From Pelagibacteraceae bacterium (GTDB lineage: Bacteria; Pseudomonadota; Alphaproteobacteria; HIMB59; GCA-002718135), in the NCBI GenBank assembly GCA_017639935.1, contig JAGFWP010000010.1:11213-75212 (forward strand): a DNA stretch of 64,000 nucleotides, in the 5' to 3' direction. The notes under the pieces were generated by a model. The model was given only the letters and a program-made list of their open reading frames with translations, did no database searches and was not told where the DNA came from. The translations under genes were made by a program, and so were the position numbers. Shown here one piece after another: positions 1-64,000 of this stretch; positions within the stretch are counted from its first letter, which is position 1; each line of letters begins with the position of its first letter.

Positions 1-1149
1 AAAAAAAATGAAAAAAAATACTCATCAGTAGAAAAAAAATATAAAAAAATTAAAAAAGAAATGATCGCATCTATGAAAGAAGTTCATTTCAATCCTTCAA
101 CAATTGAAGCCTTAATGGAATCACTTTATGAATTGAATAAAAAATTATTGGTTCGAGAAGGCAGAATGCTTAGAATGGCGATTAATTCAGGTGTTTCAAG
201 AGATTTATTTATAGAAAATTATTTAAATTTTAGTTTTGAAAAAAATTGGATACAAACTCTTCTTTTACAGAAAAATAAATATTGGGAAAAATTTATTAAC
301 AAGAATCATATTGAAATTAATAAGCTCATTAAAGAAATTAAAGAAATCCAAACAGCTACTGAATTGTCACTTAGTGAATTTAGACGCATAGTCAGCACTG
401 TTCAACAAGGAGAGAGATCGGCAAATAGAGCAAAAAAAGAGATGATTGAATCTAATCTGCGTCTTGTTATATCTATTGCAAAAAAATATACAAATAGGGG
501 CCTTCAGTTTTTAGATCTAATACAAGAGGGCAACATTGGACTAATGAAGGCTGTAGATAAATTTGAATATAGAAGAGGCTATAAGTTTTCAACGTATGCT
601 ACTTGGTGGATTAGACAAGCTATTACTCGCTCTATCGCTGATCAAGCACGCACGATTAGAATACCTGTCCATATGATTGAGACAATAAACAAAATTGTAA
701 GAACAACACGTCAAATTATGTCAGAAATAGGAAGAGAGCCAACTCCTCTAGAATTGGCTGAAAGATTGCATATGCCTTTGGATAAAGTAAAAAAGGTTTT
801 AAAAATTGCCAAGGAGCCAATTAGTTTGGCAACACCTGTTGGAGATGAAGAGGATAGTTCGCTTGGTGATTTTATAGAAGACAAGAATGCTTTAATTCCA
901 ATTGAAGCTGCCGTTAAAAGTTCCTTGCGAGATACAACAACAAGAATTCTATCTTCATTAACACCAAGAGAAGAAAGGGTTTTGCGTATGCGTTTTGGAA
1001 TTGGTATGAATAGCGATCACACTTTAGAGGAAGTCGGACAACAATTCAGTGTTACAAGAGAGCGAATTCGCCAAATAGAAGCAAAGGCTCTTAGAAAATT
1101 AAAACATCCAACCAGGGCAAGAAAATTAAAAACCTTTCTTGATGAATAA
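1..1149 (+). CDS. rpoD: RNA polymerase sigma-70 factor RpoD, C-terminal ~380 aa (5' end outside window)
   Basis: The frame is open from base 1, with no stop upstream of the listed Met at 61. Region 2 ([46 protein letters not shown]) and the region 4.2 HTH ([27 protein letters not shown]) are textbook sigma-70. Confidence 0.95.
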
Positions 1150-1976
1150 TGCAGTTAATCCTATTAGGCACTGGTTGTCCTAGCGTTGATCATAAAAGAT
1201 TTGGTCCTGCGAATTTAATCTCAACAAGAAAAACAACCATTTTAGTTGATTGTGGATCAGGTGTGACACAACGATTAAAAGAAGCAAAAGTATCTTCGGC
1301 TAATATTGACGCTTTGTTTTTAACGCATCTTCACTCAGATCATGTTGTTGATCTTTATCAGTTGATAATATCTAGTTGGCATTCCTATAGAACGAAATCT
1401 TGGAGAATTTTTGGCCCCATAGGTACAAAAAAATTTGTAAAAAAATTAATGGATGTATGGAAAGATGAAAGAATGCTGCGAATAAAATATGAGCAACGAT
1501 CTTCCATTCAAGCCTTTAATGTAAAAGTTACTGAGTTTGGCGAATACGGAAAAACAAGAATTAAAGATCTTGCTGTAGAATATTTCACCGTTGATCATAA
1601 ACCGGTAAAATATGCCTATGGTTTTAATTTCTTTCAACAAAAGAAAAAATTGACGATTAGCGGTGATACAAAACCATGTGAAAATTTAATGAAATACGGT
1701 CAATTAGCAGACGTACTCCTTCATGAAGTATTTATTGAAGATGAAATATATTCCTATTTTAGGATGAGAACGAAAAAGACGCTCCATAATGTTAAGGCAT
1801 ATCACACTCCTTCAACAATTGTAGGGAAGGTGGCTAAAATTACTCGCTGTAAAAAACTTGTGTTAACACATTTTGTTCCAACACAATTTAATGAAAAGAA
1901 ATTGATAGATGTTGTAACAAAAGATTTTGGGAAAAAACCTGTTATTGGAAAAGATCTTTTAAAAATAACAATTTAG
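1149..1976 (+). CDS. MBL-fold metallo-hydrolase (RNase Z / beta-lactamase-like)
   Basis: HxHxDH metal motif in LTHLHSDHVVDL. ATGA start/stop overlap with rpoD. Confidence 0.8.
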   Translation: MQLILLGTGCPSVDHKRFGPANLISTRKTTILVDCGSGVTQRLKEAKVSSANIDALFLTHLHSDHVVDLYQLIISSWHSYRTKSWRIFGPIGTKKFVKKLMDVWKDERMLRIKYEQRSSIQAFNVKVTEFGEYGKTRIKDLAVEYFTVDHKPVKYAYGFNFFQQKKKLTISGDTKPCENLMKYGQLADVLLHEVFIEDEIYSYFRMRTKKTLHNVKAYHTPSTIVGKVAKITRCKKLVLTHFVPTQFNEKKLIDVVTKDFGKKPVIGKDLLKITI

Positions 1977-1987
1977 TAGCGCAACTT

Positions 1988-2191
1988 ATGAAAGACTTAA
2001 TATTAACTGATGATAGCTCCAGAGAGTACATCGTTAAGGATCCAAAGCGTTTGTATGACCACTTAATAGAATATCATGCAACGAATGAAAAAGCTGATCA
2101 TAGCGTTCATGAAGAAAACGGTTTTTATTTTACAGTTACTGAGGATTTGTTTAAAAAAGTTGAGAATTTTGTCTTAAATAATAAAATCTAA
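1988..2191 (+). CDS. hypothetical 67-aa protein
   Basis: Intact ORF directly upstream of the tRNA locus. Its last ~30 codons recur as a diverged remnant at 11075-11165 inside attR (..FVLGNNT* versus ..FVLNNKI*), which argues for a real flank gene. Confidence 0.5.
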   Translation: MKDLILTDDSSREYIVKDPKRLYDHLIEYHATNEKADHSVHEENGFYFTVTEDLFKKVENFVLNNKI

Positions 2192-2298
2192 CTCAATCAA
2201 ATATGTAATTGAATCTTAGAATTAAGACGTATATTACGCCTGTTTAGGGCCCTTAGCTCAGTTGGTTAGAGCGCTCCGCTCATAACGGAGTGGTCCGG
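2097..2298 (+). repeat. attL: left 202-bp direct repeat of the island (3' end of the 67-aa gene + intergenic region + tRNA nt 1-52)
   Basis: Aligns without gaps to 11071-11272 at a constant offset of 8974. Hand alignment gives 9 mismatches, all upstream of the tRNA part. Identity ends at ggtccgg|agtg versus ggtccgg|ggtt. Confidence 0.9.
2247..2298 (+). pseudogene. truncated tRNA(CAT) fragment: acceptor 5' strand through the start of the T stem, lacking T loop and 3' end
   Basis: 52 nt identical to 11221-11272 of the intact tRNA, followed by unrelated sequence (agtgagtaacacac...). Confidence 0.9.
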
Positions 2299-2390
2299 AG
2301 TGAGTAACACACAACAATCCTTATTTTCTCCCAATAACCTCCATCGTTTTTCCTGCACACACTTTTAATTCATGCAAATATTATACTTCA

Positions 2391-2410
2391 TTGTGACTGA
2401 AGTGTGACAG
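2391..2410 (+). promoter_or_regulatory. candidate integrase/excisionase arm-type site, left copy (TTGTGACTGAAGTGTGACAG)
   Basis: A 20-mer with an internal GTGAC...GTGAC direct repeat. It recurs in the same orientation at 11045-11064 with 2 mismatches. Both copies lie just inside the island ends. Confidence 0.35.
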
Positions 2411-2413
2411 TAA

Positions 2414-2499
2414 TTTTTTAATTGGGTCCCATTTCTGAACAAGGGTTTTTTTTACCACCCCCGCCCCCCATAATTCCGGGATTGTTGTAACATCCATAA
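2414..2499 (+). repeat. ~86-bp repeat 'A', copy 1 (T-run, AATTGGGTCCCATTTCTGAACAAGGG, T8, C-rich block ACCACCCCCGCCCCCCA, ..AACATCCATAA)
   Basis: Matches 3509-3594 at offset 1095, with 6 mismatches over the 80 nt from AATTGGG to CCATAA. Confidence 0.85.
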
Positions 2500-2512
2500 A
2501 GGGGCGTGCCGT

Positions 2513-3043
2513 TTGATGATTAATTCTCAACATTCCTCGTGGTTGGTGGTAGGATACAATGAAGTGAAGCGATACAAAGAAAAATATAAATTTAGGGACA
2601 AACTCAATGACGAGAAAGACTTTCCCAAAATAAAAAAGATTCCAAAGAATCTTGAAAAGAAGTGGGGCAAAGGAAAGTTTGTTCTACCCTCACCCTTGGA
2701 GGTTAATGCGTTGATGAAAAAAGTGCCAAAGGGGAAACTGACTACCATTAACGAACTGCGAAAAAAGCTGGCCCAAAAACATAAAACCACCACCGCTTGC
2801 CCCATAGTGACGGGTATCTTTGCCTGGATAACAGCTTTTGCGGCGGAAGAGGATGCGAGGGATGGCAAGAAACGCATAACCCCTTATTGGCGCACCCTGA
2901 AGTCCGATGGCAGGATTAATGAAAAGTATCCAGGCGGTCTTCCTTTGCAAAAAAGAATATTAACAAATGAGGGTTATAGAATTTTTTCTAAAGGAAAAAA
3001 TTATTTTGTAGAAGACTTTACCACCAAGTTAACCAAACTATAA
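2513..3043 (+). CDS. MGMT/Atl-like DNA-binding domain protein (alkyltransferase-like; no catalytic PCHR cysteine motif seen)
   Basis: VPKGKLTTINELRKKLA...PYWRTLKSDGRIN...LPLQKRILTNEGY resembles the 6-O-methylguanine methyltransferase DNA-binding fold (..P.GkvtTY.eiA...PwhRVv.sdG..). The start is uncertain: ATG 2513 or in-frame GTG 2564, the latter if repeat B1 is the promoter. Confidence 0.55.
   Translation: MMINSQHSSWLVVGYNEVKRYKEKYKFRDKLNDEKDFPKIKKIPKNLEKKWGKGKFVLPSPLEVNALMKKVPKGKLTTINELRKKLAQKHKTTTACPIVTGIFAWITAFAAEEDARDGKKRITPYWRTLKSDGRINEKYPGGLPLQKRILTNEGYRIFSKGKNYFVEDFTTKLTKL
2526..2556 (+). promoter_or_regulatory. repeat 'B', copy 1: promoter-like unit (-35 TCAACA, 17-nt G-rich spacer, extended -10 TGgTAGGAT)
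   Basis: CTCAACATTCCTCGTGGTTGGTGGTAGGATA is identical to 3060-3090 and differs at 3 positions from 38338-38368. Confidence 0.45.
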
Positions 3044-3059
3044 AATCTATTCCTTTCCC

Positions 3060-3090
3060 CTCAACATTCCTCGTGGTTGGTGGTAGGATA
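3060..3090 (+). promoter_or_regulatory. repeat 'B', copy 2 (identical to copy 1), upstream of the cupin gene
   Basis: The same 31-mer lies 49 nt upstream of ATG 3139. Confidence 0.45.
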
Positions 3091-3138
3091 ATAATAATGT
3101 AATGAAAAAAATTGAAACTACTAATAAGGAGAGACGTT

Positions 3139-3501
3139 ATGTCAGAAACAAAGATATTCCGTAAAAAAGACCTCGACCTTGAGCCTGTGAACGGCATGAA
3201 AACCATCGGTTTGGTCAATGTATCGTTTTCCGATAAACTGGGAGCCGGGATTGGCGTTTTTGAAGATTGCTCTATACCTTGGCATATAACTTATGACGAG
3301 GTCATCTACATACTTGAGGGACAGTTCACGTTACAAGTCGGTGACAAAATATTCGAAGCCGGTCCTGGAGACGTGCTATGGGTGCCACGTAATACAGATA
3401 TTGTTTATATAGCCAAAGAGCGAGTAACATTTTTCTACTCTGTACTACCTGCCGGCAATGCACCATCAACATCCAAACGTATTGATTATACTTCTATGTG
3501 A
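3139..3501 (+). CDS. cupin-domain protein (EutQ-like small cupin)
   Basis: Cupin core DEVIYILEGQFTLQVGDKIFEAGPGDVLWVPRNTDIVY. ATG 3139 is preferred over the TTG at 3112 in the track because of the SD AAGGAGA at 3128-3134. Confidence 0.75.
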   Translation: MSETKIFRKKDLDLEPVNGMKTIGLVNVSFSDKLGAGIGVFEDCSIPWHITYDEVIYILEGQFTLQVGDKIFEAGPGDVLWVPRNTDIVYIAKERVTFFYSVLPAGNAPSTSKRIDYTSM

Positions 3502-3508
3502 GGGAGTT

Positions 3509-3594
3509 TTTTTTAATTGGGTCCCATTTCTGAACAAGGGTTTTTTTTACTACCCCCACCCCCCATAATTCTGGGAATGTCTTAACATCCATAA
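3509..3594 (+). repeat. ~86-bp repeat 'A', copy 2
   Basis: See copy 1. It begins a few nt after the cupin stop codon. Confidence 0.85.
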
Positions 3595-3655
3595 TTGTGC
3601 GTTGATAATCTTCTAATATTTTGTATACGCACCCTTAAATCATAGCGAGGTATCA

Positions 3656-4285
3656 TTGAGTCGTATTTACAGCTTACAGTACCAAGCAATGAAGAAGGAC
3701 ATCGATAAATACTTCGAGGAAAACAAGGAAGAGGTTAACAAAAGTTTTCTAAATCGTGGTTGTAGGATTACTGTCAAGGTCGATAGGCTGGAGTGTTACC
3801 ATAGTAATTCCATTCCCATGAACTGGGAGGACTTCAGTAACCGATACTATGAGTCGAAGGGTAAGTTGTCTAGCGAGACGGGCATTAGCGGCATACACGG
3901 AAGGGTTACTTGGGATAACCTAATTGTGAATGCCGACTACAGCACAACGAGGGACACCTATCTTGAGACAAAAGTGGAAATTTATCTTGATGTTTACAAG
4001 AAGGAGCAGCCGCGTCTTGGTGAAGTAGGAAGTTACAGTATTTTTAATAATCTGGGTGGAGCTAAGAGAATTATTTTCCATCTGGATATACCAAAAAGTA
4101 CTTATGAGTTCCTCGATAAAGCCAAGAGCTCTTGTGACGGGCTTGAGCTCAATGTAAAAGTTGAGCCGCCGAACTTTGAGGAGGATAAATTCGTTCTTCC
4201 CATCGGGCATCAAGATGATGCCAACGGCAAGGTCTACAGGGCATCCTTCGATACTCTTCATAGCTTTGGAAAAAAAACTAACTAA
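3656..4285 (+). CDS. hypothetical 209-aa protein (TTG start)
   Basis: Long ORF with SD GAGG 5 nt upstream of the TTG, followed by a strong intrinsic terminator. I recognise no family. Confidence 0.6.
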   Translation: MSRIYSLQYQAMKKDIDKYFEENKEEVNKSFLNRGCRITVKVDRLECYHSNSIPMNWEDFSNRYYESKGKLSSETGISGIHGRVTWDNLIVNADYSTTRDTYLETKVEIYLDVYKKEQPRLGEVGSYSIFNNLGGAKRIIFHLDIPKSTYEFLDKAKSSCDGLELNVKVEPPNFEEDKFVLPIGHQDDANGKVYRASFDTLHSFGKKTN

Positions 4286-4290
4286 TATTC

Positions 4291-4314
4291 AAGGGGTCTT
4301 CACCGACCCCTTTT
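4291..4314 (+). terminator. rho-independent terminator
   Basis: AAGGGGTC-ttcacc-GACCCCTT followed by a T-run, immediately after the 209-aa ORF. Confidence 0.8.
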
Positions 4315-4426
4315 ACTTCAGCTGGGGAATAGTGTTGATAGCAAAACACACTGCATTGACGACAGATTGATAGCAGATTTATTTACAACACAATCACTCC
4401 CCAGTACTAAAGCATATAATAATATT

Positions 4427-4456
4427 TATGGTTATGATTATGATTATGATTATGGT
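4427..4456. repeat. hexanucleotide tandem repeat (TATGRT)x5
   Basis: tatggt tatgat tatgat tatgat tatggt. It abuts the stop codon of the minus-strand DUF1376 gene. Confidence 0.9.
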
Positions 4457-4836
4457 TAGTATTGCCTTGGTAATGCGTCCGCAAGCCTCTTATCCTTAAA
4501 GACTCTTTTGTCATATCTTGCATTTGCAGCCTCTCTTGCCTTCTCGCTTCTCTCTAGAGCTTTCCTCCATGTTTGCTCCAGACGTTTCTGCTTGAATGTA
4601 CCATCACTTAAGTCAAAGAGGGGCGCAATCTCCTCCTTAATTTTTCGCCATTTCCTTGGGGTTACACGCAGCAGGCGTGGTAGTATCTTATCATCATCCT
4701 TGTAGGGGCGGCAGTTGTTATTCCAAGTGTGAAAGAGGATGAGGATGTAGCACCCTTGTGCCTCCAAGGACAGATGCAGCGTATCCGCAATGTGGTCGGA
4801 GGGAAAGAAGTGCAGACAGGGTACCTTGCTGCTCAT
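4456..4836 (-). CDS. DUF1376 (YdaU-like) phage-associated protein
   Basis: FFPSDHIADTLHLSLEAQGCYILILFHTWNN...DDDKILPRLLRVTPRKWRKIKEEIAPLF...KQKRLEQ matches the DUF1376 pattern found in prophage replication modules. Confidence 0.75.
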   Translation of the reverse strand: MSSKVPCLHFFPSDHIADTLHLSLEAQGCYILILFHTWNNNCRPYKDDDKILPRLLRVTPRKWRKIKEEIAPLFDLSDGTFKQKRLEQTWRKALERSEKAREAANARYDKRVFKDKRLADALPRQY

Positions 4837-4918
4837 ATTTTAACAAATTTTTTCATATTTTTTACTTTATTTGTATTAATTAATTTTAAAATAGAACAGT
4901 TTTAGAACCTTTGCCTAA

Positions 4919-4939
4919 ACACCCTCTTAATCTTTGGGG
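4919..4939 (+). promoter_or_regulatory. 'ACCCTCTTAA' box, copy 1 (CACCCTCTTAATCTTTGGGGG)
   Basis: Shares ACCCTCTTAAnCTTT(G) with 5177-5194 and 8327-8342. No clear downstream gene. Confidence 0.3.
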
Positions 4940-5176
4940 GAAATCGGCTTGGATATCATATCGTTGACCTCTTCACATTTTTTTATCTAATTATTTTTCT
5001 TCTTATTTAAAAAATGCAATATAAATCAATAAAGCGAGAATCAGCAATTTACCATAATCAAGGTCAAATGCCGTTCCCTCGCCAAATTTTTTTTCAAAAT
5101 ATTTTTTCATCATTATTCCCTTTGCTTTAACCATAGAACTATATCCTCTACGGTGCCATATGTTAACCCAAAAATA

Positions 5177-5210
5177 ACCCTCTTAACCTTTGGGAGAACG
5201 GTGGTATAAT
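5177..5210 (+). promoter_or_regulatory. 'ACCCTCTTAA' box + extended -10 (TGgTATAAT) promoter, 7 nt before ATG 5218
   Basis: ACCCTCTTAACCTTTGGGAGAACGGTGGTATAAT-taaaaat-ATG. The -10 to ATG distance implies a leaderless or near-leaderless mRNA. Confidence 0.5.
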
Positions 5211-5217
5211 TAAAAAT

Positions 5218-6063
5218 ATGAGCAAGAAAATTTTTCTCATTACAGGTGGTACTAATGGCATTGGTTTTCAAGCTGCTCAAGAAATTGCAAAGACAAAAAA
5301 AACAATAATCATAACTGGCAAGAATGCTTTAAAAGGAAAAAATAAATTAAATGAAATTAGAAGAAATACAGGCAATGAAGATGTTCATTTTATCAATGGT
5401 GATTTGTCATCACAAATAGAAATTAAAAGCATTGCGGAATTTGTAAAGAGAAAATTTTCTAATATCGATGTACTGATAAATAATGCTGGAGCCGCTTTTT
5501 TTAAGAGAGAAGAAAGTGTTGATGGCATAGAAAAAACTTTTGCCATTAATCATTTAGCATATTTTTTGTTAACGGGTTTGCTTCTTCCGGTGATTTTGGA
5601 TTCCCATAAACCAAGGATTGTAAACGTTGCTTCATCTGTTCATAAAGGTATGGATTTAAATTTTGATGATATTGAAATGAGAAAGACATATGATGGGTAT
5701 AGAGCCTATCGTCAATCAAAGTTGTGCAACATATTGTTCACTTATTTTTTATCAAATAAACTAAAGTCAAAAGGCGCAACGGTTAACTGCTTGCATCCTG
5801 GATTTGTTAATACAGGTCTGGGCCATAATAACAGCGGTTTAGTGAAGTTTTTCTTTATGCTGTCCCAGAAACTTTTTGGCAAAAGTCCTCAGGAAGGCGC
5901 AGAAACCAGTATTTATTTGGCAATGAAGAAAGATTTAGAGGAAGTTACTGGAAAATATTTTCACAAGCATGAACCATTAACCAGCTCTGGGCAAACATAC
6001 AACCAAAACACACAGAAAAGGCTTTGGAACTTAAGTGAAAAATATACAAATTTTTCATATTAA
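5218..6063 (+). CDS. short-chain dehydrogenase/reductase (retinol-dehydrogenase-like SDR)
   Basis: ITGGTNGIG cofactor motif, NNAG, and catalytic YRQSK. Confidence 0.9.
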   Translation: MSKKIFLITGGTNGIGFQAAQEIAKTKKTIIITGKNALKGKNKLNEIRRNTGNEDVHFINGDLSSQIEIKSIAEFVKRKFSNIDVLINNAGAAFFKREESVDGIEKTFAINHLAYFLLTGLLLPVILDSHKPRIVNVASSVHKGMDLNFDDIEMRKTYDGYRAYRQSKLCNILFTYFLSNKLKSKGATVNCLHPGFVNTGLGHNNSGLVKFFFMLSQKLFGKSPQEGAETSIYLAMKKDLEEVTGKYFHKHEPLTSSGQTYNQNTQKRLWNLSEKYTNFSY

Positions 6064-6106
6064 GAATGTAAGAGACCTTTTAACTGTATAATGGCGGGAT
6101 ATTAAA

Positions 6107-6472
6107 ATGTACTATGGTTTTGGTGCCAATTTAACACTTGCAATGCACTTTGCTTTTATAGTTTTTGTTATATTTGGAGCGTTGATTCTCTTTGCATCAA
6201 AAAAAATTGCTTTTATTCATATTCCTTCTGTTATTTATGGAGCATATATTGAATTATCTCATTCTATCTGTCCATTAACATATTTAGAAAATTGGTTTTT
6301 AAAGAAGGCGGGTTTGAAAAGTTATCCAAGCAGTTTTATTGAACAATATTTAATGCCCATTGTCTATCCTGACAATCTAACTGCTGAATTACAATTTTAT
6401 TTAGGGTTTTTACTTATTTTCACTAATATTGTTATTTACGTACTGGCTATAAAATCTTTCAAGAGAAGTTAG
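6107..6472 (+). CDS. small integral membrane protein (DUF2784-like, CPLT motif)
   Basis: Several hydrophobic segments and SHSICPLTYLENW. The family assignment is from memory. Confidence 0.6.
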   Translation: MYYGFGANLTLAMHFAFIVFVIFGALILFASKKIAFIHIPSVIYGAYIELSHSICPLTYLENWFLKKAGLKSYPSSFIEQYLMPIVYPDNLTAELQFYLGFLLIFTNIVIYVLAIKSFKRS

Positions 6473-6546
6473 TGCTGCGTATTCATCTATTCATTCTTGA
6501 AACAATGGTGCTATAAAACTAATTCAGTTTTCATAAATATTATGAA

Positions 6547-7359
6547 ATGACAAAAATGTTATTAATCCTAACTTATGCCATTGGTATTTATGCACTGCTT
6601 GTCTTGTTCCTTTTCTTTTTTCAAAGGTCTTACCTCTATTTCCCCTCAAAAGAGAAAATTGACGTTTCGTATTTTATTGATAGTGGATTAAAAGAGATTG
6701 AACTCACCACATCGGATGGATTAGTTCTAAAATCTTGGTTTAAAAAACCGAGAACGCAAGATGGATATACAATCCTCATCTTTCATGGCAACGCAGGACA
6801 TGTCGGACATAGGGTTGAGAAATTTAAACGTTTCATCACTGCTGGCTATGGTTTTTTATTTCTTGAATACAGAGGTTATGGCGGCAATCCAGGCAAGCCT
6901 ACGGAGGGGGGTCTATATTATGATGCTCTGTCGGCATTGGAGTTTTTATCAAAACAACAAATATCCTCTGATAAAACTATTCTTTACGGTGAATCCTTAG
7001 GATGCGGAGTAGCAGTAAAATTGTCCTCTGAGGCTGCCTTTGCTGCCACGGTTTTAGAGGCCCCCTTTACGTCCATCGCTGACGTTGCTCAGCGTCATTT
7101 TTGGTATCTACCTGCTAAATGGTTGGTGTTAGACCGTTATGACATTCTGAGGATAATAGGAAACACTAAATCACCGCTGCTGGTGATACACGGAGAAAAA
7201 GACAACATCATTAACATATCATTAGGAAAAAAGGTATTTGATGCTGCTCCTGAACCAAAAGAGGCTTTATTTGTTCCCAATGCCGGGCACAACAATCTCT
7301 TTGAATTTAATGTTGAAGAAAAGTTATTGATTTTTTTAGAAAAACAAAAAAACTATTAA
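6547..7359 (+). CDS. alpha/beta-fold hydrolase with N-terminal membrane anchor
   Basis: Nucleophile elbow GESLGCG, IFHGNAG, HGEKDNII and GHNN, giving a Ser-Asp-His layout. Confidence 0.85.
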   Translation: MTKMLLILTYAIGIYALLVLFLFFFQRSYLYFPSKEKIDVSYFIDSGLKEIELTTSDGLVLKSWFKKPRTQDGYTILIFHGNAGHVGHRVEKFKRFITAGYGFLFLEYRGYGGNPGKPTEGGLYYDALSALEFLSKQQISSDKTILYGESLGCGVAVKLSSEAAFAATVLEAPFTSIADVAQRHFWYLPAKWLVLDRYDILRIIGNTKSPLLVIHGEKDNIINISLGKKVFDAAPEPKEALFVPNAGHNNLFEFNVEEKLLIFLEKQKNY

Positions 7360-7593
7360 TTACACTTTAATCTAATTTTCCAACTAATTACTCCTCTTCA
7401 TAATTTTACCTTAATTACATTATGATTATGCTTGATTCAGTTTTTAAGAATCAATTGTTAATATGGCATTACTTGGGCGTATCTTACTTTTCATATTACT
7501 CCTCCTGTTGATAGTCACCGCTGGTACGTCCTTGGATGCCTAGAAAAACTTTTATTTATAGATTAAGTATATTCATAATGATAAAGAAAACTT

Positions 7594-7740
7594 ATGGCTG
7601 CTAAAAAGAAGAAAACCAAAAAAAAAGCTACTAGTAAGATTAATACTACCAAAAAAGAAGAAATAGTAGCTCAGTGCATCAATGATATCATTGATTGTAT
7701 GATAAAAATATTGGAGAAATTGAAGCCTTACAAAAAATAA
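7594..7740 (+). CDS. candidate 48-aa lysine-rich small protein (not in the ORF track)
   Basis: ATG..TAA ORF (MAAKKKKTKKKATSKINTTKKEEIVAQCINDIIDCMIKILEKLKPYKK) followed directly by a stem-loop terminator. The listed antisense ORF 7573-7758 is low-complexity. Confidence 0.4.
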   Translation: MAAKKKKTKKKATSKINTTKKEEIVAQCINDIIDCMIKILEKLKPYKK

Positions 7741-7745
7741 GAAAA

Positions 7746-7775
7746 ACCCCAATAACATATCGTGTTGATTGGGGT
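7746..7775 (+). terminator. stem-loop, probable intrinsic terminator
   Basis: ACCCCAAT-14 nt-ATTGGGGT followed by atattt. Confidence 0.5.
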
Positions 7776-8002
7776 ATATTTCGGCTCATCACCTAATGCT
7801 AGGACTGTGAAACAGTTCTGCTAAATTGTTTAAAATAATGTTGGTTGTGGCCACCACCCATCAGACAACTGGCGGTATCAATAATACCCTCCTATCTTCA
7901 CTAGTAAGCGTATGCTTTATATAATTAATCGCAAGCATTATTTTGAAAAAAATTTCCATGGAATCTGCGACAGTTAATGTTTTTTAAATAATTCCATCCA
8001 CA

Positions 8003-8218
8003 CTAAAAGAGTAGCATAACTATGACAAAGAGTAAAATGACTAGCAGAACTATTGTCGGATTGATGGTTTTATTGTCACGAATGTAAACTTTCTTGCAAA
8101 TCATACATTCAACCTTTTCAATCTTTCCTGAAGGTCCAAATCCAATTTTCACATCCACCAATCTGGTTCTGGGATGATAATCAAAATAGCAGCAAATTAT
8201 TAATAATTTTTCTAACAT
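8003..8218 (-). CDS. hypothetical 71-aa protein with C-terminal transmembrane tail
   Basis: ORF only, with a hydrophobic C-terminus (PTIVLLVILLFVIVMLLF). No recognisable family. Confidence 0.3.
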   Translation of the reverse strand: MLEKLLIICCYFDYHPRTRLVDVKIGFGPSGKIEKVECMICKKVYIRDNKTINPTIVLLVILLFVIVMLLF

Positions 8219-8326
8219 TCTCTTTTATCATTATATATTTCATGAAATATTAAAGAAGGAAAACTGGTTTAAGCAACATAATACAATAATATTAACAAGT
8301 TTGTGGATTGCTTATACCTAAAAAAA

Positions 8327-8360
8327 ACCCTCTTAAACTTTTGTTTAATGGTGGTATGAT
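8327..8360 (+). promoter_or_regulatory. 'ACCCTCTTAA' box + extended -10 (TGgTATGAT) promoter, 5 nt before ATG 8366
   Basis: ACCCTCTTAAACTTTTGTTTAATGGTGGTATGAT-aaatt-ATG has the same architecture as 5177-5210. Confidence 0.5.
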
Positions 8361-8365
8361 AAATT

Positions 8366-8890
8366 ATGCGATGTTTTATTGGCATTGATTTATCTATGGA
8401 TGCAATTAAGGAAATTCAAAAAATACAAGAAAAACTTAAGCCTAACTTCAATGGAAGGTTAACCTCTGGTGAAAATTTACATCTGACTTTAAAGTTCTTA
8501 GGTGAAATAGAAAGTGGGGTGATAAACGATGTTAAAAAAAGATTATCCTCCATCAAGCATCATCCGTTTGAATTGACACTAAAGGATGTTGGTGTTTTTT
8601 CTCAAAAGTTTATCAAAATAATTTGGGTGAAGGTCTCTAACGTACTCTTGCAGCCATTGGTTGATAATTGTTTGAATGATATTTTTGAATCAGAATACAG
8701 GTTTATGGGCCACGTTACTATCGCTCGTGTTAAAAGTCTTGCAGATAAAAATTCTTTTCTCCGGTTAATCAATGAAATGAGTGTAAATGAAATATCATTT
8801 ATGGTCAGGGATTTTTATTTGAAAGAATCCATTCTTACTAAAGACGGGCCGATTTATAAGGACATCGACAGATATAAGCTATCATCATAA
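8366..8890 (+). CDS. 2H phosphoesterase superfamily protein (LigT/ThpR-like 2'-5' RNA ligase / cyclic phosphodiesterase)
   Basis: Two H-x-T-x motifs at the expected spacing: HLTLKF and HVTIAR. Confidence 0.85.
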   Translation: MRCFIGIDLSMDAIKEIQKIQEKLKPNFNGRLTSGENLHLTLKFLGEIESGVINDVKKRLSSIKHHPFELTLKDVGVFSQKFIKIIWVKVSNVLLQPLVDNCLNDIFESEYRFMGHVTIARVKSLADKNSFLRLINEMSVNEISFMVRDFYLKESILTKDGPIYKDIDRYKLSS

Positions 8891-8910
8891 ACTAACTCAA
8901 TATTTTCATT

Positions 8911-9636
8911 TTAATTTTTTGTACTAATAAATTTCTTTTCACCTGTCTTAGTATTAATAATTAAGCAAGAGAGAATTCCTGTGTAGAATGCCCCAGTATC
9001 TAAATTTATTCGGTTAGCTAAATTTTCTATTTTTGGTTGAGGAGTATGACCATGTACAATGATTTTTTCAAACAGTTTTGTATTATCAAGAAACTTGCTT
9101 TTTCGTTGCCATATCAATGTATTTTTATCTTGCTTATTCAAAGGGACATCAGGGTCAATGCCTGCGTGAACAAAGAAATAATCACCCCATTTGTAAGATA
9201 AAGTGAGATTATGAAAAAATTTAAGATGGTTTTTTGGAATGTTGTTGACCAATTCACCACGTATCGTTTCTTTGCTTTTAGTTTCATTGTTAAAAAATAC
9301 CGTGTCTTTTATTCCGTAACTATTTAATGTTTCATCACCGCCGTTTAACATCCAAAGATACAAACTATCTGGGACGTTATTGATGAAATCGAGCATCATC
9401 TGCTCATGGTTTCCCAAAAGAAATATTTGTTGAAAATTATCAGGTTGAAAATCTAAAAGTGCTTGAATTGTTTCCTTAATCTTTGGCCCTCTATCAATAT
9501 AATCACCCAAATATACAAGTAGTTTGTTTCCGCTCGTATTATTGGACTTATCTAGAATTTTTTTGTGTATTTGAGCAAGCAAAATATGACAGCCATGTAT
9601 GTCTCCAACAACAAATATCTGGGAATAATTATTCAC
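8911..9636 (-). CDS. PPP-family metallophosphatase (lambda-phosphatase / PrpA / ApaH-like Ser/Thr phosphatase)
   Basis: GDIHGC, GDYIDRGP, GNHE and VHGHT motifs. Confidence 0.9.
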   Translation of the reverse strand: MNNYSQIFVVGDIHGCHILLAQIHKKILDKSNNTSGNKLLVYLGDYIDRGPKIKETIQALLDFQPDNFQQIFLLGNHEQMMLDFINNVPDSLYLWMLNGGDETLNSYGIKDTVFFNNETKSKETIRGELVNNIPKNHLKFFHNLTLSYKWGDYFFVHAGIDPDVPLNKQDKNTLIWQRKSKFLDNTKLFEKIIVHGHTPQPKIENLANRINLDTGAFYTGILSCLIINTKTGEKKFISTKN

Positions 9637-9688
9637 CTTTCAATATATTTATTGATGGATTGGTAAAAATAAATAAGGTCATCATTGG

Positions 9689-10087
9689 TCATTCCCATAC
9701 CAGTTCACCAATGTTATTATTATTAAATTCCGAGCAGGTTCTGCTTACAGAAAAAATTCTTCCCTCTCTGTCAAATTTAATCTCTTCAATGTTCTTTGAA
9801 TCATCTGAGATAACCCAATACCCCAGAAAATTATTTTTCACGTCATACCAGGAAAAAGTATGAATGGTTTTTTTAAACTTATTCTTTTTTGTCTCATAGT
9901 TTGATAATTTGTACCGGGAGGAATCATAATTGTTTCGAATGGCAATTTTATTGTCAAAGTCAAAGACAATGTAGGTTGCGGACAGTTCGCACTTTATCCT
10001 GCCTGAAAAACGAAAATCCTCTGCTGCATCAATTGAATATGACAAAAGAAAAGATGCTGCAATAACGACTAAAGCCAAGCTTCTCAT
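9689..10087 (-). CDS. secreted hypothetical protein (132 aa)
   Basis: Signal peptide MRSLALVVIAASFLLSYSIDAAED. A 4-nt start/stop overlap with the integrase gene suggests co-translation. Confidence 0.6.
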   Translation of the reverse strand: MRSLALVVIAASFLLSYSIDAAEDFRFSGRIKCELSATYIVFDFDNKIAIRNNYDSSRYKLSNYETKKNKFKKTIHTFSWYDVKNNFLGYWVISDDSKNIEEIKFDREGRIFSVSRTCSEFNNNNIGELVWE

Positions 10088-11031
10088 AGCTTTTTCACTA
10101 TATCCTCTGCCTTGAGATGTGTGTAGCGAAAAAGCATTCGCACATCCTTATGTCCAGATATTAAGGTTACCTCTGGAATACTTAAGCCTTTCTCAAAGAG
10201 CCGTGAGATAGCCTCGTGGCGTAAATCATGGAAGTGCAGGTCTTTGATATTTCCTTTTTTCTTCAACCTGTCCCAAGCAAGCCTCACTGCATTGGCAGAC
10301 ATGGGGAAGGGGAGTTGCGTGTTCTCTAGAATATACAAAGCTCTTTTAGTAAGAGGTATTGTGCGTGGATGACCGTTCTTGGTTTTTGGAATTAATAAAG
10401 TCTGTCCCTTGATGTGTTCCGGTTTGATGTTTAGAATTTCACCACGCCTCATCGCTGTTTCAATGGCCACTTCAATGATGTGTCTTAGTGTTTGTTGAGG
10501 GTAGTTTCCCTTAACCAGAAAGTTGTATTCGTATTCCGTTAATCTTCTTTCTCTTCTATTGTTAAGTTTAGGTTTTTGAATACTCTTAATGGGATTAGGA
10601 ATATTAAAGCCCCATTCCTTATTTGCTATAGAATACAAGTGTTGCACAACACAAAGCTCTCTTAATAACGTTGCCGGCTTAACTTTCTGCAATCTTTTAT
10701 CTCGATATTTTGCAAAATATTCAGATGTTATGTGCGATACTGGTTTGTTCACGAAACCTTCTCTCATAAAAGCTTTGAGAATTATTGTTTCATTAAACCC
10801 AGCTCGTTTCTTTGGGAGAATCTCATTTATGTAGCGATTGATGAGCTGTCTAAGGGAATATTTTTTACACTTGTTTTTGAGAACCAAGAAACCATCATCA
10901 ATTTTAGTTTCTTCTTCACGAGCCCATTTTGTAGCTGATTCTTTGGTGCGAAATGTTTGTGTTATTAAAGGGCAATCCCTTCGCCTAACTTGAGCCTGCC
11001 ATTTATTATTTCTTCTGCGGATTGATGCCAT
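10084..11031 (-). CDS. int: tyrosine recombinase / phage-type integrase
   Basis: C-terminal catalytic region AMRRGEIL...HDLRHEAISRL...ISGHKDVRMLFRYTHL (R..HxxR..Y). It lies adjacent to attR. Confidence 0.93.
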   Translation of the reverse strand: MASIRRRNNKWQAQVRRRDCPLITQTFRTKESATKWAREEETKIDDGFLVLKNKCKKYSLRQLINRYINEILPKKRAGFNETIILKAFMREGFVNKPVSHITSEYFAKYRDKRLQKVKPATLLRELCVVQHLYSIANKEWGFNIPNPIKSIQKPKLNNRRERRLTEYEYNFLVKGNYPQQTLRHIIEVAIETAMRRGEILNIKPEHIKGQTLLIPKTKNGHPRTIPLTKRALYILENTQLPFPMSANAVRLAWDRLKKKGNIKDLHFHDLRHEAISRLFEKGLSIPEVTLISGHKDVRMLFRYTHLKAEDIVKKL

Positions 11032-11044
11032 TCTACACTCCTTG

Positions 11045-11064
11045 TTGTGACAAAAGTGTGACAG
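11045..11064 (+). promoter_or_regulatory. candidate arm-type site, right copy (TTGTGACAAAAGTGTGACAG)
   Basis: Matches 2391-2410 at 18 of 20 positions. It lies between the integrase start and attR. Confidence 0.35.
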
Positions 11065-11070
11065 GGCGCA

Positions 11071-11272
11071 ATCACAGCGTTCATGAAGAAAACGGTTTTT
11101 ATTTTACAGTTACTGAGGATTTGTTTAAAAAAGTTGAGAATTTTGTCTTAGGTAATAACACTTAACTCAATCAAATATGTAATTGAAACTTAGAATTAAG
11201 ATGTATATTAAGCCTGTTTAGGGCCCTTAGCTCAGTTGGTTAGAGCGCTCCGCTCATAACGGAGTGGTCCGG
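11071..11272 (+). repeat. attR: right 202-bp direct repeat (island-borne copy fused to the native tRNA 3' end)
   Basis: See attL. It carries a diverged remnant of the 67-aa gene C-terminus. Confidence 0.9.
11183..11209 (+). promoter_or_regulatory. candidate tRNA promoter (TTGAAA ... TATATT) inside the duplicated segment
   Basis: The -35/-10-like hexamers end ~11 nt before tRNA position 1. The left copy has TTGAAT...TATATT. Confidence 0.4.
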
Positions 11273-11297
11273 GGTTCAAATCCCTGAGGGCCCACCA
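11221..11297 (+). tRNA. tRNA with CAT anticodon (elongator Met, or Ile2/lysidine type), CCA encoded
   Basis: A full cloverleaf can be drawn: GGGCCCT/AGGGCCC acceptor, GCTC/GAGC D stem, CTCCG-CTCATAA-CGGAG anticodon arm, CGGGG-TTCAAAT-CCCTG T arm. The acceptor stem (C4, C5) and overall sequence resemble E. coli ileX as I recall it, so Ile2 is plausible. Confidence 0.9.
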
Positions 11298-11365
11298 TTA
11301 TCAATTACCCTGCCGCCAACTGCGAGGAATATATATAAGTAATAAAAAACGAGGTGAGAGAAAAT

Positions 11366-12532
11366 ATGAATAATCGTAATTTATGGCTGTTAACCTTAAG
11401 TCAAGCATTTGGTTTTAGCCTCGCTACCGTTAATGTTTTCTTAAGTGGAATTATCGGTTCCCGACTTATTTCGATAAAAGCCCTTTCAACCTTACCGCCC
11501 GCATTATTCATCATTGGAACAGCTTCTTGCGCCATTTTTGCATCCTATATAATGAGCAAGTTTGGTCGGAAATTAGGTTTTGTAAGCGCTTCAATCGGCA
11601 GCTCCCTCTCCGCTCTTCTCGCGGCTTATTCAATCAGCATTGAAAGTTTTACACTTTTTTGTATTTCCTGTTTGCTGATGGGGATGGGTTTAGCCTTTGT
11701 TCATCAATATCGATTTGCCGCCAGTGAAAGTGTTGAAAAAGAAAAAATTCCAAAAGCAGTTTCAATGATTTTACTGGGTGGAATTTTATCCGCCCTGATA
11801 GGGCCTAATATCGCAAATTTAACCAAAGATTTATTTTTTGACAAACTTTATGTGGGCTCATATCTGTCATTAGCTTTCCTGGTCCTTCTGCCTGCTGTTT
11901 TATTGACTTTCTTGAAAAGTATGAATGAATCTGAAAGTGACAGATCTTTTCAGGGAAGAAGTTATATGGAATTAATTTTACAACCAAGATTCTTACAAGC
12001 AATTACCGCCACCGCTTTTGCCTATGCGATTATGGCCTTTCTGATGACCGCAACGCCCATAAGCATGCACGTTAATGAAAAGTTTAATTTAGATGAAACA
12101 AAATCTGTGATCCAATGGCATATCGTTGCCATGTTTCTACCCTCGCTTATCACTGGGAAGTTAATTCAAAGGCTGGGACACAGTATGATCATGTACTTTG
12201 GGATAACTTTTTTTGCAATCTGTATTTTTTTAAGTTATTTTTTCGATCAGACATTCATGAATTATGCGATTGCATTAGCATTCCTTGGTTTTGGTTGGAA
12301 TTTTCTGTTTGTTTCCGGAACGAGCTTACTGGTCATCAGCTATAGGTCGGAAGAGAAATATAAAGCCCAGGCATATAATGATTTTACCGTATTTAGCGCA
12401 CAAGGAATGGCCGCTCTCTCAGCGGGATTATTTCTTAACATGACAAGCTGGCAAGCTATAAATCTGATGTGCCTTCCTTTTTTAGCGATCATAGCGCTGA
12501 CTATTTGGAGAGCGGATAGAATGGAAACTTAA
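11366..12532 (+). CDS. MFS transporter (12 predicted TM segments)
   Basis: Hydrophobic repeat structure throughout. ATG 11366 is preferred over GTG 11354 because of the SD GAGGTGAGA upstream. Confidence 0.8.
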   Translation: MNNRNLWLLTLSQAFGFSLATVNVFLSGIIGSRLISIKALSTLPPALFIIGTASCAIFASYIMSKFGRKLGFVSASIGSSLSALLAAYSISIESFTLFCISCLLMGMGLAFVHQYRFAASESVEKEKIPKAVSMILLGGILSALIGPNIANLTKDLFFDKLYVGSYLSLAFLVLLPAVLLTFLKSMNESESDRSFQGRSYMELILQPRFLQAITATAFAYAIMAFLMTATPISMHVNEKFNLDETKSVIQWHIVAMFLPSLITGKLIQRLGHSMIMYFGITFFAICIFLSYFFDQTFMNYAIALAFLGFGWNFLFVSGTSLLVISYRSEEKYKAQAYNDFTVFSAQGMAALSAGLFLNMTSWQAINLMCLPFLAIIALTIWRADRMET

Positions 12533-12798
12533 CATCATTTTGAAAAATTGAATGAGAAAAACAATAATAGTTTTTGGAATAATGATTATATTATTATTAA
12601 TTCCTTATGTTTATGTAATGATTAATTATTAATTTTAAAAAACTCATCTATTTCTCTGTTTGAAACAATCCTTGAATAAATCACCTCTGTAGAAATATTA
12701 CTACTAGAATGAGGACTGTATGCGCAACAAATTGAACTATTCTTTTATTCATTTTGGATTTCCTCAACCAAAAACATCTAACCAAGTTAATATTATTA

Positions 12799-12821
12799 TT
12801 GACAAGTAAAACGTTTTATTA
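12799..12821 (+). promoter_or_regulatory. promoter (-35 TTGACA) with overlapping LacI-type palindromic operator TAAAACGTTTTA, copy 1 of 4 (ABC operon A)
   Basis: The 23-mer TTGACAAGTAAAACGTTTTATTA is identical at 19146, 29951 and 37359. The perfect 12-bp palindrome with central CG sits at 12807-12818. Confidence 0.75.
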
Positions 12822-12892
12822 ATTATATCAATATAATTAAATTAATTTAATGTTGGTTTCTAAATTAATTAATAAATTTTTTAGGAGGTACT

Positions 12893-14206
12893 ATGAAAAA
12901 GACTTTTCAAGCTTTAATAGCTTTAGTAACTCTAGTTTTCCTATCTTTTCCATCCTTTGCGGCTCCAATTGAGCTTCATTATTGGCATGGACACACTGGT
13001 AAACTGGAGTCTATCATAAATGAAATAGCTAATAGATGGAACGCAAAGCAAGATGAATCTAAATTAATTCCTACTAGTAAAGGAAGTTACGAGGATATCT
13101 TAGCGGCATTTATTGCAGCATACAGGGCTGGCGAACATCCTCATATGGTTCAAGTCTATGATGCAGGTGCAGCAATCATGGTTGCGCAGGTAAAAAATGG
13201 AGTTGTATATCCGTTTGAAGATATGGCAGCAGAGCATGGTGTAAATTTCAATAAAGATGATTACATTCCAGGGATCAGAAATTTCTATGCAGATTCAGAT
13301 GGAAAAATGATTGGCATTCCTTTCAACAGCTCAACTTGTTTAATGTACGCTAATATGGACATTTTAGAAGCAGCTGGTGTAACAGAAATTCCAAAAACTT
13401 ATGAAGAGTTTGAAGGCATTGCACAGCAAATTAAGGACGCTGGATATATTCCAATGTTACAAAGTCATAGCCCTTGGATTTGGACTGAAAACTTCTTTTC
13501 CAGACATAATCTTTTAATGACTGATGGCAATAATGGTTATGATGCTGTTCCAACAACAACACTTTTCGCTGACACTCCAGAATTTATTACTCACTGGGAA
13601 AAAGTTAAAGAGTGGAAAGATAAAGGATGGTATGATTACAAAGGACGTGCATGGGGTGACAACCAAGCTCCTTTCATTGCAGGCGAAGCAGCTTTTTGGC
13701 TTGGTTCTGCAGCATCATTTAGTGGCATGAAGGGTGTTGTTCCAAACTTTTCTGTTAATCACATTCCTTATTGGAGCTCAATGACTGGTGGAAAAGCATA
13801 TCCAACATTTATTGGGGGTGCAGCAAATTGGATCTTGTCTGGTAAATCAGATGAAGAATATTCCGCTCTCATGAAATTAGCAGAATATATGACCACTCCT
13901 GAAATCCAATTATTCTATCATAATATGTCAGGTTATGCTGCTGTAACTTATTCAGCAACAGAACTTGCAAATGCAATTGGATTCTACAATGCATCTCCAT
14001 ATCATCAAGCAGTTGGAGAACAGTTAAGTTTAACTGGCTCAACTATTCCTGGTGGATACAGAGCTGGCAACTGGCCTCAAATTCGTGAAGTGATTTACGA
14101 AAATGTTCATAAAATGTTATCTGGAGAAATTTCTGTAGAACAAGGTTGGAAAAATACTGATGCAGGCGCTGCTAAATTACTAGCGCAATTTGCAAAAACT
14201 TTATAA
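12893..14206 (+). CDS. ABC transporter substrate-binding protein, family 1 (UgpB/MalE-like)
   Basis: Signal peptide (..LSFPSFAAP), size, and position at the head of a permease-permease-ATPase operon. Strong SD TTAGGAGGT. Confidence 0.9.
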   Translation: MKKTFQALIALVTLVFLSFPSFAAPIELHYWHGHTGKLESIINEIANRWNAKQDESKLIPTSKGSYEDILAAFIAAYRAGEHPHMVQVYDAGAAIMVAQVKNGVVYPFEDMAAEHGVNFNKDDYIPGIRNFYADSDGKMIGIPFNSSTCLMYANMDILEAAGVTEIPKTYEEFEGIAQQIKDAGYIPMLQSHSPWIWTENFFSRHNLLMTDGNNGYDAVPTTTLFADTPEFITHWEKVKEWKDKGWYDYKGRAWGDNQAPFIAGEAAFWLGSAASFSGMKGVVPNFSVNHIPYWSSMTGGKAYPTFIGGAANWILSGKSDEEYSALMKLAEYMTTPEIQLFYHNMSGYAAVTYSATELANAIGFYNASPYHQAVGEQLSLTGSTIPGGYRAGNWPQIREVIYENVHKMLSGEISVEQGWKNTDAGAAKLLAQFAKTL

Positions 14207-14219
14207 ACTAAATAATTTT

Positions 14220-14241
14220 AAGGAGGACGTAAGTCCTCCTT
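14220..14241 (+). terminator. GC-rich intra-operon hairpin after the SBP gene (attenuator / mRNA stabiliser)
   Basis: AAGGAGGAC-gtaa-GTCCTCCTT. Confidence 0.6.
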
Positions 14242-14257
14242 AATCTCTTTAATTTCT

Positions 14258-15136
14258 ATGAAAAAAGTTCAATTTAGTTCATATTTTACGCAATATTTTT
14301 TTGTTGCACCACAACTTGCGATCATTTTAATTTTTTTATATTTGCCAATTGTTCAAACATTTACTGATGCCTTTACAACTCAGGATGCATTTGGTTTTGG
14401 AAGGTATTTTTCAGGTTTTGATAATTTTATTTTTTCTATGTCGGATGCTACGTATTTAAGAGCATTTAAATTTACTATTATTTTCATATGTGTGATTACT
14501 TTTTTTTCCTGTTCCATAGGATTGCTTTTAGCAGTTCAGGCAAATAATGTTATTCATGGCAAAAGTTATTACAAAACCTTGCTCATCTGGCCCTATGCTA
14601 TAGCGCCTGCAGTTGTAGGAGTAACAGCGAATTATTTTTTCAGTGAAAGATTAGGAATTTTGTATAGTTTTTTTCATAACATTTGGGGTTTTAATTGGTA
14701 TGACAATATATATGACGCTTACATTTATGTTTTTATTGCAGCAACTTGGAAACAAATAAGTGCAAATTTTATTTTCTTTTTAGCAGGACTTCAAACCATT
14801 CAAAAATCCATCATTGAAGCGTCAATGATTGATTGTAAAAGTAACTTTAGAAGATTTTGGACTATTACTTTTCCTTTATTAATGCCAACTACCTTTTTCT
14901 TAATAATTATTAATATTACTTACGCTTTTTTTGATACACTTGGGATTATAGATACGACAACTATTGGAGCGCCTAGTGGTGAAACCAAAACACTTGTTTT
15001 CAAGGCTTATATTGATGGCTTTAGAGGACTTGATATTGGAAGTGCTGGGGCCCAATCAATCATTATGATGTTGATTGTTTTAGTAATCACAGTTTTTCAA
15101 TTTAGATTCATTGAAGGAAGGATACATTATAATTAA
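14258..15136 (+). CDS. ABC sugar-type permease (UgpA/MalF-like)
   Basis: Six TM segments and EAA loop EASMIDCKSNFRRFWTITFP. Confidence 0.9.
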   Translation: MKKVQFSSYFTQYFFVAPQLAIILIFLYLPIVQTFTDAFTTQDAFGFGRYFSGFDNFIFSMSDATYLRAFKFTIIFICVITFFSCSIGLLLAVQANNVIHGKSYYKTLLIWPYAIAPAVVGVTANYFFSERLGILYSFFHNIWGFNWYDNIYDAYIYVFIAATWKQISANFIFFLAGLQTIQKSIIEASMIDCKSNFRRFWTITFPLLMPTTFFLIIINITYAFFDTLGIIDTTTIGAPSGETKTLVFKAYIDGFRGLDIGSAGAQSIIMMLIVLVITVFQFRFIEGRIHYN

Positions 15137-15960
15137 TGAGCAGAACAATTTCTCAATATTTGGTTCACATTATTTTGATTGTTGGAGTTCTTCTAATGGT
15201 TGTTCCAATCTGGATTATCTTTGCTAGTTCCACTCATGATAATGGTACAATATTATCACAGGGAATGCAGTGGGGCTTAGGTGATCAATTTATTGAAAAC
15301 TATGATAGAGTGTTAAACCAAAAAGGAGGGTTTTCTCAAGAGATTACAGCTTCTAGTATGCTCATAAATAGTTTTATTATGGCATTTGGCATTGCAACTC
15401 TTACGGTACTTACATCACTAATGTCTGCTTATACTATCGTATATTTTAGATTCAAACTTGCTGTGCCTATTTTTTGGATAATCTTTTTAACTTTGCTTGT
15501 ACCGCTTGAACTTAGAATAATGCCAAGCTATCAAGTAGTTTCTAATCTTGGTCTTGTGAACACTTACACTGGTTTGATATTGCCGTTATCAGCCTCAGCT
15601 ATTGCTACTTTTTTTTTCAGGCAGTTTTACAAATCCGTTCCTGACGAACTCTTGGAAGCCGCAAAGCTGGACGGTGCCAATAGTTGGAAATTTTTCATTG
15701 ATTTTTTAGTTCCTTTATCCAAAACCATGATTGCGGCGATGTTCATCTTCATGTTTGTCTATGGATATAATCAATACCTGTGGCCTTTGATCATGACGAC
15801 AGATGAGAAATATTGGACCGTCGTGATGGGAATGAAAACTATCTTTATGTCATGGGGAGTAGAAAGATTTTCCTACATCATATTATCAATGATACCCCCA
15901 GTATTAGTTGTGATTTTTTTACAGCGTTGGTTTATTCAAGGATTGTTTCAAACAAAATGA
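15136..15960 (+). CDS. ABC sugar-type permease (UgpE/MalG-like), tandem paralog 1
   Basis: EAA loop EAAKLDGANSWKFFIDFLVP. Confidence 0.9.
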   Translation: MSRTISQYLVHIILIVGVLLMVVPIWIIFASSTHDNGTILSQGMQWGLGDQFIENYDRVLNQKGGFSQEITASSMLINSFIMAFGIATLTVLTSLMSAYTIVYFRFKLAVPIFWIIFLTLLVPLELRIMPSYQVVSNLGLVNTYTGLILPLSASAIATFFFRQFYKSVPDELLEAAKLDGANSWKFFIDFLVPLSKTMIAAMFIFMFVYGYNQYLWPLIMTTDEKYWTVVMGMKTIFMSWGVERFSYIILSMIPPVLVVIFLQRWFIQGLFQTK

Positions 15961-16808
15961 ATAAAAGAATAGTTCAATTTTTATCGCATACAATCCTCAT
16001 TCTAGGAGTATTATTGATGGTTGTTCCAATTTGGATCGCTTTTGCTAGCTCAACACATGAAAATGTAACCATTTTAAAAGAAGGAATGCAATGGGGCCTT
16101 GGAGACCAATTAGTCAGAAATTATAATGAAGTATTAAATCAAAAAGGCGGCTTCTCGCAGGAGATCACTGCCACGAGAATGTTCATCAACAGTTTCATCA
16201 TGGCTTTTGGAATTGCGAGCATAAAAGTTATTATTTCATCTATGTCGGCGTATGCGATTGTGTATTTTAGATTTAAACTAGCCGTGCCTCTTTTTTGGTT
16301 AATATTTATAACACTGTTAGTGCCATTAGAAGTAAGAATTCTTCCAAGCTATCAAGTCGTATCTGACTTAAATTTAACAAATTCCTATACAGGCTTAATT
16401 CTCCCATTAGTTGCGTCCGCCACGGCCACTTTCTTCTTCAGGCAGTTTTACAAATCCGTTCCTGACGAACTCTTGGAAGCCGCAAAGCTGGACGGTGCCA
16501 ATAGTTGGAAATTTTTCATTGATTTTTTAGTTCCTTTATCCAAAACCATGATTGCGGCGATGTTCATCTTCATGTTTGTCTATGGTTACAGCCAATACCT
16601 GTGGCCTTTGATCATGACGACAGATGAGAAATATTGGACCGTCGTGATGGGAATGAAAATTATCTTTCAGGAATCTTATGAAGGTGGAAATTTACCAAGA
16701 GTTGCTGAGAGATTCGCATATATTATTTTATCAATGATACCTCCTATTCTAGTAGTAGTATTTTTACAGCGTTGGTTTATTAAGGGATTGATTCAAACAG
16801 AGAAATAA
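15957..16808 (+). CDS. ABC sugar-type permease (UgpE/MalG-like), tandem paralog 2
   Basis: Collinear with paralog 1. Start ATG 15957 (MNKRIVQFLSH..) gives an ATGA overlap. The track start at 15813 would overlap paralog 1 in another frame. Confidence 0.88.
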   Translation: MNKRIVQFLSHTILILGVLLMVVPIWIAFASSTHENVTILKEGMQWGLGDQLVRNYNEVLNQKGGFSQEITATRMFINSFIMAFGIASIKVIISSMSAYAIVYFRFKLAVPLFWLIFITLLVPLEVRILPSYQVVSDLNLTNSYTGLILPLVASATATFFFRQFYKSVPDELLEAAKLDGANSWKFFIDFLVPLSKTMIAAMFIFMFVYGYSQYLWPLIMTTDEKYWTVVMGMKIIFQESYEGGNLPRVAERFAYIILSMIPPILVVVFLQRWFIKGLIQTEK

Positions 16809-17861
16809 ATGAGTTTTTTAGAATTAAAAAATATAACAAAAGTATACCCTAACGGGACTAAAGCGATAAATGAAACTTCTTTAAATATTGAATATGGTGA
16901 GTTTATGGTTTTTGTAGGACCAAGTGGTTGTGGTAAATCAACATTGCTTAGAATGATCGCGGGTCTTGAAGATATAACTGAGGGCGAAATTGATCTTGAT
17001 GGAAAAACTATTAATAAAATTGATCCATCTGAAAGAGATGTTGCTATGGTTTTTCAAAACTACGCTTTATACCCGCACATGAATGTATATAAAAACTTAT
17101 CTTATGGTTTAAAAAATAGAGGTGAATCAAAAGAAAACATTGATAACAAAGTCAAAGAAGTTGCTGAACTGCTAGAAATAAAAGAATATCTTCAAAGAAA
17201 ACCAGCTCAACTTTCTGGAGGACAAAGACAAAGAGTAGCTATGGGAAGAGCAATAGTGAGAAACCCTAAGGTATTCTTATTTGATGAACCTCTTTCTAAT
17301 CTTGATGCAAAATTGAGAGGACAAGTTAGAATTGAAATTAAAAAATTACAACAAAGCATGAATGTTACAAGTGTTTTTGTAACGCACGATCAAGTGGAAG
17401 CAATGACACTAGGTGACAGATTGGCTGTAATTAATAATGGAGTAATTGAACAGCTTGGAACTCCAATAGAGGTTTATGAAAAACCCGCGAGTAAATTTGT
17501 TGGTGAATTTATAGGAAGCCCTCAAATGAACTTTGTGAATGGAGCAATTAACAACAATAATTTTGAGTCAAGCAGCTTTAAGTTAAATAAAGATTTAAAC
17601 ATTGATAATGCAAGTGTCGTCTTAGGTTTTCGAGCAGAAGATTTGAATTTAAAAGAAGAAGGTGAAATATCCTTAACCATAGACATAATTGAAAAACTTG
17701 GATCTGATAGCATTATTTATGGAAGAGACAAAGATGGCCAATCTATTTGTTACAAAGAAAGCGGCAACACTAAATTAGAAGTTGGTGAAATTATAAATAT
17801 CTCCCTGGACGTTGATGCAGTTCATATTTTTGATGAAAAAACAGGCAAAAGACTAAATTAA
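16809..17861 (+). CDS. ABC transporter ATP-binding protein (UgpC/MalK-like)
   Basis: Walker [10 protein letters not shown], signature LSGGQRQR, Walker B LFDEPLS, and a C-terminal regulatory (TOBE-like) domain. Confidence 0.95.
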   Translation: MSFLELKNITKVYPNGTKAINETSLNIEYGEFMVFVGPSGCGKSTLLRMIAGLEDITEGEIDLDGKTINKIDPSERDVAMVFQNYALYPHMNVYKNLSYGLKNRGESKENIDNKVKEVAELLEIKEYLQRKPAQLSGGQRQRVAMGRAIVRNPKVFLFDEPLSNLDAKLRGQVRIEIKKLQQSMNVTSVFVTHDQVEAMTLGDRLAVINNGVIEQLGTPIEVYEKPASKFVGEFIGSPQMNFVNGAINNNNFESSSFKLNKDLNIDNASVVLGFRAEDLNLKEEGEISLTIDIIEKLGSDSIIYGRDKDGQSICYKESGNTKLEVGEIINISLDVDAVHIFDEKTGKRLN

Positions 17862-17900
17862 TAATTTTTTACGGAAAAATAAAAATATATAAAATTGCTT

Positions 17901-18947
17901 ATGGCAAAAATTCTAATTTTAGGCGCTGGCGCAATGGGATCGGCTTTCTCAGTTCCGTTGCTTGAACGCCAACATGAAGTAATGATAGCGGGCACTCATC
18001 TTGAAGATGCATTCATTGATGAAATGAAAAATAATAATAATTTTCATCCCGGTTTGAAACTCCATCTTTCAGAGAAGACAAACATTATAAAATATATGAA
18101 CTTGTCTAAGGAATTAAGAAAGAATCCAGATTTGATTGTGCTCGGGATAAGTTCTAAAGGAATCAACTGGGTTGTTGATCAACTAGGTGCTTTTTTTAAC
18201 GATGGCACATTGCCCCCCATTCTGATGCTTACAAAAGGTCTAAGTATTCATGAAAATAAATATGAATTATTGGTTGATAAACTGGAGAGACTGCTAATTA
18301 GCAAGGGATTTAAAAATACAAATATTTCTGCGGTTGCCGGCCCCTGTCTCGCCAATGGGTTGGCCAGTAAAGTTCATACCAGTGTTATCTTTGCAAATAA
18401 GAATTTAAAAACTGTTGAGTGGCTAAAGAATATTTTGACCACTGATTATTACCATCCTTCAATTTCTGACGACATGACAGGGATTGAAGTTTGCGCGGCC
18501 ATTAAAAATATTTTTTCAATGGTTATCGGCTTCTCTAAAGGACTGTATGATGAAGTAGCGGAGGATGGATTAAAAGAAAACAACTACCTTAATACTTCCG
18601 CCTCCTTAATCAGTCAGTCTCTGTATGAAATGGGGTTGTTTGTGGATTTTTTAAAAGGAAATGAGAAAACCGTATACGGACTTGCGGGTCTGGGAGACTT
18701 ATTCGTTAGTTCTCAAGGGGGGAGAAACAGTAAGATGGGTGAATACATGAGCAAGGGTTGCGTTTACTCCGAAGTGAAAAAATCTAAAATGCCGGCAGTA
18801 ACTGTTGAAGGTGCGGAATTGGTGTTTGAAATTGGAGCAAACATAAAAAATGATTTTAGCATAAAAAAAATGCCCCTACTTATTGGGATGGTGGACGCTA
18901 TTTTGGATGATAAGAAATTTGAAATTAACTGGAGATATTTTCATTAA
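17901..18947 (+). CDS. NAD(P)-dependent glycerol-3-phosphate dehydrogenase family protein (GpsA-like, divergent)
   Basis: ILILGAGAMGSAF Rossmann motif, and a C-terminal domain with AGPCLANGLA and DMTGIEVCAAIKNIFSMVIGFSKGL (GpsA pattern D..GvE..galKNv.Aia.G). Confidence 0.75.
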   Translation: MAKILILGAGAMGSAFSVPLLERQHEVMIAGTHLEDAFIDEMKNNNNFHPGLKLHLSEKTNIIKYMNLSKELRKNPDLIVLGISSKGINWVVDQLGAFFNDGTLPPILMLTKGLSIHENKYELLVDKLERLLISKGFKNTNISAVAGPCLANGLASKVHTSVIFANKNLKTVEWLKNILTTDYYHPSISDDMTGIEVCAAIKNIFSMVIGFSKGLYDEVAEDGLKENNYLNTSASLISQSLYEMGLFVDFLKGNEKTVYGLAGLGDLFVSSQGGRNSKMGEYMSKGCVYSEVKKSKMPAVTVEGAELVFEIGANIKNDFSIKKMPLLIGMVDAILDDKKFEINWRYFH

Positions 18948-18966
18948 TTATCTAATTTGTCACTTT

Positions 18967-18980
18967 TTGACATAGATCAA
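18967..18980. promoter_or_regulatory. Crp/Fnr-type palindrome TTGACATAGATCAA (one mismatch to TTGAT-N4-ATCAA)
   Basis: Sequence match to the classical consensus. A perfect copy lies at 29781-29794. Confidence 0.3.
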
Positions 18981-19033
18981 AAAACACTCTCTCAAATCAA
19001 AAAAAAATTCCGCAGACTTCAATATTCCTGATG

Positions 19034-19057
19034 TTTGCATCATTTTGTTGATGCAAA
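19034..19057. other. perfect 9-bp inverted repeat TTTGCATCA-ttttgt-TGATGCAAA
   Basis: Seen directly. No T-run follows on either strand, so it is not a canonical terminator. Confidence 0.5.
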
Positions 19058-19145
19058 AAGCCAAATATGATCATTATAATTTCGTAATAATTTAATATTC
19101 TTTATAATTTATCCCAAAATATTAATGCCATTTTACAAAATGATG

Positions 19146-19168
19146 TTGACAAGTAAAACGTTTTATTA
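19146..19168 (+). promoter_or_regulatory. promoter/LacI-type operator, copy 2 of 4 (ABC operon B)
   Basis: Identical 23-mer. Palindrome at 19154-19165. Confidence 0.75.
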
Positions 19169-19245
19169 ATAAGTTATTTTTGCTGATTATTAATTATTAT
19201 ACAATTTAATATAATTCTTAATATGACTATTTGTTAGGAGAAAAA

Positions 19246-20541
19246 ATGAAAAAATTTATTTATTTAATGAGTAATTTTGTATCAATATTTAAAACTTTGG
19301 GTTTTATTTTTTTTACAACTTTAGTTGTTTTATCTTTTAATGTTAAAGCAGCAGAAATTAAATTTATATGTTATCAAGATAGCAACGAGTGTGACACCAT
19401 TGCTGAAATGGCAAAATCCTGGGAATCATCAACTGGTAATAAAGTTAACATTGAAACAGTCGGGTACGAGGTTATCAGAGAACAGCTAGAAAACCAATTA
19501 GAATCAGATGCGGCCCCAGATGTAGCAAGAGTAACAAATCTGGGAGGTCTAAATAAATTCTACCTAGATCTAAAACCTTATGTAGATTCATCATATTGGG
19601 AAACTAACTATGGTGCTACCTTGCCATGGTACCGCAAACCATCTGGAGATGACGGTATTTATGGTTGGCAAACTCAGCTTACTGTTACAGGTCCATACGT
19701 AAATGTGACTATGTTTGAAGACGCTGGTGTTGATATGCCAGAAGAAGGCGCTTCATGGGATGATTGGGCAGATGCTCTTAGAAAAGTTAAATCAGAACTA
19801 GATTTAACAGCTGGACTAGCATTGGATAGAACAGCGCATAGATGGGCTGGACCCGCGTTTTCTTATGGTGCTAAATTTCACAAAGATGGCGTTCCAATTT
19901 TAGTAGATGAAGGTTTCAGAAAATTTTCTGAAGTCTTTGTTGGATGGCATAAAGAAGGACTAATGCCTGTTGAAGGATGGCCTGCAGGTTCAGGAACAGC
20001 TTATAAAAATGCTGCGCCATTATTTTTGGATGGCACTGTAGCAATGCATATGTCAGGTTCATGGATGTTAGGAAATTATGATAAAAACATAACAGACTTT
20101 CAATGGAAAGTCGTTCCAATTCCGTGCGGCCCAGGTGGCTGTGGAGCAATGCCAGGTGGCTCAGGAGTAGTTGCTTTTAAATCAACTAAACATCCTGATG
20201 CAGCTGCATCTTTTATTAACTTTTTGTCTCAAACCGAAAATGCTGAAAATTTTGCTGCTAAAACCAGCAACATTACTGCACATCAAGGTTTGCAAAAGTC
20301 TGGTATTGACTACAAAGGCGTAAGCCCTGTTGTAGCCGAAGGCCTGGCTATTTTTGCCGCAAACGCGGGAAAAGCAGCTGATTCAACTCCACAAGCTTAT
20401 TGGTTCCAAGGTTATAATAAAAACTTTGCAATTTATGGAATTGTTCCAGACTATATAACAAAAGCTATCACAGGCGAAATGAGCCTTGATGATGCTTTAA
20501 ATGCAATAGATGCTGACGTTGCTGCAAAAATTGCTGAGTAA
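19246..20541 (+). CDS. ABC transporter substrate-binding protein, family 1
   Basis: Signal peptide ending ..NVKAAE. ATG 19246 lies after the SD GTTAGGAGAAA, and the TTG 19231 in the track overlaps that SD. Confidence 0.9.
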   Translation: MKKFIYLMSNFVSIFKTLGFIFFTTLVVLSFNVKAAEIKFICYQDSNECDTIAEMAKSWESSTGNKVNIETVGYEVIREQLENQLESDAAPDVARVTNLGGLNKFYLDLKPYVDSSYWETNYGATLPWYRKPSGDDGIYGWQTQLTVTGPYVNVTMFEDAGVDMPEEGASWDDWADALRKVKSELDLTAGLALDRTAHRWAGPAFSYGAKFHKDGVPILVDEGFRKFSEVFVGWHKEGLMPVEGWPAGSGTAYKNAAPLFLDGTVAMHMSGSWMLGNYDKNITDFQWKVVPIPCGPGGCGAMPGGSGVVAFKSTKHPDAAASFINFLSQTENAENFAAKTSNITAHQGLQKSGIDYKGVSPVVAEGLAIFAANAGKAADSTPQAYWFQGYNKNFAIYGIVPDYITKAITGEMSLDDALNAIDADVAAKIAE

Positions 20542-20561
20542 TTTAGTTTAAGAATATTTTT

Positions 20562-20585
20562 AAGGCCGCTATTCACAGCGGCCTT
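20562..20585 (+). terminator. GC-rich hairpin after the SBP gene
   Basis: AAGGCCGCT-attcac-AGCGGCCTT. Confidence 0.6.
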
Positions 20586-20606
20586 AAAAGAAATTAATAT
20601 ACCAAA

Positions 20607-21662
20607 ATGTTTGAAAGTTTTTTTAATATTAACTATTGGTATTTCATTCTCTTTGTTTATTTATTTATTGGATTTTTATTAACCAGAGAAGTTGCAGGGT
20701 TTATCCCACGTCTAATGTCCGTAATTGGTTGGCCAATTGAGCTATCCCAAAGAATTAGCGGAACAAAAAGCTTACCTTATTTATTTTTATTTCCAAATAT
20801 TTTAATTTTCGGCCTTTTCACTTTCCTGCCATTATTTATGAACTTCGGTTTTTCGGTCACTGATGGTGAAAGTATTAATTTTTCATCCAGAGATTATTCC
20901 GGATCAGACAACTTGGCTAGAATTGTTTTAGAAACTCAAATTGACACTGGTATAGAAAATATGGAAAATGATAAATTTAAAGCCGCAATAGCGGATACTT
21001 TTATATTTGTTATTTTTCAGGTTCCAATTATGATCGTGATAGCTCTCATAACAGCTGTTGTTTTGAACAGAGAAATAATTGGAAGAGCTTTTTGGAGAGC
21101 AGTATATTTTTATCCTGTTATGCTGAGTCCTGTTGTTGTTGCATTTTTATGGACACTAATATTAAAAAGACAAGGACTTTTATCTCAAAAACTTATTGAA
21201 TGGAATTGGATTGAAGAACCCATACAGTGGTTAACTGACCCCTCATGGACGATGTTCTGGTCTGTTTTTGTATATACCTGGGCACATTTAGGTTTTTATA
21301 TGTTAATTTTACTTGCCGGCCTTCAATCTATTCCCAAAGACTTATATGAGGCTGCTGAAATGGATGGAACTTCAAATCAAAGAGTTTTTTGGAAAATTAC
21401 CATACCTTTGTTAATGCCAATTCTTCTTGTTGTAACAGTCTTATCTTTAATAAAAGCTTTCCAAGCTTTTGAGGAATTATTTGCATTGCAAGTAGGTTGG
21501 GTATCACTAGTTTCATACATTTTTGAAACAGCAGGATTGAGAGGTCAAAAAACAACGTTTGGACTTGGAATTGCCGCTATGGCTTCATTATTGGTTGCGG
21601 TATTATTGATATTATTATCTTTATTGCAATTTTATCTTACAAGAAGACAAATTAAATTATGA
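20607..21662 (+). CDS. ABC sugar-type permease (MalF-like)
   Basis: EAA loop EAAEMDGTSNQRVFWKITIP. Confidence 0.9.
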   Translation: MFESFFNINYWYFILFVYLFIGFLLTREVAGFIPRLMSVIGWPIELSQRISGTKSLPYLFLFPNILIFGLFTFLPLFMNFGFSVTDGESINFSSRDYSGSDNLARIVLETQIDTGIENMENDKFKAAIADTFIFVIFQVPIMIVIALITAVVLNREIIGRAFWRAVYFYPVMLSPVVVAFLWTLILKRQGLLSQKLIEWNWIEEPIQWLTDPSWTMFWSVFVYTWAHLGFYMLILLAGLQSIPKDLYEAAEMDGTSNQRVFWKITIPLLMPILLVVTVLSLIKAFQAFEELFALQVGWVSLVSYIFETAGLRGQKTTFGLGIAAMASLLVAVLLILLSLLQFYLTRRQIKL

Positions 21663-23095
21663 GTGCAGTAATAAAATTTTTTACAAGGACACAAGGTCAT
21701 AATAAAATTAATTTTGTAGATTGGATTTCTTATGGATATTTGATTCTTGGTTTTTTTATCATTTTTTTGCCTGTTTTTTGGCTACTTTTAAATTCTGTTA
21801 AATCTCAGTTTTTGCTTCAAAAATTAGATACAAATATTTTGCCCATGGACTATGAAAGAGTGGCGCGTGCTACAGTTTTTGGACCAGAAGGAAAAGAAAT
21901 ATTTATTTTAAAAGATTTGCCTGACTGGGTACTTTATTGGAATGATTTAACGGAAGATGAAAAACTCCAACATGATCAAACTTCTTTTCTAAAAAAATAT
22001 AATGGTAAAGAATATTATGTATTAAGAACTCATTTTGGGCTTGTTTCTAATTATGCAAAAGAATTAATATTAAATAAAAAATTACCTGATTGGTTAATCA
22101 GATATCCCAGCATGTTTCCCGATGCAAAAAAAGAATATGAACCAACAATTTTTTTTAAAGATTTAAATTCTGAGGAAGTCAGATTATTATCAGAATTTTT
22201 GGGCATAAAACCGTATAAGCCAAATGGTTTTACATCTCAAATTTTAGTTTCTGCGATCAACGCTGATACAAATGAAGTCGAAGAGTACTCTGTTAACAGA
22301 CTAAATACAAACAAGGCAACAATTAACGCTCGCTTGATCAGTAATCCACAAGGCGGCATCGTCAAGATTCCTAGCGAACAGATTATGGTTAATAAAACGT
22401 TAAGACCTTCATGGATAAACTATACCGATCCCTTGACTAATAATGTGAGAGGTATGAGCTTTAATGCGATTAAATGTCTGAATAATTCAGTCTTTGTTAC
22501 TATAGTGGCGACAATCATAACCGTATTGATAAATTCTATGGCCGCTTTTGCTTTGTCAAAATACCGTTTTAATGGTCAAATCATTTTTTTTATTATTATT
22601 TTAGCAACCTTAATGGTTCCCGCTTCAGTTTTAATTGTCGGCATATTTAAAATGGTGGCGGTAACAGGTCTAGCAGGAACATTATGGGGTGTAATAATTC
22701 CAGGTGCTGCAACACCTACTGGCGTTTTCATGTTGAGGCAATATATGTTAACTATTCCAGATGAATTATTAGAAGCAGCCCGAATGGATGCTGCTAGTGA
22801 ATGGAGTATTTACTGGCGAATTGTCTTCCCCCTGGCTCTTCCAGCAATTGCCGTACTTGGCATTTTATCTATCATATGGAGATGGAACGATTTAATTTTA
22901 CCAATGATAGCAGTTTCAACGACTAAAGCAGCCTATACGATTCAGTTATGCTTACTCGATTTTCAAGGTGAATACGTAGCGCAAGAACATTATAGACTCG
23001 CTATGACAGTTGTGAGTTTAATTCCAACTACCTTAGTCTTTGTTTTTCTTCAACGCTACATCACAACAGGGATTGCAACAACGGGTATGAAATAA
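21659..23095 (+). CDS. ABC sugar-type permease (MalG-like) with ~220-aa extracytoplasmic insertion after TM1
   Basis: TM1 ([22 protein letters not shown]), then a long hydrophilic stretch up to ..[12 protein letters not shown], then a normal MalG-like core with [20 protein letters not shown]. Confidence 0.88.
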
Positions 23096-23100
23096 ATTTT

Positions 23101-24117
23101 ATGGCTAATTTAGAATTAATAGATCTTAGAAAATCATACGACAAACTTGAAGTTATTCACGGAATAAATTTACAAGTTACAGATGGTGAATTTTGTGTAC
23201 TAGTAGGTCCTTCAGGTTGCGGAAAATCAACTTTATTAAGGATGATAGCTGGTTTAGAGGCTATCAGTGAAGGCTCAATAATAATCGACGGAAAAAAAGT
23301 GAACAACATATCCGCTGCAAATAGAGGTTTGGCAATGGTTTTTCAATCATATGCTCTTTATCCACATATGAGTGTGCGTCAGAACCTAGCATTCGGGTTA
23401 GAAAATCTCAAAATGAAAAAGAATGAGATTGAGGAAAGAATTCAACAAGCAGCGAAACTTCTTAGAATGGAGGAATATTTAAAGAGAAGACCCGGTCAAT
23501 TATCAGGAGGGCAAAGACAAAGAGTTGCAATAGGCAGGGCCATAGTTCGAGAACCATCAATTTATTTATTTGATGAACCTTTATCAAATTTAGATGCTGA
23601 GTTAAGAGTAGCAACAAGAGTTGAATTAAAGGCACTACATGAGAGACTTGGCAACACAATGATTTATGTTACCCATGACCAGGTTGAAGCAATGACTATG
23701 GCAGATAAAATAGTTGTTTTAAACGAAGGTTTAATTGAACAGGTCGGGGCGCCATTGGAACTTTATAATAAACCTGCAAATGAGTTTGTTGCAGGATTTA
23801 TTGGATCTCCACGCATGAACTTTTTTGATATTGATATGCTTCCTGAATCAATTAAACAACTAGCACCCAATCATGCTTCTAGGCTCGGGGTAAGACCTGA
23901 ACACTTCGATCTTAAAGGAAAAATCATTCTTCCCTTAAAAGTTAACAATGTTGAACAACTAGGCTCGGACAGTTTTTTGTATGGAAAAACAAATAAAGGA
24001 CAAAAAATATCAATAAAACTAAATAATCAAACTCAAATTAAAGCGGAAGATGATATCATTGCTAGTTTTTCCCTGGAAAATTCCCATTGGTTTAATAATA
24101 GCGGAATTAGAATTTAA
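23101..24117 (+). CDS. ABC transporter ATP-binding protein (MalK/UgpC-like)
   Basis: [17 protein letters not shown] and LFDEPLS. Confidence 0.95.
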
Positions 24118-24158
24118 TATTAATTAGTAATTCATAATCCCTCAGGATTTTATTTTAT

Positions 24159-26573
24159 ATGAAATTATTTTCAAAAATTTATTCCCAAAAAATTGGCAAA
24201 GATGGCGCAATTTTAAGTTTAGATGATGATTGGATAATGAGAATCCGCATTCTTGAAAACTGGCTATTGCGAATTACTCTTGCGCCAAAAGAAGGATTAT
24301 CAATTAAAAATACGTGGATGGTTTGTCCAAAAAAAGCTCCTTTAAATTATGGAAGAGATAGAGAAAATTTAACTTGTTTTACTCTTCCAGATAATTTTCC
24401 TTGTAAGGAAAATGGCAATACGTATTTAAGAGGTGGAAACTTTAAGGTCTTGATTAAAAAAGATCCTTTAGTCATCAATATTAAAATTAAAGATAAACGT
24501 GGAAATTGGAATACCGCATTAAGCGATAGAGAGACAGGGTCTTGGTACTGGGATGCAAGAAGAAATAGCACATTCCATTATCAAGAAAGAAACATTAATG
24601 AAAAATTTTATGGCCTAGGAGAAAAAGCAGGAAAGTTAGACAGATCTTTTCGAAGATTTCAAATGTCTCAAAAAGATGCTTTGGGTTACAATGCTGAATT
24701 GAGTGATCCTCTATATAAGTCATTTCCATGGTTAATGATTAGATCAATTGACAATCAAAAAAATGATGTTGGTGTTTTATATGACACATTAGCACCTGCT
24801 GTTATTGATTGCGGCAGTGAGCATTCTAATTATCATGAAAAATATAGATATTTTGAAACTGAGACGAAAGGCATCGATTTATATGTTTTAACCAATAATA
24901 ATTGTTCTCTACCTGCAATGATTAACAAGCTTACCGGAATGCCTCCTTTACCACCTAAATGGAGCTTGGGTTTTCAATTCTCATCAATGGAGTTAGCAGA
25001 CCACCCTCTGGGAGAGAAATCTTTTTTTCATTTTTTTAATTTGTGCAATAAATACAAGATTCCCATAAGCGCTTTGCATTTTAGTTCAGGATATACTCTA
25101 AAAAAAGGTAAACGATATGTGTTTACTTGGGATAAGAGCAGATATCCTAATCCAAAAAAATTTTTGTTTAAATTAAAAGATTTGGGAATTCATTTAGTTG
25201 CAAATGTAAAACCAGCATTGTTAGATGATCATCCTTTGTATGAAGAAGCTAAATTAAAAAATATATTTATAAATGACAAACAAGACCAACCTTCAAAGAT
25301 TCAATTTTGGGGGGGGAAAGGCAGTCTAATTGATTTCACTAAATCGTCTGCTTTGAAATGGTGGAAAAAAAATGTTGAAGAACAATTATTAGCCACAGGA
25401 TTCGAGGGCATTTGGAATGATAATAACGAATATGATTTAAAGCAAGTTGAATCAGTTTCAAAAATTGAAAATCAGAATATTGACACCGAGAAAATTTCAT
25501 CAGCTCAAGCACTTATGATGGTAAAGAATTCTTATGAATCTGTAAAAAAATTTTATCCCAATAAAAGGATTTATTGTATATCCCGCTCAGGCTGTTTGGG
25601 CATTCAAAGATGGGCGGAGACTTGGACAGGAGATAATAAAACATCATGGCATACACTTAAATGGAATCTTGCTATGGGGTTAGGACTTTCATTGTCTGGA
25701 ATCGGACGATTTGGACATGATATCGGTGGTTTTACAGGAAAAAAAACAGATAAAGAGCTTCTGATCAGATGGGTACAAGCAATGTTGTTACATCCACGCT
25801 TTCATATGAATTCTTGGAAACCTTCTATACAAAATGATTTTGAAAACGATATTAATTTTGGAAGTCAAATAAACCTTCCCTGGATGCACAAAGAAATAAC
25901 TCCGCTTATAAGTAAACTATTAAATTTACGATATGAATTATTGCCTATTCTCTATTCCGCTCTTTGGGTATATCACCACAAGGGAGAACCTCCAATCCGT
26001 CCACTTTTTTTAGATTACCCTGAACAAAAAATTTATGATCAAGATGATGTTTATGCTCTTACCGATCGGATAATTGTAGCACCTGTTGTCGAGGAAGGTC
26101 ATCGCAAACGTAGCCTTTATTTGCCTTATTGCGACGAAGGTTGGTATGATTATTACAATATGAAATTTGTTGCACAACAAGGTTATGTTGAGCTCAAGGC
26201 TCCATTAGAAAAACTTCCGATTATAATAAAAGGAGGCACAATTATTCCTAGAGCCAAAACACCGTGGTTTCCATCACCACACTCAGCACCGATAAAAGAA
26301 ATAGTTATTTATCCTGCACTAAATAAAGGAAAAAATTTACAAAATAATTTACCAATAATATTCGATGATGGAGAGTCACTGGAATACCAAAAGGGAAATT
26401 TTAAAAGTCTTGTTCCCAATCTTCTTTGGGATAATAAAACAGCTCGGTTGAGTTTTAAATCTAGTGGTTCAGGGATTTTGCCCGAAAGAAGAATATCGAT
26501 AAATAAACCTCCTAAATGGAATGTAAAAATATTATCACTTAAAGGTTTTAATTTAATGAATGAAACTAAATAA
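24159..26573 (+). CDS. glycoside hydrolase family 31 (alpha-glucosidase-like)
   Basis: Nucleophile region GIWNDNNEYD (W-x-D-x-N-E), acid/base region WTGDNKTSW, plus VFTWDKSRYPNP and HDIGGF, all typical of GH31. Confidence 0.9.
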   Translation: MKLFSKIYSQKIGKDGAILSLDDDWIMRIRILENWLLRITLAPKEGLSIKNTWMVCPKKAPLNYGRDRENLTCFTLPDNFPCKENGNTYLRGGNFKVLIKKDPLVINIKIKDKRGNWNTALSDRETGSWYWDARRNSTFHYQERNINEKFYGLGEKAGKLDRSFRRFQMSQKDALGYNAELSDPLYKSFPWLMIRSIDNQKNDVGVLYDTLAPAVIDCGSEHSNYHEKYRYFETETKGIDLYVLTNNNCSLPAMINKLTGMPPLPPKWSLGFQFSSMELADHPLGEKSFFHFFNLCNKYKIPISALHFSSGYTLKKGKRYVFTWDKSRYPNPKKFLFKLKDLGIHLVANVKPALLDDHPLYEEAKLKNIFINDKQDQPSKIQFWGGKGSLIDFTKSSALKWWKKNVEEQLLATGFEGIWNDNNEYDLKQVESVSKIENQNIDTEKISSAQALMMVKNSYESVKKFYPNKRIYCISRSGCLGIQRWAETWTGDNKTSWHTLKWNLAMGLGLSLSGIGRFGHDIGGFTGKKTDKELLIRWVQAMLLHPRFHMNSWKPSIQNDFENDINFGSQINLPWMHKEITPLISKLLNLRYELLPILYSALWVYHHKGEPPIRPLFLDYPEQKIYDQDDVYALTDRIIVAPVVEEGHRKRSLYLPYCDEGWYDYYNMKFVAQQGYVELKAPLEKLPIIIKGGTIIPRAKTPWFPSPHSAPIKEIVIYPALNKGKNLQNNLPIIFDDGESLEYQKGNFKSLVPNLLWDNKTARLSFKSSGSGILPERRISINKPPKWNVKILSLKGFNLMNETK

Positions 26574-26618
26574 TATTACCTATTGTTCGTATGATAATTT
26601 CATTTAAAAAGATCTTTT

Positions 26619-27116
26619 ATGAGAATAAGTAAAACGATTATTTCTTATCTGAAGAAAGGTGGAGCAGATTTTTTTCTATCTGTCCCATGCAAACTTCTGG
26701 CCAATATGATAGCAATTTTAGAGAATGATAAAGATGTTTTTTATTCGGCAATCCCTAGAGAAGAAGAGGGTATGGGGATATGCGCAGGTGCGTATCTAGG
26801 AAACAAACTACCTTGTATCATGATGCAAAATTCTGGCATTGGTAATGCGGTTAACTCCATTGTTTCTCTTCTGCAATTGTATCAAATGCCTGTTGTTTTT
26901 TTAATCAGTTATCGCGGTACACCTGGTGAGTTAGTTGGCGCTCAAGCTGGTATGGCAAAAGTTACAAAAGAGATATTACAAACATTGCGCATACCAATGC
27001 TACATTGCAGTTCGGAGAAAGATTTAGATAAAATAAGTACTTTCACAGCATATGCAAAAGTTATTGAAAATCCAGTAGCCATTTTATGTGATTTTAATTT
27101 AATGAAAGAAGATTAA
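26619..27116 (+). CDS. TPP-dependent decarboxylase, alpha subunit (sulfopyruvate/phosphonopyruvate decarboxylase family, ComD-like)
   Basis: SVPCKLL...REEEGMGICAGAYLGNKLPCIMMQNSGIGNAVNSIVSL...PVVFLISYRG matches the ComD pattern. Confidence 0.8.
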   Translation: MRISKTIISYLKKGGADFFLSVPCKLLANMIAILENDKDVFYSAIPREEEGMGICAGAYLGNKLPCIMMQNSGIGNAVNSIVSLLQLYQMPVVFLISYRGTPGELVGAQAGMAKVTKEILQTLRIPMLHCSSEKDLDKISTFTAYAKVIENPVAILCDFNLMKED

Positions 27117-27688
27117 TGAACCGTTTTGAATTACTAAAGTCATTACAACCTATGTTACAAGATAATTTGATAGTATGTAACATCGGAATTCCCTCACAAG
27201 AGCTGTATCACATAAACGATCAACCAAATTATTTCTACATGCTTGGGAGTATGGGGTTAGCATCTTCTATTGGATTAGGTTTGTCCTTATCAGTTGATAA
27301 AAATGTTATAAGCATTGATGGGGATGGATCTGTCTTAATGAATATGAATACACTTGCAACTGTTGGAAATAGAGCGCCCAATAATTATACTTTGTTGATT
27401 ATTGACAATAGTTCGTATGGCTCCACGGGAGATCAAAAAACATTTACTGATGAAAAAACAAATTTAAAAGAAGTTGCAATCGGCGCCGGTTGTCGCAATG
27501 TAATTGAGTGCAACGGATCTGATACACCGTCAAATCTAGAAAAAGCACTAGGTGATAAAAATAATTCTTATGTTATTATTTCAAAAATCAATTCCGGCAA
27601 TGTTGCGGTAAAACCAATTCCAATAAATCCTATTACAATAAGAGATCGTTTTAGAAAGATTATTGGAAAAGTTGACTACCTCAAATAA
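27116..27688 (+). CDS. TPP-dependent decarboxylase, beta subunit (ComE-like)
   Basis: GSMGLASSIGLGLSL and the TPP-binding GDGSVLMNMNTLATVG...IDNSSYGSTGDQ. ATGA-type overlap with the alpha subunit. Confidence 0.8.
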   Translation: MNRFELLKSLQPMLQDNLIVCNIGIPSQELYHINDQPNYFYMLGSMGLASSIGLGLSLSVDKNVISIDGDGSVLMNMNTLATVGNRAPNNYTLLIIDNSSYGSTGDQKTFTDEKTNLKEVAIGAGCRNVIECNGSDTPSNLEKALGDKNNSYVIISKINSGNVAVKPIPINPITIRDRFRKIIGKVDYLK

Positions 27689-27705
27689 AGCCCTTCCATT
27701 TATCA

Positions 27706-28641
27706 ATGAAAAAAATTTTAATAACAGAGTTTATGGAACAAGACAGCATCAATTTGATCGCTAAAAAATTTGATGTCACTTATGATCCTAAGTTGTGTGA
27801 AAACGTTAAAGACTTAGTTTCTCAAATACATTTGTTTGATGCCATTATTGTTAGAAACAAAACCCAAGTTAATGATTCAGTTTTGCAAAAAGCGCGTAAT
27901 TTAAAGTTTGTAGGTAGATTAGGAGTTGGTTTAGATAATATTGATAATGATTTTTGTGAGAAAAATAATATTTTTGTTCAACCTGCAACAGGAATGAATG
28001 CCGACTCAGTTGCTGAATATGTTATCAACTGCTCCTTGTCCTTATTAAAAAATATACCCTTAATGCATCAAGGAACTATTACCGGGCGATGGCCGCGAAC
28101 CTCTATTGAATCAAGAGAACTGCGAGGAAAGACAATGAGTTTGCTTGGATTTGGCATCATTGGAAAAAAAGTCAGCAAGTTAGCACAGGCATTTGGTTCA
28201 AGAATTATTGCTTGTGATCCATTCGTTTTACCCTCTGCTGAAAGTAAATACAATATATCATTGGTAGAGCAGAAAGAACTTTTTGAAATAGCCGATATTA
28301 TATCAATTCATCTCCCGCTTAATAATGAAACTAAGGATTTATTAAATTTTAATTCTTTTTCATTGATGAAAAAAAAACCAATCATTATTAATTCATCAAG
28401 AGGTTCCATCGTGAATGAGAGAGATTTAATAAGGGCTTATCAGGATAATTTAATCAGTGGCTTTGCCTTGGATGTTTATGAATCTGAACCAGTCAAAGAG
28501 AATTTTTTTAAAAAAATTGACAATACCATGAATTGTATTCTAACCCCGCATATTGCTGGTGTGACTAATGAATCCAATGCTCGTGTCAGTCAATTTATTG
28601 CTGAAAAGTTAATTAGATTTTTTGAGAAAATTACAGACTAA
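27706..28641 (+). CDS. D-isomer-specific 2-hydroxyacid dehydrogenase (PGDH/GyaR-like)
   Basis: NAD motif GFGIIGKKV, and catalytic region SSRGSIVNE...D and TPHIAG. Confidence 0.88.
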   Translation: MKKILITEFMEQDSINLIAKKFDVTYDPKLCENVKDLVSQIHLFDAIIVRNKTQVNDSVLQKARNLKFVGRLGVGLDNIDNDFCEKNNIFVQPATGMNADSVAEYVINCSLSLLKNIPLMHQGTITGRWPRTSIESRELRGKTMSLLGFGIIGKKVSKLAQAFGSRIIACDPFVLPSAESKYNISLVEQKELFEIADIISIHLPLNNETKDLLNFNSFSLMKKKPIIINSSRGSIVNERDLIRAYQDNLISGFALDVYESEPVKENFFKKIDNTMNCILTPHIAGVTNESNARVSQFIAEKLIRFFEKITD

Positions 28642-29713
28642 ATTCACTCATCAAAACAACTCTGTTTTCTTTGATCGAAAGCTCAGCTGCCTCTCCAATT
28701 GCCACAGCCACTAATCCATCATTTAGAGAAACCTCCGGTAATAAGTTATTTAGAATAGCGTTTATAAAAGCTTTATGTTCATAAAATGTTGAGCCATGAT
28801 GATGGCCTGCCTCGAGGATAGTCTTATCTACTGTTATTTTTTCTTGCTTAACTTCATTATTTTTTCTAAAGCCAATTCTTATATGTGACGAAGAGATGCC
28901 TGATTGATGTGACGGTACGCCTGTTTCTATTTTACCTTTTGCGCCAACAGCACACAGTTCTTCTTGGTGTTTTGAATTTTCAGCAAACATGCATAAATCT
29001 AAAAGTGCTCTGACTCCGTTTTTAAAATCAATAATCACGTAGGCATTATCAATAATGTCAGGAGTTTTTCCGTCATATTTTTCATTCAAGTGATTTACAT
29101 CTTGGCTGCCGCTTGCATATACTTTTAAAGGCTCGCTTTGCACTATCAGTCTCATTAAATCAAAAAAATGACAGCATTTTTCAACTAAAGTTCCCCCTGT
29201 ATTAATTGCAAAGCGGTTCCAGTCATCAACTTTGTCTAAAAAGGGAAATCGATGCTCTCGAATGGATAGCATGTGTAATTTACCAATAGTTTTATTATGT
29301 ATTTCTTTAATCATTTTTTGGATGGGCGGCATGTATCTATACTCCATTGCCGTCCAAATTATTCCAGGATAATTTTTTGTCAAATTTGCAAATTCTTTGC
29401 AATCTTGCAGGGTTGTACATAACGGTTTTTCAATCAATAGGTGGGCATTAGACTTAATTATATCTTTTAAAACTTCAAAATGAGTATTATTGGGAGTTGC
29501 TACAATATAAGCATCAGCTAGATTCTCGTTAATTAGATCATGGTGATTATTAAAAGACGGAATATCCTTTTTAAACAAGGCTAAGCTTTCATTAAGAGAT
29601 TTGTTGTTAGTGTCAGATAGGGCGACAACTTCAGCTTCTTCAATAATTTCAATATTACGAATATGCTCCTGGCCCATAGTGCCAGTTCCAACAATGGCAT
29701 ATTTTATTGTCAT
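28631..29713 (-). CDS. Gfo/Idh/MocA-family oxidoreductase
   Basis: N-terminal Rossmann YAIVGTGTMGQEHIRNI and EKP motif (LLIEKPL). Confidence 0.88.
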   Translation of the reverse strand: MTIKYAIVGTGTMGQEHIRNIEIIEEAEVVALSDTNNKSLNESLALFKKDIPSFNNHHDLINENLADAYIVATPNNTHFEVLKDIIKSNAHLLIEKPLCTTLQDCKEFANLTKNYPGIIWTAMEYRYMPPIQKMIKEIHNKTIGKLHMLSIREHRFPFLDKVDDWNRFAINTGGTLVEKCCHFFDLMRLIVQSEPLKVYASGSQDVNHLNEKYDGKTPDIIDNAYVIIDFKNGVRALLDLCMFAENSKHQEELCAVGAKGKIETGVPSHQSGISSSHIRIGFRKNNEVKQEKITVDKTILEAGHHHGSTFYEHKAFINAILNNLLPEVSLNDGLVAVAIGEAAELSIKENRVVLMSEFSL

Positions 29714-29780
29714 AATTTGTTATTCATAAAAATCCTAAAATCACAAAAATAATATTTATATAATTTAATCATAAAAAAAA

Positions 29781-29794
29781 TTGATATAGATCAA
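29781..29794. promoter_or_regulatory. perfect Crp/Fnr-type palindrome TTGATATAGATCAA
   Basis: Exact TTGAT-N4-ATCAA, centred ~74 bp upstream of the minus-strand start codon at 29713. Confidence 0.35.
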
Positions 29795-29950
29795 ATTATT
29801 TAACAATTATTAAAATGACATTTTATGTTTTTTTATTACATAAGCTTCTTTTATTAAACATCCACTTATTAAAATATTTATCTTTTTATCAGAAGAACAT
29901 GGCATTTTTTTATTTATCCCAGAAATATGAATATTCTTTTCATAATAGTA

Positions 29951-29973
29951 TTGACAAGTAAAACGTTTTATTA
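29951..29973 (+). promoter_or_regulatory. promoter/LacI-type operator, copy 3 of 4 (ABC operon C), followed by an extra half-site
   Basis: Identical 23-mer with palindrome at 29959-29970. CGTTTTATTAAT is repeated at 29980-29991, just before a TATAAT at 29992-29997. Confidence 0.75.
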
Positions 29974-30048
29974 ATACATCGTTTTATTAATTATAATCGT
30001 AAAAAAATTATAATAATTTTTGATATAATTTTCTAGTTAGGAGAAACA

Positions 30049-31275
30049 ATGAGAATATTAAAATATTTAATTATTTTAAGTACAATATTTGCTTCATCAA
30101 TTTCTTCGGCAGGTACATTGGTTGTAAACTCTAACCAATCCGGTGAATCCTCGGAAGCGGCATTTAATGCTTACGTTGCGGCATTTGAAGCGGCACACCC
30201 AGATATTGATGTGCAAGTAAATTTAACTGAACATGAAGCCTATAAAACAGCTATCAGAAATTTCTTGGTTGCGGAAGCGCCAGATGTAGCTATCTGGTTT
30301 GCTGGCAATAGGATGAAATTCTTTGTTGATCAAGGCTTGTTCATGGACGTCAGTGATGTCTGGGCTGATGCAGATCTCAATAACATAATGTCATCATCAA
30401 AAGCTTCTTTGAGCGTTGAAGGCAAACAGTATGGTGTTCCATGGGGTTATTACCAATGGGGTGTTTATTACCGGAAAGACATCTTTGATAATCTGGGACT
30501 TAATGTTCCTAAGGATTGGGCTGAGTTTAAATGGGTGTGCGCAATGTTAAAGAAAAATGGGATAACACCAATTACTATTGGAACAAAATATCTTTGGACC
30601 GCTGCTGGGTGGTTTGATTATTTGAACTTAAGAATCAATGGATATGCATTCCATATGGGCCTAACAGCAGGTAAAATAAGTTATGAAGATAGTAGACTTG
30701 ACGCTGTGTTTGATGCTTGGAGAGAGTTAATTGAACCAGGGTATTTCCTAGAAGACCATGCGACTTACTCTTGGCAAGAAGCGCAAGCTCCACAAATTAA
30801 TGGAGAAGCTGCTATGTATTTGATTGGTAACTTTTATGTTCCGACTTTAGAAAGCGCAGGTGTTGTTGATAAAATGGATTTTTTCCAATTTCCACCTATC
30901 AAGCCAGGCGTAGGAATGTATGAAGATGCACCAACTGATACAATGCATATTCCAAGTGGCGCTAAGAATGTAGTGGATGCAAAAAAATTCCTAGCATTCA
31001 TGTCAGATCCTTCCGCAGCAACTAATTGGGCAAAAATGGGCGGCATGCTAAGCCCTAACTCTCTTGCAGATGCTCCAACTGATCGTTTTCAACAAATGGG
31101 GTTTGCGATGTTGAATGCAGCGGATGGTTTGGCCCAATTCTATGATCGCGACGCTAATCCTGATATGGCGAAAGCTGGCATGGAAGGTTTCCAGGAATTT
31201 ATGGTTAAGCCTGACCGTGAGGCTAAAGTTAGAGCAAGAATGGAAAAGGAACGTAGGCGTATCTACGGAGAATAA
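30049..31275 (+). CDS. ABC transporter substrate-binding protein, family 1
   Basis: Signal peptide (..SSISSAGT) and SD GTTAGGAGAAA, at the head of a permease pair. Confidence 0.9.
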   Translation: MRILKYLIILSTIFASSISSAGTLVVNSNQSGESSEAAFNAYVAAFEAAHPDIDVQVNLTEHEAYKTAIRNFLVAEAPDVAIWFAGNRMKFFVDQGLFMDVSDVWADADLNNIMSSSKASLSVEGKQYGVPWGYYQWGVYYRKDIFDNLGLNVPKDWAEFKWVCAMLKKNGITPITIGTKYLWTAAGWFDYLNLRINGYAFHMGLTAGKISYEDSRLDAVFDAWRELIEPGYFLEDHATYSWQEAQAPQINGEAAMYLIGNFYVPTLESAGVVDKMDFFQFPPIKPGVGMYEDAPTDTMHIPSGAKNVVDAKKFLAFMSDPSAATNWAKMGGMLSPNSLADAPTDRFQQMGFAMLNAADGLAQFYDRDANPDMAKAGMEGFQEFMVKPDREAKVRARMEKERRRIYGE

Positions 31276-31289
31276 GAATTGATATTTTT

Positions 31290-31319
31290 AAAGGCGGAGC
31301 TATGTTTCCGCCTTTTTTT
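31290..31319 (+). terminator. hairpin + T-run after the SBP gene
   Basis: AAAGGCGGA-gctatgtt-TCCGCCTTT followed by tttt. Confidence 0.7.
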
Positions 31320-31339
31320 GTTTATAGTAAATTTTCATA

Positions 31340-32254
31340 ATGACATTCTGGCAAAGAAATCAATTAAGAATCGCTCCATTTTATTTCCTGGCTCCAGGAT
31401 TAATGTTATTTTTAATTTATGTAATTTATCCAATAATAGATTCCATTTGGGTTAGTTTCCACGAATGGAATGGAATGTCAAAAGATCTTTTAAAAGCAGA
31501 CGGCACACCTAAAAATTGGAAATGGGTTGGATTTGGAAATTACATTGATTTATTTCAAGATGAAGATTTTTATGTAGCTTTTTTTAATAATGTTAGATGG
31601 CTAATACTTAGTCTTTTAGTTATTCCCTTAGGTTTAGCGTTAGCACTTTTTTTAAATCAAGATTTCAAAGGAATGAGATACATCAAGTCCCTTTTTTATT
31701 TTCCATTTGTGATCAACTTGGTCGTTGTTGGACTTATATTTGCCTGGTTTTATAATCCAAAATATGGTCTTCTTGGACAAGCCTTCAGCGGTCTTGGACT
31801 TAAACCTATTCCTATTCTGTCCGATGAGCTCTATGCAACATATGGCATTATATTCGCCTCTTTTTGGCCTTCCATAGCTTACACTATGATCATTTATATC
31901 ACGGGCTTGACGGGAATAAATCGTGAAATGATTGAAGCGGGAAGAATTGATGGTGCGTCAGGATTTAAAATGCTTTGGCACATAATACTACCACAACTGA
32001 AACCCGCAACTTTAATAGCAGTCGTAGTAACCATTGTCGGTGCGCTTAGAAGTTTTGATTTAATAGCTATTATGACGGCAGGAGGACCATGGGGCAGCAC
32101 CAAAGTTCTTGCTTATAAAATGTACGAGGAGGCATTGTTTAATTTTCGAATGGGATATGGCGCTGCAGTTGCAACAATATTGTTTTTACTGATGGATATC
32201 TACATTGCATATTTTTTATATAATTTATTCAAGAATGAAAGAGGCGCGAAATAA
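31340..32254 (+). CDS. ABC sugar-type permease (MalF/UgpA-like)
   Basis: EAA loop EAGRIDGASGFKMLWHIILP. Confidence 0.9.
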   Translation: MTFWQRNQLRIAPFYFLAPGLMLFLIYVIYPIIDSIWVSFHEWNGMSKDLLKADGTPKNWKWVGFGNYIDLFQDEDFYVAFFNNVRWLILSLLVIPLGLALALFLNQDFKGMRYIKSLFYFPFVINLVVVGLIFAWFYNPKYGLLGQAFSGLGLKPIPILSDELYATYGIIFASFWPSIAYTMIIYITGLTGINREMIEAGRIDGASGFKMLWHIILPQLKPATLIAVVVTIVGALRSFDLIAIMTAGGPWGSTKVLAYKMYEEALFNFRMGYGAAVATILFLLMDIYIAYFLYNLFKNERGAK

Positions 32255-33105
32255 TGTTTCCAACACCCATTCAAAAAGCGTCTCTTAAAATTAACATCAC
32301 GTATAAAGTTCTACTTATTATCACTCTTGTGCTTTGGTTACTGCCTTTGATTGCTGTGATGATGACTTCAGTTCGCACCAGCGGAGATATTTTGAAAGGC
32401 AATTATTGGACTGTTCCAACGGAGTTTGCTTTAATTGAAAATTATGGAACCGTTTTTAAACTGGGCAATTTAGCGCGCTACTTTTTTAACAGTCTAGTCA
32501 TTACCCTTCCAACAGTCCTGGGCACGATTGTTTTAAGCTCCATGACCGGATACACCTTAGCTGTACACCGGTTTAAATTAAATTTTTTGGTTTTCGCAAT
32601 GTTCATTGCAGGAAACTTCATACCGTTTCAGATTTTGATGATTCCAGTGAGACATCTCACAATCAATTTAGGAATGTATGACACATACTGGGGTTTGATT
32701 GTTTTTCATATTGCCTTTCAAACAGGTTTTTGCACCTTCTTTTTAAGGAACTTTATTAAAGAATTGCCATTTGAGTTAATAGAATCAGCAAGGGCAGACG
32801 GCGCGACTGAATGGACCATTTATCGGAAAATCATAATACCGTTAACTTTGCCCGCCATAGCAGCCTTAGCAGTGCTTGAGTTTACTTTTATTTGGAATGA
32901 TTATTTTTGGTGCCTGATATTATCACAGAGTGAAGGAACCAAGCCCATAACGCTGGGGTTGCAAACTTTACAAGGTCAATGGATGTCCTCGTGGAACATC
33001 GTTTCCGCGGGATCTGTCGTAGCAGCTCTTCCGCCCGTCATTATGTTCTTTACAATGCAAAAACATTTTATTCAAGGATTGACTTTTGGAGCGGTTAAAG
33101 GATAA
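32254..33105 (+). CDS. ABC sugar-type permease (MalG/UgpE-like)
   Basis: EAA loop ESARADGATEWTIYRKIIIP. Confidence 0.9.
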   Translation: MFPTPIQKASLKINITYKVLLIITLVLWLLPLIAVMMTSVRTSGDILKGNYWTVPTEFALIENYGTVFKLGNLARYFFNSLVITLPTVLGTIVLSSMTGYTLAVHRFKLNFLVFAMFIAGNFIPFQILMIPVRHLTINLGMYDTYWGLIVFHIAFQTGFCTFFLRNFIKELPFELIESARADGATEWTIYRKIIIPLTLPAIAALAVLEFTFIWNDYFWCLILSQSEGTKPITLGLQTLQGQWMSSWNIVSAGSVVAALPPVIMFFTMQKHFIQGLTFGAVKG

Positions 33106-33173
33106 TTTGTTTTAAGAATCACTTGTATTGAAATACAAAAGTATTAGAAGAAATTTATCTTAGAAGACGTTAA

Positions 33174-34193
33174 ATGACAGAATTAAATCAAACCGCATTA
33201 AAAATAGTTTCAAATGGCAAAGGCATTTTAGCGGCTGACGAAAGCACAGGGACGATGACAAAGCGGCTTGATTCAATCAACGTTGCATCCAGTCCTGAAA
33301 ACAGGTTAATCTTTAGGGAAGCGTTATTTTCATCAAATGGAATGGAGAATTTTATCGGTGGAGTGATTTTGTTTGATGAGACAATAAAACAAAGTACAAA
33401 ATCAGGTAACAGCATACCTGAGTTGATTAATCAGAGTGGAGCTGTTATCGGAATAAAGGTCGATGCTGGAGCAAAAATTCTTGCCGGCTCCCCAGAAGAA
33501 AAAGTTACTGAAGGATTGGACGGGCTCAGAGAAAGATTGACTGAATATTATAAATTGGGAGCAAGATTTACAAAATGGAGGGCCGTATATAACATTACTG
33601 AAAAACATCCCTCAGAGTTAGCAATTAAATCAAACGCCCATGCCTTGGCTAGATATGCAGCCTTGGTTCAAGAAGCAAACATGGTTCCTATTGTTGAACC
33701 AGAAGTCTTAATGGATGGCGATCATGACATTAATAAGTGTTATGAAGTAACAGCAAAGGTTTTAAATGAATGCTACAAAGAACTAAAATTGCATAATGTG
33801 GATTTAAAAGGAACAATATTGAAACCCAATATGATTTTGCCTGGAAATGGATCAAAAAATGAAAGTAGAACTGGAGAAATTGCTAAAATGACGCTTAAGT
33901 GCTTAAAAGAAAATGTGCCAGGCGAGGTTCCTGGAATAGCTTTTTTATCAGGCGGCCAAACAGAAATTGAAGCAACACAAAACTTGAATGAAATTAATAA
34001 AATTAATGATACAAATTTTGCACTGACCTTTTCTTACGGCAGAGCCCTTCAGCAAAGTGCGTTACAATATTGGGGAAAGAATCAAGAAGATCTTGTCAAT
34101 GTACAAGAAATATTCAGTCATAGGGCTAAAATGAATAGCTTATCTACATTAGCCAGATGGACAGAAAATCTGGATAAAATTAATATTCAATAA
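33174..34193 (+). CDS. class I fructose-bisphosphate aldolase family protein
   Basis: ILAADESTGTMTKRL and the Schiff-base lysine context GTILKPNMILPG, with full-length collinearity to the glycolytic class I aldolase family. Confidence 0.9.
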   Translation: MTELNQTALKIVSNGKGILAADESTGTMTKRLDSINVASSPENRLIFREALFSSNGMENFIGGVILFDETIKQSTKSGNSIPELINQSGAVIGIKVDAGAKILAGSPEEKVTEGLDGLRERLTEYYKLGARFTKWRAVYNITEKHPSELAIKSNAHALARYAALVQEANMVPIVEPEVLMDGDHDINKCYEVTAKVLNECYKELKLHNVDLKGTILKPNMILPGNGSKNESRTGEIAKMTLKCLKENVPGEVPGIAFLSGGQTEIEATQNLNEINKINDTNFALTFSYGRALQQSALQYWGKNQEDLVNVQEIFSHRAKMNSLSTLARWTENLDKINIQ

Positions 34194-34199
34194 TTTTTC

Positions 34200-35246
34200 A
34201 TGACATCAATTCGTTGGGGCATTATTGGTCCAGGAAATATCGCGCATAGGTTCGCTGATGGATTAGAAGAAGCAAGATCAGGTGAATTGGTTGCTATTGC
34301 CAGCACCAATGAAGGGAGAAGAAAATCATTTGGCGATAAATACAATATTGATTCAACACTTCGTTTCTCCTCTTATGATGAATTAGTTGAATCATCGGAC
34401 ATTGACGCTATTTATATCTCCACCCCCCACACACTTCATGCGGAATGGACGATAAAGGCTGCGGGCAGAGGAAAACACGTATTATGTGAAAAGCCAGGAG
34501 CGGTTAATCTTGAAGAAGGTAAGCAAGTCATACAAGCTGTACAGGAAGCAGGTGTTTTTTATATGGAGGGCTTTATGTATCGGTGCCACCCGCAAATAAA
34601 AACATTGCTTAAACTTATTAAAGAAAAAAAGATTGGAGAGATCAAATCAATAAAATCCTCTTTTGGATTTGATACGGGTAAAACAATTCCCAAGTCTCGT
34701 TTATTTAATAAAGAACTAGCAGGCGGGGCAATACTCGATGTAGGAGTTTATCCCATATCCTTTTCCCGCTTGGTAGCGGGCGCCGCTAGTGGAAAAAAAT
34801 TCCTTAATCCAGTCAAGTTATCGGGATCTGCCACAATTGGAGAGACGGGCGTGGATGAAGTTGCACACGCTAAATTTGAATTTGAAAATGGTATTGTAGC
34901 TGAAGCATCAACGGCCATACGAGAAGAGATGACTGATGATGCAATAATTACAGGATCAAAAGGAACCATTGAAATGAGTGAACCTTGGACGCCTGGAAAA
35001 GATGGGGAAGGATATCATTCAACAATAAAGATTAATATAAACGATAACACCGAGATTGTTGATATGAAAGGCCAAGAACATTTATTTTATTTTGAGGCTG
35101 AGTTGGCGAGTCTATCGATAAAAGATAATAAATTAGAAGTCCCACATCCGGGTATGACTTGGGAGGACACACTTGGCAATCTCAAAACCCTTGATGATTG
35201 GAGGGAACAGATTGGTTATTCAATTCAACGTGATTCAACTTCATAA
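34200..35246 (+). CDS. Gfo/Idh/MocA-family oxidoreductase
   Basis: IRWGIIGPGNIAHRF Rossmann and CEKP motif. Confidence 0.88.
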   Translation: MTSIRWGIIGPGNIAHRFADGLEEARSGELVAIASTNEGRRKSFGDKYNIDSTLRFSSYDELVESSDIDAIYISTPHTLHAEWTIKAAGRGKHVLCEKPGAVNLEEGKQVIQAVQEAGVFYMEGFMYRCHPQIKTLLKLIKEKKIGEIKSIKSSFGFDTGKTIPKSRLFNKELAGGAILDVGVYPISFSRLVAGAASGKKFLNPVKLSGSATIGETGVDEVAHAKFEFENGIVAEASTAIREEMTDDAIITGSKGTIEMSEPWTPGKDGEGYHSTIKININDNTEIVDMKGQEHLFYFEAELASLSIKDNKLEVPHPGMTWEDTLGNLKTLDDWREQIGYSIQRDSTS

Positions 35247-35252
35247 ACTTTT

Positions 35253-36215
35253 ATGCAATACGATACAATTCCAGGATTAGAAAAAAAAATATCTAAGTTG
35301 ATTATGGGCAATGATAATCAGACAGATTACGATAGCGCCGCTGAATTATGGGATCACTGGATTAGCGTTGGAGGAAATGCTTTTGATAATGCATTTATGT
35401 ATGGTGAGGGTTCAATGGAGAAGCTTCTTGGGCGATGGCATACGGCAAGAAATAACAGAGATGACTTAATAATAATAGCCAAGGGCGCACACACACCAAA
35501 CTGTGATCCAAACAGTTTGTCTGAACAACTAACGATTTCATTGGATCGGTTGCAGATTGATCAGGCTGACATTTACATAATGCATAGGGACAATATCGAA
35601 GTTCCCGTTAGTGAATTTATGGATGTTTTGAATAAAGAAAAAGAAAAAGGACGTATAAAAATTTTTGGAGGATCCAACTGGAGTTTGCAAAGATTCATTG
35701 AAGCGAATGATTGGGCAAAAAAAAATGAAAAAGAAGAGATGGCTGTATTAAATAATAATTTAGCCCTTTCAAAGATGATCAATCCTTTATGGCAAGGATG
35801 CGTTTCCTCTAATGATGCTGCAATTCTTGAACATCTACGCACCTCCCAAAAAGCTCATCTTTCCTGGTCCAGTCAAGGAAGGGGATATTTTTTACCCGAA
35901 AAAATTCGACAATCAATTGAAGATAAAATTACTAAAGATGAATCCTCTTGGAGACAACCAGGGGAAAAAAGCAGCGGTCCGATCAGTTGTTTTAACAGCC
36001 CTGATAACAGAATAAGACGTCAAAGAGCGGAGGATTTAGCAAAAGATCTTAATTTTACAACACAAAATATAGCCACTGCTTGGACGCTAAACCAGCCTTT
36101 TCCATCTTTTTCTTTAATTGGGCCTAGAAAAATAAACGAAATAGATTCAACACTTCCATGTCTAAATGTTTCTTTGACTAGTGATAAGATGCAATATTTA
36201 AATCTTTTGGATTAA
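35253..36215 (+). CDS. aldo/keto reductase family protein
   Basis: NAFDNAFMYGEGSMEKLLGRW, with the layout and length typical of AKRs. Confidence 0.8.
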   Translation: MQYDTIPGLEKKISKLIMGNDNQTDYDSAAELWDHWISVGGNAFDNAFMYGEGSMEKLLGRWHTARNNRDDLIIIAKGAHTPNCDPNSLSEQLTISLDRLQIDQADIYIMHRDNIEVPVSEFMDVLNKEKEKGRIKIFGGSNWSLQRFIEANDWAKKNEKEEMAVLNNNLALSKMINPLWQGCVSSNDAAILEHLRTSQKAHLSWSSQGRGYFLPEKIRQSIEDKITKDESSWRQPGEKSSGPISCFNSPDNRIRRQRAEDLAKDLNFTTQNIATAWTLNQPFPSFSLIGPRKINEIDSTLPCLNVSLTSDKMQYLNLLD

Positions 36216-36222
36216 AAGATAA

Positions 36223-36237
36223 CGTGGTTGGTGGTAG
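36223..36237 (+). repeat. partial copy of repeat 'B' (CGTGGTTGGTGGTAGA)
   Basis: Shares the G-rich core with 2538-2553. It lies in the convergent gap between the AKR gene and the LacI gene. If active as a promoter it would read antisense into the regulator gene. Confidence 0.3.
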
Positions 36238-36276
36238 ATTATATATATTTGTTTGTTAAAATATTATAGGTTTGAG

Positions 36277-37311
36277 TTATTTCACTAAAGGTCCATCGCT
36301 TTTACCTTCATGAAGTATAGGTTCAATTAATTTACAAACTTCATCAGGATGGTAACCATTTTCAATTTTCTTTAAAATATTAACTGAATCTATTCCCATT
36401 TGAGAAAGCGGATGACTGATGTAGGTAAGATTTTGTGAACTTAAATAATTATCGTAGTCATTATATCCAACAAGGGAAATATCTTTGCCTATATTTAATT
36501 TTTGATTCTTACATTCTAACAGACAGCCGATTAAGAGTTTATCAAGTGAACAAATAATTGCGGTGGGAGGATCCTTGAGATTCAAAAGAACTTTTGTGAG
36601 TTTAACGCCATTATCAGTTAAACTTAATAATGAATCTTGATAATAATCTTTATTTAATGGAATATTGTTTTCTTTTAAGATACGTTCGTAAGTTATCTTA
36701 CGTTGATATCCGTAATTAAAACTTTGATGAACATTGATAAGTGCGATTTTTCTATGACCAAATTTAATTAATCTATCAGCTATTATTTCAATACTTTTTT
36801 CATTATCCATATCAATCCAAGCATATCCTTTTTCATTTTTTTCTCTCCCCCAAGAAATAAAATTGATGTTATTTTTTTTTAACATAGCTATTCTTGGATC
36901 ATTCTTCTTTGTTCTGTAAAAAATAAATTTATCTGCCTGATTTGATCTTATTAATTTTTCATAGTAATCAATTTCATCTTTTTCACGTAAGGTAAACTTT
37001 ACAATTAGTTCAGTATTACTATCTTTAATTCCCTTTGATATACCCGCGAGAAATTCTAACAATACAAAGTCAGGAGCTTTTGGTTCGATAGTTGCTATAA
37101 AAGCTATTGTATCCGATCTTTTTGAAGCTAGTCGTCTAGCAAAGGGATCAGGGGTATAATTAAATTTCCTTGCAGCTTTGAAAATTCTTTCTGTTGTTTT
37201 TTTTGAAATATTTTTGTGACCATTTAGCGCTCTGGAAACAGAGCTTACAGATAGGTTAAGTTTTTTGGCCAGATCAGTAATACTTATCTTTTTTCTTGTT
37301 GAATATGGCAT
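36277..37311 (-). CDS. LacI-family transcriptional repressor
   Basis: N-terminal HTH ITDLAKKLNLSVSSVSRALNG plus a periplasmic-binding-protein-like effector domain. Confidence 0.92.
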   Translation of the reverse strand: MPYSTRKKISITDLAKKLNLSVSSVSRALNGHKNISKKTTERIFKAARKFNYTPDPFARRLASKRSDTIAFIATIEPKAPDFVLLEFLAGISKGIKDSNTELIVKFTLREKDEIDYYEKLIRSNQADKFIFYRTKKNDPRIAMLKKNNINFISWGREKNEKGYAWIDMDNEKSIEIIADRLIKFGHRKIALINVHQSFNYGYQRKITYERILKENNIPLNKDYYQDSLLSLTDNGVKLTKVLLNLKDPPTAIICSLDKLLIGCLLECKNQKLNIGKDISLVGYNDYDNYLSSQNLTYISHPLSQMGIDSVNILKKIENGYHPDEVCKLIEPILHEGKSDGPLVK

Positions 37312-37358
37312 TTTTATAAATTATCCCAATTATATAAGTATTATTTTATACAATATTA

Positions 37359-37381
37359 TTGACAAGTAAAACGTTTTATTA
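37359..37381 (+). promoter_or_regulatory. promoter/LacI-type operator, copy 4 of 4 (divergent region between the regulator and the methyltransferase operon)
   Basis: Identical 23-mer with palindrome at 37367-37378. It starts 48 bp upstream of the regulator start codon, so autoregulation is likely. Confidence 0.75.
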
Positions 37382-37547
37382 GTTAATCGTATTACTAATA
37401 ATTAATCTTTATAATATTAAGTATAATTTATATTGTAATTTTTTTGGGAGGAAATTAGCCTCGGTTTGTTTATCTTAATGATAGCAATTATTTTATTACA
37501 AATTTATCAAGGAATAAAAAAACAACAAGCAAAATAATTTCTAAGAT

Positions 37548-38330
37548 ATGAGTATAACAGATGAAGGGCATTACGGACCAAAACAGCTAAATTTACTAAA
37601 GACTGTATGGGGTGAAGGATTTCTTTCACCAGGCGGAACAGATGAAATAGATGAAGTTATGAAAGGGATTGATGCTTCGGGTAAAACTGTTCTTGATATC
37701 GGTTGCGGATGTGGCGGAGCAGCCATACATCTTATCAAAAATCATGGTGCAAAATCAGTATTGGGAATTGATACTGAATCATTGGTTATTCAACGCGCTG
37801 AAGAACTTACGGAAAAGTATGATCTTTCCAGTCTTGCGCATTTCCGCTGTGTCAAACCCGGACCTCTTGATGTTCCAGATGAGTCAGTTGATCTTGTGTT
37901 TAGCAAGGAGGTATTTCTTCATATTTCAGATAAAGATGATCTATTAAAAGACATTTATCGAGTACTCAAGCCCGGTGGCTTGGTTGCTGCAAGTGATTGG
38001 ATGCGAATCGATGATAATCCTCCTTCGATGCAAATGCAGGAATATATCGCAGCCGAGGGGCTTGATATGTACATGTGTTCACTTAAACGTTATGAGCAAG
38101 TATTAAAGAAAGCTGGTTTTATTGATATTGTTATTAAAGACCGTAACGCATGGTATCTTGGTAAAGCAAAAAAAGAACTTGCGGATATTGAAGGTCCTCT
38201 CAATAAACAAGTCATCGACGCTATCGGCCCAGAAGAAACGGTTGGAGCCATCGATATTTGGAAAAAATTAATTGGAGTCCTTGAAATTGGAGAACATCGT
38301 CCAGGACTTTTTAAAGCTGTTAAAAAATAA
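37548..38330 (+). CDS. class I SAM-dependent methyltransferase, phosphoethanolamine N-methyltransferase-like
   Basis: VWGEGFLSPGG...VLDIGCGCGG...GIDTE...DLVFSKEVFLHISDKDDLLKDIYRVLKPGG...AGF..V...DRN follows the PEAMT-type pattern. The subfamily call is from memory. Confidence 0.8.
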   Translation: MSITDEGHYGPKQLNLLKTVWGEGFLSPGGTDEIDEVMKGIDASGKTVLDIGCGCGGAAIHLIKNHGAKSVLGIDTESLVIQRAEELTEKYDLSSLAHFRCVKPGPLDVPDESVDLVFSKEVFLHISDKDDLLKDIYRVLKPGGLVAASDWMRIDDNPPSMQMQEYIAAEGLDMYMCSLKRYEQVLKKAGFIDIVIKDRNAWYLGKAKKELADIEGPLNKQVIDAIGPEETVGAIDIWKKLIGVLEIGEHRPGLFKAVKK

Positions 38331-38337
38331 AATGATC

Positions 38338-38368
38338 CTCAATATTCATCGTGGTTGTTGGTAGGATA
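38338..38368 (+). promoter_or_regulatory. repeat 'B', copy 3 (CTCAATATTCATCGTGGTTGTTGGTAGGATA), 3 nt before ATGATG of the GFA gene
   Basis: 28 of 31 positions match the island copies. The TAGGAT -10 lies 4 nt upstream of ATG 38372, implying a leaderless transcript. Confidence 0.45.
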
Positions 38369-38371
38369 GTA

Positions 38372-38782
38372 ATGATGCGAAAAAAAATATCTTCTAAAAT
38401 TGCTAAATGCCTATGCGGTGGAATTAAAATAAAGGTAAAGGAAAAACTCCGCCATGTTGTTAATTGTCATTGCTCGCAGTGTATGAAAACACATGGAAAT
38501 TATGCCGCCTATACGGCGTGTCTTGAAGACGATGTCATCTTCATTAATAAAAAAACTCTGAAATGGTTTAAGTCATCTAATATTGCAAAAAGAGGTTTTT
38601 GCTCTGTTTGCGGCGCAAGCATGTTTTATAAACGGCTGAAGAGTAGAAATATTAGTATTGCAGCTGGGATGTTTTCTAATCCCACCAAACTGAAGACTCA
38701 TTCCAATATCTTTATAAAAGGTAAATTGGATTATTATAGATTGGATTCAAGAATGCCTAAATTTGACAAGAGAAGCAAATGA
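38372..38782 (+). CDS. GFA/CENP-V family zinc protein (glutathione-dependent formaldehyde-activating enzyme-like)
   Basis: Cys pattern CLCGG...CHCSQC...CSVCG. ATG 38372 is preferred over GTG 38351, which lies inside the repeat. Confidence 0.8.
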   Translation: MMRKKISSKIAKCLCGGIKIKVKEKLRHVVNCHCSQCMKTHGNYAAYTACLEDDVIFINKKTLKWFKSSNIAKRGFCSVCGASMFYKRLKSRNISIAAGMFSNPTKLKTHSNIFIKGKLDYYRLDSRMPKFDKRSK

Positions 38783-38836
38783 ACAATTTGAGTTATATTT
38801 TGATCGTTTTCAGGAGGAGGAGAAAGTCAAAATGGT

Positions 38837-39454
38837 TTAATTAGTTATTATTGAATAACTAGATTCATTTTGTGATCTTAAAACAACATTTAATTCATTT
38901 AATTTTTGATCAACTTTTTTTAGCATCGAATTGAATTCAGAGCGCTTTGTTACAACCAAGGAAATATCAGCCACTATCAGATCAATGACAAAATAACGAT
39001 CTTTAGATTTCTTCACGCGCCACGTAACAAGCAGATTTCCCGTGTCATTATGTATTTCCATATCAATCATACTTACTTTGTTTTTTTCATCATATTTGGA
39101 ATTAATCAGTACATATTCCTGATAAGAATATCCTTGCATTATGGAGGCTATATTGAGAGCAAGATGTCTTTTAAAGAGTTTTACATACTCTTTTTTGGTC
39201 TCTTTTGAGGCGGAAAACCACGATTTCCCTGCCACGAATTTTGATATTCCAGCGCCTGCAAAATTATTATTGATTGAATCTTCAATAAGATTGAATCGAT
39301 CCACTTTAGAAACTGATGTATCTTTGTAGGCATCAAGAATATTATCAATCTCCTTCTTTAACCAATCAGACGCCTCATCAGCTAGCAATGGCGTGGCATT
39401 CAACAAAAAAATAAAAAAAATTTTGTATAGAAAGTTCATGCTATTCAAATTCAA
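38837..39454 (-). CDS. mlaC: MlaC/Ttg2D-like periplasmic phospholipid-binding protein
   Basis: Signal peptide, ~200 aa, and pairing with mlaA by a 14-nt overlap. Confidence 0.7.
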   Translation of the reverse strand: MNLNSMNFLYKIFFIFLLNATPLLADEASDWLKKEIDNILDAYKDTSVSKVDRFNLIEDSINNNFAGAGISKFVAGKSWFSASKETKKEYVKLFKRHLALNIASIMQGYSYQEYVLINSKYDEKNKVSMIDMEIHNDTGNLLVTWRVKKSKDRYFVIDLIVADISLVVTKRSEFNSMLKKVDQKLNELNVVLRSQNESSYSIITN

Positions 39455-40226
39455 CGCTTATTAGCGGAAGCGGGGTTAACTCACTATCATCTATGTTTTG
39501 AATCGCAGCTTTTCTGTTTTGGTAATAGGAGCTTCTAACAGCTGCGTAATAATCAACTGAATTATTGCGCAAGGCGTTCACTTCAGCAATAATTTTTGAT
39601 CTTTTATCAACTGCGTTGGTGGCCGTCCTCAGAGGCACAACCCAACCTTCTCCTTCTCTAACGGCATACGCGTTAAAAGGATCTGTTGAGTATGTAAGAA
39701 ACAACCCCGCGGAGTCGCGTAAATTTGAAGGTCCAAAAATTGGAAGTACAACGTAAAAACCATCTCCAACACCCCATATAGCGAGAGTTTGACCATAATC
39801 CTCCTCTTTTTCTTCCAAGCCAATTTTATCTGCAACATCCACCAAACCCAAAACACCAGCTGTCGTGTTAACAACAAAACGACCCGTTGTTTCAGCAGCG
39901 TTTTTTCCTTGTCCTTGCAGCAACTGATTCACAACCACCAAGGGTGCTCGCAAGTTGCTTAGAAAATTATTAATTCCCGATTGAATTGGTGATGGCAGTT
40001 TTCTATATCCTTTTGCTACCGGCTCTAATATTATTTTATCAGCCACATTATTAAAGCCGAAGATGACGCGATTTATTGGCTCTATGGGATCGAAGATTTC
40101 ATCTTCATTATACGTAGTTTCAAAATCACTTGAAGTGGTTGTAACTTTATCCGCCTCATCACTTAATACTGAAAAATTAATAAAAACAGTGAAAAGTATT
40201 ATTAATAAAGATTTTATATTTATCAT
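39441..40226 (-). CDS. mlaA: MlaA/VacJ outer-membrane lipoprotein
   Basis: DPIEPINRVIFGFNNVADKIILEPVAKGYRKLPSPIQSGINNFLSNLRAPLVVVNQLLQG is the VacJ signature. Confidence 0.88.
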   Translation of the reverse strand: MINIKSLLIILFTVFINFSVLSDEADKVTTTSSDFETTYNEDEIFDPIEPINRVIFGFNNVADKIILEPVAKGYRKLPSPIQSGINNFLSNLRAPLVVVNQLLQGQGKNAAETTGRFVVNTTAGVLGLVDVADKIGLEEKEEDYGQTLAIWGVGDGFYVVLPIFGPSNLRDSAGLFLTYSTDPFNAYAVREGEGWVVPLRTATNAVDKRSKIIAEVNALRNNSVDYYAAVRSSYYQNRKAAIQNIDDSELTPLPLISVEFE

Positions 40227-40288
40227 AAAAAATAATGATTTAATGTAAGACTATATATTACAATATTGTGATAAATACATAACAAAAA

Positions 40289-45357
<5,069 letters not shown>

Positions 45358-45393
45358 ATAAAAGTTGTATATATTGATTATGTTATAATTTGA

Positions 45394-46149
45394 ATGAAAT
45401 TTATTGAGAAATATAAATCACTTAGTTTTGGCATAAGAAAGAAAGATTCTTCTTTAAATTATATAATAATTCATTACTCAGCGATAAAAAGCTACAAAGA
45501 AGCTTTAAGCTATTTGTCTGAAAGAAAGAACAAAGTTAGCTCACATTTTTTTATTAATAAATCTGGCGAAATCTTTTATTTAGTTGATCTCAAAAACAGA
45601 GCCTGGCATGCTGGCAGATCTTATTGGAAAGGAATAATTGATATAAATTCGGAATCTATTGGCATAGAGATGGATAATTCTGGTCATCATTATGATTTTG
45701 AAAATTATAATCCAAAACAGATAAAATCATTAATTCGATTATTAAAGTATATTTCAAAAAGATTTAATATTAATAAACAAAATGTTTTAGGTCATTCTGA
45801 TATTTCTCCTTATAGAAAAATTGATCCGGGAGAGAGATTTCCATGGAAAAAACTTAATAAAAATAATCTATCCTTTCTTCCAAATAAGTTGCTTAGAAAT
45901 AAAAAAAATAAAATTGAAAGATATTTGGAAAAAAAAATAGATAATCGAAACAAAAAATACAGATTATTATATATGCTCAATAAAATTGGGTATGATATTA
46001 GGGCTGCGAAAAAAGATAAAAAAAAATATTATATGCTAATTAAAGCCTACCAGATGCATTACAGACAAAGTCTGGTATCTGGAAAATTAGACTTAGAGAC
46101 TTACAATTTAATACTTTCGCACTACAATGAAGTATTGACCAAAGGTTAA
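45394..46149 (+). CDS. N-acetylmuramoyl-L-alanine amidase (Amidase_2/AmpD-like) with C-terminal PG-binding-like region
   Basis: IIHYSA...SSHFFINKSGEIFYLVDLKNRAWHAG...NSESIGIEMDN...LGHSDISP. Confidence 0.85.
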   Translation: MKFIEKYKSLSFGIRKKDSSLNYIIIHYSAIKSYKEALSYLSERKNKVSSHFFINKSGEIFYLVDLKNRAWHAGRSYWKGIIDINSESIGIEMDNSGHHYDFENYNPKQIKSLIRLLKYISKRFNINKQNVLGHSDISPYRKIDPGERFPWKKLNKNNLSFLPNKLLRNKKNKIERYLEKKIDNRNKKYRLLYMLNKIGYDIRAAKKDKKKYYMLIKAYQMHYRQSLVSGKLDLETYNLILSHYNEVLTKG

Positions 46150-46171
46150 TTTTCTAATAATTGCCAATATC

Positions 46172-46511
46172 AGATGGTGCGATGATCGCTTGAGCAATCA
46201 AGAGGAAAGTCCGGGCTCCTCTGGAAAATAAAACCAGGTAACTCCTGGCAGACGTAAGTCTAGGGAAAGTGCAACAGAAAATACACCGCCCGATAGGGTA
46301 AGGGTGAAATGGTAAGGTAAAAGCTTACCGCATGACTGGTAACAGTTGTGGCAAGGCAAACCCTTTTAGGAGTAAGGCCAAATAGGAATAACAATTAATT
46401 TCCAGTTAAGTTATTCGGGTAGGCTGCTTGAAACAAATGGAGACATTTGTTCTAGATTAATGATCATCAAATTTAGCAATAAATTTACAGAACCCGGCTT
46501 ATGCACCATCT
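46172..46511 (+). ncRNA. rnpB: RNase P RNA, bacterial type A
   Basis: P1 pairing AGATGGTGC...GCACCATCT, universally conserved GAGGAAAGTCCGGGCTCC, and ACAGAACCCGGCTTAT near the 3' end. Confidence 0.93.
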
Positions 46512-46555
46512 GTTGCAGGAACATAATAAGAACATTAAATAAAATGGATTCATTA

Positions 46556-46590
46556 CCCATTGACGCCCATATTATCCCATGTTAACCCAT
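46556..46590. promoter_or_regulatory. array of four CCCAT (= ATGGG) repeats at exact 10-bp spacing upstream of mraZ: candidate MraZ operator
   Basis: CCCAT at 46556, 46566, 46576 and 46586, ending ~20 bp upstream of the mraZ start. Confidence 0.55.
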
Positions 46591-46611
46591 TAATGAAAAT
46601 AGCGCAATTAA

Positions 46612-47085
46612 ATGAACTTGTTTGTATCTCAATTTTTTAACAAAATAGATAAAAAGGGAAGAGTGTCACTTCCTTCGCAATTTAGAAATACTTTACCAAA
46701 AAAGAGCAACAATGAGATAATATTATTTAAGTCATTGAAATTCAAATCTATCGAAGGATGTAGCAGTGAAAGAATTGATAAAATAGCAGATAAAATAGAA
46801 GAACTTGATATTTTTTCAGATGATCAGGATGATTTTGCAACATCTATTTTTTCTGAAATTATACCAACAAAATTAGATAAAGAAGGTCGTTTTCTAATTC
46901 CTGAAAATTTAAAATTGTATTCAAATATATCCAATGAAGTTACATTTATTGGTCAAGGTCATTATTTTCAAATATGGGAACCCCAGGCTGCAACCGAAAG
47001 ACAAAAAAAATCAAGAGAGAGATTGGTCAGAGAAAAAAGGACCCTTGGTTCAATCTTAACATCATCAAGGAATAAAAATGGTTAA
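46612..47085 (+). CDS. mraZ: transcriptional regulator MraZ
   Basis: Two DxxGR repeats (DKKGRVSLP, DKEGRFLIP). First gene of the dcw cluster. Confidence 0.93.
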   Translation: MNLFVSQFFNKIDKKGRVSLPSQFRNTLPKKSNNEIILFKSLKFKSIEGCSSERIDKIADKIEELDIFSDDQDDFATSIFSEIIPTKLDKEGRFLIPENLKLYSNISNEVTFIGQGHYFQIWEPQAATERQKKSRERLVREKRTLGSILTSSRNKNG

Positions 47086-48028
47086 TATCAATATTCACGA
47101 ACCAGTAATGTTAGAAGAGGTAAAAAAATTTATTCCTGTTACAAAAAAAATTAATATTATTGATGCTACGTTTGGCGGAGGAGGATATTCAAAAGCTCTA
47201 CTAGAAGAATATAATGTCAATCAATTAATTGCTATCGATAGAGATCCAATAACTGAAGTTATTGCGAGAGATTTAAGTAAAAGATACAAAAATTTTAAAA
47301 TTATAAATGGCTGTTTTAGTAAAATAGATGAACTGATATATTCTAATTGTACAAACAAAACAAAAAAATTTGATATTATAATTTTTGATTTAGGACTTTC
47401 TTCTAATCAGATAAATGATCCAAAAAGAGGTTTTTCTTTTATGAAAGAGGGGCCTCTTGATATGGATATGGGCGGTTCAAAGGTTAGAGCTTCTGAAATA
47501 ATCAATAATTTTTCAGAAAGAAAATTAGCTGATATTTTTTTTGAATTAGGAGAAGAGAAATATGCAAAACGAATTGCGAGGAATATCGTTAAACAGAGAA
47601 AGATTAAATTAATTAACAACACAAAAAAATTATCAGAATTAATCAAAGAGTCGATACCAAAAACTAATTCAAAAAAAACAAAAATCAACCCTGCAACAAA
47701 AACATTTCAAGCTTTAAGAATATATGTCAATGATGAATTAAATGAGCTAAAAAAAGCTCTTGGTAAGTCAAGTCAGTTACTTAACAAAGAAGGTAAATTA
47801 ATTGTAGTTTCCTTCCAAAGTCTAGAAGATAGAATTGTGAAGGATTTTTTTAACCACAACAGTGGTAAACGATGGCGTTCCTCCCGCCACTATCCGGAGT
47901 TAGCTGATATGGGTCCAATCACCTTTAAATTAATCACCAAAAAACCAATTAGACCTCAAGAGTGGGAAATTCAAAAAAATCCCCGCTCACGTTCAGCTAA
48001 GCTCCGGGTAGTACAAAAGATAAACTAA
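47078..48028 (+). CDS. rsmH: 16S rRNA (cytosine1402-N4)-methyltransferase RsmH (MraW)
   Basis: HEPVMLEEV, DATFGGGGYS, DLGLSS and FQSLEDRIVK. Confidence 0.95.
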   Translation: MVNINIHEPVMLEEVKKFIPVTKKINIIDATFGGGGYSKALLEEYNVNQLIAIDRDPITEVIARDLSKRYKNFKIINGCFSKIDELIYSNCTNKTKKFDIIIFDLGLSSNQINDPKRGFSFMKEGPLDMDMGGSKVRASEIINNFSERKLADIFFELGEEKYAKRIARNIVKQRKIKLINNTKKLSELIKESIPKTNSKKTKINPATKTFQALRIYVNDELNELKKALGKSSQLLNKEGKLIVVSFQSLEDRIVKDFFNHNSGKRWRSSRHYPELADMGPITFKLITKKPIRPQEWEIQKNPRSRSAKLRVVQKIN

Positions 48029-48029
48029 A

Positions 48030-48347
48030 ATGAAATATTTTACCGCAATAGCAACTTTATTAGGTCTTAATTTAATTTCAGTTATTACTCTTATATATTT
48101 TAGCGGCATTTCAAAGGAAATTGAGAAAGAAAATAAAATATTAGAAATGCAAATTTCAAAATTTAGTAAACAATTAAAGATTAATAAAGTTGAGTTTACC
48201 CTTCATAGTCGGCCCTCTTATCTCAAAAAATTACAAAAAATTTATTTTGATACTGATAATGTGGATTCATTTGAAAACACTCGAATAAAATTAATAGATT
48301 TTGAAAAAAAAGATTTAAGAAATATATATATGGTTAGTTCAAATTAG
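48030..48347 (+). CDS. ftsL: cell division protein FtsL-like (single TM)
   Basis: Position between rsmH and ftsI, with one N-terminal TM segment plus a coiled-coil-like region. Confidence 0.65.
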   Translation: MKYFTAIATLLGLNLISVITLIYFSGISKEIEKENKILEMQISKFSKQLKINKVEFTLHSRPSYLKKLQKIYFDTDNVDSFENTRIKLIDFEKKDLRNIYMVSSN

Positions 48348-48368
48348 ACAAAAATTAAATATTAAATA

Positions 48369-50039
48369 ATGTCTAAAAAATATTATATATTTGATAGTGA
48401 TGCTCTTATAAATTTTCATAAGCGAATTTTTTTTTCTGTTATAATTTTTTTATTTGTTTTTCTTGTTGCCTTTTACAGAATTGCAGACGTAATGCTTTTA
48501 GAAAAATCTATCAATATAAGCAATGATACTAAGCAAATAACAGAAAGAGGAAACATATATGATAGAAATGGAAATTTATTATCAACCACAATAAATTCTT
48601 ATTCTCTTTCGGTTAATCCGAAAAGTTTAAAAAATAAAAATCTTATATCTGAGAAACTATCTTTAATCATATCTAGACCTAATGAAGAAATATTTAACCT
48701 CCTGAATGAAAAAAAGACATTTGTTTGGTTAAAAAGAAATATTTCTCCAAAAGAACATCAAGCAATAATTGATTTAGGCGAAGTTTCTTTAAAAACTGAA
48801 CATACAAAAGAAGAAGAAATAAAAAGAATCTATCCTCACGGCAATATTTCATCACATGTAGTTGGATATGTAGATATAGATGGAAATGGACTTGCCGGAA
48901 TTGAGAGGGGGTTGAATGAAACTTTAAGTAAAGGCAAGGATGTTTATCTAAGCATTGATATAAGGTTACAAAGTGCTTTTCGCGAAGAATTAAAAAAAAC
49001 CATTGACAAATTTTCAGCAGATTCCGGCTCAATTGTTGCTATTGACATAACAACTGGTGAAATCATAGCATTAAGCAGTTTTCCAGATTTTGATCCCAAT
49101 AACAGAAAAACATTTACTGAAAATAATAAACTTAATCGAATAATTGGAGGAAATTATGAAATGGGTTCAACGTTTAAACCCATCACGGTTGCTATGGGAA
49201 TTGATATGAATATCATAAATTCAGAGACATCTTTTGATGTTTCAAAGCCAATTAAAAGGGGCAAAATAACAATTAATGATTTTAATCCCCACAATGGATT
49301 CTTTACCAGTAAAGAGATAGTCGTTAATTCTTCGAATATTGGAGCAGCAAAAATTGCTAACAAGATTGGAAAAAAAAATCAAATAAATTTTTTTAAGAAA
49401 ATAGGTTTTTATGAAAAAATCGAACTTGAGATCATAGAATCAGTAAAACCATACACGAATCCAAACCATTGGGGCGAAATAGAAACTATGACTATAGGGT
49501 ATGGACATGGATTTATGGTTACTCCATTGCATTTAATCTCAGCATACGCCTCATTAATCAATGATGGAAAAAGATTAAATCCTACATTTTTGAAAGATAA
49601 TATTGAAATAAATAAAACACAAATAATAAAACACGAAACCTCTGATTATTTCATAAAATTATTAAGAGCAGTTGTTTTAGAAACTGAATATACAGGACCA
49701 AGAGTTAAAATTGAGGGTTATGAGATAGGAGGTAAAACAGGAACAGCAGAATTAATAAATGAGTCTGGACTTTATCAAAAAGATATGAATTTAACCTCTT
49801 TTATCGGGGTATTTCCCACTTCAAAGCCTAAATACATAGTTCTAGCAATGGTTGAAAATCCAAAAAAAATTAAAGAAGAAAATAATAATATTACTGGCGC
49901 AAGTGTTGCAGCACCATTGGTAAAAAGTATTATTTCAAGAATGATTGAAATATTAAGCATACCCAGATCTAATTCTATAGAAATTCTTAAAGCTGACATA
50001 AGTCCCGAATATATAAAGAATCATAATGTTACTTTCTAA
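48369..50039 (+). CDS. ftsI: peptidoglycan D,D-transpeptidase FtsI (PBP3)
   Basis: STFK, SSN and KTG active-site motifs, with an N-terminal TM segment. Confidence 0.93.
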   Translation: MSKKYYIFDSDALINFHKRIFFSVIIFLFVFLVAFYRIADVMLLEKSINISNDTKQITERGNIYDRNGNLLSTTINSYSLSVNPKSLKNKNLISEKLSLIISRPNEEIFNLLNEKKTFVWLKRNISPKEHQAIIDLGEVSLKTEHTKEEEIKRIYPHGNISSHVVGYVDIDGNGLAGIERGLNETLSKGKDVYLSIDIRLQSAFREELKKTIDKFSADSGSIVAIDITTGEIIALSSFPDFDPNNRKTFTENNKLNRIIGGNYEMGSTFKPITVAMGIDMNIINSETSFDVSKPIKRGKITINDFNPHNGFFTSKEIVVNSSNIGAAKIANKIGKKNQINFFKKIGFYEKIELEIIESVKPYTNPNHWGEIETMTIGYGHGFMVTPLHLISAYASLINDGKRLNPTFLKDNIEINKTQIIKHETSDYFIKLLRAVVLETEYTGPRVKIEGYEIGGKTGTAELINESGLYQKDMNLTSFIGVFPTSKPKYIVLAMVENPKKIKEENNNITGASVAAPLVKSIISRMIEILSIPRSNSIEILKADISPEYIKNHNVTF

Positions 50040-51467
50040 AATATCCACATTAATAGATTGTAAAAAAATTTATAATATCAAAAAAAAAACACTTCATTTA
50101 ATTTTCTTTCAACTAATTCAAAATATATTAAAAAAAATTCAGTTTTAGTAATAAATAAAAAAAATAATTTTAAAAAAAAATATGTTGATGAATCCATACG
50201 AAGAGGGGCTATTGCCTTAATTACAAATTATTATTTCAAGAATATAAAAATTCCTCAGTTTATTGTTAAAGATGTTAATAAAAGTCTTAAAAAATTACTT
50301 TGGACATTAAAGAAGATTCCACCTAATAATATTATAGGCGTTACCGGTACTAACGGAAAAACTTCAGTTGTATGGAATATTAGCAATATTTTATTCTTAT
50401 CTAAAAAAAATGTTAAGTCTTACGGAACATTGGGTTTTTATAATAACCAAAAAAAAATTGAAAATTCAATTTTAACCACTCCAGAATATGAGATTTTACA
50501 TCAAAAAGCATTTACTCATACAAAAAAAAATATAGATGAGTTTGTTTTTGAAGTTTCAAGCCACTCAATATCAAAACAAAGAATAAATCATTTTCCAATT
50601 AATATAGCTGCCATAACAAATATAAGTAAAGATCATTTAGACTTTCATAAAACAATATTAAATTATCGAAATACAAAATTTAAATTATTCACACAGCATT
50701 TAAAAGACGATGGAGTTGCAATATTAAATGACAATATTAACGGAATTGCCATTCTGAAAAAAAAACTAAAACAAAAAAAAATTAAAATTATAACTTATGG
50801 AGCAAGAAAGAGTAATGTTCATTGTTTCAAAAAAAATAATAAATTTTATATAAAAATATTTAATAAAAATTTTTTTTTAAAATTATTTGATTACAATAAA
50901 TTTGAATTGGATAATTTATCCTGTGCTGTGGGCTGCTGTATTAGTATTGGAATAAAAAATAAAGAAATTATTAATTCAATTGCAAAGATAAATAAGCCTA
51001 GAGGTAGATTGCAAGAGATTGGAAAACTTAAAGATGGTTCAAAAGTTATAATCGATTATGCCCATACGCCAGATGCTTTAAAAAATATTTTATTTGCTAC
51101 TAAAATAAACAATATCAAGCCTAATTTATTGTTTGGATGCGGAGGCAATAGAGACAAATCAAAAAGGAAAACAATGGGCCTAATAGCAAATAAATTTGCT
51201 GCAAAAGTTTATGTTACCGATGATAATCCAAGAAATGAGAATCCTTTTAAAATAAGGCAATCCATTCTTTCAAAATGCTCAAAAGCAGTTGAGATTCCAG
51301 ATAGATCTATTGCAATTCAAAAAGCCATAAATGAATTAAATAATGGAGAAATCTTAATTATTGCTGGGAAAGGTCACGAAGAAAAACAAATTATAAAAAA
51401 TAAAATTGTTAATTTTAATGATGCTAAAATAGCAAGGTTTTATTTAAATCGACGTAACAAATTATGA
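50026..51467 (+). CDS. murE: UDP-N-acetylmuramoyl-tripeptide synthetase MurE, interrupted by a frameshift in an A10 run (50080-50089)
   Basis: ATG 50026 opens frame 1 (MLLSKISTLIDCKKIYNIKKK) and stops at 50146. A second frame, open from 50076, reads ..TSFNFLSTNSKYIKKNSVLVI...GVTGTNGKTS and runs into the listed ORF 50430-51467. That frame has no ATG/GTG/TTG before 50430. Confidence 0.85.
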
Positions 51468-52852
51468 AAATAAATAATTTAGATAAAATAATTGAAGATT
51501 ATTTATTTAGAAATGAGAATAAACTTAAAATCAACAGCAATGACATTACTAGTGGAGATGTATTTATTGCTTTACAGGGAAGAAATATTCATGGAAATAA
51601 ATATATCAATGATGCTTTGGATAATGGCGCAAAATATGTGATTACTGACAAAAACGCCGGTTTGCTTGTTAATAAAAATAACATTCTTTTAGTAACTGAC
51701 GCTCTACTTTTTTTGTTAACAATAGCTAACAAAAAAAGAAATAGTTTTAAAGGTAAAGTCATCGGAATTACAGGCAGCGTGGGAAAAACAAGCGTTAAAG
51801 AAAATCTTAAGTTTTTTCTTTCTTTTGAGTCAAAAGTATCAGCTTCAATTAAAAGTTACAATAATTATTTGGGAGTTCTAATTTCATTAATTAATATGGA
51901 TAATTTTAGTGATTTTGCATTATTTGAAATTGGGACAAATAATTTTTATGAAATTGGAAAATTAACTTCAATTATAATGCCGCAACAAGTCATTGTTACA
52001 AATATATTCCCAACACATCTTGAAAGTTTCAAAAGTACAAGAAATATAGCTATAGAAAAATCAGATGTATTTAATCTAAAATTTAATCCTGAGATAGAAT
52101 TACTAATACTTCCGAATTCAAACAGTGATGAATTATTTCTTTACGATCAAGCAAAAAAAATGAAAATTTCTAAAATACTTACTGTGGGTAGAAAAACTAA
52201 TTCAAACTATTGTATTCAAGAAATTAATAAAACTAATAAGAAAAATATGATTATTAAAGTTAAAAAAAATAAAGAATCATATAAAATTGATTTTGATACA
52301 GATTATTATCATCAAATTTATAATGCAGTAATTTGTTTGGCAATATTTGAGCATAATAATTTACCTCTTAAAACATTTTATAAAAAAGTTAAAAGTATTC
52401 CTAGGATTGAGGGCAGAGGATTGATGAATGAGGTTTTTGTAGATGATAAAAAAATATTCTTTATTGATGAAAGCTATAATGCAAGTCCTGTTACAATGAA
52501 AATTTGTATAGATTATTTCTATGAATTAGAATTACAGAACACTCAAAAAAAATATATAATTCTTGGGGAAATGAATGAATTAGGTAAATTATCTAAAATG
52601 TATCACCAAGATATAATCAAGCAAATTTTATATTATAAATTTGAGAATGCAATATTATGCGGAGACTTATTTAGGTCACTTCTAAATAAAATGAAAACTG
52701 AAACTGATCACATTAATTGTTTATTGGATGAAAATGAAATTATGCAATTTTTAAAAAAAAATATACATAATGATGACATAATATTAATTAAAGGATCTAA
52801 CTCAACAAAAGTGAATAAGTTGGCTAATATGTTAAACGCGAATAAGGAGTAA
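51464..52852 (+). CDS. murF: UDP-N-acetylmuramoyl-tripeptide--D-alanyl-D-alanine ligase
   Basis: GITGSVGKTS and the Mur ligase layout. ATGA overlap with murE. Confidence 0.93.
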   Translation: MKINNLDKIIEDYLFRNENKLKINSNDITSGDVFIALQGRNIHGNKYINDALDNGAKYVITDKNAGLLVNKNNILLVTDALLFLLTIANKKRNSFKGKVIGITGSVGKTSVKENLKFFLSFESKVSASIKSYNNYLGVLISLINMDNFSDFALFEIGTNNFYEIGKLTSIIMPQQVIVTNIFPTHLESFKSTRNIAIEKSDVFNLKFNPEIELLILPNSNSDELFLYDQAKKMKISKILTVGRKTNSNYCIQEINKTNKKNMIIKVKKNKESYKIDFDTDYYHQIYNAVICLAIFEHNNLPLKTFYKKVKSIPRIEGRGLMNEVFVDDKKIFFIDESYNASPVTMKICIDYFYELELQNTQKKYIILGEMNELGKLSKMYHQDIIKQILYYKFENAILCGDLFRSLLNKMKTETDHINCLLDENEIMQFLKKNIHNDDIILIKGSNSTKVNKLANMLNANKE

Positions 52853-52858
52853 TATCAA

Positions 52859-53947
52859 TTGTTTGTCTATCTTGCTGAAACGTACACTCAATATTTTACA
52901 TTTTTTAATTTATTTAATTATATTAGTTTTAGAGCAGGTGCTGCAGTTTTAACATCTCTTTTTTTCTCACTCATATTTGGTGAAATGATAATAACATTTT
53001 TATCGAGTATTCAGCCAACAGGACAACCTATTAGGTCAGATGGTCCAGAAAGACATTTATTTGAAAAAGCAGGCACCCCAACTATGGGCGGTATTTTAAT
53101 CTTGGCCAGTATTATTACATCATTTTTTTTGTGGGCAAGATTTACAAATTTTTATGTTTGGATTTCTTTATTTGCATGTATAGCTTTTGGTTTAGTTGGT
53201 TTTTTAGATGATTATAAGAAAATATATTCTAAAAGCAGTTATGGACTTAAAGCTTCTACTCGGATTATTTTACAAATTGTTCTAGCCTTTATTATTATTT
53301 TTTTAATCTACAGAACAATGCCTGAAAATTTAAATAGCACGATTAATTTTCCATTTTTTAAGAATTTAATAATTGATTTAGGAATGTTTTTTTTCATATT
53401 TGGTATCTTTATTATTGTTGGTTCAGCAAATGCTGTAAATCTTACTGATGGCTTGGATGGATTAGCAATTGTGCCTGTGATGATTGTGGCAACAACTTTT
53501 GCTTTTATCGCTTATGTTTCAGGAAATATAAATTTTTCAGAATATTTGCAAATAAATTACATTGAAGGAAGTGGTGAGTTATCAGTTTTTTGTGGATCAA
53601 TAATTGGATCAGCACTTGGTTTTTTATGGTTTAATGCACCACCTGCAAAAGTATTTATGGGGGACACAGGTTCTTTATCGCTCGGAGGGGGGATTGGTAC
53701 TCTTTCTATTATGACAAAACATGAAATTGTATTAGCTATTGTTGGAGGTCTTTTTGTCTTAGAAACTTTATCAGTTATAGTTCAGGTCATTAGTTTCAAA
53801 TTTACAGGAAAAAGAATTTTTCAAATGGCACCATTACACCATCATTTTGAAAAAAAAGGTTGGGCAGAATCAACTATTGTTATTAGATTTTGGATTATAA
53901 CAATCGTTTTGGCCTTGATTGGTTTAGCTACACTAAAAATAAGGTAA
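52859..53947 (+). CDS. mraY: phospho-N-acetylmuramoyl-pentapeptide transferase
   Basis: NLFNYISFRAGAAVLTSL, NAVNLTDGLDGLA and GDTGSLSLGG. TTG start after the SD AAGGAG. Confidence 0.95.
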   Translation: MFVYLAETYTQYFTFFNLFNYISFRAGAAVLTSLFFSLIFGEMIITFLSSIQPTGQPIRSDGPERHLFEKAGTPTMGGILILASIITSFFLWARFTNFYVWISLFACIAFGLVGFLDDYKKIYSKSSYGLKASTRIILQIVLAFIIIFLIYRTMPENLNSTINFPFFKNLIIDLGMFFFIFGIFIIVGSANAVNLTDGLDGLAIVPVMIVATTFAFIAYVSGNINFSEYLQINYIEGSGELSVFCGSIIGSALGFLWFNAPPAKVFMGDTGSLSLGGGIGTLSIMTKHEIVLAIVGGLFVLETLSVIVQVISFKFTGKRIFQMAPLHHHFEKKGWAESTIVIRFWIITIVLALIGLATLKIR

Positions 53948-53961
53948 ATGATTTATCATTA

Positions 53962-55299
53962 ATGAAGTATATTTATGGTTTAAATAAAAGTGGCCTATCT
54001 TTAATAAATCATCTTTCCAAGACTAGTGAGTCATTTATTGCTTGGGATGATAATGAAAAAAAAAGACAGAAAATTTCTTTAACTTTTAAAGATATAGTTT
54101 TTAAACATCCTGAAGATTTAAGTTTATTAAAAGTAAAAGAAGCTTTTATAACGCCAGGAATTTCTTTAAATGATAAAAAAATATCAAGATTACGCGATAA
54201 AAAAATTAATCTTTATCGGGATCTAGAGTTTTATTCAAAATTATTATCAAATCAAAAGGTTATAGCCATTACAGGAACAAATGGAAAATCAACAACTACA
54301 AAATTAATTGGCGATGTGATTAAATCAAACAAACTCAATTGTTTTGTTGGTGGAAATATTGGCAGACCTCTTGTAGATTTTAAGAATATAAATGATGATT
54401 CTAATTATCATGTGATTGAATTAAGCTCATTTCAATTAGAATCTGCCCCAAGTTTTTGCTCTCACATATCAATCTTATTAAATATATCTTATGATCATTT
54501 AGACAGATATAGCACTATTGAAAATTATATACGCGCAAAGAAGAATATATTAAACAACAACAAAGAAAACTATAACATTATTTCTACTGATGATGATTAT
54601 TGTAGAGATATTTTTTGCTCCTCAAAAAATCTAAATAATATTCCTATATCAACATCAAAACCAATTAAAAAAGGTGTTTTTTTCATTGATAACAAAATCT
54701 ATGATCAATATTTTTTTGATAAAAAGATAACAATCATTAACAAAATATCACAATCACTTACTGGAAAGTTTAATTCACAAAATATACTTGCAGCTTATAC
54801 AGTTTCTCAAATTCTTGGGCTGGATGTAAAGATTTTTTTAGAAATAATTGGTAGTTTTATAGGTTTGCCTCATCGTTTGGAGAGGATAATTAATAATAAT
54901 AATCTTGAAGTGATTAATAACAGCAAAGCTACTAATCTCGATTCAACTATAAAATCAATTTCCAAATACAAAAATATATATTTGATACTAGGAGGACGGG
55001 CAAAAGAAAAAAATTTTTCATCTTTAATTAATTTTAAAAAAAATATTACAAAATGCTATATAATTGGAGAATCTTCGGATTTTATTTATAAACAACTAAA
55101 TAGTTCAATTGATTCAAAAAGATCATTTAATTTGGCAGATGCATTAAAAGAAATTTTTATTGAAGTACGTAGCTCTAAAATTAAATCCACAATTATTTTT
55201 TCTCCAGGTTGTTCATCTTTTGATCAATTTAATAATTTTGAAGATAGAGGAAATAAATTTAAAGAATTCGTAATGAAAGAAATGAATAAATATACATAG
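53962..55299 (+). CDS. murD: UDP-N-acetylmuramoylalanine--D-glutamate ligase
   Basis: ITGTNGKSTT. ATG 53962 is chosen because the track start at 53890 would overlap mraY by 58 nt. Confidence 0.9.
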   Translation: MKYIYGLNKSGLSLINHLSKTSESFIAWDDNEKKRQKISLTFKDIVFKHPEDLSLLKVKEAFITPGISLNDKKISRLRDKKINLYRDLEFYSKLLSNQKVIAITGTNGKSTTTKLIGDVIKSNKLNCFVGGNIGRPLVDFKNINDDSNYHVIELSSFQLESAPSFCSHISILLNISYDHLDRYSTIENYIRAKKNILNNNKENYNIISTDDDYCRDIFCSSKNLNNIPISTSKPIKKGVFFIDNKIYDQYFFDKKITIINKISQSLTGKFNSQNILAAYTVSQILGLDVKIFLEIIGSFIGLPHRLERIINNNNLEVINNSKATNLDSTIKSISKYKNIYLILGGRAKEKNFSSLINFKKNITKCYIIGESSDFIYKQLNSSIDSKRSFNLADALKEIFIEVRSSKIKSTIIFSPGCSSFDQFNNFEDRGNKFKEFVMKEMNKYT

Positions 55300-56352
55300 A
55301 TGGTTAAATTTCTTTCAAAATGGTGGAATGAAATTAATAAATTCAATTTTATTATAATATTATCAATTATCACTATAGGTCTAATTTTGTCGTATTCAAT
55401 TAATAAGGATTTTACTTTTTTTAACAAACATCTTTTATATTCGGCATCAGCAATCATATTGATGATCATAATTTCTTCTATGGATATTAAATCTTTAAGG
55501 AGATTGTCTTTAGTTGGATTGATAATCTTTACAATTTTACTTATTAGTATTTTATTGCTGGATTATGAGATTAAAGGATCTAAACGATGGATTAAAATAA
55601 TCAATATAAGTATTCAGCCTTCAGAGTTTATTAAACCTTTTTTCTTAATGTTAAGCGCTTGGTTTTTGTGCAAAGGCATTGAGGGTAAAAAAATATACTT
55701 AAATATATTATTTTTTTCTTTTTTTGTTTTAGTTGGATTAATTATTTTGCAACCTGATTTCGGGATGACTTTTTTGTTATCCGCATCATTTTTTTGTCAA
55801 TTGTTTATTGCAGGCTTATCTATATTATTAGTTACAGTTTTTTTTGTAATGCTTTTGGCATTATCAGTGACATCTTATTACGTTTTTGATCATGTCAATA
55901 AGAGAATAAATGATTTTTTTGATCCTTCTGCTGATAGATATCAAATTGACTTAAGTTTAAAAGCATTCAAATCAGGTAGTTTTTTTGGCAAAGGTCCTGG
56001 CCAAGGAGTATTAAAAGAAAAAATTCCAGATGCCAATACAGATTTTATATTTGCAGTAGCAGGAGAAGAACTTGGATTTATATTCTGCTCACTTATAATT
56101 TTATTAATACTTATTCTTATTATTAGATTTTTATTGCAATTACTGAAATATAAAGAACCTTATGTGATTATTGCTATTGTAGGTTTGATTTGTTCATATG
56201 GATTGCAGTCCTTAATTAACATTTTTAGTACTTTAGGCATAATACCTACAAAAGGAATGACTTTGCCATTTATCAGTTACGGAGGATCTTCTATGATTTC
56301 AAGCTCAATATTATTTGGTTTTTTATTATCATTAACTAAACAAAAGAAATGA
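55300..56352 (+). CDS. ftsW: SEDS-family peptidoglycan polymerase / cell division protein FtsW
   Basis: PSEFIKP, DFIFAVAGEELG and PTKGMTLPFISYGGSS. Confidence 0.93.
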   Translation: MVKFLSKWWNEINKFNFIIILSIITIGLILSYSINKDFTFFNKHLLYSASAIILMIIISSMDIKSLRRLSLVGLIIFTILLISILLLDYEIKGSKRWIKIINISIQPSEFIKPFFLMLSAWFLCKGIEGKKIYLNILFFSFFVLVGLIILQPDFGMTFLLSASFFCQLFIAGLSILLVTVFFVMLLALSVTSYYVFDHVNKRINDFFDPSADRYQIDLSLKAFKSGSFFGKGPGQGVLKEKIPDANTDFIFAVAGEELGFIFCSLIILLILILIIRFLLQLLKYKEPYVIIAIVGLICSYGLQSLINIFSTLGIIPTKGMTLPFISYGGSSMISSSILFGFLLSLTKQKK

Positions 56353-57434
56353 AAATTGATTATTTAGTATTATTTGCAGGCGGTACGGGAGGCCATGTAA
56401 TTCCAGCAGTAAATTATGGTAATTATCTAATTGATTGTAATTACAACTGCACGCTATTTTTAGATAAAAGAGGATTGAAGTATGCAGGTCAGTTTAAAGG
56501 AAGAGTTTTATGTATAAGCTCTGCTCATTTTTCCGGGAATACACTATATAAACTAAAGTCAATTTTTCTTTTATTATATGGTTTAATACAATCATTTTAT
56601 TATCTTTTTAAAATTAGGCCATCTCATTGCTTTGGTTTTGGAAGTTACGCATCATTTACGCCTTTAACCGTAGCACTGTTTTTAAAAGCACTGAGAATGA
56701 CAAAAATATATTTGCATGAACAAAATTCAATTATTGGAAAAGTTAATTTATTTTTTGCACCTTTTTCAAATAATATTTTTATTAATTTTGATAATATAAT
56801 AAATCTAAAATCACGCTATACAAAAAAAATATATCATGTAGGCTTGCCAAATGACAATAAAATAATTTTTAAAAAAAGAAGCATTAATATTGTTAAAGAT
56901 AAAAAATTAAAAATTTTAATATTTGGAGGAAGTCAAGGATCATTAAATCTAAACGATGGCTTTTTAAAGATAATTAAAAAATTACCAAATAATTATTATA
57001 GAAAATTATCAATCTTAATGCAATGCTCAAATAAACAAGCCAACAAAATAAAAAATGAATTAAATGATTTAGGCGTTGAATATGAGTTAAAAAATTTCTT
57101 TTTTAATATTTGTAAAATATTAGATTCAAGTGATTTTGTAGTTGCCAGATCTGGTGCTGGTACAATAAATGATATTATTCAATCACAAATACCATCAATC
57201 TTAATTCCATTACCTCATTCTATTTATAATCATCAATATATTAATGCAAAATATTTGACGAATAAGCATGCCGCACAATTGGTTGAAGAAAAAGATTTAG
57301 ATTCGGATAAAGCATATTTCGCATTTAAAAGATTATTTGATAATGCTGATCAAAGAATATCAATTATAAAAAATTTACAACAGATAAAAATTTTAGATGC
57401 TAATAAATTAATGTTAAATAAAGTTTTTAAATGA
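56349..57434 (+). CDS. murG: undecaprenyldiphospho-muramoylpentapeptide beta-N-acetylglucosaminyltransferase
   Basis: GGTGGHVIPA, ARSGAGTINDI, and dcw context. Confidence 0.92.
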   Translation: MKIDYLVLFAGGTGGHVIPAVNYGNYLIDCNYNCTLFLDKRGLKYAGQFKGRVLCISSAHFSGNTLYKLKSIFLLLYGLIQSFYYLFKIRPSHCFGFGSYASFTPLTVALFLKALRMTKIYLHEQNSIIGKVNLFFAPFSNNIFINFDNIINLKSRYTKKIYHVGLPNDNKIIFKKRSINIVKDKKLKILIFGGSQGSLNLNDGFLKIIKKLPNNYYRKLSILMQCSNKQANKIKNELNDLGVEYELKNFFFNICKILDSSDFVVARSGAGTINDIIQSQIPSILIPLPHSIYNHQYINAKYLTNKHAAQLVEEKDLDSDKAYFAFKRLFDNADQRISIIKNLQQIKILDANKLMLNKVFK

Positions 57435-58867
57435 ATTTAAACAAAAAAAATTCAAATTTCATTATTCATTTCATCGGTATCGGGGGAATAGGAATGTCAG
57501 GAATTGCTGAACTTATGTTGGACCAGGGATATATTATTCAAGGCAGTGATCTTGTTTTTAATTCCACAATAAAAAGATTAAAAGATAGGGGAGTAAAGAT
57601 ATATCAAGGTCATAAAAAATCAAATATAAATAATATATCAGCCGCTGTGTTTTCTTCTGCGATAGGACAATCAAATCCAGAGATACAAAAATGCAAAGAA
57701 TTATCAATTCCTCTTGTGAGTAGAGCAGAAATGTTAGCTGAATTGATGAGAAATAAAAACGCAATTGCCGTAGCAGGATCACACGGGAAAACTACAACAA
57801 CAAGTCTAGTCGGAACCATATTGGAAAATGCAAAATTGGATCCCACAATAATAAATGGAGGAATTATTAATGCATATTCAAAGAACAATAGAATGGGGCT
57901 TGGCAAATGGATAGTGGTTGAAGCTGATGAAAGCGACGGATCTTTTTTGAGATTACCACATAAAATTAATATTATAACCAATATCGATATTGAACATTTA
58001 GATTATTATAAAACAAAAAGCAGCCTAGTTAATTCTTTTCAAAAATTCATTACAAACCTACCATTTGATGGATATTCAATAATTTGTATTGATAATAACA
58101 ATTTAAAAAAATTGTCAAAGAAAATTAATACGAGAAAAATCATTACATACGCCCTCAAAGATAAAGAAGCAAATGTTCAAATATTGGATATTAAATATGG
58201 TGATATGAAATCAAAATTTTCTATCTATATAGAAAAAAATACTATTCCGCATTATTTCGGAATTTATAAATTTTACATAAATCTTTTAGGAGTGCATAAT
58301 GTTTTAAACGCAACTTCTGCAATTATTGCAGCAATGCTATTACGTATTTCAATTAAAAATATACAAAAGTCTCTTGGGACTTTTAAAGGAGTGGAAAGAA
58401 GATTTACTTTTCTTGGAAAAATAAAGAAATCTTTTATTTATGATGATTATGCTCATCATCCTACTGAAATTAAAGCTAGTTATGAAATTGCAAAACATAT
58501 TGCAGAAAAAAAAATAATTGTACTTTTTCAACCTCATAGATTTTCGCGCACAAGAGATCTGTATAGTGATTTTATTAAAGTATTAAACAAAATTGATATA
58601 CTCTATTTATTGGATATTTATGCAGCAGGTGAAAATTCAATAAAAAAAATAAACTCAAAGAATATTGTAAAGGATCTTAGGAAAAAAAACCAACAAGTTT
58701 TCTATATTAAAGAAAATGACGATATAAATAAAATCTTATCTTCATTTTATGATGATAATAACTTAATAGTTTTTATGGGAGCTGGATCCATTACACATAA
58801 AGCTCATAAATTGATTAAGGAAAATAATGTACGAAAAAATTCTAGAGATTTCAAAAAAATTAAATAG
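57431..58867 (+). CDS. murC: UDP-N-acetylmuramate--L-alanine ligase
   Basis: FIGIGGIGMSGIA and VAGSHGKTTTTS. Confidence 0.95.
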   Translation: MNLNKKNSNFIIHFIGIGGIGMSGIAELMLDQGYIIQGSDLVFNSTIKRLKDRGVKIYQGHKKSNINNISAAVFSSAIGQSNPEIQKCKELSIPLVSRAEMLAELMRNKNAIAVAGSHGKTTTTSLVGTILENAKLDPTIINGGIINAYSKNNRMGLGKWIVVEADESDGSFLRLPHKINIITNIDIEHLDYYKTKSSLVNSFQKFITNLPFDGYSIICIDNNNLKKLSKKINTRKIITYALKDKEANVQILDIKYGDMKSKFSIYIEKNTIPHYFGIYKFYINLLGVHNVLNATSAIIAAMLLRISIKNIQKSLGTFKGVERRFTFLGKIKKSFIYDDYAHHPTEIKASYEIAKHIAEKKIIVLFQPHRFSRTRDLYSDFIKVLNKIDILYLLDIYAAGENSIKKINSKNIVKDLRKKNQQVFYIKENDDINKILSSFYDDNNLIVFMGAGSITHKAHKLIKENNVRKNSRDFKKIK

Positions 58868-59726
58868 TAAATTTTTGTTTGATTACGATATTTCTAGATT
58901 AACTTGGTTTAGGGCTGGTGGGAAAACTGACATTTATTGTGTAATTAGTGATGAAAACGAACTTGAGATAATATTAAATAATATTGGTAATACGCCTTTT
59001 TTGGTTGTTGGCAATGGATCAAATCTTTTAATAAGAGATGGGGGATTCAAGGGATTGATTATTAAATTAGGAAAATCATTTAACAATTTATTTATTGAAA
59101 ATGATAAAATTATAACAGGAGCAAGTATTCTTGATGTTAACTTAGCTAAATTTGCTTACGTAAATTCTATAAGAAATTTAGAGTTTTTTTCAGGCATACC
59201 AGGAAGTCTTGGAGGTGCTATCAAAATGAATGCGGGATGCTTTGGATCAGAGACCAGAGATGTTCTTTTCAGTGCAACAGTAATGAAAAATAATGGAAAA
59301 AAAATAATTATTGAGAATGATGAATTAGAATTGTCGTATAGAAAATCAAATATATCAGATAACGATATAGTAATCAGTGCTGCATTCAATGTTGAGTTTG
59401 GGGATAAGAAAGAGATTGAGGAAGAATTAAAGATTATTAAAAATAATCGAGAATATTCCCAACCAATTAAAACAAAAACTAGCGGAAGTTCTTTCAAGAA
59501 TCCTACTGGAAGTTACGCAGCAGAGTTGATTGATTTGGCAGGATGCAAAGGTTTAAAAGTAGGGAATGCTGTTGTAAGCAGTAAACATGCTAACTTTTTG
59601 ATTAATACTGATAATGCAACAGCAGGTCAAATTGAAGATTTGGGAAAACTAATTATTGAAAAAGTTTACAACAAATTTCAAATTATGCTTGATTGGGAAA
59701 TAAAGATAGTTGGAGATGCTCATTAA
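58827..59726 (+). CDS. murB: UDP-N-acetylenolpyruvoylglucosamine reductase
   Basis: FAD-binding RAGG..., GNGSNLL, and the C-terminal GSSFKNP motif. Confidence 0.92.
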   Translation: MYEKILEISKKLNSKFLFDYDISRLTWFRAGGKTDIYCVISDENELEIILNNIGNTPFLVVGNGSNLLIRDGGFKGLIIKLGKSFNNLFIENDKIITGASILDVNLAKFAYVNSIRNLEFFSGIPGSLGGAIKMNAGCFGSETRDVLFSATVMKNNGKKIIIENDELELSYRKSNISDNDIVISAAFNVEFGDKKEIEEELKIIKNNREYSQPIKTKTSGSSFKNPTGSYAAELIDLAGCKGLKVGNAVVSSKHANFLINTDNATAGQIEDLGKLIIEKVYNKFQIMLDWEIKIVGDAH

Positions 59727-60664
59727 TGAAAAAGATTTTAGTTTTGGAAGGAGGTTTTAATGAAGAGCATGAAATATCTTTAAGAACTTCTAAAGAAGTT
59801 CAAAAATCTTTGAAAAGAATGAAAATAAAATTTGAAGTTCTTAAGGTAAATCCAAAAAATTTTTCTGAAAAAATCAAACTATATGACAAAAATTTTTTAT
59901 GTTTTAATGCTCTTCATGGAACTTATGGCGAAGATGGCACAATACAAAAAATTCTTGAAAAATACAAAATTTCTTATACGCATTCAGATTCTAAAGCCTC
60001 AAAAATAGGATTTGATAAAAATTTAACTAAATTAAAAATTAAAAATAGTGAAGTTGTCACCATTGAATCAATAATTCTTGAAAGAAATCAGATTAAAATT
60101 AATCTATTATATAAAATATATAATAAGTTAAATTCGTTTGTATTAAAGCCGGTATCAAGTGGCTCTAGTTTTGGAGTTAAGATATTCAATTCAAAGAGTG
60201 ATATTAGTAAGTTTTTTTTGAATTATGATAATGAAATAAATAGATATAAAAATCATAACAAACTAATGATTGAAAAATATATTCGTGGTAGAGAGTTAAC
60301 TGTTAGCGTATATGAAAATAAAAAAACTACGCAAGCAGTAGAAGTAACTGAAATTTTTTCTTCACGTAAATTTTTTGATTATAAAGCAAAATATATCAAA
60401 GGATTATCCAAACATATCTTACCAGCAAAATTACCAAAAAAAATGTATAAACAATGTTTATTTTTTGCAAAGATTGTTCATGATGAGTTGGGATGTAAGG
60501 GAATTAGCAGATCTGATTTTCTCTTTGATGAAAAAAATATTTATTTTCTTGAAATCAATACTCAACCAGGATTGACACCTATCTCTTTAGTTCCTGAGCA
60601 ACTGAGTCATAATAATATTGACTTTGATACACTTATAAAAAAAATTATAGAATCTTCCTTGTGA
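59726..60664 (+). CDS. ddl: D-alanine--D-alanine ligase
   Basis: ATP-grasp layout (GGFNEEHEISL, HGTYGEDGTIQ, EINTQPGLT). Start MKKILVLEGG at the TAATG overlap with murB. Confidence 0.92.
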   Translation: MKKILVLEGGFNEEHEISLRTSKEVQKSLKRMKIKFEVLKVNPKNFSEKIKLYDKNFLCFNALHGTYGEDGTIQKILEKYKISYTHSDSKASKIGFDKNLTKLKIKNSEVVTIESIILERNQIKINLLYKIYNKLNSFVLKPVSSGSSFGVKIFNSKSDISKFFLNYDNEINRYKNHNKLMIEKYIRGRELTVSVYENKKTTQAVEVTEIFSSRKFFDYKAKYIKGLSKHILPAKLPKKMYKQCLFFAKIVHDELGCKGISRSDFLFDEKNIYFLEINTQPGLTPISLVPEQLSHNNIDFDTLIKKIIESSL

Positions 60665-61437
60665 CTAAAAATAGAATAAATAAAAAAAAAACTAATGCAT
60701 ATTCCATCATCAGATTTACTGCATTTATCGTGTTTATTGTTGTATTGATTTTTATTTATTATGATGCTGACAAATTTAATACTATAAATAAGGTATTTGC
60801 TAAAAATATTGAAAAATTTTCTAAAAACTATGGCTACTCTTTTACTAAAGTTAACATAAATAAATTAATTAATATTAAACCTAATGAAATTGAAAAAAAT
60901 TTTACTAAATATTATGGTAATTCAATATTTTTGATTCCAATTAAAAAAATTTCTAAAAACTTACATCAAAATAAGTGGATAAAAGATTTTACAATAAAAA
61001 GTGACTATAAAAATACTATTAATGTAAATATTGTTGAGTCAATTCCAGTTGGGATTTATTTTAATGGTGAAGATAACTTGTTGTTTGATGAGAATGGAAA
61101 AATAATCGATTCTGTAAATTCAAATTATAACTTATATCTTCATCTAATAATATTTGAGGGTAGTAATTCTTTATTTAATGCAAATATTTTTTTTAATTCA
61201 TTACCATTATTGTTTCGGAACGAAATTATAAAAGCTTTTTTTGTAAACAATAGAAGGTGGGATGTTGAGCTTAGAAATGGTATTAATATAAAATTACCTG
61301 AAAACAATATTTTAGATTCATTTAATAATTATGATAAATTTTATAAAAACGTTTCTAATCAAGAGTTGGCAGAAATTGAAATGATTGACTTAAGGATTCC
61401 CAAACAAATAGTTATAAAATTTAAAACAATAAAATGA
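60661..61437 (+). CDS. ftsQ: cell division protein FtsQ
   Basis: Single TM segment plus a POTRA-like domain. Position between ddl and ftsA. GTG start. Confidence 0.8.
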   Translation: MTKNRINKKKTNAYSIIRFTAFIVFIVVLIFIYYDADKFNTINKVFAKNIEKFSKNYGYSFTKVNINKLINIKPNEIEKNFTKYYGNSIFLIPIKKISKNLHQNKWIKDFTIKSDYKNTINVNIVESIPVGIYFNGEDNLLFDENGKIIDSVNSNYNLYLHLIIFEGSNSLFNANIFFNSLPLLFRNEIIKAFFVNNRRWDVELRNGINIKLPENNILDSFNNYDKFYKNVSNQELAEIEMIDLRIPKQIVIKFKTIK

Positions 61438-62651
61438 TCAAAGTTGGAATTGATATAGGTAATTCAAAAATTTCATCAATCGTATGTGACATTAAAACTG
61501 ATGGATCAAAAAAAATTTTATCTTTTATAAGTAATTCTAATACATATGTTAATAAAAGTATGGTGACTAATTTAGTTTCATTAAAGGATGAGATACACAA
61601 AACAATAAGTGAAGCAGCTAAAGAATCTCAAACAGATATAAAATCCGTAAATCTTAACCTTCCCGCTATTGAATCTTCTTCTATATTTAGTGAATCTGTA
61701 ATCAATGTTTCAGGCAAAATGATTAGTGATTTGCATTTAAAAAAAGCGGTAAATCAATCTGATATTCTTGACGTTATTGAAAATTACGATGTTATTCAAA
61801 AATTTATTTCAAGTTATGAAATTGACAACAAATTTTTTTCGAATAGCCCTATAGGAACATTCGGTGATAATTTAAAATTAAATTTTTACAAATTTGCAGT
61901 TAAAAAAAATTATACGAATACACTTTCAACTCTGTTTAAAAATTTAAACATTCATATTGAAAATTACGTACCAACACCTCTTTCTTCATCATTAGCTACA
62001 CTGACTCCTGATGATAAACTCTTAGGAGCAATATGCATTGATTTAGGAGCATCCTCAACATCCATAGCGCTTTTTGAAAATGAAAAACTTATTTTTATGG
62101 ATGCTATTAATGTAGGGGGAAAAAATATTACTAATGATATTGCAAGAGGAGTTTCAACAAATGTAGAAAGCGCAGAACGACTTAAGACTCTTTATGGTTC
62201 TGTTATATCTTCACCTAGTGATGAATATGAACTTATAGAAATCCCTATGAGTAATGAACCGTCAAAATTTAAGCAAATTAACAGAAGTACTATAAATTCA
62301 ATTATAAAACCAAGAGCTGAAGAAACCTTGGAGTTGATTTGGCAAAAATTAAAAGAATATAATTTTCACAAGAAACATATAAGAAATTTAATTTTAACAG
62401 GTGGGGGCGCCATACTAGAAGGTATAGATGAATATGCTAGAGACATTTTTGATAGCAATGTTAGAATTGGTATGCCATTATCAATCAAAGGATTGGATAA
62501 TAAATTCATAAATCCTCAATTTTCTCAAACCATTGGAACAATTCTTTTCAATAAATCAGATTTTGAAATTGAATTCCTAAGAAATGAAGAAAAATACAAA
62601 AAAAACACTGTTTTAAGTCGTTTTTCTTCTTGGCTTGATCAATATATATAG
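61434..62651 (+). CDS. ftsA: cell division protein FtsA
   Basis: Actin-fold motifs GIDIGNSKIS, DLGASSTS and LTGGGA. Confidence 0.93.
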   Translation: MIKVGIDIGNSKISSIVCDIKTDGSKKILSFISNSNTYVNKSMVTNLVSLKDEIHKTISEAAKESQTDIKSVNLNLPAIESSSIFSESVINVSGKMISDLHLKKAVNQSDILDVIENYDVIQKFISSYEIDNKFFSNSPIGTFGDNLKLNFYKFAVKKNYTNTLSTLFKNLNIHIENYVPTPLSSSLATLTPDDKLLGAICIDLGASSTSIALFENEKLIFMDAINVGGKNITNDIARGVSTNVESAERLKTLYGSVISSPSDEYELIEIPMSNEPSKFKQINRSTINSIIKPRAEETLELIWQKLKEYNFHKKHIRNLILTGGGAILEGIDEYARDIFDSNVRIGMPLSIKGLDNKFINPQFSQTIGTILFNKSDFEIEFLRNEEKYKKNTVLSRFSSWLDQYI

Positions 62652-62737
62652 ATAAAACATACAATATATAATTTAATTCATTGACGATTTCGACAACAAA
62701 ACGTTAATTAAATAATAAAAACGGCGGAGAAGATTAC

Positions 62738-64000
62738 ATGACAATAAATATTTCTATACCAGATGTAGGCCCAAATCTACGTCCTCAGATAACTGTTTTG
62801 GGTATTGGAGGATCAGGAGGAAATGCAGTTAATAATATGATGAACTCAAATCTTGAAGGGGTTGAATTTTTAATTGCTAACACGGATGCTCAAGCACTAC
62901 AAATTTCAAATTGTAAGAAAAAAATTCAACTAGGCATAAAAAATACCAGAGGTCTTGGGGCAGGTATGCGTCCAGATGTAGGGAAAAAAGCTGCAGAAGA
63001 AGCAATAGATGGAATAAGCGAAATGCTTGAAGGTAGCCATATGTTGTTTATTGCAGCTGGAATGGGTGGTGGTACGGGAACTGGGGCCTCACCTATTATT
63101 GCAAAATTAGCTAGAGAAAAAGGAATTCTTACTGTAGGCGTAGTTACAAAACCCTTTCATTTTGAAGGAACTCAAAGAATGAAATTGGCTGAAAAAGGCC
63201 TGGAAGAACTTCAACAATATGTTGACACTCTTCTGGTTATACCAAATCAAAATTTATTCAGAATAGCTAATGAGAAAACTACTTTTGCAGATGCATTTAA
63301 AATGGCTGATGATGTTTTATATGCGGGTGTAAGAGGAGTGACGGATCTAATGGTTCAGCCAGGTTTAATTAATCTAGACTTCTCTGATGTAAAGACAGTT
63401 ATGAGTGAAATGGGAAAAGCAATGATGGGAACCGGAGAAGCATCTGGTGAAGGAAGATCTGTTGCAGCTGCAGAAGCCGCAATCGCCAATCCTTTGATTG
63501 ACGACGTATCTCTTAAAGGAGCAAAAGGTTTAATTATAAATATTACTGGCGGCAATGATATAACTTTATATGAAGTAGATGAAGCTGCCAATAGAATTAA
63601 GCAAGAAGTTGATGAAAGTGCAAATATTATATATGGCACAACATGCGATGATCGTTTAGAAGGAGTTGTTAGAGTAAGCATTGTTGCAACTGGCATAGAT
63701 CTAAACAACGCAGTATCACCAAAATCTTTAGATTCATCATCAAGTTTGTTGATTAATAATTCTGTGTACCAGCAAACATCGAGCGAAGAAAAAAGAGATA
63801 ACTTTACGAATAGTGATGCAGATTTAAATTCTAATTTTAATTCCTTATCTGAAGAAAATGAAATCACTGAAGAAATCGAAGAAATCAATGAAAATCATAT
63901 TGAGGAAAGCTCATTAGGAGAAGAAGATTCTTCGGATACTGAAGATACTAATATTGATTATACTAATGAAGAAATTGCTGCAAACATTGAAGAAGATGTA
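62738..64000 (+). CDS. ftsZ: cell division GTPase FtsZ (3' end outside window; absent from the supplied ORF track)
   Basis: ATG 62738 after SD GGAGA. The translation reads ..[15 protein letters not shown]...[17 protein letters not shown]...[11 protein letters not shown].. and the frame stays open for 421 codons to base 64000. Confidence 0.95.

What the first reader, a model, noticed from the sequence alone, without database searches (positions are those of the whole stretch)
2097..11297. Integrase island that rebuilds a tRNA(CAU) from the 5' side, with a 202-bp att repeat carrying the tRNA promoter and 5' two-thirds
Direct repeats 2097-2298 and 11071-11272 align gap-free at offset 8974. I count 9 mismatches, all upstream of the tRNA, and the 52 tRNA nucleotides are identical. 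The left copy is the native end of the 67-aa gene plus the intergenic region plus tRNA nt 1-52, then diverges at the start of the T stem. The right copy is fused to the T arm and acceptor 3' end, giving the only intact tRNA (11221-11297). It also carries a diverged remnant of the neighbouring gene's C-terminus. The tyrosine integrase abuts attR. Most tRNA-targeting elements duplicate the tRNA 3' end. This element instead sits upstream of the functional tRNA, so it must bring its own promoter (TTGAAA...TATATT, 11183-11209) and 5' portion, which would explain the unusually long att. The mismatch pattern suggests the island-borne copy came from a related but different strain, so the element may circulate within the lineage.
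Basis: partly seen in the sequence, partly recalled or inferred. Interest (0 to 1): 0.62.

Follow-up and report, generated by a model that had tools for sequence, protein, structure and literature searches.

The report
Integrase island upstream of tRNA-Ile2
An 8.8-kb gene island carrying its own integrase sits in front of the essential tRNA-Ile2 gene of an ocean SAR11 bacterium; some cells in the same population have it and some do not, and it is an unusual mirror-image version of an otherwise well-known kind of mobile element.

Summary
Copies 2097-2298 and 11071-11272 align without gaps, with 9 mismatches, and tRNA nt 1-52 are identical. They bracket an 8,772-bp island whose tyrosine integrase (10084-11031, minus strand) abuts the only intact tRNA.

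The host is a Pelagibacteraceae (SAR11) population. The tRNA is tRNA-Ile2(CAU), not tRNA-Met.

Empty sites (67-aa gene, intact tRNA, MFS gene) occur in at least six independent metagenomes, so the island is a real gain/loss polymorphism.

The integrase belongs to a SAR11-specific clade of a widespread tRNA-targeting family. Two TGTGAC-N5-TGTGAC arm-type sites flank the anticodon arm, which is the inferred crossover site. Seven close relatives supply the tRNA 3' part or a whole tRNA; only this element carries host upstream DNA plus the tRNA 5' part on its integrase side. That stretches one arm-to-core distance from 68-69 nt to 196 nt.

The right-copy allele is the one found at every empty site, and the left-copy allele is seen only beside the island. 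Alleles are shuffled by recombination.

No excised circle, no excisionase and no verified promoter were found.

5'-complementing attP sites are already known in pelagiphages. This is a new variant of a known kind, of moderate interest.

The parts
1988..2191 (+). 67-aa gene (left flank); its last 31 codons lie inside the left repeat copy
   Evidence: ORF. The exact protein is found on 82 contigs of Pelagibacteraceae metagenomes and MAGs. No Pfam or NCBIfam match.
2097..2298 (+). Left repeat copy (attL): end of the 67-aa gene, intergenic region and tRNA nt 1-52. The robust block is 2102-2298, and it extends to 2301 apart from the nt-53 change.
2247..2301 (+). Dead 5' fragment of tRNA-Ile2 (nt 1-55, with A at nt 53)
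   Evidence: Identical to 11221-11272. Rfam 24.8 bits, below threshold. ARAGORN makes no call here.
2279..2285 (+). Anticodon loop inside the fragment; inferred crossover (overlap) region of attL
   Evidence: Inference from relatives. Their tRNA homology starts at nt 17-30, and this element's homology ends at nt 55. The distal arm lies 108 nt away, as in L100 and L101.
2392..2408 (+). Integrase-distal arm-type site, TGTGACTGAAGTGTGAC
   Evidence: The motif TGTGAC-N5-TGTGAC occurs twice in 64 kb against 0.08 expected. Homologous sites sit at the same distance in L100 and L101.
2299..5165 (.). Variable, modular left part of the island (GC 39.8%). It holds a 175-aa ORF, a cupin, a 209-aa ORF and a truncated DUF1376/primosomal remnant (4456-4836, minus strand). 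The modules are separated by linker repeats: 2414-2507/3509-3602, 2526-2556/3060-3090, 4921-4942/5166-5213.
   Evidence: Breakpoints between contigs fall on the linkers. Pfam and PHROG results. GC.
5166..10083 (.). Constant cargo: SDR oxidoreductase (5218-6063), DUF2784 (6107-6472), alpha/beta hydrolase (6547-7359), RNA 2',3'-cyclic phosphodiesterase (8366-8890), metallophosphatase (8911-9636, minus strand), and a 132-aa ORF with a hydrophobic N-terminus suggesting a secreted protein (by eye, not tested; 9689-10087, minus strand)
   Evidence: Present in all island-bearing contigs that reach it. Families.
10084..11031 (-). Tyrosine integrase, 315 aa
   Evidence: PF00589 at 4.5e-24 and Int_N; phrog_1 integrase. 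R195/R196, H268, R271, H294 and Y303 are invariant in 25 homologues. Closest solved structures are integrase 5c6k/5dor and XerD.
11046..11062 (+). Integrase-proximal arm-type site, TGTGACAAAAGTGTGAC, starting 14 nt from the integrase start codon
   Evidence: The same motif sits in the same place in L260, L070, L072, L100, L101, L262 and L263.
11071..11272 (+). Right repeat copy (attR): remnant of the 67-aa gene's 3' end, the intergenic region with a promoter candidate (TTGAAA-17-TATTAA, 11183-11211, by eye), and tRNA nt 1-52
   Evidence: The promoter was not confirmed by the scan.
11221..11297 (+). Intact tRNA-Ile2 (anticodon CAU, presumably modified to lysidine); anticodon loop at 11253-11259
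   Evidence: ARAGORN and Rfam at 72 bits. The best E. coli match is the CAU tRNA-Ile next to mug, with C4-G69 and C5-G68 shared. The dnaG-rpoD neighbourhood is shared.
11366..12532 (+). MFS transporter gene (right flank)

Best explanation
This is an 8.8-kb integrative genomic island of a SAR11 (Pelagibacteraceae) population, inserted in the tRNA-Ile2(CAU) gene that follows dnaG-rpoD.

Its tyrosine integrase belongs to a SAR11-specific clade. In that clade the attP consists of the integrase gene, an arm-type site (TGTGAC-N5-TGTGAC), a core that is the tRNA anticodon stem-loop, and a second arm-type site about 108 nt beyond the core.

In relatives, the element supplies the tRNA 3' part or a whole tRNA. 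This element instead carries about 200 bp of host chromosome on the integrase side of the core. That block holds the last 31 codons of the 67-aa gene, the intergenic (promoter) region and the tRNA 5' part. After recombination at the anticodon arm, the working tRNA is therefore the integrase-proximal copy, and a dead 5' fragment (nt 1-55) remains at the far end.

The block was most likely picked up from a host chromosome, either by aberrant excision or by repair through an intermediate with two whole tRNA copies. The 3' end of the distal copy was lost later, in the fast-changing far end of the island.

The block also gives about 200 bp of homology. Through it the island is lost, and its alleles are exchanged, by ordinary homologous recombination.

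Shown: the repeat, the island's presence/absence polymorphism, the integrase family and its conserved site geometry, the tRNA identity, and the modular far end.

Inferred: crossover at the anticodon loop, the capture event, promoter function, and present-day activity of the integrase.
For: - Repeat and single intact tRNA.
- Integrase domain and invariant catalytic residues.
- Empty sites: the 67-aa gene, intact tRNA and MFS gene are contiguous in L010/L266, L268, L269, L270, L272 and L283, from different samples, with flanks 99.6-99.9% identical to the window.
- Classical relatives: about 30 distant relatives (33-48% identity) sit about 100 nt after the 3' end of an intact tRNA. Their distal repeats run from nt 11-37 to the tRNA 3' end.
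- SAR11 relatives are flipped. L260 (80% identity) is at this same locus, and L070/L072 (76%), L100, L101, L262/L263 and L264 follow the same pattern. In L260, L070/L072, L100 and L262/L263 the integrase-proximal copy is a tRNA 3' fragment starting at nt 17-30; in L264 it also starts in the anticodon stem, and in L101 it is a whole tRNA.
- Together with this element's limit of nt 55, that brackets the crossover to nt 30-55, which is the anticodon arm. There, AGAGCGCTCCG / CTCATAA / CGGAGTGGTCC forms an imperfect inverted repeat.
- The arm motif occurs exactly twice in 64 kb, against 0.08 expected.
- Arm-to-anticodon distances are 68-69 nt (proximal) in 7 of 7 relatives. The distal distance is 108-109 nt in L100, L101 and this window.
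- In outgroup lineages the native locus resembles the left copy (AA, A/T, T, C). The right-copy allele is uniquely derived.
- The element family circulates: L068 shows the same left junction in a lineage with about 92% identity, and L260 has other cargo at the same site.
- Precedent: capture of flanking host DNA and accretion next to an anchoring tRNA are part of the published tycheposon model. 5'-complementing attP sites are known in pelagiphages.
Against: - The proximal arm is 196 nt from the anticodon instead of 68-69 nt. Integrase-mediated recombination of this particular element may therefore be impaired.
- No attP-type junction was found in IMG/VR or in any fetched contig.
- No excisionase-like ORF was found.
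- Allele distribution. The left-copy (NNKI) allele is found only next to island DNA, on 10 unique contigs, and never at an empty site or at attR. The right-copy (GNNT) allele is at 12 of 12 attR loci (11 fetched contigs plus this window), all 8 empty-type sites and 4 left junctions. Under simple integrase-mediated insertion into an NNKI host, one would expect NNKI empty sites, either naive or produced by precise excision.
- The proposed tRNA promoter fails the consensus scan. Promoter-like hits in the region are no more frequent than in shuffled sequence.
- The crossover position is inferred only from relatives.
Confidence: 0.6

Rival explanations
1. The structure is the same, but insertion happened by host homologous recombination in the left part of the captured block (2102-2176, inside the end of the 67-aa gene). 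On this view the functional tRNA, its promoter and its 5' part are native. The element-borne copy is the left one (-70 to nt 55), which completes the 67-aa gene. The island therefore rebuilds the protein gene's end rather than the tRNA. The integrase is bypassed, possibly disabled by the stretched arm spacing.
For: - The right-copy allele equals the allele of every empty site, down to the polymorphic positions -96 and -42.
- The left-copy allele is never seen without the island (0 of 10 against 8 of 12, Fisher p = 0.0017).
- Flanks of empty and occupied contigs are 99.6-99.9% identical. All 8 differences cluster in 60 bp of the block.
- The left-copy allele looks like ordinary alleles of other lineages, as expected if the block was captured elsewhere.
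- The proximal arm spacing is non-canonical.
Against: - The distal arm sits exactly 108 nt from the anticodon in attL, as in L100 and L101. That points to a canonical integrase product at the anticodon.
- All relatives recombine in the anticodon arm.
- Left junctions with the GNNT allele also exist (L267, L271, L274, L276).
- The same pattern can arise from one clonal NNKI host lineage plus recombination between attR and empty sites.
- L068 keeps lineage-specific changes down to -83, so a single common crossover point would have to lie in a narrow stretch, -83 to -71.
Confidence: 0.25
2. The block was duplicated in place and the island is now immobile. A conventional 3'-complementing element, like L260, was already integrated. 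A repair or gene-conversion event then copied the native upstream region and tRNA 5' part onto the integrase-proximal 3' fragment. The distal copy later lost nt 56-77. Present-day presence/absence reflects only deletion and transfer by homologous recombination.
For: - L260 shows a 3'-complementing relative at this very locus, and its integrase-proximal copy is a decayed full-length tRNA.
- L101 shows whole-tRNA duplication.
- Only 6 nt separate the arm site from the block, which looks like an illegitimate junction.
- No circle and no excisionase were found.
- L265 shows a recombination tract that starts at the block boundary.
Against: - The same left junction occurs in a lineage with about 92% identity (L068).
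- All four block haplotypes are spread over attL, attR and empty sites. That fits repeated excision and integration or very frequent exchange.
- The integrase is intact and conserved, with a 98%-identity cluster of 47 members.
Confidence: 0.1
3. The repeat, or the empty site, is an assembly artefact: a duplicated or collapsed repeat in metagenome assembly.
For: - Many contigs break at or near the repeat (L276, L277, L279-L282).
- The first empty site found rested on a single scaffold.
Against: - Both junctions lie on single contigs from at least three independent assemblies.
- Empty sites come from at least six samples.
- By inference from the contig names, L269-L272 are k=127 assemblies. The diagnostic markers lie closer together than 127 nt (T at -146 and GG at -70; -11 and the nt-56 junction), so each combination must exist in real reads.
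Confidence: 0.02
4. The island is an integron-like cassette platform. The integrase would insert and excise single gene cassettes at the 31-nt linker (2526-2556 / 3060-3090) next to attP.
For: - Co-oriented single-gene modules are each preceded by the same 31-nt sequence.
- L006 and L008 carry an extra methyltransferase module flanked by two linker copies. L003 and L015 carry an extra 109-aa module.
- In the circular form this region would lie next to attP and the integrase.
Against: - The integrase is not IntI-like (57.9 bits against a cutoff of 220).
- The linker shows no convincing similarity to the anticodon-arm core (by eye).
- Linkers of three different kinds, and breakpoints not always exactly at them (L012, L013), fit recombination at conserved boundary sequences better.
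- The linkers are absent from viral contigs and from other islands.
Confidence: 0.03

Closest known systems
Classical tRNA-targeting tyrosine-integrase genomic islands and prophages (anticodon-loop sublocation, as classified by Williams 2002, cited from my own knowledge); here represented by loci L102-L150
   Same: - The same integrase family (33-48% identity).
- An arm-type DNA-binding N-terminus.
- A tRNA-derived direct repeat bounding the island.
- A short repeat in L104, L117 and L122 placed like the window's arm sites: one copy just upstream of the integrase and one 115-135 nt inside the far end.
   Different: In the classical elements the integrase follows the 3' end of the intact tRNA and the element supplies the tRNA 3' part. 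Here the integrase diverges from the tRNA 5' end. The element-side homology is the 5' part plus 150 nt of upstream host DNA.
SAR11-clade relatives of this integrase (L260, L070/L072, L100, L101, L262/L263, L264)
   Same: - 60-80% identical integrase.
- The same TGTGAC-N5-TGTGAC arm site starting about 11-14 nt from the integrase start codon.
- The same orientation, with the integrase on the 5' side of the tRNA core.
- L260 is at the same tRNA-Ile2 locus.
- The distal arm is 108-109 nt from the anticodon.
   Different: The relatives keep 68-69 nt between the proximal arm and the anticodon. They leave a displaced 3' fragment next to the integrase, with the intact tRNA at the far end. This element has 196 nt there, the intact tRNA next to the integrase, and a 5' fragment at the far end.
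HTVC019P-type temperate pelagiphages (Zhao et al., bioRxiv 10.1101/410191)
   Same: They integrate into SAR11 tRNA genes. In several of them the core overlaps the tRNA 5' end, and the phage supplies the 5' part of the rebuilt tRNA.
   Different: - They are phages, with core sequences of 11-46 bp and attP between the integrase and RNA polymerase genes.
- This island has no phage structural genes.
- Its block is 197-202 bp and includes part of a neighbouring protein gene.
- Its integrase is at most 39% identical to any deposited phage integrase, and at most 43% to any in IMG/VR.
Tycheposons and tRNA-anchored additive islands of marine streamlined bacteria (Hackl et al., bioRxiv 10.1101/2020.12.28.424599), and integrase-associated mobile regions of Pelagibacter (Biller et al. 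2025, PMC11876622)
   Same: - Tyrosine-recombinase elements integrating at tRNAs, including one CAU tRNA.
- Partial tRNA repeats.
- Accretion of degenerate elements and of flanking DNA from other hosts.
- Highest variability at one end of the island.
   Different: - The tycheposon hallmark replication genes are absent here, apart from a truncated primosomal remnant.
- Membership of the integrase in the tycheposon clade could not be tested.
- Here the most variable end is the integrase-distal one, and the island lies 5' of the tRNA.
Aberrant excision that captures flanking host DNA (lambda gal/bio-type specialised transducing genomes; from my own knowledge)
   Same: An illegitimate junction (11070/11071, only 6 nt from the arm site) joins element DNA to a contiguous piece of host chromosome that ends at the att core.
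   Different: The capture is inferred, not observed. The captured piece here has become part of the functional attachment region and restores an essential tRNA.
SAR11 flexible genomic islands with partial tRNA repeats (Molina-Pardines et al. 2025, PMC11796062)
   Same: Islands bounded by a tRNA and a partial repeat of that tRNA. One island (GI-35) has an integrase.
   Different: The paper states that canonical mobile elements are essentially absent. It does not describe the integrase clade, the arm sites or a 5'-side arrangement, as far as the searched text shows.

Membership tests
tRNA-targeting tyrosine-integrase integrative island | Tyrosine recombinase with an intact catalytic set | tested here: met
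   PF00589 at 4.5e-24. R195/R196, H268, R271, H294 and Y303 are invariant in 25 homologues. phrog_1 integrase. PDB integrase 5c6k at 3.9e-9.
tRNA-targeting tyrosine-integrase integrative island | Island bounded by direct repeats that contain part of the target tRNA | tested here: met
   2097-2298 / 11071-11272, with tRNA nt 1-52 identical.
tRNA-targeting tyrosine-integrase integrative island | Empty target site in close relatives | tested here: met
   L010/L266, L268, L269, L270, L272 and L283 have the 67-aa gene, intact tRNA and MFS gene contiguous.
tRNA-targeting tyrosine-integrase integrative island | Crossover inside the tRNA (anticodon loop flanked by the symmetric stem) | tested here: inconclusive
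   Bracketed to nt 30-55 by comparing this element with L070 and L260. Arm distances to the anticodon are conserved. The allele pattern in this population is equally compatible with a crossover at 2102-2176.
tRNA-targeting tyrosine-integrase integrative island | Usual arrangement: the element supplies the tRNA 3' part, and the integrase lies next to the 3' end of the intact tRNA | tested here: not met
   The distal copy is a 5' fragment, and the integrase diverges from the tRNA 5' end. About 30 distant relatives do show the usual arrangement.
tRNA-targeting tyrosine-integrase integrative island | Arm-type integrase binding sites on both sides of the core | tested here: met
   The motif occurs twice in 64 kb against 0.08 expected. 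It is conserved in position in relatives. Binding itself is not testable here.
tRNA-targeting tyrosine-integrase integrative island | Excised circular form (attP junction) | tested here: inconclusive
   Not found in IMG/VR or in the 284 fetched loci.
tRNA-targeting tyrosine-integrase integrative island | Excisionase / recombination directionality factor | tested here: not met
   No Pfam or PHROG match of that kind among the island ORFs. Small unannotated ORFs remain.
Integron | IntI-type integrase | tested here: not met
   The NCBIfam XerA/integron-integrase model scores 57.9 bits against a cutoff of 220.
Integron | Cassettes separated by attC-type recombination sites adjacent to attI | tested here: inconclusive
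   Co-oriented modules are separated by identical 31-nt linkers, and module insertions are flanked by linker copies. No attC-like structure was tested. Rfam finds nothing there.
Prophage / HTVC019P-type pelagiphage | Phage structural and replication genes, and a phage-type integrase | tested here: not met
   Only a truncated primosomal remnant is present. The integrase is at most 39% identical to any of 50,697 phage records, and at most 43% to any in IMG/VR.
Tycheposon | Deep-branching tycheposon tyrosine recombinase plus a replication module (primase/helicase) next to the anchoring tRNA | not testable with these tools
   No reference tycheposon integrases were available. No primase or helicase is present in the island.
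Integrative conjugative or mobilisable element | Relaxase, oriT or type IV secretion genes | tested here: not met
   None among the island ORFs.
tRNA-Ile2 (lysidine-modified CAU tRNA) | CAU anticodon with Ile2-type rather than Met-type body (C4-G69 and C5-G68; not an initiator) | tested here: met
   The best E. coli match is the annotated CAU tRNA-Ile next to mug. Acceptor positions 4-7, the D arm, the anticodon loop and the T loop are shared. That these pairs are TilS determinants is from my own knowledge (Ikeuchi et al. 2005). The modification itself is not testable here.

The most novel reading that the evidence does not exclude
The captured 200-bp host block has turned a site-specific element into a homology-anchored island. 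In this SAR11 population it would be inserted, lost and re-assorted mainly by the host's own homologous recombination rather than by its integrase. Its integrase-distal, linker-flanked single-gene modules would be swapped like cassettes. That would be a distinct route of gene flux in an organism long regarded as nearly free of mobile elements.
Probability: 0.2. Interest if true: 0.65.

Novelty: new variant of a known kind. Interest (0 to 1): 0.42.

Why it matters
SAR11 is the most abundant bacterial group in the ocean and is usually described as lacking canonical mobile elements. This locus documents a SAR11-specific integrase clade with definable site architecture: an arm motif, fixed spacing and an anticodon-arm core. 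It shows a clear gain/loss polymorphism in natural populations. Relatives of the integrase carry defence-type cargo.

The mirror-image arrangement shows how a tRNA-targeting element can switch which half of an essential single-copy tRNA it restores. It does so by capturing the host promoter and 5' part. The locus also gives a concrete example of captured host DNA becoming part of an attachment region.

The practical value is modest. It offers a recognisable signature for finding such islands in SAR11 genomes, and a test case for how site-specific and homologous recombination interact in island turnover.

Tried and rejected
- Assembly duplication: rejected. Both junctions lie on single contigs from several assemblies, and empty sites come from at least six samples.
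- Prophage: rejected. There are no phage genes except a truncated primosomal remnant, and the integrase is distant from all phage integrases.
- Integron: the integrase is not IntI-like. The linker-flanked modules are noted but not explained.
- Known RNA in the linkers: Rfam finds only the tRNA and its fragment.
- Excised circle: not found in IMG/VR or in the fetched loci.
- Linkers in viral contigs: none.
Hits are no more frequent than in shuffled sequence.
- Deciding which repeat copy is native from alleles: tried three ways (empty-site comparison, outgroup alignment, population tally). The answers conflict because the alleles are shuffled.
I reached it indirectly through a homologue search and cluster listing.
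- The L265 mosaic tract starts at the block boundary. Both main models predict that, so it does not discriminate between them.

Full report
**1. The observation**

The repeat is real and is as described. The repeat finder reports a single 205-nt direct repeat at 2097-2301 / 11071-11275, at offset 8974. My own count gives 9 mismatches within 2097-2298, all upstream of the tRNA, and 52 identical tRNA nucleotides.

ARAGORN finds one tRNA in the whole window, at 11221-11297 with anticodon CAT. Rfam scores it at 72 bits and the left fragment at 24.8 bits, below threshold.

The first four bases plus the mismatch at 2101 may be a chance match, so the robust block is 2102-2298, 197 nt with 8 mismatches. 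The A at tRNA nt 53 (2299) is a private change. Other contigs have G there, so the ancestral identity ran to nt 55, the T-stem/T-loop border.

The island between the copies is 8,772 bp.

**2. Organism and content**

Integrase homologues and the 67-aa protein are named Pelagibacteraceae by their sources. The left flank is dnaG-rpoD, then a metallo-beta-lactamase-fold gene (MBL), then the 67-aa gene. The right flank is an MFS transporter gene followed by an ABC transporter.

The island encodes:
- a 315-aa tyrosine integrase (PF00589; catalytic Arg, His-x-x-Arg, His and Tyr invariant among 25 homologues);
- ordinary metabolic-looking cargo: SDR, DUF2784, alpha/beta hydrolase, RNA 2',3'-cyclic phosphodiesterase and a metallophosphatase;
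- a truncated phage-type primosomal remnant.

It has no excisionase, relaxase, phage structural genes or replication module.

The left 2.9 kb has 39.8% GC. The rest of the island has 33.6%, and the flanks 34.2%.

**3. The island is a gain/loss polymorphism**

Looking up the flanking proteins in public assemblies gave contigs with the full island (L001/L019, L002, L011). It also gave contigs in which the 67-aa gene, an intact tRNA and the MFS gene are contiguous. These empty sites are L010/L266, L268, L269, L270, L272 and L283. They come from different samples, and their flanks are 99.6-99.9% identical to the window.

By inference from their contig names, several of these are k=127 assemblies. 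The diagnostic markers lie closer together than 127 nt, so the junction combinations must exist in real reads.

**4. tRNA identity**

The best match in 5,426 E. coli genomes is the tRNA annotated tRNA-Ile that lies next to mug. It has a CAU anticodon, so it is ileX. The two tRNAs share acceptor positions 4-7 (including C4 and C5), the D arm, the anticodon loop, the variable region and the T loop. The differences in the stems are paired.

From my own knowledge, ileX lies in E. coli's dnaG-rpoD neighbourhood, so both tRNAs would sit downstream of dnaG-rpoD.

So the target is tRNA-Ile2, usually a single-copy essential gene. That explains why any element inserting there must restore it.

**5. The integrase family**

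A scan of reference genomes with an alignment of homologues returned 80 loci.

In the distant relatives (33-48% identity; many Alpha-, Beta- and Gammaproteobacteria), the integrase follows the 3' end of an intact tRNA by about 100 nt, in the same direction. The distal repeat runs from nt 11-37 to the tRNA 3' end, or covers the whole tRNA. This is the classical arrangement.

In the SAR11 clade (60-80% identity) the polarity is reversed: the integrase diverges from the tRNA 5' side. This holds for L260 (80% identity, at this very locus, with different cargo), L070/L072 (76%), L100, L101, L262/L263 and L264. In L260, L070/L072, L100 and L262/L263 the integrase-proximal copy is a displaced 3' fragment that starts at nt 17-30. 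In L264 it also starts in the anticodon stem, and in L101 it is a whole tRNA. The intact tRNA is at the far end, next to native upstream DNA.

Two relatives, L044 and L261 (66-67% identity), use the classical polarity at the same tRNA, with a different arm motif.

No close relative exists among 50,697 phage records (at most 39% identity) or in IMG/VR (at most 43%).

**6. Site architecture**

The motif TGTGAC-N5-TGTGAC occurs exactly twice in the 64-kb window, against 0.08 expected. One copy starts 14 nt from the integrase start codon (11046-11062). The other lies 93 nt inside the left junction (2392-2408).

The same motif sits in the same place next to the integrase in all seven SAR11 relatives except L264, where it is degenerate. 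A second copy sits near the far end in L100 and L101.

Measured in the same way across elements:
- The proximal arm lies 68-69 nt from the anticodon-loop centre in 7 of 7 relatives, across two different target tRNAs.
- The distal arm lies 108-109 nt from it in L100, L101 and this window.
- In this window the proximal distance is 196 nt.

The homology in relatives begins at nt 17-30, and here it ends at nt 55. The overlap is the anticodon arm, which forms an imperfect 10-11-bp inverted repeat around the 7-nt loop.

I therefore infer that the family's crossover is in the anticodon loop. On that reading the far side of this element's attP is canonical, and about 128 extra nucleotides have been inserted on the integrase side. 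Those extra nucleotides are the host-derived block.

**7. How the arrangement probably arose (inference)**

Relatives that lack an upstream block always keep the working tRNA at the end that retains the native promoter. For the integrase-proximal copy to become the working one, it needed a promoter.

The simplest path has three steps. First, an ancestor had a whole tRNA in attP, as in L101. Second, it captured the 3' end of the 67-aa gene and the intergenic region by aberrant excision or repair; the junction lies only 6 nt from the arm site. Third, the now redundant distal copy lost nt 56-77 in the rapidly changing far end.

Capture of flanking host DNA is part of the published model for tRNA-anchored islands in marine bacteria.

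**8. Which copy is native? Unresolved**

The evidence conflicts.

- Every empty site carries the right-copy allele (GG at -70/-69, C at -62, A at -34, A at -11; the protein ends GNNT). This includes its polymorphic positions -96 and -42.
- The tally over unique contigs, with the window counted separately, is as follows:

| Copy and allele | What follows it | Count |
|---|---|---|
| 67-aa gene side, NNKI allele | island | 10 |
| 67-aa gene side, GNNT allele | island | 4 |
| 67-aa gene side, GNNT allele | intact tRNA | 8 |
| 67-aa gene side, NNKI allele | intact tRNA | 0 |
| integrase side, GNNT allele | intact tRNA | 12 of 12 (11 contigs plus the window) |

- The association of NNKI with the island is significant (Fisher p = 0.0017, or 0.011 with the stricter set of empty sites).
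- In all other lineages, however, the native locus has the left-copy states. The right-copy allele is uniquely derived, and two of its changes bring the -35 and -10 boxes closer to consensus.
- All four GNNT haplotypes occur at attR, at empty sites and at GNNT-type left junctions. The block is therefore being exchanged freely.
- L265 shows a recombination tract that begins at the block boundary, in a divergent background.

Two models remain:
- (a) Integrase-mediated insertion at the anticodon into an NNKI-type host. The element's block would have been captured from the co-occurring GNNT population.
- (b) Insertion by homologous recombination in the left part of the block. The NNKI segment would then be element-borne, and the working tRNA fully native.

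I favour (a) because of the family-wide site geometry, at about 0.6 against 0.25.

**9. The far end is modular**

All island contigs share 5166-11070. Between 2299 and 5165 they differ by whole single-gene modules, and the breakpoints fall at short conserved linkers.
- The linkers are a 94-nt pair (2414-2507/3509-3602), an identical 31-nt pair (2526-2556/3060-3090) and a 22-48-nt set (4921-4942/5166-5213).
- L006 and L008 carry an extra methyltransferase module flanked by two copies of the 31-nt linker.
- L003 and L015 carry an extra 109-aa module.
- L267 and L271 carry other modules (HTH/HIT; HSP20/cytochrome c).

The linkers are private to this island family.

The second 94-nt copy is preceded by a degenerate version of the arm site (by eye). 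That suggests remnants of older element ends. I did not resolve whether this is boundary-sequence recombination, tandem accretion or something cassette-like.

**10. What is known, and the verdict**

- Pelagiphages of the HTVC019P type already show attP sites that supply the 5' part of SAR11 tRNAs.
- Partial tRNA repeats bound several SAR11 islands, and one island has an integrase.
- Hundreds of tyrosine-recombinase-associated mobile regions near tRNAs have been reported for Pelagibacter.
- Tycheposons provide the general model.

What I did not find described is:
- this integrase clade's reversed polarity, arm motif and fixed spacing;
- an element whose attachment region includes the promoter, the tRNA 5' part and the end of a neighbouring protein gene.

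The finding is real and largely correctly read. It is a new variant of a known kind, of moderate interest.

Still not shown: integrase activity on this element, an excised circle, the crossover point and the promoter.

Noticed in passing
window 2414-2556, 3060-3090, 3509-3602, 4921-4942, 5166-5213; also L003, L005, L006, L008, L013, L015, L016, L018, L267, L271: The integrase-distal 2.9 kb consists of co-oriented single-gene modules separated by short conserved linkers. Contigs differ by whole modules. Two insertions are flanked by duplicated linker copies: a methyltransferase in L006/L008 and a 109-aa ORF in L003/L015. The 31-nt linker pair is 100% identical.
   Followed up: partly
window 3486-3510 compared with 2383-2413: The second copy of the 94-nt linker is preceded by TATACTTCTATGTGAGGGAG. 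This resembles the distal arm region TATACTTCATTGTGACTGAAGTGTGACAG with one half-site missing. It may be the relic of an older element end, pointing to tandem accretion.
   Followed up: no
L044 (tRNA at 4576-4652, integrase from 4753); L278 and L067 downstream of the tRNA: The 3' side of the same tRNA-Ile2 gene is also a hotspot. A 66%-identical integrase sits about 100 nt downstream in the classical orientation in another SAR11 lineage. Other lineages have unrelated genes (a 726-aa ORF, a radical SAM gene) in place of the MFS gene.
   Followed up: partly
L262/L263, L264, L261: Relatives of this integrase in SAR11 genomes carry defence-type cargo. Examples are a DndB-family gene next to a 778-aa ORF, a type III restriction-modification pair (N6_N4_Mtase and ResIII), and a 2,253-aa LRR protein with a T5orf172 gene.
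   Followed up: no
L262 9231-9284 and 9861-9914, and the sequence just beyond the proximal fragment: Two identical tRNA-Gly 3' fragments lie 630 nt apart. A second arm-like motif of different sequence (GCGGGACACTAGTGGGACAG) lies nearby. This looks like the stump of another element with a different arm specificity, integrated in tandem.
   Followed up: no
L265 (whole locus): This contig is a mosaic. The 5' part of its 67-aa gene and the region beyond +1311 are divergent. From -142 to +1311 (block, tRNA and MFS gene) it is identical to one attR haplotype of the island-bearing population. That indicates a homologous-recombination import whose left end coincides with the block boundary.
   Followed up: partly
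L012 1-1757, joined to window coordinate 3122: In one contig the island is joined on the left to unrelated genes (nadA and a pilin-like N_methyl protein) instead of the 67-aa gene and tRNA fragment. This is either a rearrangement or a chimeric assembly.
   Followed up: no
window about 14600-16000; L010, L011, L014-L018: The ABC-transporter permease region downstream of the MFS gene differs between otherwise near-identical contigs. Contigs differ in the number and size of the permease genes, and some carry a segment only 77% identical to window 15178-15954. This is a second, unrelated structural polymorphism.
   Followed up: no
window 2160-2187 compared with 11134-11161; 11129-11101 (minus strand): The left (NNKI-type) copy contains a promoter-like TTGAGA-16-TAAAAT inside the end of the 67-aa gene. 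The GG/C changes of the right copy destroy it. A minus-strand TTTAAA-17-TAAAAT inside the block points toward the integrase and could be its promoter. Both are consensus matches only.
   Followed up: no
L260 9862-9939 and 15209-15285: At the same locus, neither copy of the tRNA in the 80%-identity relative looks perfect. The proximal copy has a decayed 5' end. The distal copy has an altered 3' acceptor end (GGGCCGTAAACCA). The contig is a low-coverage long-read assembly, so this may be sequencing error.
   Followed up: no

What the first reader, a model, noticed from the sequence alone, without database searches (positions are those of the whole stretch)
2526..3090. Conserved 31-nt promoter-like 'B' element with a GGTTGGTGGTAGG spacer, found inside and outside the island
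CTCAACATTCCTCGTGGTTGGTGGTAGGATA occurs identically at 2526-2556 and 3060-3090. A third copy with 3 changes lies at 38338-38368, 27 kb away and directly before the GFA gene, and a partial copy lies at 36223-36237. The element reads as -35 TCAACA, a 17-nt spacer and an extended -10 TGgTAGGAT. At 38368 the -10 ends 3 nt before ATGATG, which predicts a leaderless mRNA. Conservation of the spacer is much stronger than a promoter needs. The spacer has four GG runs (GGttGGtGGtaGG), formally a two-tetrad G-quadruplex motif reminiscent of the thrombin aptamer, so it may be a regulator-binding or structure-forming site. The partial copy at 36223 points antisense into the 3' end of the LacI regulator gene.
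Basis: partly seen in the sequence, partly recalled or inferred. Interest (0 to 1): 0.55.

Follow-up and report, generated by a model that had tools for sequence, protein, structure and literature searches.

The report
Portable promoter-like element at cassette junctions
The repeated 31-base element is real and occurs in hundreds of near-identical copies in marine metagenomes, where it lies just upstream of start codons and marks the point at which single genes are swapped between genomic islands of a SAR11-like ocean bacterium. It most likely acts as a portable promoter, and nothing supports a G-quadruplex role.

Summary
The 31-mer is exact at 2526 and 3060, has 3 changes at 38338, and its core recurs at 36223 (chance expectation 0).

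The same element, often 31/31 identical, occurs in six marine genome assemblies and in at least 120 marine metagenome contigs. It is absent from 2.9 million viral contigs. I found 258 copies in 201 distinct downstream contexts. None lies in a long same-strand reading frame. Arrays are co-oriented (125 of 128 neighbouring pairs), with median spacing 953 bp.

An ATG starts 4-7 nt after TAGGAT in half of the contexts. In 32 families it opens a full-length protein.

Homology between loci breaks at the element. 35 downstream genes are each joined to unrelated upstream DNA, and 27 upstream sequences to unrelated downstream genes. Positions 16-31 travel with the downstream gene. Positions 2-15 never do.

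Arrays lie in islands that insert at tRNA genes and carry a tyrosine integrase. The window's 8,974-bp island has an empty-site allele in the population.

Best reading: a sigma-70-type, extended -10 promoter giving leaderless or short-leader mRNAs, which also serves as the cassette exchange point. The G-quadruplex idea fails. No transcription start has been mapped, and the recombination mechanism is unknown.

The parts
2526..2556 (+). B1, canonical 31-bp element. -35-like TCAACA is 2527-2532, TGG is 2547-2549, -10-like TAGGAT is 2550-2555.
   Evidence: Exact match. The hexamer is polymorphic, TAGGAT or TAAGAT, in near-identical strains L156, L159 and L136.
2564..3043 (+). Cassette gene 1, an MGMT-like DNA-binding-domain protein. 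It starts at GTG 2564, 8 nt after the hexamer.
   Evidence: Weak, sub-threshold Pfam match to DNA_binding_1 (E 1.3e-4, 22.2 bits vs 27 cut-off). The start aligns with the ATG of homologues in L067 and L053. The same cassette follows a different upstream flank in L084.
3060..3090 (+). B2, canonical 31-bp element. An ATG-TAA start-stop lies at +7 (3097-3102).
   Evidence: Exact match. Homology between the window and strain L154 ends at 3087, inside B2.
3139..3501 (+). Cassette gene 2, an EutQ-type cupin, with an AAGGAG Shine-Dalgarno sequence and a predicted 5' UTR of about 42 nt.
   Evidence: Pfam EutQ and Cupin_2. The B-plus-cupin block is 96-97% identical in L008, L116 and L132 behind unrelated upstream DNA, and homology starts at the 5' end of the element.
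37548..38330 (+). Methyltransferase cassette upstream of B3. In other loci it is itself preceded by a B copy.
   Evidence: tblastn 89-91% identity to L068, L107 and L054. In L068 and L107 it is followed by a B copy and then by different genes.
38338..38368 (+). B3, a variant copy with 3 mismatches, one of which breaks the second GG run. It lies outside the island.
38375..38782 (+). GFA-family cassette gene. ATG 38375 lies 7 nt after TAGGAT, and an alternative ATG 38372 lies at +4.
   Evidence: Pfam GFA matches residues 10-115 to profile positions 4-114. Homologues in L144 and L140 (75-77% identity) are also preceded by B with the ATGATG arrangement.
36223..36237 (+). B4, a right-half-only relic (element positions 13-27) between two convergent genes.
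   Evidence: The hexamer is TAGATT and there is no -35 half.
11299..11330 (-). Weak B-like relic (ATTCCTCGcaGTTGGcGGcAGGgTA) next to the 3' end of tRNA-Met. It is also present in the allele without the island.
   Evidence: nhmmer E = 2.6e-4, sequence, and L155 covers it.
2097..2301 (+). Left copy of the 205-bp direct repeat that bounds the island (sequence upstream of tRNA-Met plus its 5' part).
   Evidence: Repeat D3, 95% identical to 11071-11275. L155 joins window 2301 directly to 11071.
11071..11297 (+). Right copy of the direct repeat, running into the intact tRNA-Met (11221-11297).
10084..11031 (-). Tyrosine integrase of the island.
   Evidence: Pfam Phage_integrase and Int_N. NCBIfam scores are far below the Xer and integron-integrase cut-offs. 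Homologues (31-43% identity) lie next to tRNAs in B-bearing loci.
5166..5213 (+). Comparator promoter-like element: CTCTTAAC, 12 nt, GGTGGTATAAT, 7 nt, then ATG 5218. Its ends match B but its spacer differs.
   Evidence: Repeat D15, sequence, called by the sigma-70 scan with TG, contexts.
8316..8363 (+). Second copy of the comparator element, before ATG 8366 (LigT-like gene).
2414..2507 (+). 'A' repeat, 94 bp, just upstream of B1. The second copy is at 3509-3602, after the cupin gene.
   Evidence: Repeat D6, 90% identity. A 470-bp insertion in strains L158 and L159 sits at the end of the second copy.

Best explanation
B is a portable promoter module that forms the 5' boundary of individually exchangeable cargo genes (cassettes). 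These cassettes lie in islands that insert at tRNA genes and carry a tyrosine integrase. The host is a low-GC, SAR11-like marine alphaproteobacterial lineage.

Proposed mechanism (inferred):
- RNA polymerase with the housekeeping sigma factor uses TCAACA (-35), a 17-nt spacer and the extended -10 TGG-TAGGAT.
- Transcription starts 5-8 nt after the hexamer.
- In many cassettes that point is the A of the start codon, giving a leaderless mRNA. In others a short 5' UTR with its own Shine-Dalgarno sequence follows.

Shown:
- The element is also the point at which cassettes are exchanged. Positions 16-31 are inherited with the downstream gene and positions 2-15 are not.

Proposed reason for the even conservation of about 26 bp, spacer included (inferred):
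- It comes from this junction role. An uninterrupted block of identity is what short-homology recombination needs, and repeated exchange keeps the copies alike.
- It does not come from a G-quadruplex.
For: Layout. The element has the correct 17-nt spacing and TG at -15/-14.

Position.
- It lies inside a long same-strand reading frame in 0 of 154 contexts and in 1 on the opposite strand. A co-oriented upstream gene (found within 200 nt in 95 of 154 contexts) ends a median 37 nt before it.
- 125 of 128 neighbouring copies are co-oriented.

Start codons.
- ATG counts at +4, +5, +6 and +7 are 12, 17, 26 and 46 of 201 contexts, against about 3.6 expected per offset (p = 3e-36 for +7).
- 32 unrelated ORFs of at least 90 aa start there. 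Pfam domains begin at residues 2-10, including the N-terminal methylation motif of type IV pilin-like proteins.
- The nearby ATG persists in 37% of copies whose hexamer has no Shine-Dalgarno-like core.

No other promoter.
- Terminator hairpins directly abut the 5' end of the element, for example AGCGGGAATAATTTCCCGCTTTTAAA|CTCAAC in L029, L131, L150 and L116.

Hexamer variation.
- The commonest variant is TAGAAT, closer to TATAAT.
- B1 is TAGGAT or TAAGAT in near-identical strains.

Related elements.
- Elements with the same ends but other spacers of the same length exist: window 5166 and 8316, L108, L036 and L069.

Junction role.
- Ends of homology blocks cluster at the element.
- B-gene-B modules are shared between different neighbourhoods.
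- There are 35 downstream and 27 upstream families with unrelated partners.
- Non-consensus alleles at positions 16-31 are shared across contexts 44 times and differ 20 times. At positions 2-15 the count is 0 shared and 46 differing (Fisher p = 4e-15).
- Strain L154 diverges from the window inside B2.
Against: - No transcription start has been mapped, so promoter activity is inferred.
- The hexamers match the consensus only 4/6 and 4/6, and a standard scan does not call the site.
- The last two -10 positions are the least conserved part of the element (A29 and T30 each 66%). T at that last position is normally among the best-kept bases of a -10, while the 'spacer' here is 85-100% conserved. 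That profile is unusual for a promoter.
- About half of the ATGs at +4..+8 open ORFs shorter than 30 aa.
- About a third of copies have no co-oriented ORF of at least 60 aa within 200 nt, and some face convergent genes.
- B1 would give a leaderless mRNA that starts with GTG. From general knowledge, that is a poor substrate for leaderless translation.
- TAGGAT also contains AGGA at a spacing suited to a Shine-Dalgarno sequence, so part of the start-codon signal could be translational.
Confidence: 0.55

Rival explanations
1. B is mainly a site-specific recombination site of an integron-like cassette system. A dedicated recombinase would cut near positions 15-18 (..TCGT|GG|TTGG..). Each cassette would then consist of a right half-site, a gene and a left half-site. 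The promoter-like features would be secondary or co-opted.
For: - Arrays are co-oriented, with spacing of about 1 kb.
- B-gene-B modules are shared between different contexts.
- Allele linkage changes sharply between positions 15 and 18.
- Conservation is even over about 26 bp, the size of a recombinase core site.
- CTCAAC ... GTTGGTG loosely resembles the integron boxes RYYYAAC and GTTRRRY (direct reading).
- Tyrosine integrases recur in the same islands.
Against: - The element has no dyad symmetry beyond CAAC/GTTG (direct reading).
- Neither strand forms a hairpin, and there is no inverted partner upstream.
- GTTGGTG fails GTTRRRY at two positions.
- The only recurrent recombinase is a generic integrase found next to tRNA genes, scoring far below the integron-integrase and Xer cut-offs.
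- Partial copies break at different positions, from 7 to 20.
- The sample holds no precise presence/absence pair for a single cassette.
- Only three families carry informative right-half variants, so the sharp boundary rests on few independent events.
Confidence: 0.15
2. B is not a promoter. It is an intercistronic translation-initiation region in read-through transcripts. AGGA inside TAGGAT would serve as the Shine-Dalgarno sequence 5-8 nt before the start codon, and the upstream block would be an RNA-level signal.
For: - The AGGA-to-ATG spacing fits a ribosome-binding site.
- A nearby ATG is more frequent when the hexamer keeps AGGA, GGAG or AGGG (54% against 37%).
- Many upstream genes end less than 20 nt before B with no terminator.
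- Arrays are co-oriented like operons.
Against: - 37% of hexamers without a Shine-Dalgarno-like core still have the nearby ATG.
- The commonest variants (TAGAAT, TAAGAT, TAGTAT) destroy AGGA while keeping the TAnnnT pattern.
- Terminators abut B in several loci, so those genes need their own promoter.
- The RNA has no structure beyond that of shuffled sequence (z = +0.45).
- Nothing matches in Rfam.
- A ribosome-binding site does not explain 24 conserved bases upstream of it.
Confidence: 0.12
3. B is a promoter that also contains the binding site of a dedicated factor. The candidates are an island- or lineage-specific repressor or activator, or an alternative (ECF-like) sigma factor reading TCAAC, 16 nt, GGTA. 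The 'spacer' would then be conserved because a protein reads it.
For: - The spacer is 85-100% conserved, whereas the related elements at 5166 and 8316 keep only their ends.
- A -35 containing AAC is typical of ECF-type promoters (general knowledge).
- A short CAAC-N10-GTTG dyad spans the spacer (direct reading).
- Some loci carry a TTGATTTGAATCAA palindrome just downstream.
Against: - No candidate regulator or sigma gene recurs in the B-bearing loci. The recurrent families are the integrase, a primase-polymerase-like protein, an AlpA-like helix-turn-helix protein and cargo enzymes.
- Conservation is flat, not concentrated in half-sites.
- The cargo genes are functionally unrelated, so a shared regulon has no obvious logic.
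Confidence: 0.12
4. The GGTTGGTGGTAGG spacer forms a two-tetrad G-quadruplex that regulates the promoter.
For: The canonical copy formally has four GG runs with loops of 1-2 nt. The only literature match for the 15-mer is a paper on thrombin-aptamer-type quadruplex oligonucleotides.
Against: - The fourth run is the least conserved part of the core (G27 68%, G28 62%).
- The loop bases T18 and T19 (97%) are more conserved than the G runs.
- B3 in this window breaks the second run.
- TAGAAT, TAAGAT and TAGTAT variants are common and are still followed by start codons.
- Related elements with G-poor spacers keep the same layout.
- From general knowledge, two-tetrad quadruplexes are only marginally stable and must compete with duplex DNA.
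Confidence: 0.03

Closest known systems
Putative mobile promoters / promoter reuse in prokaryotes (Nijveen, Matus-Garcia and van Passel 2012, PMC3575422; found)
   Same: Near-identical upstream sequence sits in front of many non-homologous genes. It is found in several genomes and is associated with mobile DNA.
   Different: B is only 31 bp long with sharp edges. It occurs in co-oriented arrays with one copy per gene. It is demonstrably the recombination junction, and its geometry fits leaderless mRNAs. It has not been described for SAR11-like plankton in any paper I could search.
Integron cassette arrays (attC sites; clusters of attC sites without an integrase, called CALINs)
   Same: Single-gene units of about 1 kb lie in co-oriented arrays separated by one conserved site. 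The same gene is found next to different neighbours. The site splits into a part that travels with the upstream unit and a part that travels with the downstream unit.
   Different: B has no hairpin or palindromic attC structure. It is 31 bp, against at least 57 bp for attC. It fails the GTTRRRY core. No integron integrase is present. The site carries promoter-like signals and lies at the 5' end of each gene, whereas integron cassettes are mostly promoterless. From my own knowledge (Cury et al. 2016), integrons have not been reported in Alphaproteobacteria; I did not re-check this here.
tRNA-targeting integrative islands of marine plankton (tycheposons in Prochlorococcus, bioRxiv 10.1101/2020.12.28.424599; 'additive' flexible genomic islands)
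   Same: The setting is the same: a tyrosine integrase next to a tRNA gene, partial tRNA repeats at the borders, variable cargo, occupied and empty alleles coexisting in one population, and replication-type genes (primase-polymerase-like, DUF1376).
   Different: Those descriptions concern movement of whole islands. The tycheposon preprint does not contain the word 'promoter'; I did not search it for a cassette junction. Homology between the integrases here and tycheposon integrases was not tested.
Leaderless promoters of Alphaproteobacteria, for example Caulobacter, where a sizeable minority of mRNAs are leaderless (own knowledge)
   Same: The start codon lies 5-8 nt after a -10-like hexamer with no Shine-Dalgarno sequence.
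   Different: Here one fixed sequence is reused in front of dozens of unrelated genes, and no transcription start has been mapped.
Xer-dependent dif and pdif modules (own knowledge)
   Same: A conserved site of about 30 bp flanks mobile gene modules.
   Different: B lacks the 11-6-11 layout with partly palindromic arms. Its copies are direct repeats, not alternating inverted ones.

Membership tests
Sigma-70-type promoter with extended -10 | -35-like and -10-like hexamers 17 +/- 1 bp apart, with TG one base upstream of the -10 | tested here: met
   TCAACA, 17 nt, TGG-TAGGAT. The match is only 4/6 plus 4/6, below the 9/12 threshold of the simple scan.
Sigma-70-type promoter with extended -10 | Intergenic position, oriented toward a downstream gene | tested here: met
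   0 of 154 copies lie inside a long same-strand ORF. ATG starts are strongly peaked at +4..+7. About a third of copies lack a co-oriented ORF of at least 60 aa within 200 nt.
Sigma-70-type promoter with extended -10 | Hexamers conserved and spacer sequence free to vary | tested here: not met
   The spacer is 85-100% conserved, while A29 and T30 of the -10 are 66%. Related elements with other spacers of the same length do exist.
Sigma-70-type promoter with extended -10 | Transcription starts 5-9 nt downstream of the -10 | not testable with these tools
   No transcript 5'-end data are available.
Leaderless mRNA | Start codon at, or within a few nt of, the transcription start, with no Shine-Dalgarno sequence | tested here: inconclusive
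   The geometry fits in about half of the contexts. 32 unique ORFs of at least 90 aa start there; for the 10 scanned with Pfam, domains begin at residues 2-10. The transcription start is unmapped, and AGGA in the hexamer could act as a Shine-Dalgarno sequence in read-through RNA.
Leaderless mRNA | AUG start codon (general knowledge: leaderless translation depends strongly on AUG) | tested here: inconclusive
   B3 and most metagenome copies use ATG. B1 uses GTG 2564.
Integron attC site | Imperfect inverted repeats (R''/L'' and L'/R') that fold into a hairpin, 57-141 nt long | tested here: not met
   No fold beyond that of shuffled sequence on either strand. No inverted partner lies within 150 nt upstream. 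The element is 31 bp.
Integron attC site | R' core GTTRRRY and inverse core RYYYAAC | tested here: not met
   GTTGGTG fails at the last two positions. CTCAAC fits YYYAAC (direct reading).
Integron attC site | Integron integrase (IntI) associated with the array | tested here: not met
   The island integrase scores 58 bits against a 220-bit cut-off for the nearest Xer/integron-type model, and no IntI model is hit. Only generic integrases next to tRNA genes recur.
Integron attC site | Co-oriented arrays of single-gene cassettes that occur in different orders | tested here: met
   125 of 128 pairs are co-oriented, with median spacing 953 bp. Cassettes are shared behind unrelated neighbours.
G-quadruplex motif | Four G runs kept across copies, with the runs more constrained than the loops | tested here: not met
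   G27 and G28 are 68% and 62% conserved, while loop bases T18 and T19 are 97%. B3 lacks the second run.
G-quadruplex motif | Physical folding (CD, thioflavin T) | not testable with these tools
   Needs an experiment.
Putative mobile promoter | Highly similar upstream sequence before non-homologous genes, within and between genomes | tested here: met
   201 distinct downstream contexts. 31/31 identity occurs in assemblies labelled Pelagibacteraceae, uncultured Alphaproteobacteria single-cell genomes, MarineAlpha5 and a Poribacteria MAG; a Marinimicrobia MAG copy is 29/31.
Phage single-subunit RNA polymerase promoter (T7-like) | Many copies in phage genomes that encode the polymerase | tested here: not met
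   No related copy in 2.9 million viral contigs: three unrelated coding hits and then none.
Xer dif/pdif site | 11-6-11 layout with partly palindromic arms | tested here: not met
   No arm symmetry beyond CAAC/GTTG (direct reading).
tRNA-integrating island (the setting of the element) | Integrase next to a tRNA gene, direct repeats at the borders, empty-site allele | tested here: met
   205-bp repeats at 2097-2301 and 11071-11275, integrase at 10084-11031, tRNA-Met at 11221-11297. L155 is the exact empty site.

The most novel reading that the evidence does not exclude
B is the recombination site of a previously unrecognised gene-cassette capture and shuffling system that works without an integron. 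It operates inside tRNA-integrating islands of abundant, genome-streamlined marine Alphaproteobacteria, a class in which, to my knowledge, integrons have not been reported. Each 31-bp site would also serve as a ready-made promoter for leaderless mRNA, so any captured gene is expressed at once without a shared upstream promoter.
Probability: 0.2. Interest if true: 0.85.

Novelty: new variant of a known kind. Interest (0 to 1): 0.65.

Why it matters
Streamlined ocean bacteria such as SAR11 and its relatives carry hypervariable islands. How those islands gain, lose and express genes is poorly understood.

This element gives that process a concrete and searchable handle. A single 31-bp string finds the boundaries of hundreds of individually exchangeable genes in marine metagenomes.

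If it is a promoter for leaderless mRNA, it explains how a gene can be expressed as soon as it lands in a new genome with almost no regulatory machinery. If it is also a recombination site, it would be a cassette system analogous to integrons but mechanistically different.

In practice, the element breaks short-read assemblies. Many contigs end at it, so it marks places where island content is under-recovered. It could also serve as a PCR or capture anchor for sampling the flexible gene pool of this lineage.

Tried and rejected
- Chance or assembly artefact: rejected. Shuffles give 0 expected matches, and independent assemblies carry the element.
- Coding sequence: rejected. The reading frames through B1 and B3 differ, and no long same-strand ORF covers any copy (1 of 154 on the opposite strand).
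- Structured RNA or a known RNA family: rejected. No Rfam hit, and the fold is no better than shuffled sequence.
- attC-like hairpin: rejected.
- Phage promoter or phage cargo: rejected. Two scans of the viral contig collection found nothing related.
- Sigma-54, sigma-32 and EcfG-type consensus sequences: compared by eye, none fits.
- dif-like 11-6-11 site: no arm symmetry.
- Derivation from a tRNA 3' end. The reverse complement shares ATCCTACC with a tRNA-Gln T-arm. The match is limited to 8 nt and lies in the wrong orientation for an attachment-site repeat, so I dropped it.
- DNA-uptake sequence: unlikely. Copies are confined to islands and are not spread through the 64-kb window.
- Precise single-cassette presence/absence pairs: searched for, none found in this sample.
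- Mapping a unique crossover point from partial copies: breakpoints are heterogeneous and the search itself biases them toward the centre.
- Literature: searches for the sequence, SAR11 with 'leaderless', SAR11 with 'gene cassettes', SAR11 with 'integron', tycheposons and HIMB59 islands found no description of this element.
- Exact taxonomy of the window's organism: could not be fixed.
Full report
1. THE OBSERVATION

The 31-mer CTCAACATTCCTCGTGGTTGGTGGTAGGATA is exact at 2526-2556 (B1) and 3060-3090 (B2). It recurs with three changes (C6T, C11A, G21T) at 38338-38368 (B3). None is expected in shuffled sequence. Its core, positions 13-27, recurs at 36223-36237 (B4). The flanks of the four copies do not align, so the unit is the 31-mer itself. 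A profile built later finds one more weak, inverted relic at 11299-11330(-), directly after tRNA-Met.

Some details needed correcting:
- The ATG at 2559 is out of frame. Gene 1 starts at GTG 2564, 8 nt after TAGGAT, and this codon aligns with the ATG start of homologues.
- At B3 the two ATGs lie 4 and 7 nt after the hexamer.
- At B2 an ATG-TAA lies at +7, and the cupin gene starts 49 nt after the hexamer behind a real AAGGAG.

2. THE SETTING

The window has 32% G+C. It carries rpoD, several LacI-controlled sugar-transporter operons, RNase P RNA and one tRNA-Met.

B1 and B2 lie at the left end of an island:
- It is bounded by a 205-bp direct repeat, 2097-2301 and 11071-11275. The repeat consists of the region upstream of tRNA-Met plus the 5' part of the tRNA.
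- A tyrosine integrase (10084-11031) lies at the right end.
- A DUF1376 gene and miscellaneous cargo lie in between.

A look-up of the neighbouring core protein returned the same chromosomal site from six metagenomes:
- L157 is 100% identical to window 1-4976.
- L155 joins window 2301 directly to 11071. This is the empty site, so the island is an 8,974-bp insertion.
- L154 follows the window up to 3087, inside B2, and then diverges completely.
- L158 and L159 carry an extra 470 bp after the second 'A' repeat.

Occupied, empty and cassette-variant alleles therefore coexist in one population.

3. THE ELEMENT ELSEWHERE

Genomes. A scan of one genome per species for the 18-nt core gave 30 loci. 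About 20 are chance or coding hits. Twelve matches in ten loci carry the element, nine of them 31/31 identical, in AT-rich intergenic DNA with unrelated flanks. The assemblies are labelled:
- Pelagibacteraceae (SI047_bin126);
- uncultured Alphaproteobacteria single-cell genomes (AG-464-G03, with several copies on one contig, and AG-414-E06);
- MarineAlpha5_Bin3;
- two metagenome-assembled genomes labelled Marinimicrobia and Poribacteria. These two may be mis-binned contigs: the Marinimicrobia contig shares 1.6 kb at 81% identity with AG-464-G03. That is inference.

Metagenomes.

Viral contigs. Two scans of 2.9 million contigs found nothing related.

Literature. The sequence is absent from the searchable papers. 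The only hit for the 15-mer is a paper on aptamer-type quadruplex oligonucleotides.

Copy count. Allowing up to 8 mismatches, the window and 129 loci (130 sources) hold 258 copies in 201 distinct downstream contexts. Many contigs end at the element, as expected when a repeat breaks short-read assembly.

4. ANATOMY ACROSS COPIES

- The element lies inside a long same-strand open frame in 0 of 154 contexts, and in 1 on the opposite strand.
- In 95 of 154 contexts a co-oriented upstream ORF ends within 200 nt, at a median distance of 37 nt.
- 78 loci (counting the window) hold two or more copies.
- 125 of 128 neighbouring pairs have the same orientation.
- Median spacing is 953 bp, interquartile range 583-1545, with up to 8 copies in 11 kb.

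Conservation was measured on the 79 copies not picked up by the exact scan strings. It is flat and high from position 2 to 26 (71-100%, mostly above 85%). It has a sharp 5' edge and decays over positions 27-31: G27 68%, G28 62%, A29 66%, T30 66%. Neither strand folds better than shuffled sequence. No inverted partner lies within 150 nt. Nothing matches Rfam.

5. RELATION TO START CODONS

An ATG begins 4, 5, 6 or 7 nt after TAGGAT in 12, 17, 26 and 46 of 201 contexts. About 3.6 are expected per offset. Nearly all the +4 cases read ATGATG, so they also have an ATG at +7.

32 unrelated complete ORFs of at least 90 aa start at +5..+8. Ten of them were scanned against Pfam: glyoxalase, a tRNA-editing domain, an alpha/beta hydrolase, a type IV pilin-like protein, a GNAT acetyltransferase, an ADP-ribosylglycohydrolase, an epimerase, a peroxiredoxin, an EamA transporter and GFA. 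In most, the domain begins at residues 2-10, so these are true N-termini.

Other copies have an ATG 15-50 nt downstream preceded by AGGAG-type sequences. The host therefore uses Shine-Dalgarno sequences when there is a leader.

Cautions:
- About half of the nearby ATGs open ORFs shorter than 30 aa.
- About a third of copies have no co-oriented ORF of at least 60 aa within 200 nt.
- Some copies face convergent genes at array edges.

6. PROMOTER OR RIBOSOME-BINDING SITE

The layout TCAACA, 17 nt, TGG-TAGGAT is that of an extended -10 promoter. The match to consensus is only 8/12, however, and a standard scan does not call it.

Four arguments favour a promoter:
- Terminator hairpins abut the 5' end of the element in several loci (AGCGGGAATAATTTCCCGCTTTTAAA|CTCAAC in L029, with variants in L131, L150 and L116). 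Any promoter must then lie within the element.
- The commonest hexamer variant is TAGAAT. Others are TAAGAT, TAGTAT and TATTAT. They keep the TAnnnT pattern and destroy AGGA. B1 itself is TAGGAT or TAAGAT in near-identical strains.
- 37% of hexamers without a Shine-Dalgarno-like core still have the nearby ATG, against 54% with one.
- Related elements share the ends but not the spacer, at the same length. Examples are window 5166-5213 (CTCTTAAC, 12 nt, GGTGGTATAAT, 7 nt, ATG 5218) and 8316-8363, L108, L036, and L069 (CTCAACA, aaaagggttttt, GGTGGTAGGAA).

One argument goes against a plain promoter. The conservation profile is inverted, with the spacer better kept than the 3' half of the -10.

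I conclude that promoter function is likely but unproven. AGGA may add translational help in read-through transcripts.

7. THE ELEMENT IS THE CASSETTE JUNCTION

In an all-against-all comparison of loci, the ends of homology blocks pile up at the two edges of the element. Of 519 internal block ends, 88 fall at its 5' edge and 73 at positions 20-31. Many blocks run from the 5' edge of one copy, through a gene, to about 27 nt into the next copy. These are B-gene-B modules shared between otherwise different neighbourhoods.

- 35 downstream families are each joined to at least two unrelated upstream sequences.
- 27 upstream families are each joined to at least two unrelated downstream sequences.
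- From this window, the cupin cassette occurs behind four different upstream sequences and the MGMT-like cassette behind two. The methyltransferase cassette is followed by B and then three different genes.

Allele linkage within the element:
- Among families that share the downstream gene, non-consensus alleles at positions 16-26 are shared across contexts 10 times and differ 7 times.
- At positions 27-31 they are shared 34 times and differ 13 times.
- At positions 2-15 they are shared 0 times and differ 46 times (Fisher p = 1.5e-7 and 4e-15).
- Among families that share the upstream sequence, right-half alleles almost never travel with it (8 shared, 88 differing).

So the right half belongs to the downstream gene, and the junction falls around positions 15-18. 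This rests on few independent right-half variants (three families). Partial copies break at varied positions. No precise single-cassette presence/absence pair was found.

8. THE ISLANDS

Homologues of the window's integrase (31-43% identity) occur in eight other B-bearing loci. Where a tRNA was found it lies next to them: tRNA-Arg in L029 and tRNA-Phe in L098. tRNA-Ser, -Thr, -Gln and tmRNA also occur in B-bearing loci. The integrase is a generic tyrosine recombinase, far below the curated cut-offs for Xer or integron-type models.

Other recurrent families are a primase-polymerase-like protein and an AlpA-like helix-turn-helix protein (named from N-terminal sequence, not scanned), plus cargo enzymes. 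No second recombinase recurs.

In several loci an intact tRNA 3' end is followed by a conserved segment of about 70 nt and then by B reading inward. B arrays are therefore the cargo compartment of tRNA-integrating islands. B3 and B4 lie outside the island in this window. They look like a two-cassette fragment (methyltransferase, B3, GFA; 36% G+C against 32% around it) and a scar.

9. THE G-QUADRUPLEX IDEA

- The fourth GG run is the least conserved part of the core.
- The loop bases T18 and T19 are more conserved than any G run.
- B3 lacks the second run.
- Variants lacking a run are common and are still followed by genes.
- Related elements with G-poor spacers keep the same layout.

The idea is not supported.

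10. MOST LIKELY MECHANISM

Shown:
- The element is an intergenic, co-oriented, near-invariant 31-bp block.
- It lies 5-8 nt before many true start codons.
- It is the exchange point of single-gene cassettes in tRNA islands.

Inferred:
- It is an extended -10 promoter whose transcripts start at or just before the start codon. Each cassette thereby becomes an expression unit independent of its neighbours.
- Why are about 26 bp conserved evenly? I favour the junction role. Recombination on such short homology needs uninterrupted identity, and each exchange re-copies the site, so the whole block stays alike.
- From general knowledge, SAR11-type genomes recombine at high rates and many lack mismatch repair. 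That would make 31-bp anchors usable.

A dedicated site-specific recombinase, or a protein that reads the spacer, cannot be excluded.

11. COMPARISON WITH WHAT IS KNOWN

The closest concept is the 'putative mobile promoter' (PMC3575422). The closest architecture is an integron cassette array, but the defining attC features and the integron integrase were tested and not met. The closest setting is the tRNA-targeting islands of marine plankton such as tycheposons, whose description does not mention promoters.

I found no description of this element.

12. VERDICT

I rate it a new variant of a known kind, with interest 0.65. It is a real, abundant and sharply defined feature. It makes cassette turnover in an abundant ocean lineage directly traceable and testable. 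Its promoter activity and recombination mechanism are still inferences.

Noticed in passing
window 2097-11297: An 8,974-bp island is inserted at tRNA-Met. It is bounded by a 205-bp direct repeat that duplicates the 5' part of the tRNA and about 150 bp upstream of it, not the usual 3' part. Occupied (L156-L159), empty (L155) and cargo-variant (L154) alleles coexist, with flanks 98.4-100% identical.
   Followed up: partly
window 2414-2507 and 3509-3602: The 94-bp 'A' repeat (90% identity) has a C-rich tract (ACCACCCCCGCCCCCC). Gene callers place small minus-strand ORFs (38 and 32 aa) on it. In strains L158 and L159 a 470-bp insertion carrying a 109-aa membrane-like ORF sits exactly at the end of the second copy, so it is a second kind of junction element.
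   Followed up: partly
window 5166-5213 and 8316-8363; also L108 and L030: A second promoter-like family, CCCTCTTAAC, 12 nt, GGTGGTAT(A/G)AT, has an ATG 5-7 nt downstream (SDR gene at 5218, LigT-like gene at 8366). It shares its ends with B, but its spacer varies.
   Followed up: partly
window 12787-12823, 19134-19170, 29939-29975, 37347-37383: Four copies of TTGACAAGTAAAACGTTTTATTAAT. This is a strong -35 overlapping an AAAACGTTTT palindrome, next to LacI-type regulators and sugar ABC-transporter operons. It is probably a shared LacI-family operator-promoter.
   Followed up: no
window 3097-3102: A minimal ATG-TAA start-stop ORF lies exactly 7 nt after the B2 hexamer and is conserved in L116 and L132. 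Across all copies, about half of the ATGs near the element open ORFs shorter than 30 aa. These could be leader peptides, or remnants left by recombination inside ATGAAAAAA-type 5' ends.
   Followed up: partly
L037, L038, L080, L092, L099, L117 and others (metagenome loci): A conserved segment of about 70 nt (..cacataggcgtcacttgcgaac.tatttttg) links the 3' end of different intact tRNAs to an inward-facing B copy whose first base is A or T. It is probably the island arm next to the attachment site.
   Followed up: no
L093, L065, L037, L094, L082 (metagenome loci): Here B is followed by a TTGATTTGAATCAA palindrome. In L093 and L065 a second, degenerate B-like sequence follows about 40 nt downstream. 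This may be a tandem promoter with an operator-like dyad.
   Followed up: no
L040, L045, L048, L067, L094, L140, L143 (metagenome loci): A recurrent GT-rich upstream module (..gtgccgtgcgtgccgtgtgccaaagaacg) directly abuts B in several unrelated loci. Its function is unknown.
   Followed up: no
window 15135-16799 and 12623-12756: An 821-bp-period tandem duplication (69-91% identity) lies within an ABC-permease region. Its ends are repeated in inverted orientation 3-4 kb upstream (88-nt arms, 86% complementary).
   Followed up: no
window 7106-7136; L144 7354: The B-like string ..TGGTTGGTGTTAG.. lies inside the alpha/beta-hydrolase gene (6547-7359) and is conserved with its homologue in L144. I take it as a chance resemblance within coding sequence.
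   Followed up: partly
L105 and L041 (metagenome loci): Tandem paralogous type IV pilin-like genes (MNRKGFTLIELL..) are each preceded by their own B copy. Whole B-plus-gene units have therefore duplicated and diverged in place.
   Followed up: no

Follow-up and report, generated by a model that had tools for sequence, protein, structure and literature searches.

Within the window, which is the entire 64-kb stretch of SAR11 (Pelagibacteraceae) DNA analysed, a LacI-family repressor gene lies among operons that include three sets of ABC transporter genes, and one 23-base sequence, TTGACAAGTAAAACGTTTTATTA, is present in four copies upstream of + strand genes (Table 1). Each copy (hereafter, unit) begins with a -35 hexamer that is followed immediately by a palindrome, O1.

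Table 1. Features of the repressor locus, in window coordinates.
Feature	Coordinates	Strand	Description
Unit 1	12799..12821	+	-35 TTGACA (12799-12804) and O1 AGTAAAACGTTTTATT (12805-12820); heads operon A; exact copy
Operon A	12893..18947	+	UgpB-like solute-binding protein (SBP), UgpA-type permease, two tandem UgpE-type permeases, MalK-type ATPase, GpsA-like NAD-dependent dehydrogenase
Unit 2	19146..19168	+	-35 and O1; heads operon B; exact copy
Operon B, transport and GH31	19243..28641	+	SBP, two permeases, MalK-type ATPase, GH31 alpha-glucosidase-type hydrolase
Operon B, remaining genes	19243..28641	+	predicted sulfopyruvate decarboxylase ComD and ComE, PGDH-like 2-hydroxyacid dehydrogenase
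Divergent Gfo/Idh/MocA oxidoreductase	28631..29713	-	IolG-like, below cut-off
lacI 5' remnant	29873..29905	-	what is left of a copy of the opening ~33 nt of lacI with its ATG, lying ahead of unit 3; aligns with 37279-37311
Unit 3	29951..29988	+	-35 and O1 (29951-29973), then degraded O2 AATACATCGTTTTATT (29973-29988); heads operon C
Operon C	30049..36215	+	AcbH-like monosaccharide SBP, two permeases, class I fructose-bisphosphate aldolase, Gfo/Idh/MocA oxidoreductase, aldo-keto reductase
LacI-family repressor gene	36277..37311	-	344 aa; PF00356 and PF13377
Unit 4	37359..37396	+	-35 and O1 (37359-37381), then degraded O2 AGTTAATCGTATTACT (37381-37396)
Relic ribosome-binding site	37446..37454	+	GGGAGGAAA, of the deleted glucose/mannose-type SBP gene; from alignment with L026 and L057
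"Operon D"	37548..38782	+	SAM-dependent methyltransferase, GFA-domain protein

The four copies are free of mismatches and share the + strand, exactly as the original prediction had placed them, and a search of the whole 64-kb window at up to three mismatches yielded no fifth. In 100 shuffles the chance expectation was 0 copies, and the other 39 kb of the window, which served as a negative control, lacks the 23-mer. The 12-bp palindrome originally described within it occurs exactly at four sites in the window, which are the four units. With one or two mismatches allowed there are 17 matches, including the four exact ones, against 14.3 expected, so that the inexact ones are at chance level. Ungapped comparison of the units gives 100% identity inside the 23-mer and 26-55% on either side, so the match has sharp limits and does not belong to any long duplication of recent date. 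The intergenic regions that hold the units measure 360, 295, 335 and 236 bp, in line with the 230 to 360 bp first estimated, and their extra length lies mostly upstream of the units, as decayed duplicated sequence. A riboswitch or other structured leader in these long regions was rejected, since Rfam at gathering thresholds gave no riboswitch there and its only matches in the window were RNase P RNA and tRNA-Met.

The gene contents proposed for operons A to D were borne out. The SBP of operon A matches UgpB structures at E values of 1e-60 to 1e-66, and its two UgpE-type permeases are paralogues that are 82% identical. In operon B, ComD and ComE reach the equivalog cut-offs (TIGR03845, 156.0 against 147.95; TIGR03846, 221.5 against 221.5, exactly at threshold), and are predicted to form the two-subunit TPP enzyme sulfopyruvate decarboxylase. 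The presence of a GH31 hydrolase beside ComDE suggested a sulfoquinovose island, a candidate that we reject. Aligned to E. coli YihQ, the GH31 protein has R319, F322 and the F of DIGGF at the positions of the sulfonate-binding triad, which we take to be R301/W304/Y508 (E. coli numbering) in sulfoquinovosidases of the YihQ type, so that two of the three residues are missing. It groups with classical alpha-glucosidases (212 bits, compared with 86 for YihQ; NCBIfam likewise), and no SQ isomerase, kinase, monooxygenase or dioxygenase was found in the island. Operon C, which stays next to lacI in nearly every related locus, carries no ATPase gene. Its aldolase scores 488 bits with NF033379 (cut-off 250), and in other lineages this position is taken by a class II enzyme (TIGR01521, 590 vs 496).

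The repressor gene, its minus-strand orientation and the presence of copy 4 in its upstream region were all confirmed, with 47 nt between the start of unit 4 and the divergent lacI ATG and ~61 bp between the operator centre and that ATG. The protein aligns over its full length with CcpA and PurR structures (E values of 4e-28 to 1e-20), CcpA being the best solved relative. It consists of an N-terminal LacI-type helix-turn-helix (PF00356), with residues 9-62 aligning to the DNA-binding domain of CcpA, and a C-terminal periplasmic-binding-protein-like effector domain (PF13377). The hinge, ARRLASK, aligns with ARGLASK of CcpA, including the hinge Leu. In 31 orthologues the recognition helix and hinge (ARRLAS) are invariant, although overall identity is only 55-90%. 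The exact protein was found in 346 metagenome blocks, and a search of genome contigs returned one distant MAG (L001).

Comparison between lineages defines the operator more closely. Directly after TTGACA, which is perfect in all four units, lies a 16-bp CG-centred palindrome, AGTAAAACGTTTTACT. Most relatives carry this perfect form, and the window version is AGTAAAACGTTTTATT, all four units sharing one lineage-specific C-to-T departure. Thus the consensus -35 and the CG-centred palindrome first described both stand, with the length corrected from 12 to 16 bp. Published rules for LacI-family sites specify an even palindrome of 16-22 bp with a central CG, located 30-140 bp upstream of target start codons. 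The present site has 16 bp and a CG centre, and its distance from lacI and from three SBP genes falls within that range: copies 1-3 end 71-75 nt before the SBP start codons, with operator centres 80.5-84.5 bp upstream (80.5 nt for unit 1, before the ATG at 12893, and 83.5 nt for unit 2, before the ATG at 19243). From the end of copy 4 to the methyltransferase ATG is 166 nt, and the operator centre of this copy, at 175.5 bp, is beyond the usual range.

In many lineages a second operator is present 16 bp downstream; in the window, its counterparts in units 3 and 4 have decayed. The second operator reads AGTAAATCGTTTTACT in L026, L057 and L029, whose O1-O2 regions are homologous to unit 4. L008/L010 and L012 also have two operators 16 bp apart, and in L008/L010 both are perfect palindromes. 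In L008 and L012 the TTGACA is displaced 7 nt further from the palindrome, which is kept; the two elements can therefore be separated, and each overlaps the promoter. The -10 elements are weak. The best candidates at 16-18 nt spacing are AATTAT (unit 1), ATAAGT, ATACAT and GTTAAT, the class consensus over SAR11-like units is a poor AAaaaT at 17-nt spacing, and units 2-4 have better matches to TATAAT 40-50 nt farther along. The promoter geometry given here is consequently a prediction, and the true transcription start could differ. In compact loci the entire lacI-SBP intergenic region is ~100 nt, which leaves no other room for a promoter.

As a 20-mer the motif occurs in 73 metagenome stretches, 58 of them SAR11-like, and a LacI orthologue (56-93% identity) is encoded in 42 of these 58. 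In ~36 of these SAR11-like stretches, 33-48 nt (in most cases 43-48) separate the start of the motif from the divergent lacI ATG, and on the other side the opposite operon begins ~35-85 nt away. The cassettes that the motif precedes, transporter or catabolic, are of at least seven kinds. Unit 1 is kept in population variants L033, L042 and L053 though neighbouring bases differ, orthologues of unit 3 stand upstream of SBP-C genes in L030, L075 and L081, and the palindrome is kept in the more distant relatives L001 (65% LacI), L008/L010 and L012. No recognisable operator precedes operon C in L010 and L011, so that regulon membership differs between lineages. In a negative control, a 16-kb SAR11_0769-type glucose locus that lacks lacI contains no copy within three mismatches. 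The co-occurrence of regulator and operator that had been proposed as a check is thus seen, with a fixed distance to the start codon, and what had looked like an oddity of one genome is instead a widespread, modular SAR11 locus.

These comparisons strongly support the central proposal, that one LacI repressor acts through a promoter-fused operator on several transporter operons. As judged from sequence, the 23-mer is probably a composite control element in which a consensus -35 is joined to the operator of the adjacent repressor, and which co-regulates several operons. With a 17-nt spacer, the operator would fill the whole gap between the -35 and the weak, A-rich -10. Once bound there, a LacI dimer would push the leucines of its hinge helices into the central CpG and exclude RNA polymerase, until a sugar-type effector freed the operator. 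Transcription is predicted to start ~35 nt after the beginning of TTGACA, near 12833, 19180, 29985 and 37393. The repressor would co-regulate operons A, B and C, and probably also lacI itself and the divergent Gfo gene, which unit 3 faces, with the methyltransferase/GFA pair controlled by read-through only. Operon C has no ATPase and operons A and B encode MalK-type ATPases, and co-induction would therefore make functional sense.

Of three improbable alternatives, the one that survives best is that the palindrome serves another dimeric regulator encoded elsewhere, of the Crp/Fnr or NtcA kind, while LacI has a different operator. NtcA recognizes GTA-N8-TAC, a pattern that GTAAAACGTTTTAC fits, and the appearance of the palindrome in phage promoters, described below, suggests a factor untied to the island. 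On the other hand, the position of the site beside lacI is fixed across lineages with 56-100% LacI identity, its CG centre and even length are typical of LacI-family sites, the invariant DNA-reading residues of LacI match an invariant site, and no second conserved palindrome is evident in the ~100-nt lacI-SBP regions.

Slightly less probable again is the possibility that the 23-mer is a strong generic sigma-70 promoter whose proximity to lacI is incidental. Contigs of uncultured marine T4-like or jumbo myophages do carry the identical 20-mer as a multi-copy promoter, present several times per contig in the same register, with canonical TATAnT boxes at 17 nt and small early-type genes downstream, and no LacI gene was found in the viral contigs. 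The 20-mer is therefore not exclusive to the LacI regulon. In SAR11-like DNA, by contrast, every context found for the motif is a transporter or sugar-catabolic operon, mostly with a lacI orthologue; nor do other genes of the 64-kb window, or the lacI-less glucose ABC locus, carry a copy. A perfect 16-bp CG-centred palindrome, moreover, is not needed for promoter strength, and L008 and L012 retain it while their -35 has moved by 7 nt. It is very improbable that the repeats have no regulatory role and are neutral leftovers of a recent duplication, of gene conversion or of a small mobile element. The units did spread by duplication, share the C-to-T deviation and have recombined with one another (see below). 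Yet their identity ends exactly at the edges of the -35/operator, with the duplicated flanks now down to 30-55%, and lineages with unalignable flanks (L029 vs L026, for example) still share those 20-22 bases. Terminal inverted repeats, target-site duplications and a transposase are all absent.

Unit 4 is the ancestral control region between lacI and a divergent glucose/mannose-type ABC operon, the transporter gene of which was deleted here. Unit 4 and its downstream sequence can be aligned with L026 and L057 as far as the end of the ribosome-binding site; beyond it homology stops, and no ATG follows. In other lineages the position of "operon D" is occupied by the glucose-type ABC operon together with AP_endonuc_2 and Gfo genes. 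Since only the ribosome-binding site is left of that transporter gene, "operon D" is probably a relic read-through, the control of the methyltransferase/GFA pair that had been assigned to unit 4 is doubtful, and the pair was probably not an original member of the regulon. The Gfo/Idh/MocA gene next to operon B, behind the duplicated lacI promoter remnant, is likely to be a fifth transcription unit. The lacI 5' remnant beside unit 3 shows that this unit arose by duplication of the lacI-divergent promoter region, and the other units probably spread in the same way.

Being identical, the units also offer matching sites at which homologous recombination inserts or excises entire operons. A co-existing haplotype lacks precisely operon B, through a 10,805-bp indel that has its breakpoint inside the 23-mer. 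The left breakpoint is unit 2, the right is unit 3, and the junction is a simple hybrid of the two, as homologous recombination predicts; the adjoining Gfo/Idh/MocA gene is gained or lost along with operon B. An integron or site-specific gene-cassette system was rejected, because the junction is such a hybrid and no integrase lies between positions 11.3 and 40 kb in the window, the sole one (10084-11031) belonging to a separate tRNA-Met island. We also rejected a mobile element or MITE, given the absence of terminal repeats or transposase and the confinement of identity to 23 bp. The repeats thus double as breakpoints for the gain and loss of whole operons, and the exact operon-sized indel provides one concrete route by which a hypervariable island is remodelled.

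A broader and, in our estimation, unlikely extension is that the -35/operator unit is a portable "socket": across SAR11 populations, any transporter operon that acquires it would join the LacI circuit and be swapped in or out by homologous recombination, the 10.8-kb event being one documented instance, and myophages may have captured a host LacI-controlled promoter, so that their early transcription is gated by the sugar-sensing repressor of the host, or titrates it. A 41-kb region of cyanophage Syn33, the closest nucleotide match to one phage contig, contains no copy of the motif. In the PeSL (promoter-early stem-loop) cassettes of T4-type phages, repeated near-identical promoters flank gene modules and act as recombination points for shuffling, much as the units do here, and the phage promoter family shares the 20-mer of the window. 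The SAR11 units differ in being chromosomal, tied to a repressor gene and devoid of an associated stem-loop.

As a circuit this is ordinary, even textbook; what it contributes belongs to the physiology and population genomics of SAR11, and the molecular biology is not new. No heterotroph in the ocean is more abundant than SAR11, whose transporter genes are usually portrayed as constitutive, with little transcriptional control apart from exceptions for phosphate and iron (PMC11485210). The locus points to a conventional inducible circuit that, in many SAR11 lineages, governs sugar-uptake genes that are variable and specific to ecotypes. The defined 16-bp operator and the 344-aa repressor are a directly testable pair, and the operator could be used as a metagenome marker for transporters that SAR11 populations place under sugar control. 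In the literature covered, searches on SAR11 LacI, the LacI family, sulfopyruvate decarboxylase and the operator sequence returned nothing relevant.

Local sugar regulons of the LacI/GalR type (GalR/GalS, PurR, CcpA-cre), including the alphaproteobacterial sugar-ABC regulators that have been catalogued (PMC4052901), resemble this system in their HTH-LacI and periplasmic-binding-protein-like sensor domains, in the 16-bp even CG palindrome 30-140 bp upstream and beside a divergent, probably autoregulated repressor gene, and in their targets, sugar ABC transporters and catabolic enzymes. Unlike the usual case, the operator here joins a consensus -35 with no base between them, every target carries the identical sequence, the host has a streamlined genome, and the regulon, with ~22 genes in 4-5 units, exceeds the 93% of LacI-family regulons that have 20 genes or fewer. 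Both synthetic and natural promoters exist with a lac-type operator in the -35/-10 spacer. By analogy, repressor and RNA polymerase would compete for the same DNA, although the SAR11 arrangement, in contrast to synthetic ones, is natural, conserved across many lineages and often accompanied by the second operator 16 bp downstream.

In the Streptomyces MsiK model, a single MsiK/MalK-type ATPase serves several CUT1 sugar ABC transporters. Operon C, an SBP and two permeases without an ATPase, may depend similarly on the MalK-type ATPases of operons A and B or, in other lineages, of the glucose-type operon. Here, however, we infer the sharing, and propose that a single repressor co-regulates the operons, in place of an orphan ATPase that is expressed constitutively. 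Finally, SAR11_0769 is the SAR11 glucose-binding protein of a known transporter (PMC11485210). The L008-type SBP that is divergent from lacI in most lineages falls into the same glucose/galactose-binding family (8HQQ, 217 bits), and JGI labels it a glucose/mannose transporter. A link to SAR11_0769 of Ca. P. ubique HTCC1062 was rejected, since a search with the 8HQQ sequence, rebuilt from an alignment, led to an 88%-identical relative of that protein that is clustered with a ROK protein at a different locus, without lacI or operator, which is the negative control given above. In the window itself, the glucose-type operon is deleted.

The locus is, as judged from its sequence and from comparison with relatives, a local regulon of the classical LacI/GalR kind, and every hallmark of that family that can be examined in silico was found. 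A scan of the window for the 23-mer TTGACAAGTAAAACGTTTTATTA returned exactly four copies (units 1-4), all on the + strand and starting at 12799, 19146, 29951 and 37359, as the original prediction had it. Allowing up to three mismatches revealed no further copy in the window, and by chance no copy would be expected. When the units are aligned on the 23-mer, identity is 100% inside it and 26-55% (ungapped) in the flanks, which is close to background for DNA of about 70% A+T. The intergenic regions that hold the units measure 360, 295, 335 and 236 bp, in agreement with the range of 230-360 bp proposed earlier. The 23-mer had also been credited with a 12-bp, CG-centred palindrome. This inner palindrome is indeed exact at the four units only, with matches at one or two mismatches at chance level in the window, but comparison of related loci identifies the conserved core as a 16-bp palindrome, AGTAAAACGTTTTACT, from which the lineage of the window deviates by a single C-to-T change, giving ...TTTTATT.

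Features of the window (operons A, B and C are headed by units 1, 2 and 3)
Feature	Position	Strand
205-nt direct repeat, left copy	2097-2301	
94-nt repeat, two copies	2414-2507 / 3509-3602	
31-nt exact repeat, two copies	2526-2556 / 3060-3090	
Tyrosine integrase	10084-11031	-
205-nt direct repeat, right copy	11071-11275	
tRNA-Met	11221-11297	+
MFS transporter	11354-12532	+
Operon A: UgpB-like solute-binding protein (SBP), one UgpA-type and two tandem UgpE-type permeases, MalK-type ATPase, GpsA-like dehydrogenase	12893-18947	+
GC-rich hairpin after operon A SBP gene	14218-14243	
Tandem UgpE/MalG-type permease genes of operon A	15136-16808	
Operon B: SBP, two permeases, MalK-type ATPase, GH31, ComD, ComE, PGDH-like 2-hydroxyacid dehydrogenase	19243-28641	+
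GC-rich hairpin after operon B SBP gene	20558-20589	
Gfo/Idh/MocA oxidoreductase, divergent	28631-29713	-
Operon C: AcbH-like SBP, two permeases, class I FBP aldolase, Gfo/Idh/MocA oxidoreductase, aldo-keto reductase	30049-36215	+
lacI	36277-37311	-
SAM-dependent methyltransferase and GFA protein	37548-38782	+
Conserved MlaC, MlaA, UvrD, LigA	from 38837	mixed
RNase P RNA gene, bacterial class A	46170-46517	

Within each operon the genes are co-stranded and spaced by 0-68 nt. The gene map contains no regulator gene in the island besides lacI, in line with the earlier reading. The window comes from a Pelagibacteraceae (SAR11) lineage. The exact LacI, GH31, ComE, aldolase, UvrD and SBP proteins have been deposited as Pelagibacteraceae from many MAGs, and the exact LacI sequence occurs in 346 blocks of the metagenome collection.

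Comparison with other lineages strongly supports a link between LacI and the motif. The metagenome collection was scanned for the 20-mer TTGACAAGTAAAACGTTTTA, and 73 stretches were returned, 58 of them AT-rich and SAR11-like. A LacI orthologue (56-93% identity) is encoded within 42 of these 58, and in about 36 of the 42 the divergent lacI ATG lies 33-48 nt (mostly 43-48) downstream of the start of the motif; at unit 4 of the window the motif starts 47 nt upstream of the lacI ATG. Regulator and operator co-occur in these relatives at a nearly constant spacing. On the other side of the motif, the opposite operon has its first gene about 35-85 nt downstream in the SAR11-like stretches, and in the most compact loci the entire lacI-SBP spacer is only about 100 nt, so that the promoter of the transporter operon must overlap the motif. 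Contigs L008-L010, with a LacI 73% identical to that of the window, carry two perfect 16-mers, 16 bp apart, in the lacI/SBP intergenic region, with TTGACA placed 7 nt upstream of the first. L012 (LacI 74%) shares this layout, its first operator being perfect and its second degenerate. L001, a Caspian MAG (LacI 65%), and L011 (LacI 62%) possess the fused form, in which the palindrome directly follows TTGACA. Since TTGACA is displaced in the former group and fused in the latter, the palindrome and the -35 sequence are separable elements, both located on the promoter.

These arrangements may be compared with a survey of 1,303 LacI-family regulators, in which sites form even palindromes 16-22 nt long, contain a central CG in nearly all cases and lie mostly 30-140 bp upstream of start codons, and in which 72% of the regulators are autoregulated (PMC4052901). 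Operator centres in the window are found 80.5, 83.5 and 84.5 bp upstream of the SBP start codons of operons A, B and C; for lacI the distance to the ATG is about 61 bp. The 344-aa LacI protein carries both HTH and sensor domains and can be aligned with CcpA and PurR from end to end, the hinge leucine being among the aligned residues (ARRLASK vs ARGLASK). Across 31 full-length orthologues the recognition helix and hinge are invariant at an overall identity of only 55-90%, which matches the invariance of the operator. The interpretation originally proposed is partly supported: the circuit holds, but several of its details, among them the 12-bp core and probably operon D (see below), do not. The regulon differs from others of the family in the base-perfect fusion of operator to -35, in its size, since about 22 genes exceeds 93% of catalogued LacI regulons (PMC4052901), and in its host, SAR11 being described as a lineage with largely constitutive transporter genes (PMC11485210). 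We found no description of it in the searchable literature.

If TTGACA is the -35 and the spacer measures 17 nt, the whole spacer is taken up by the 16-bp operator. Candidate -10 sequences in the window are weak (AATTAT, ATAAGT, ATACAT, GTTAAT); over 39 non-redundant SAR11-like units their consensus is AAaaaT, with A at position 2 and T at position 6 kept. Better matches to TATAAT are located 40-50 nt downstream in units 2-4, and because of this and the weak -10s the transcription start is a predicted one. The most economical reading of this geometry would be that LacI, when bound at the operator, sterically excludes RNA polymerase.

Might the 23-mer instead be a generic promoter? Of the 73 stretches, 15 fall outside the SAR11-like set, and 12 of these as well as all 13 IMG/VR matches are phage-like, with a GC content of 0.34-0.45. 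The phage contigs (L013, L018, L020, L023, L028, L032, L036, L039, L045, L051, L055, L062 and L088-L100) are of the uncultured marine T4-like or jumbo myophage type; an example of these myophage contigs is IMGVR_UViG_3300005731_000013 (168 kb). One phage contig has dam and gp62 genes 67% identical to those of T4-like cyanophages and another a tail sheath 42% identical to that of PA5oct-type jumbo phages. Each contains several copies of TTGACA-AGTAARACGTTTTACYT-TATAnT upstream of small genes, up to four in 6 kb, in the same -35/palindrome register as in SAR11, the -10 here being canonical. A search of viral contigs for a relative of the window LacI found none. A conserved leader follows these phage promoters. 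Such use by phages is compatible with a strong promoter and keeps the generic reading alive, at a low probability. Against it, the 23-mer does not occur in the other 39 kb of the window, nor does the operator, within three mismatches, in 16 kb of the lacI-less SAR11_0769-type glucose transporter locus that served as a specificity control. We favour control by LacI at these sites; no riboswitch was detected in the window.

How the units arose is suggested by their surroundings. The motif TTATCCCA is common to units 2-4, about 30-40 nt upstream, and on the opposite strand it corresponds to the stretch immediately preceding the lacI ATG. Unit 3 also keeps 33 nt left over from the 5' end of lacI, ATG included (29873-29905 vs 37279-37311). 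The units have therefore multiplied through duplication of the control region divergent from lacI, after which the flanks decayed and the 23 bases were retained. Because the copied piece of lacI promoter beside unit 3 faces the divergent Gfo/Idh/MocA gene, the latter is a plausible fifth member of the regulon.

Unit 4 had been thought to head an operon D, comprising the methyltransferase and GFA genes. The divergent neighbour of lacI in most lineages is a gene for a glucose/mannose-type SBP (glucose/mannose transporter in the JGI naming), whose nearest structures are the glucose-binding proteins 5XPJ, 5DVF, 4R2B and 8HQQ (SAR11_0769). Two permeases, a MalK-type ATPase, an AP_endonuc_2 protein and a Gfo-family enzyme follow it, and then directly MlaC. 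Unit 4 aligns with the control regions of L026 and L057 through the first operator, a degraded second operator and the ribosome-binding site GGGAGGAAA (37446-37454), where the homology stops with no start codon following, and this indicates that the glucose-type transporter operon was deleted in the lineage of the window. The methyltransferase/GFA pair does lie downstream, at a distance of 166 nt, but is probably a read-through passenger only.

Elsewhere in SAR11-like contigs the unit heads a variety of cassettes: a glucose-type ABC operon, AP_endonuc_2 and Gfo genes alone, operon C-type transporters (L030, L075, L081), operon A (L033, L053), the TctCBA tripartite transporter (L014, L044, L048) and a CUT2-type ABC transporter, which in L037 adjoins an IolD-like enzyme. 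Before TctC/TctB/TctA the 20-mer may be doubled head to tail, with operators 20 bp apart (L048 4751-4790, L061 252-291, L084 92-131). In L061 an ammonium transporter gene is found just upstream. The constant neighbour of lacI is operon C, with an aldolase of class I or class II according to lineage. The class I FBP aldolase of the window (33174-34193; 488 bits vs a cut-off of 250) and the class II, CbbA-type enzyme of L011 (13027-14091) are both bona fide, and this slot shows a non-orthologous replacement at one position of the locus. A recognisable operator at operon C is absent in L010 and L011, so that membership of the regulon is lineage-specific. Operon C never encodes an ATPase, and a need to co-regulate it with an ATPase-encoding operon would plausibly explain the single circuit.

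Among contigs that encode the identical LacI, of which 21 were read, one haplotype (L002 and two similar contigs) does not possess operon B and the divergent Gfo gene. At the junction, the left 1,500 nt are 98.9% identical to the left flank of unit 2 and the right 1,500 nt 99.7% identical to the right flank of unit 3. The indel is exactly 10,805 bp with its breakpoint inside the 23-mer, as would be expected from homologous recombination between the repeats. An integron-like cassette system was rejected, since there is no such machinery and the window's sole integrase is part of the separate tRNA-Met island. In the population variant L042 the MFS gene and unit 1 are separated by an inverted permease gene or fragment (3064-3945), to which the third permease of operon A is 91% identical; the 23-mer there is intact, and four bases just upstream and one just downstream differ.

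As for substrates, the best guess, at low confidence, is that phytoplankton supply hexoses together with alpha-glucosides whose aglycone is a C3 acid or glycerol, and that LacI responds to an effector of the hexose type. The nearest structures of the operon A SBP are UgpB, and the operon resembles one for uptake of glycerol-3-phosphate or glycerophosphodiesters followed by oxidation. The operon C SBP is similar to AcbH, a monosaccharide (galactose) binder. In operon B, GH31 scores best against classical alpha-glucosidases. It was rejected as a sulfoquinovosidase because only the arginine is kept (R319, with F322 and the F of DIGGF) of the YihQ triad, R301/W304/Y508. The scores of the putative ComD and ComE are at the equivalog cut-offs that NCBIfam sets for sulfopyruvate decarboxylase, and with the PGDH-like dehydrogenase they would convert sulfolactate to sulfoacetaldehyde; by analogy, they might instead convert glycerate via hydroxypyruvate to glycolaldehyde. 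The SAR11_0769 system differs, in that an 88% identical SBP in L101 (JGI Ga0211577_10000433) adjoins a ROK protein, not lacI. This cluster comprises ribose-type ABC genes, RbsD, a PfkB kinase, an AP_endonuc_2 protein, three Gfo-family enzymes and the ROK protein, and neither lacI nor the operator was found in it.

Several further features of the window were recorded. The 205-nt direct repeats are 95% identical and spaced by 8,974 bp; the block that they bracket ends with the tyrosine integrase gene, and tRNA-Met has its first 55 nt inside the right-hand copy. The segment 2097-11275 looks like an integrated element of about 9 kb, with cargo that includes SDR, alpha/beta hydrolase, LigT and metallophosphoesterase genes. 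It also contains the 94-nt (90% identical) and 31-nt repeats, and the stretch that bears them has no Pfam-recognisable ORFs. The tandem permease genes of operon A are 82% identical, overlap by 7 nt and are present in every population variant seen. The two GC-rich hairpins, directly 3' of the SBP genes, look like the attenuators or stabilisers that, within operons, lift SBP mRNA above the level of the permease genes. The GC content of the sugar island (12001-38000) is 31-38% and that of the conserved downstream region (40001-62000) 23-30%, which may point to a separate origin or to other constraints. The RNase P RNA gene scores 303 bits.
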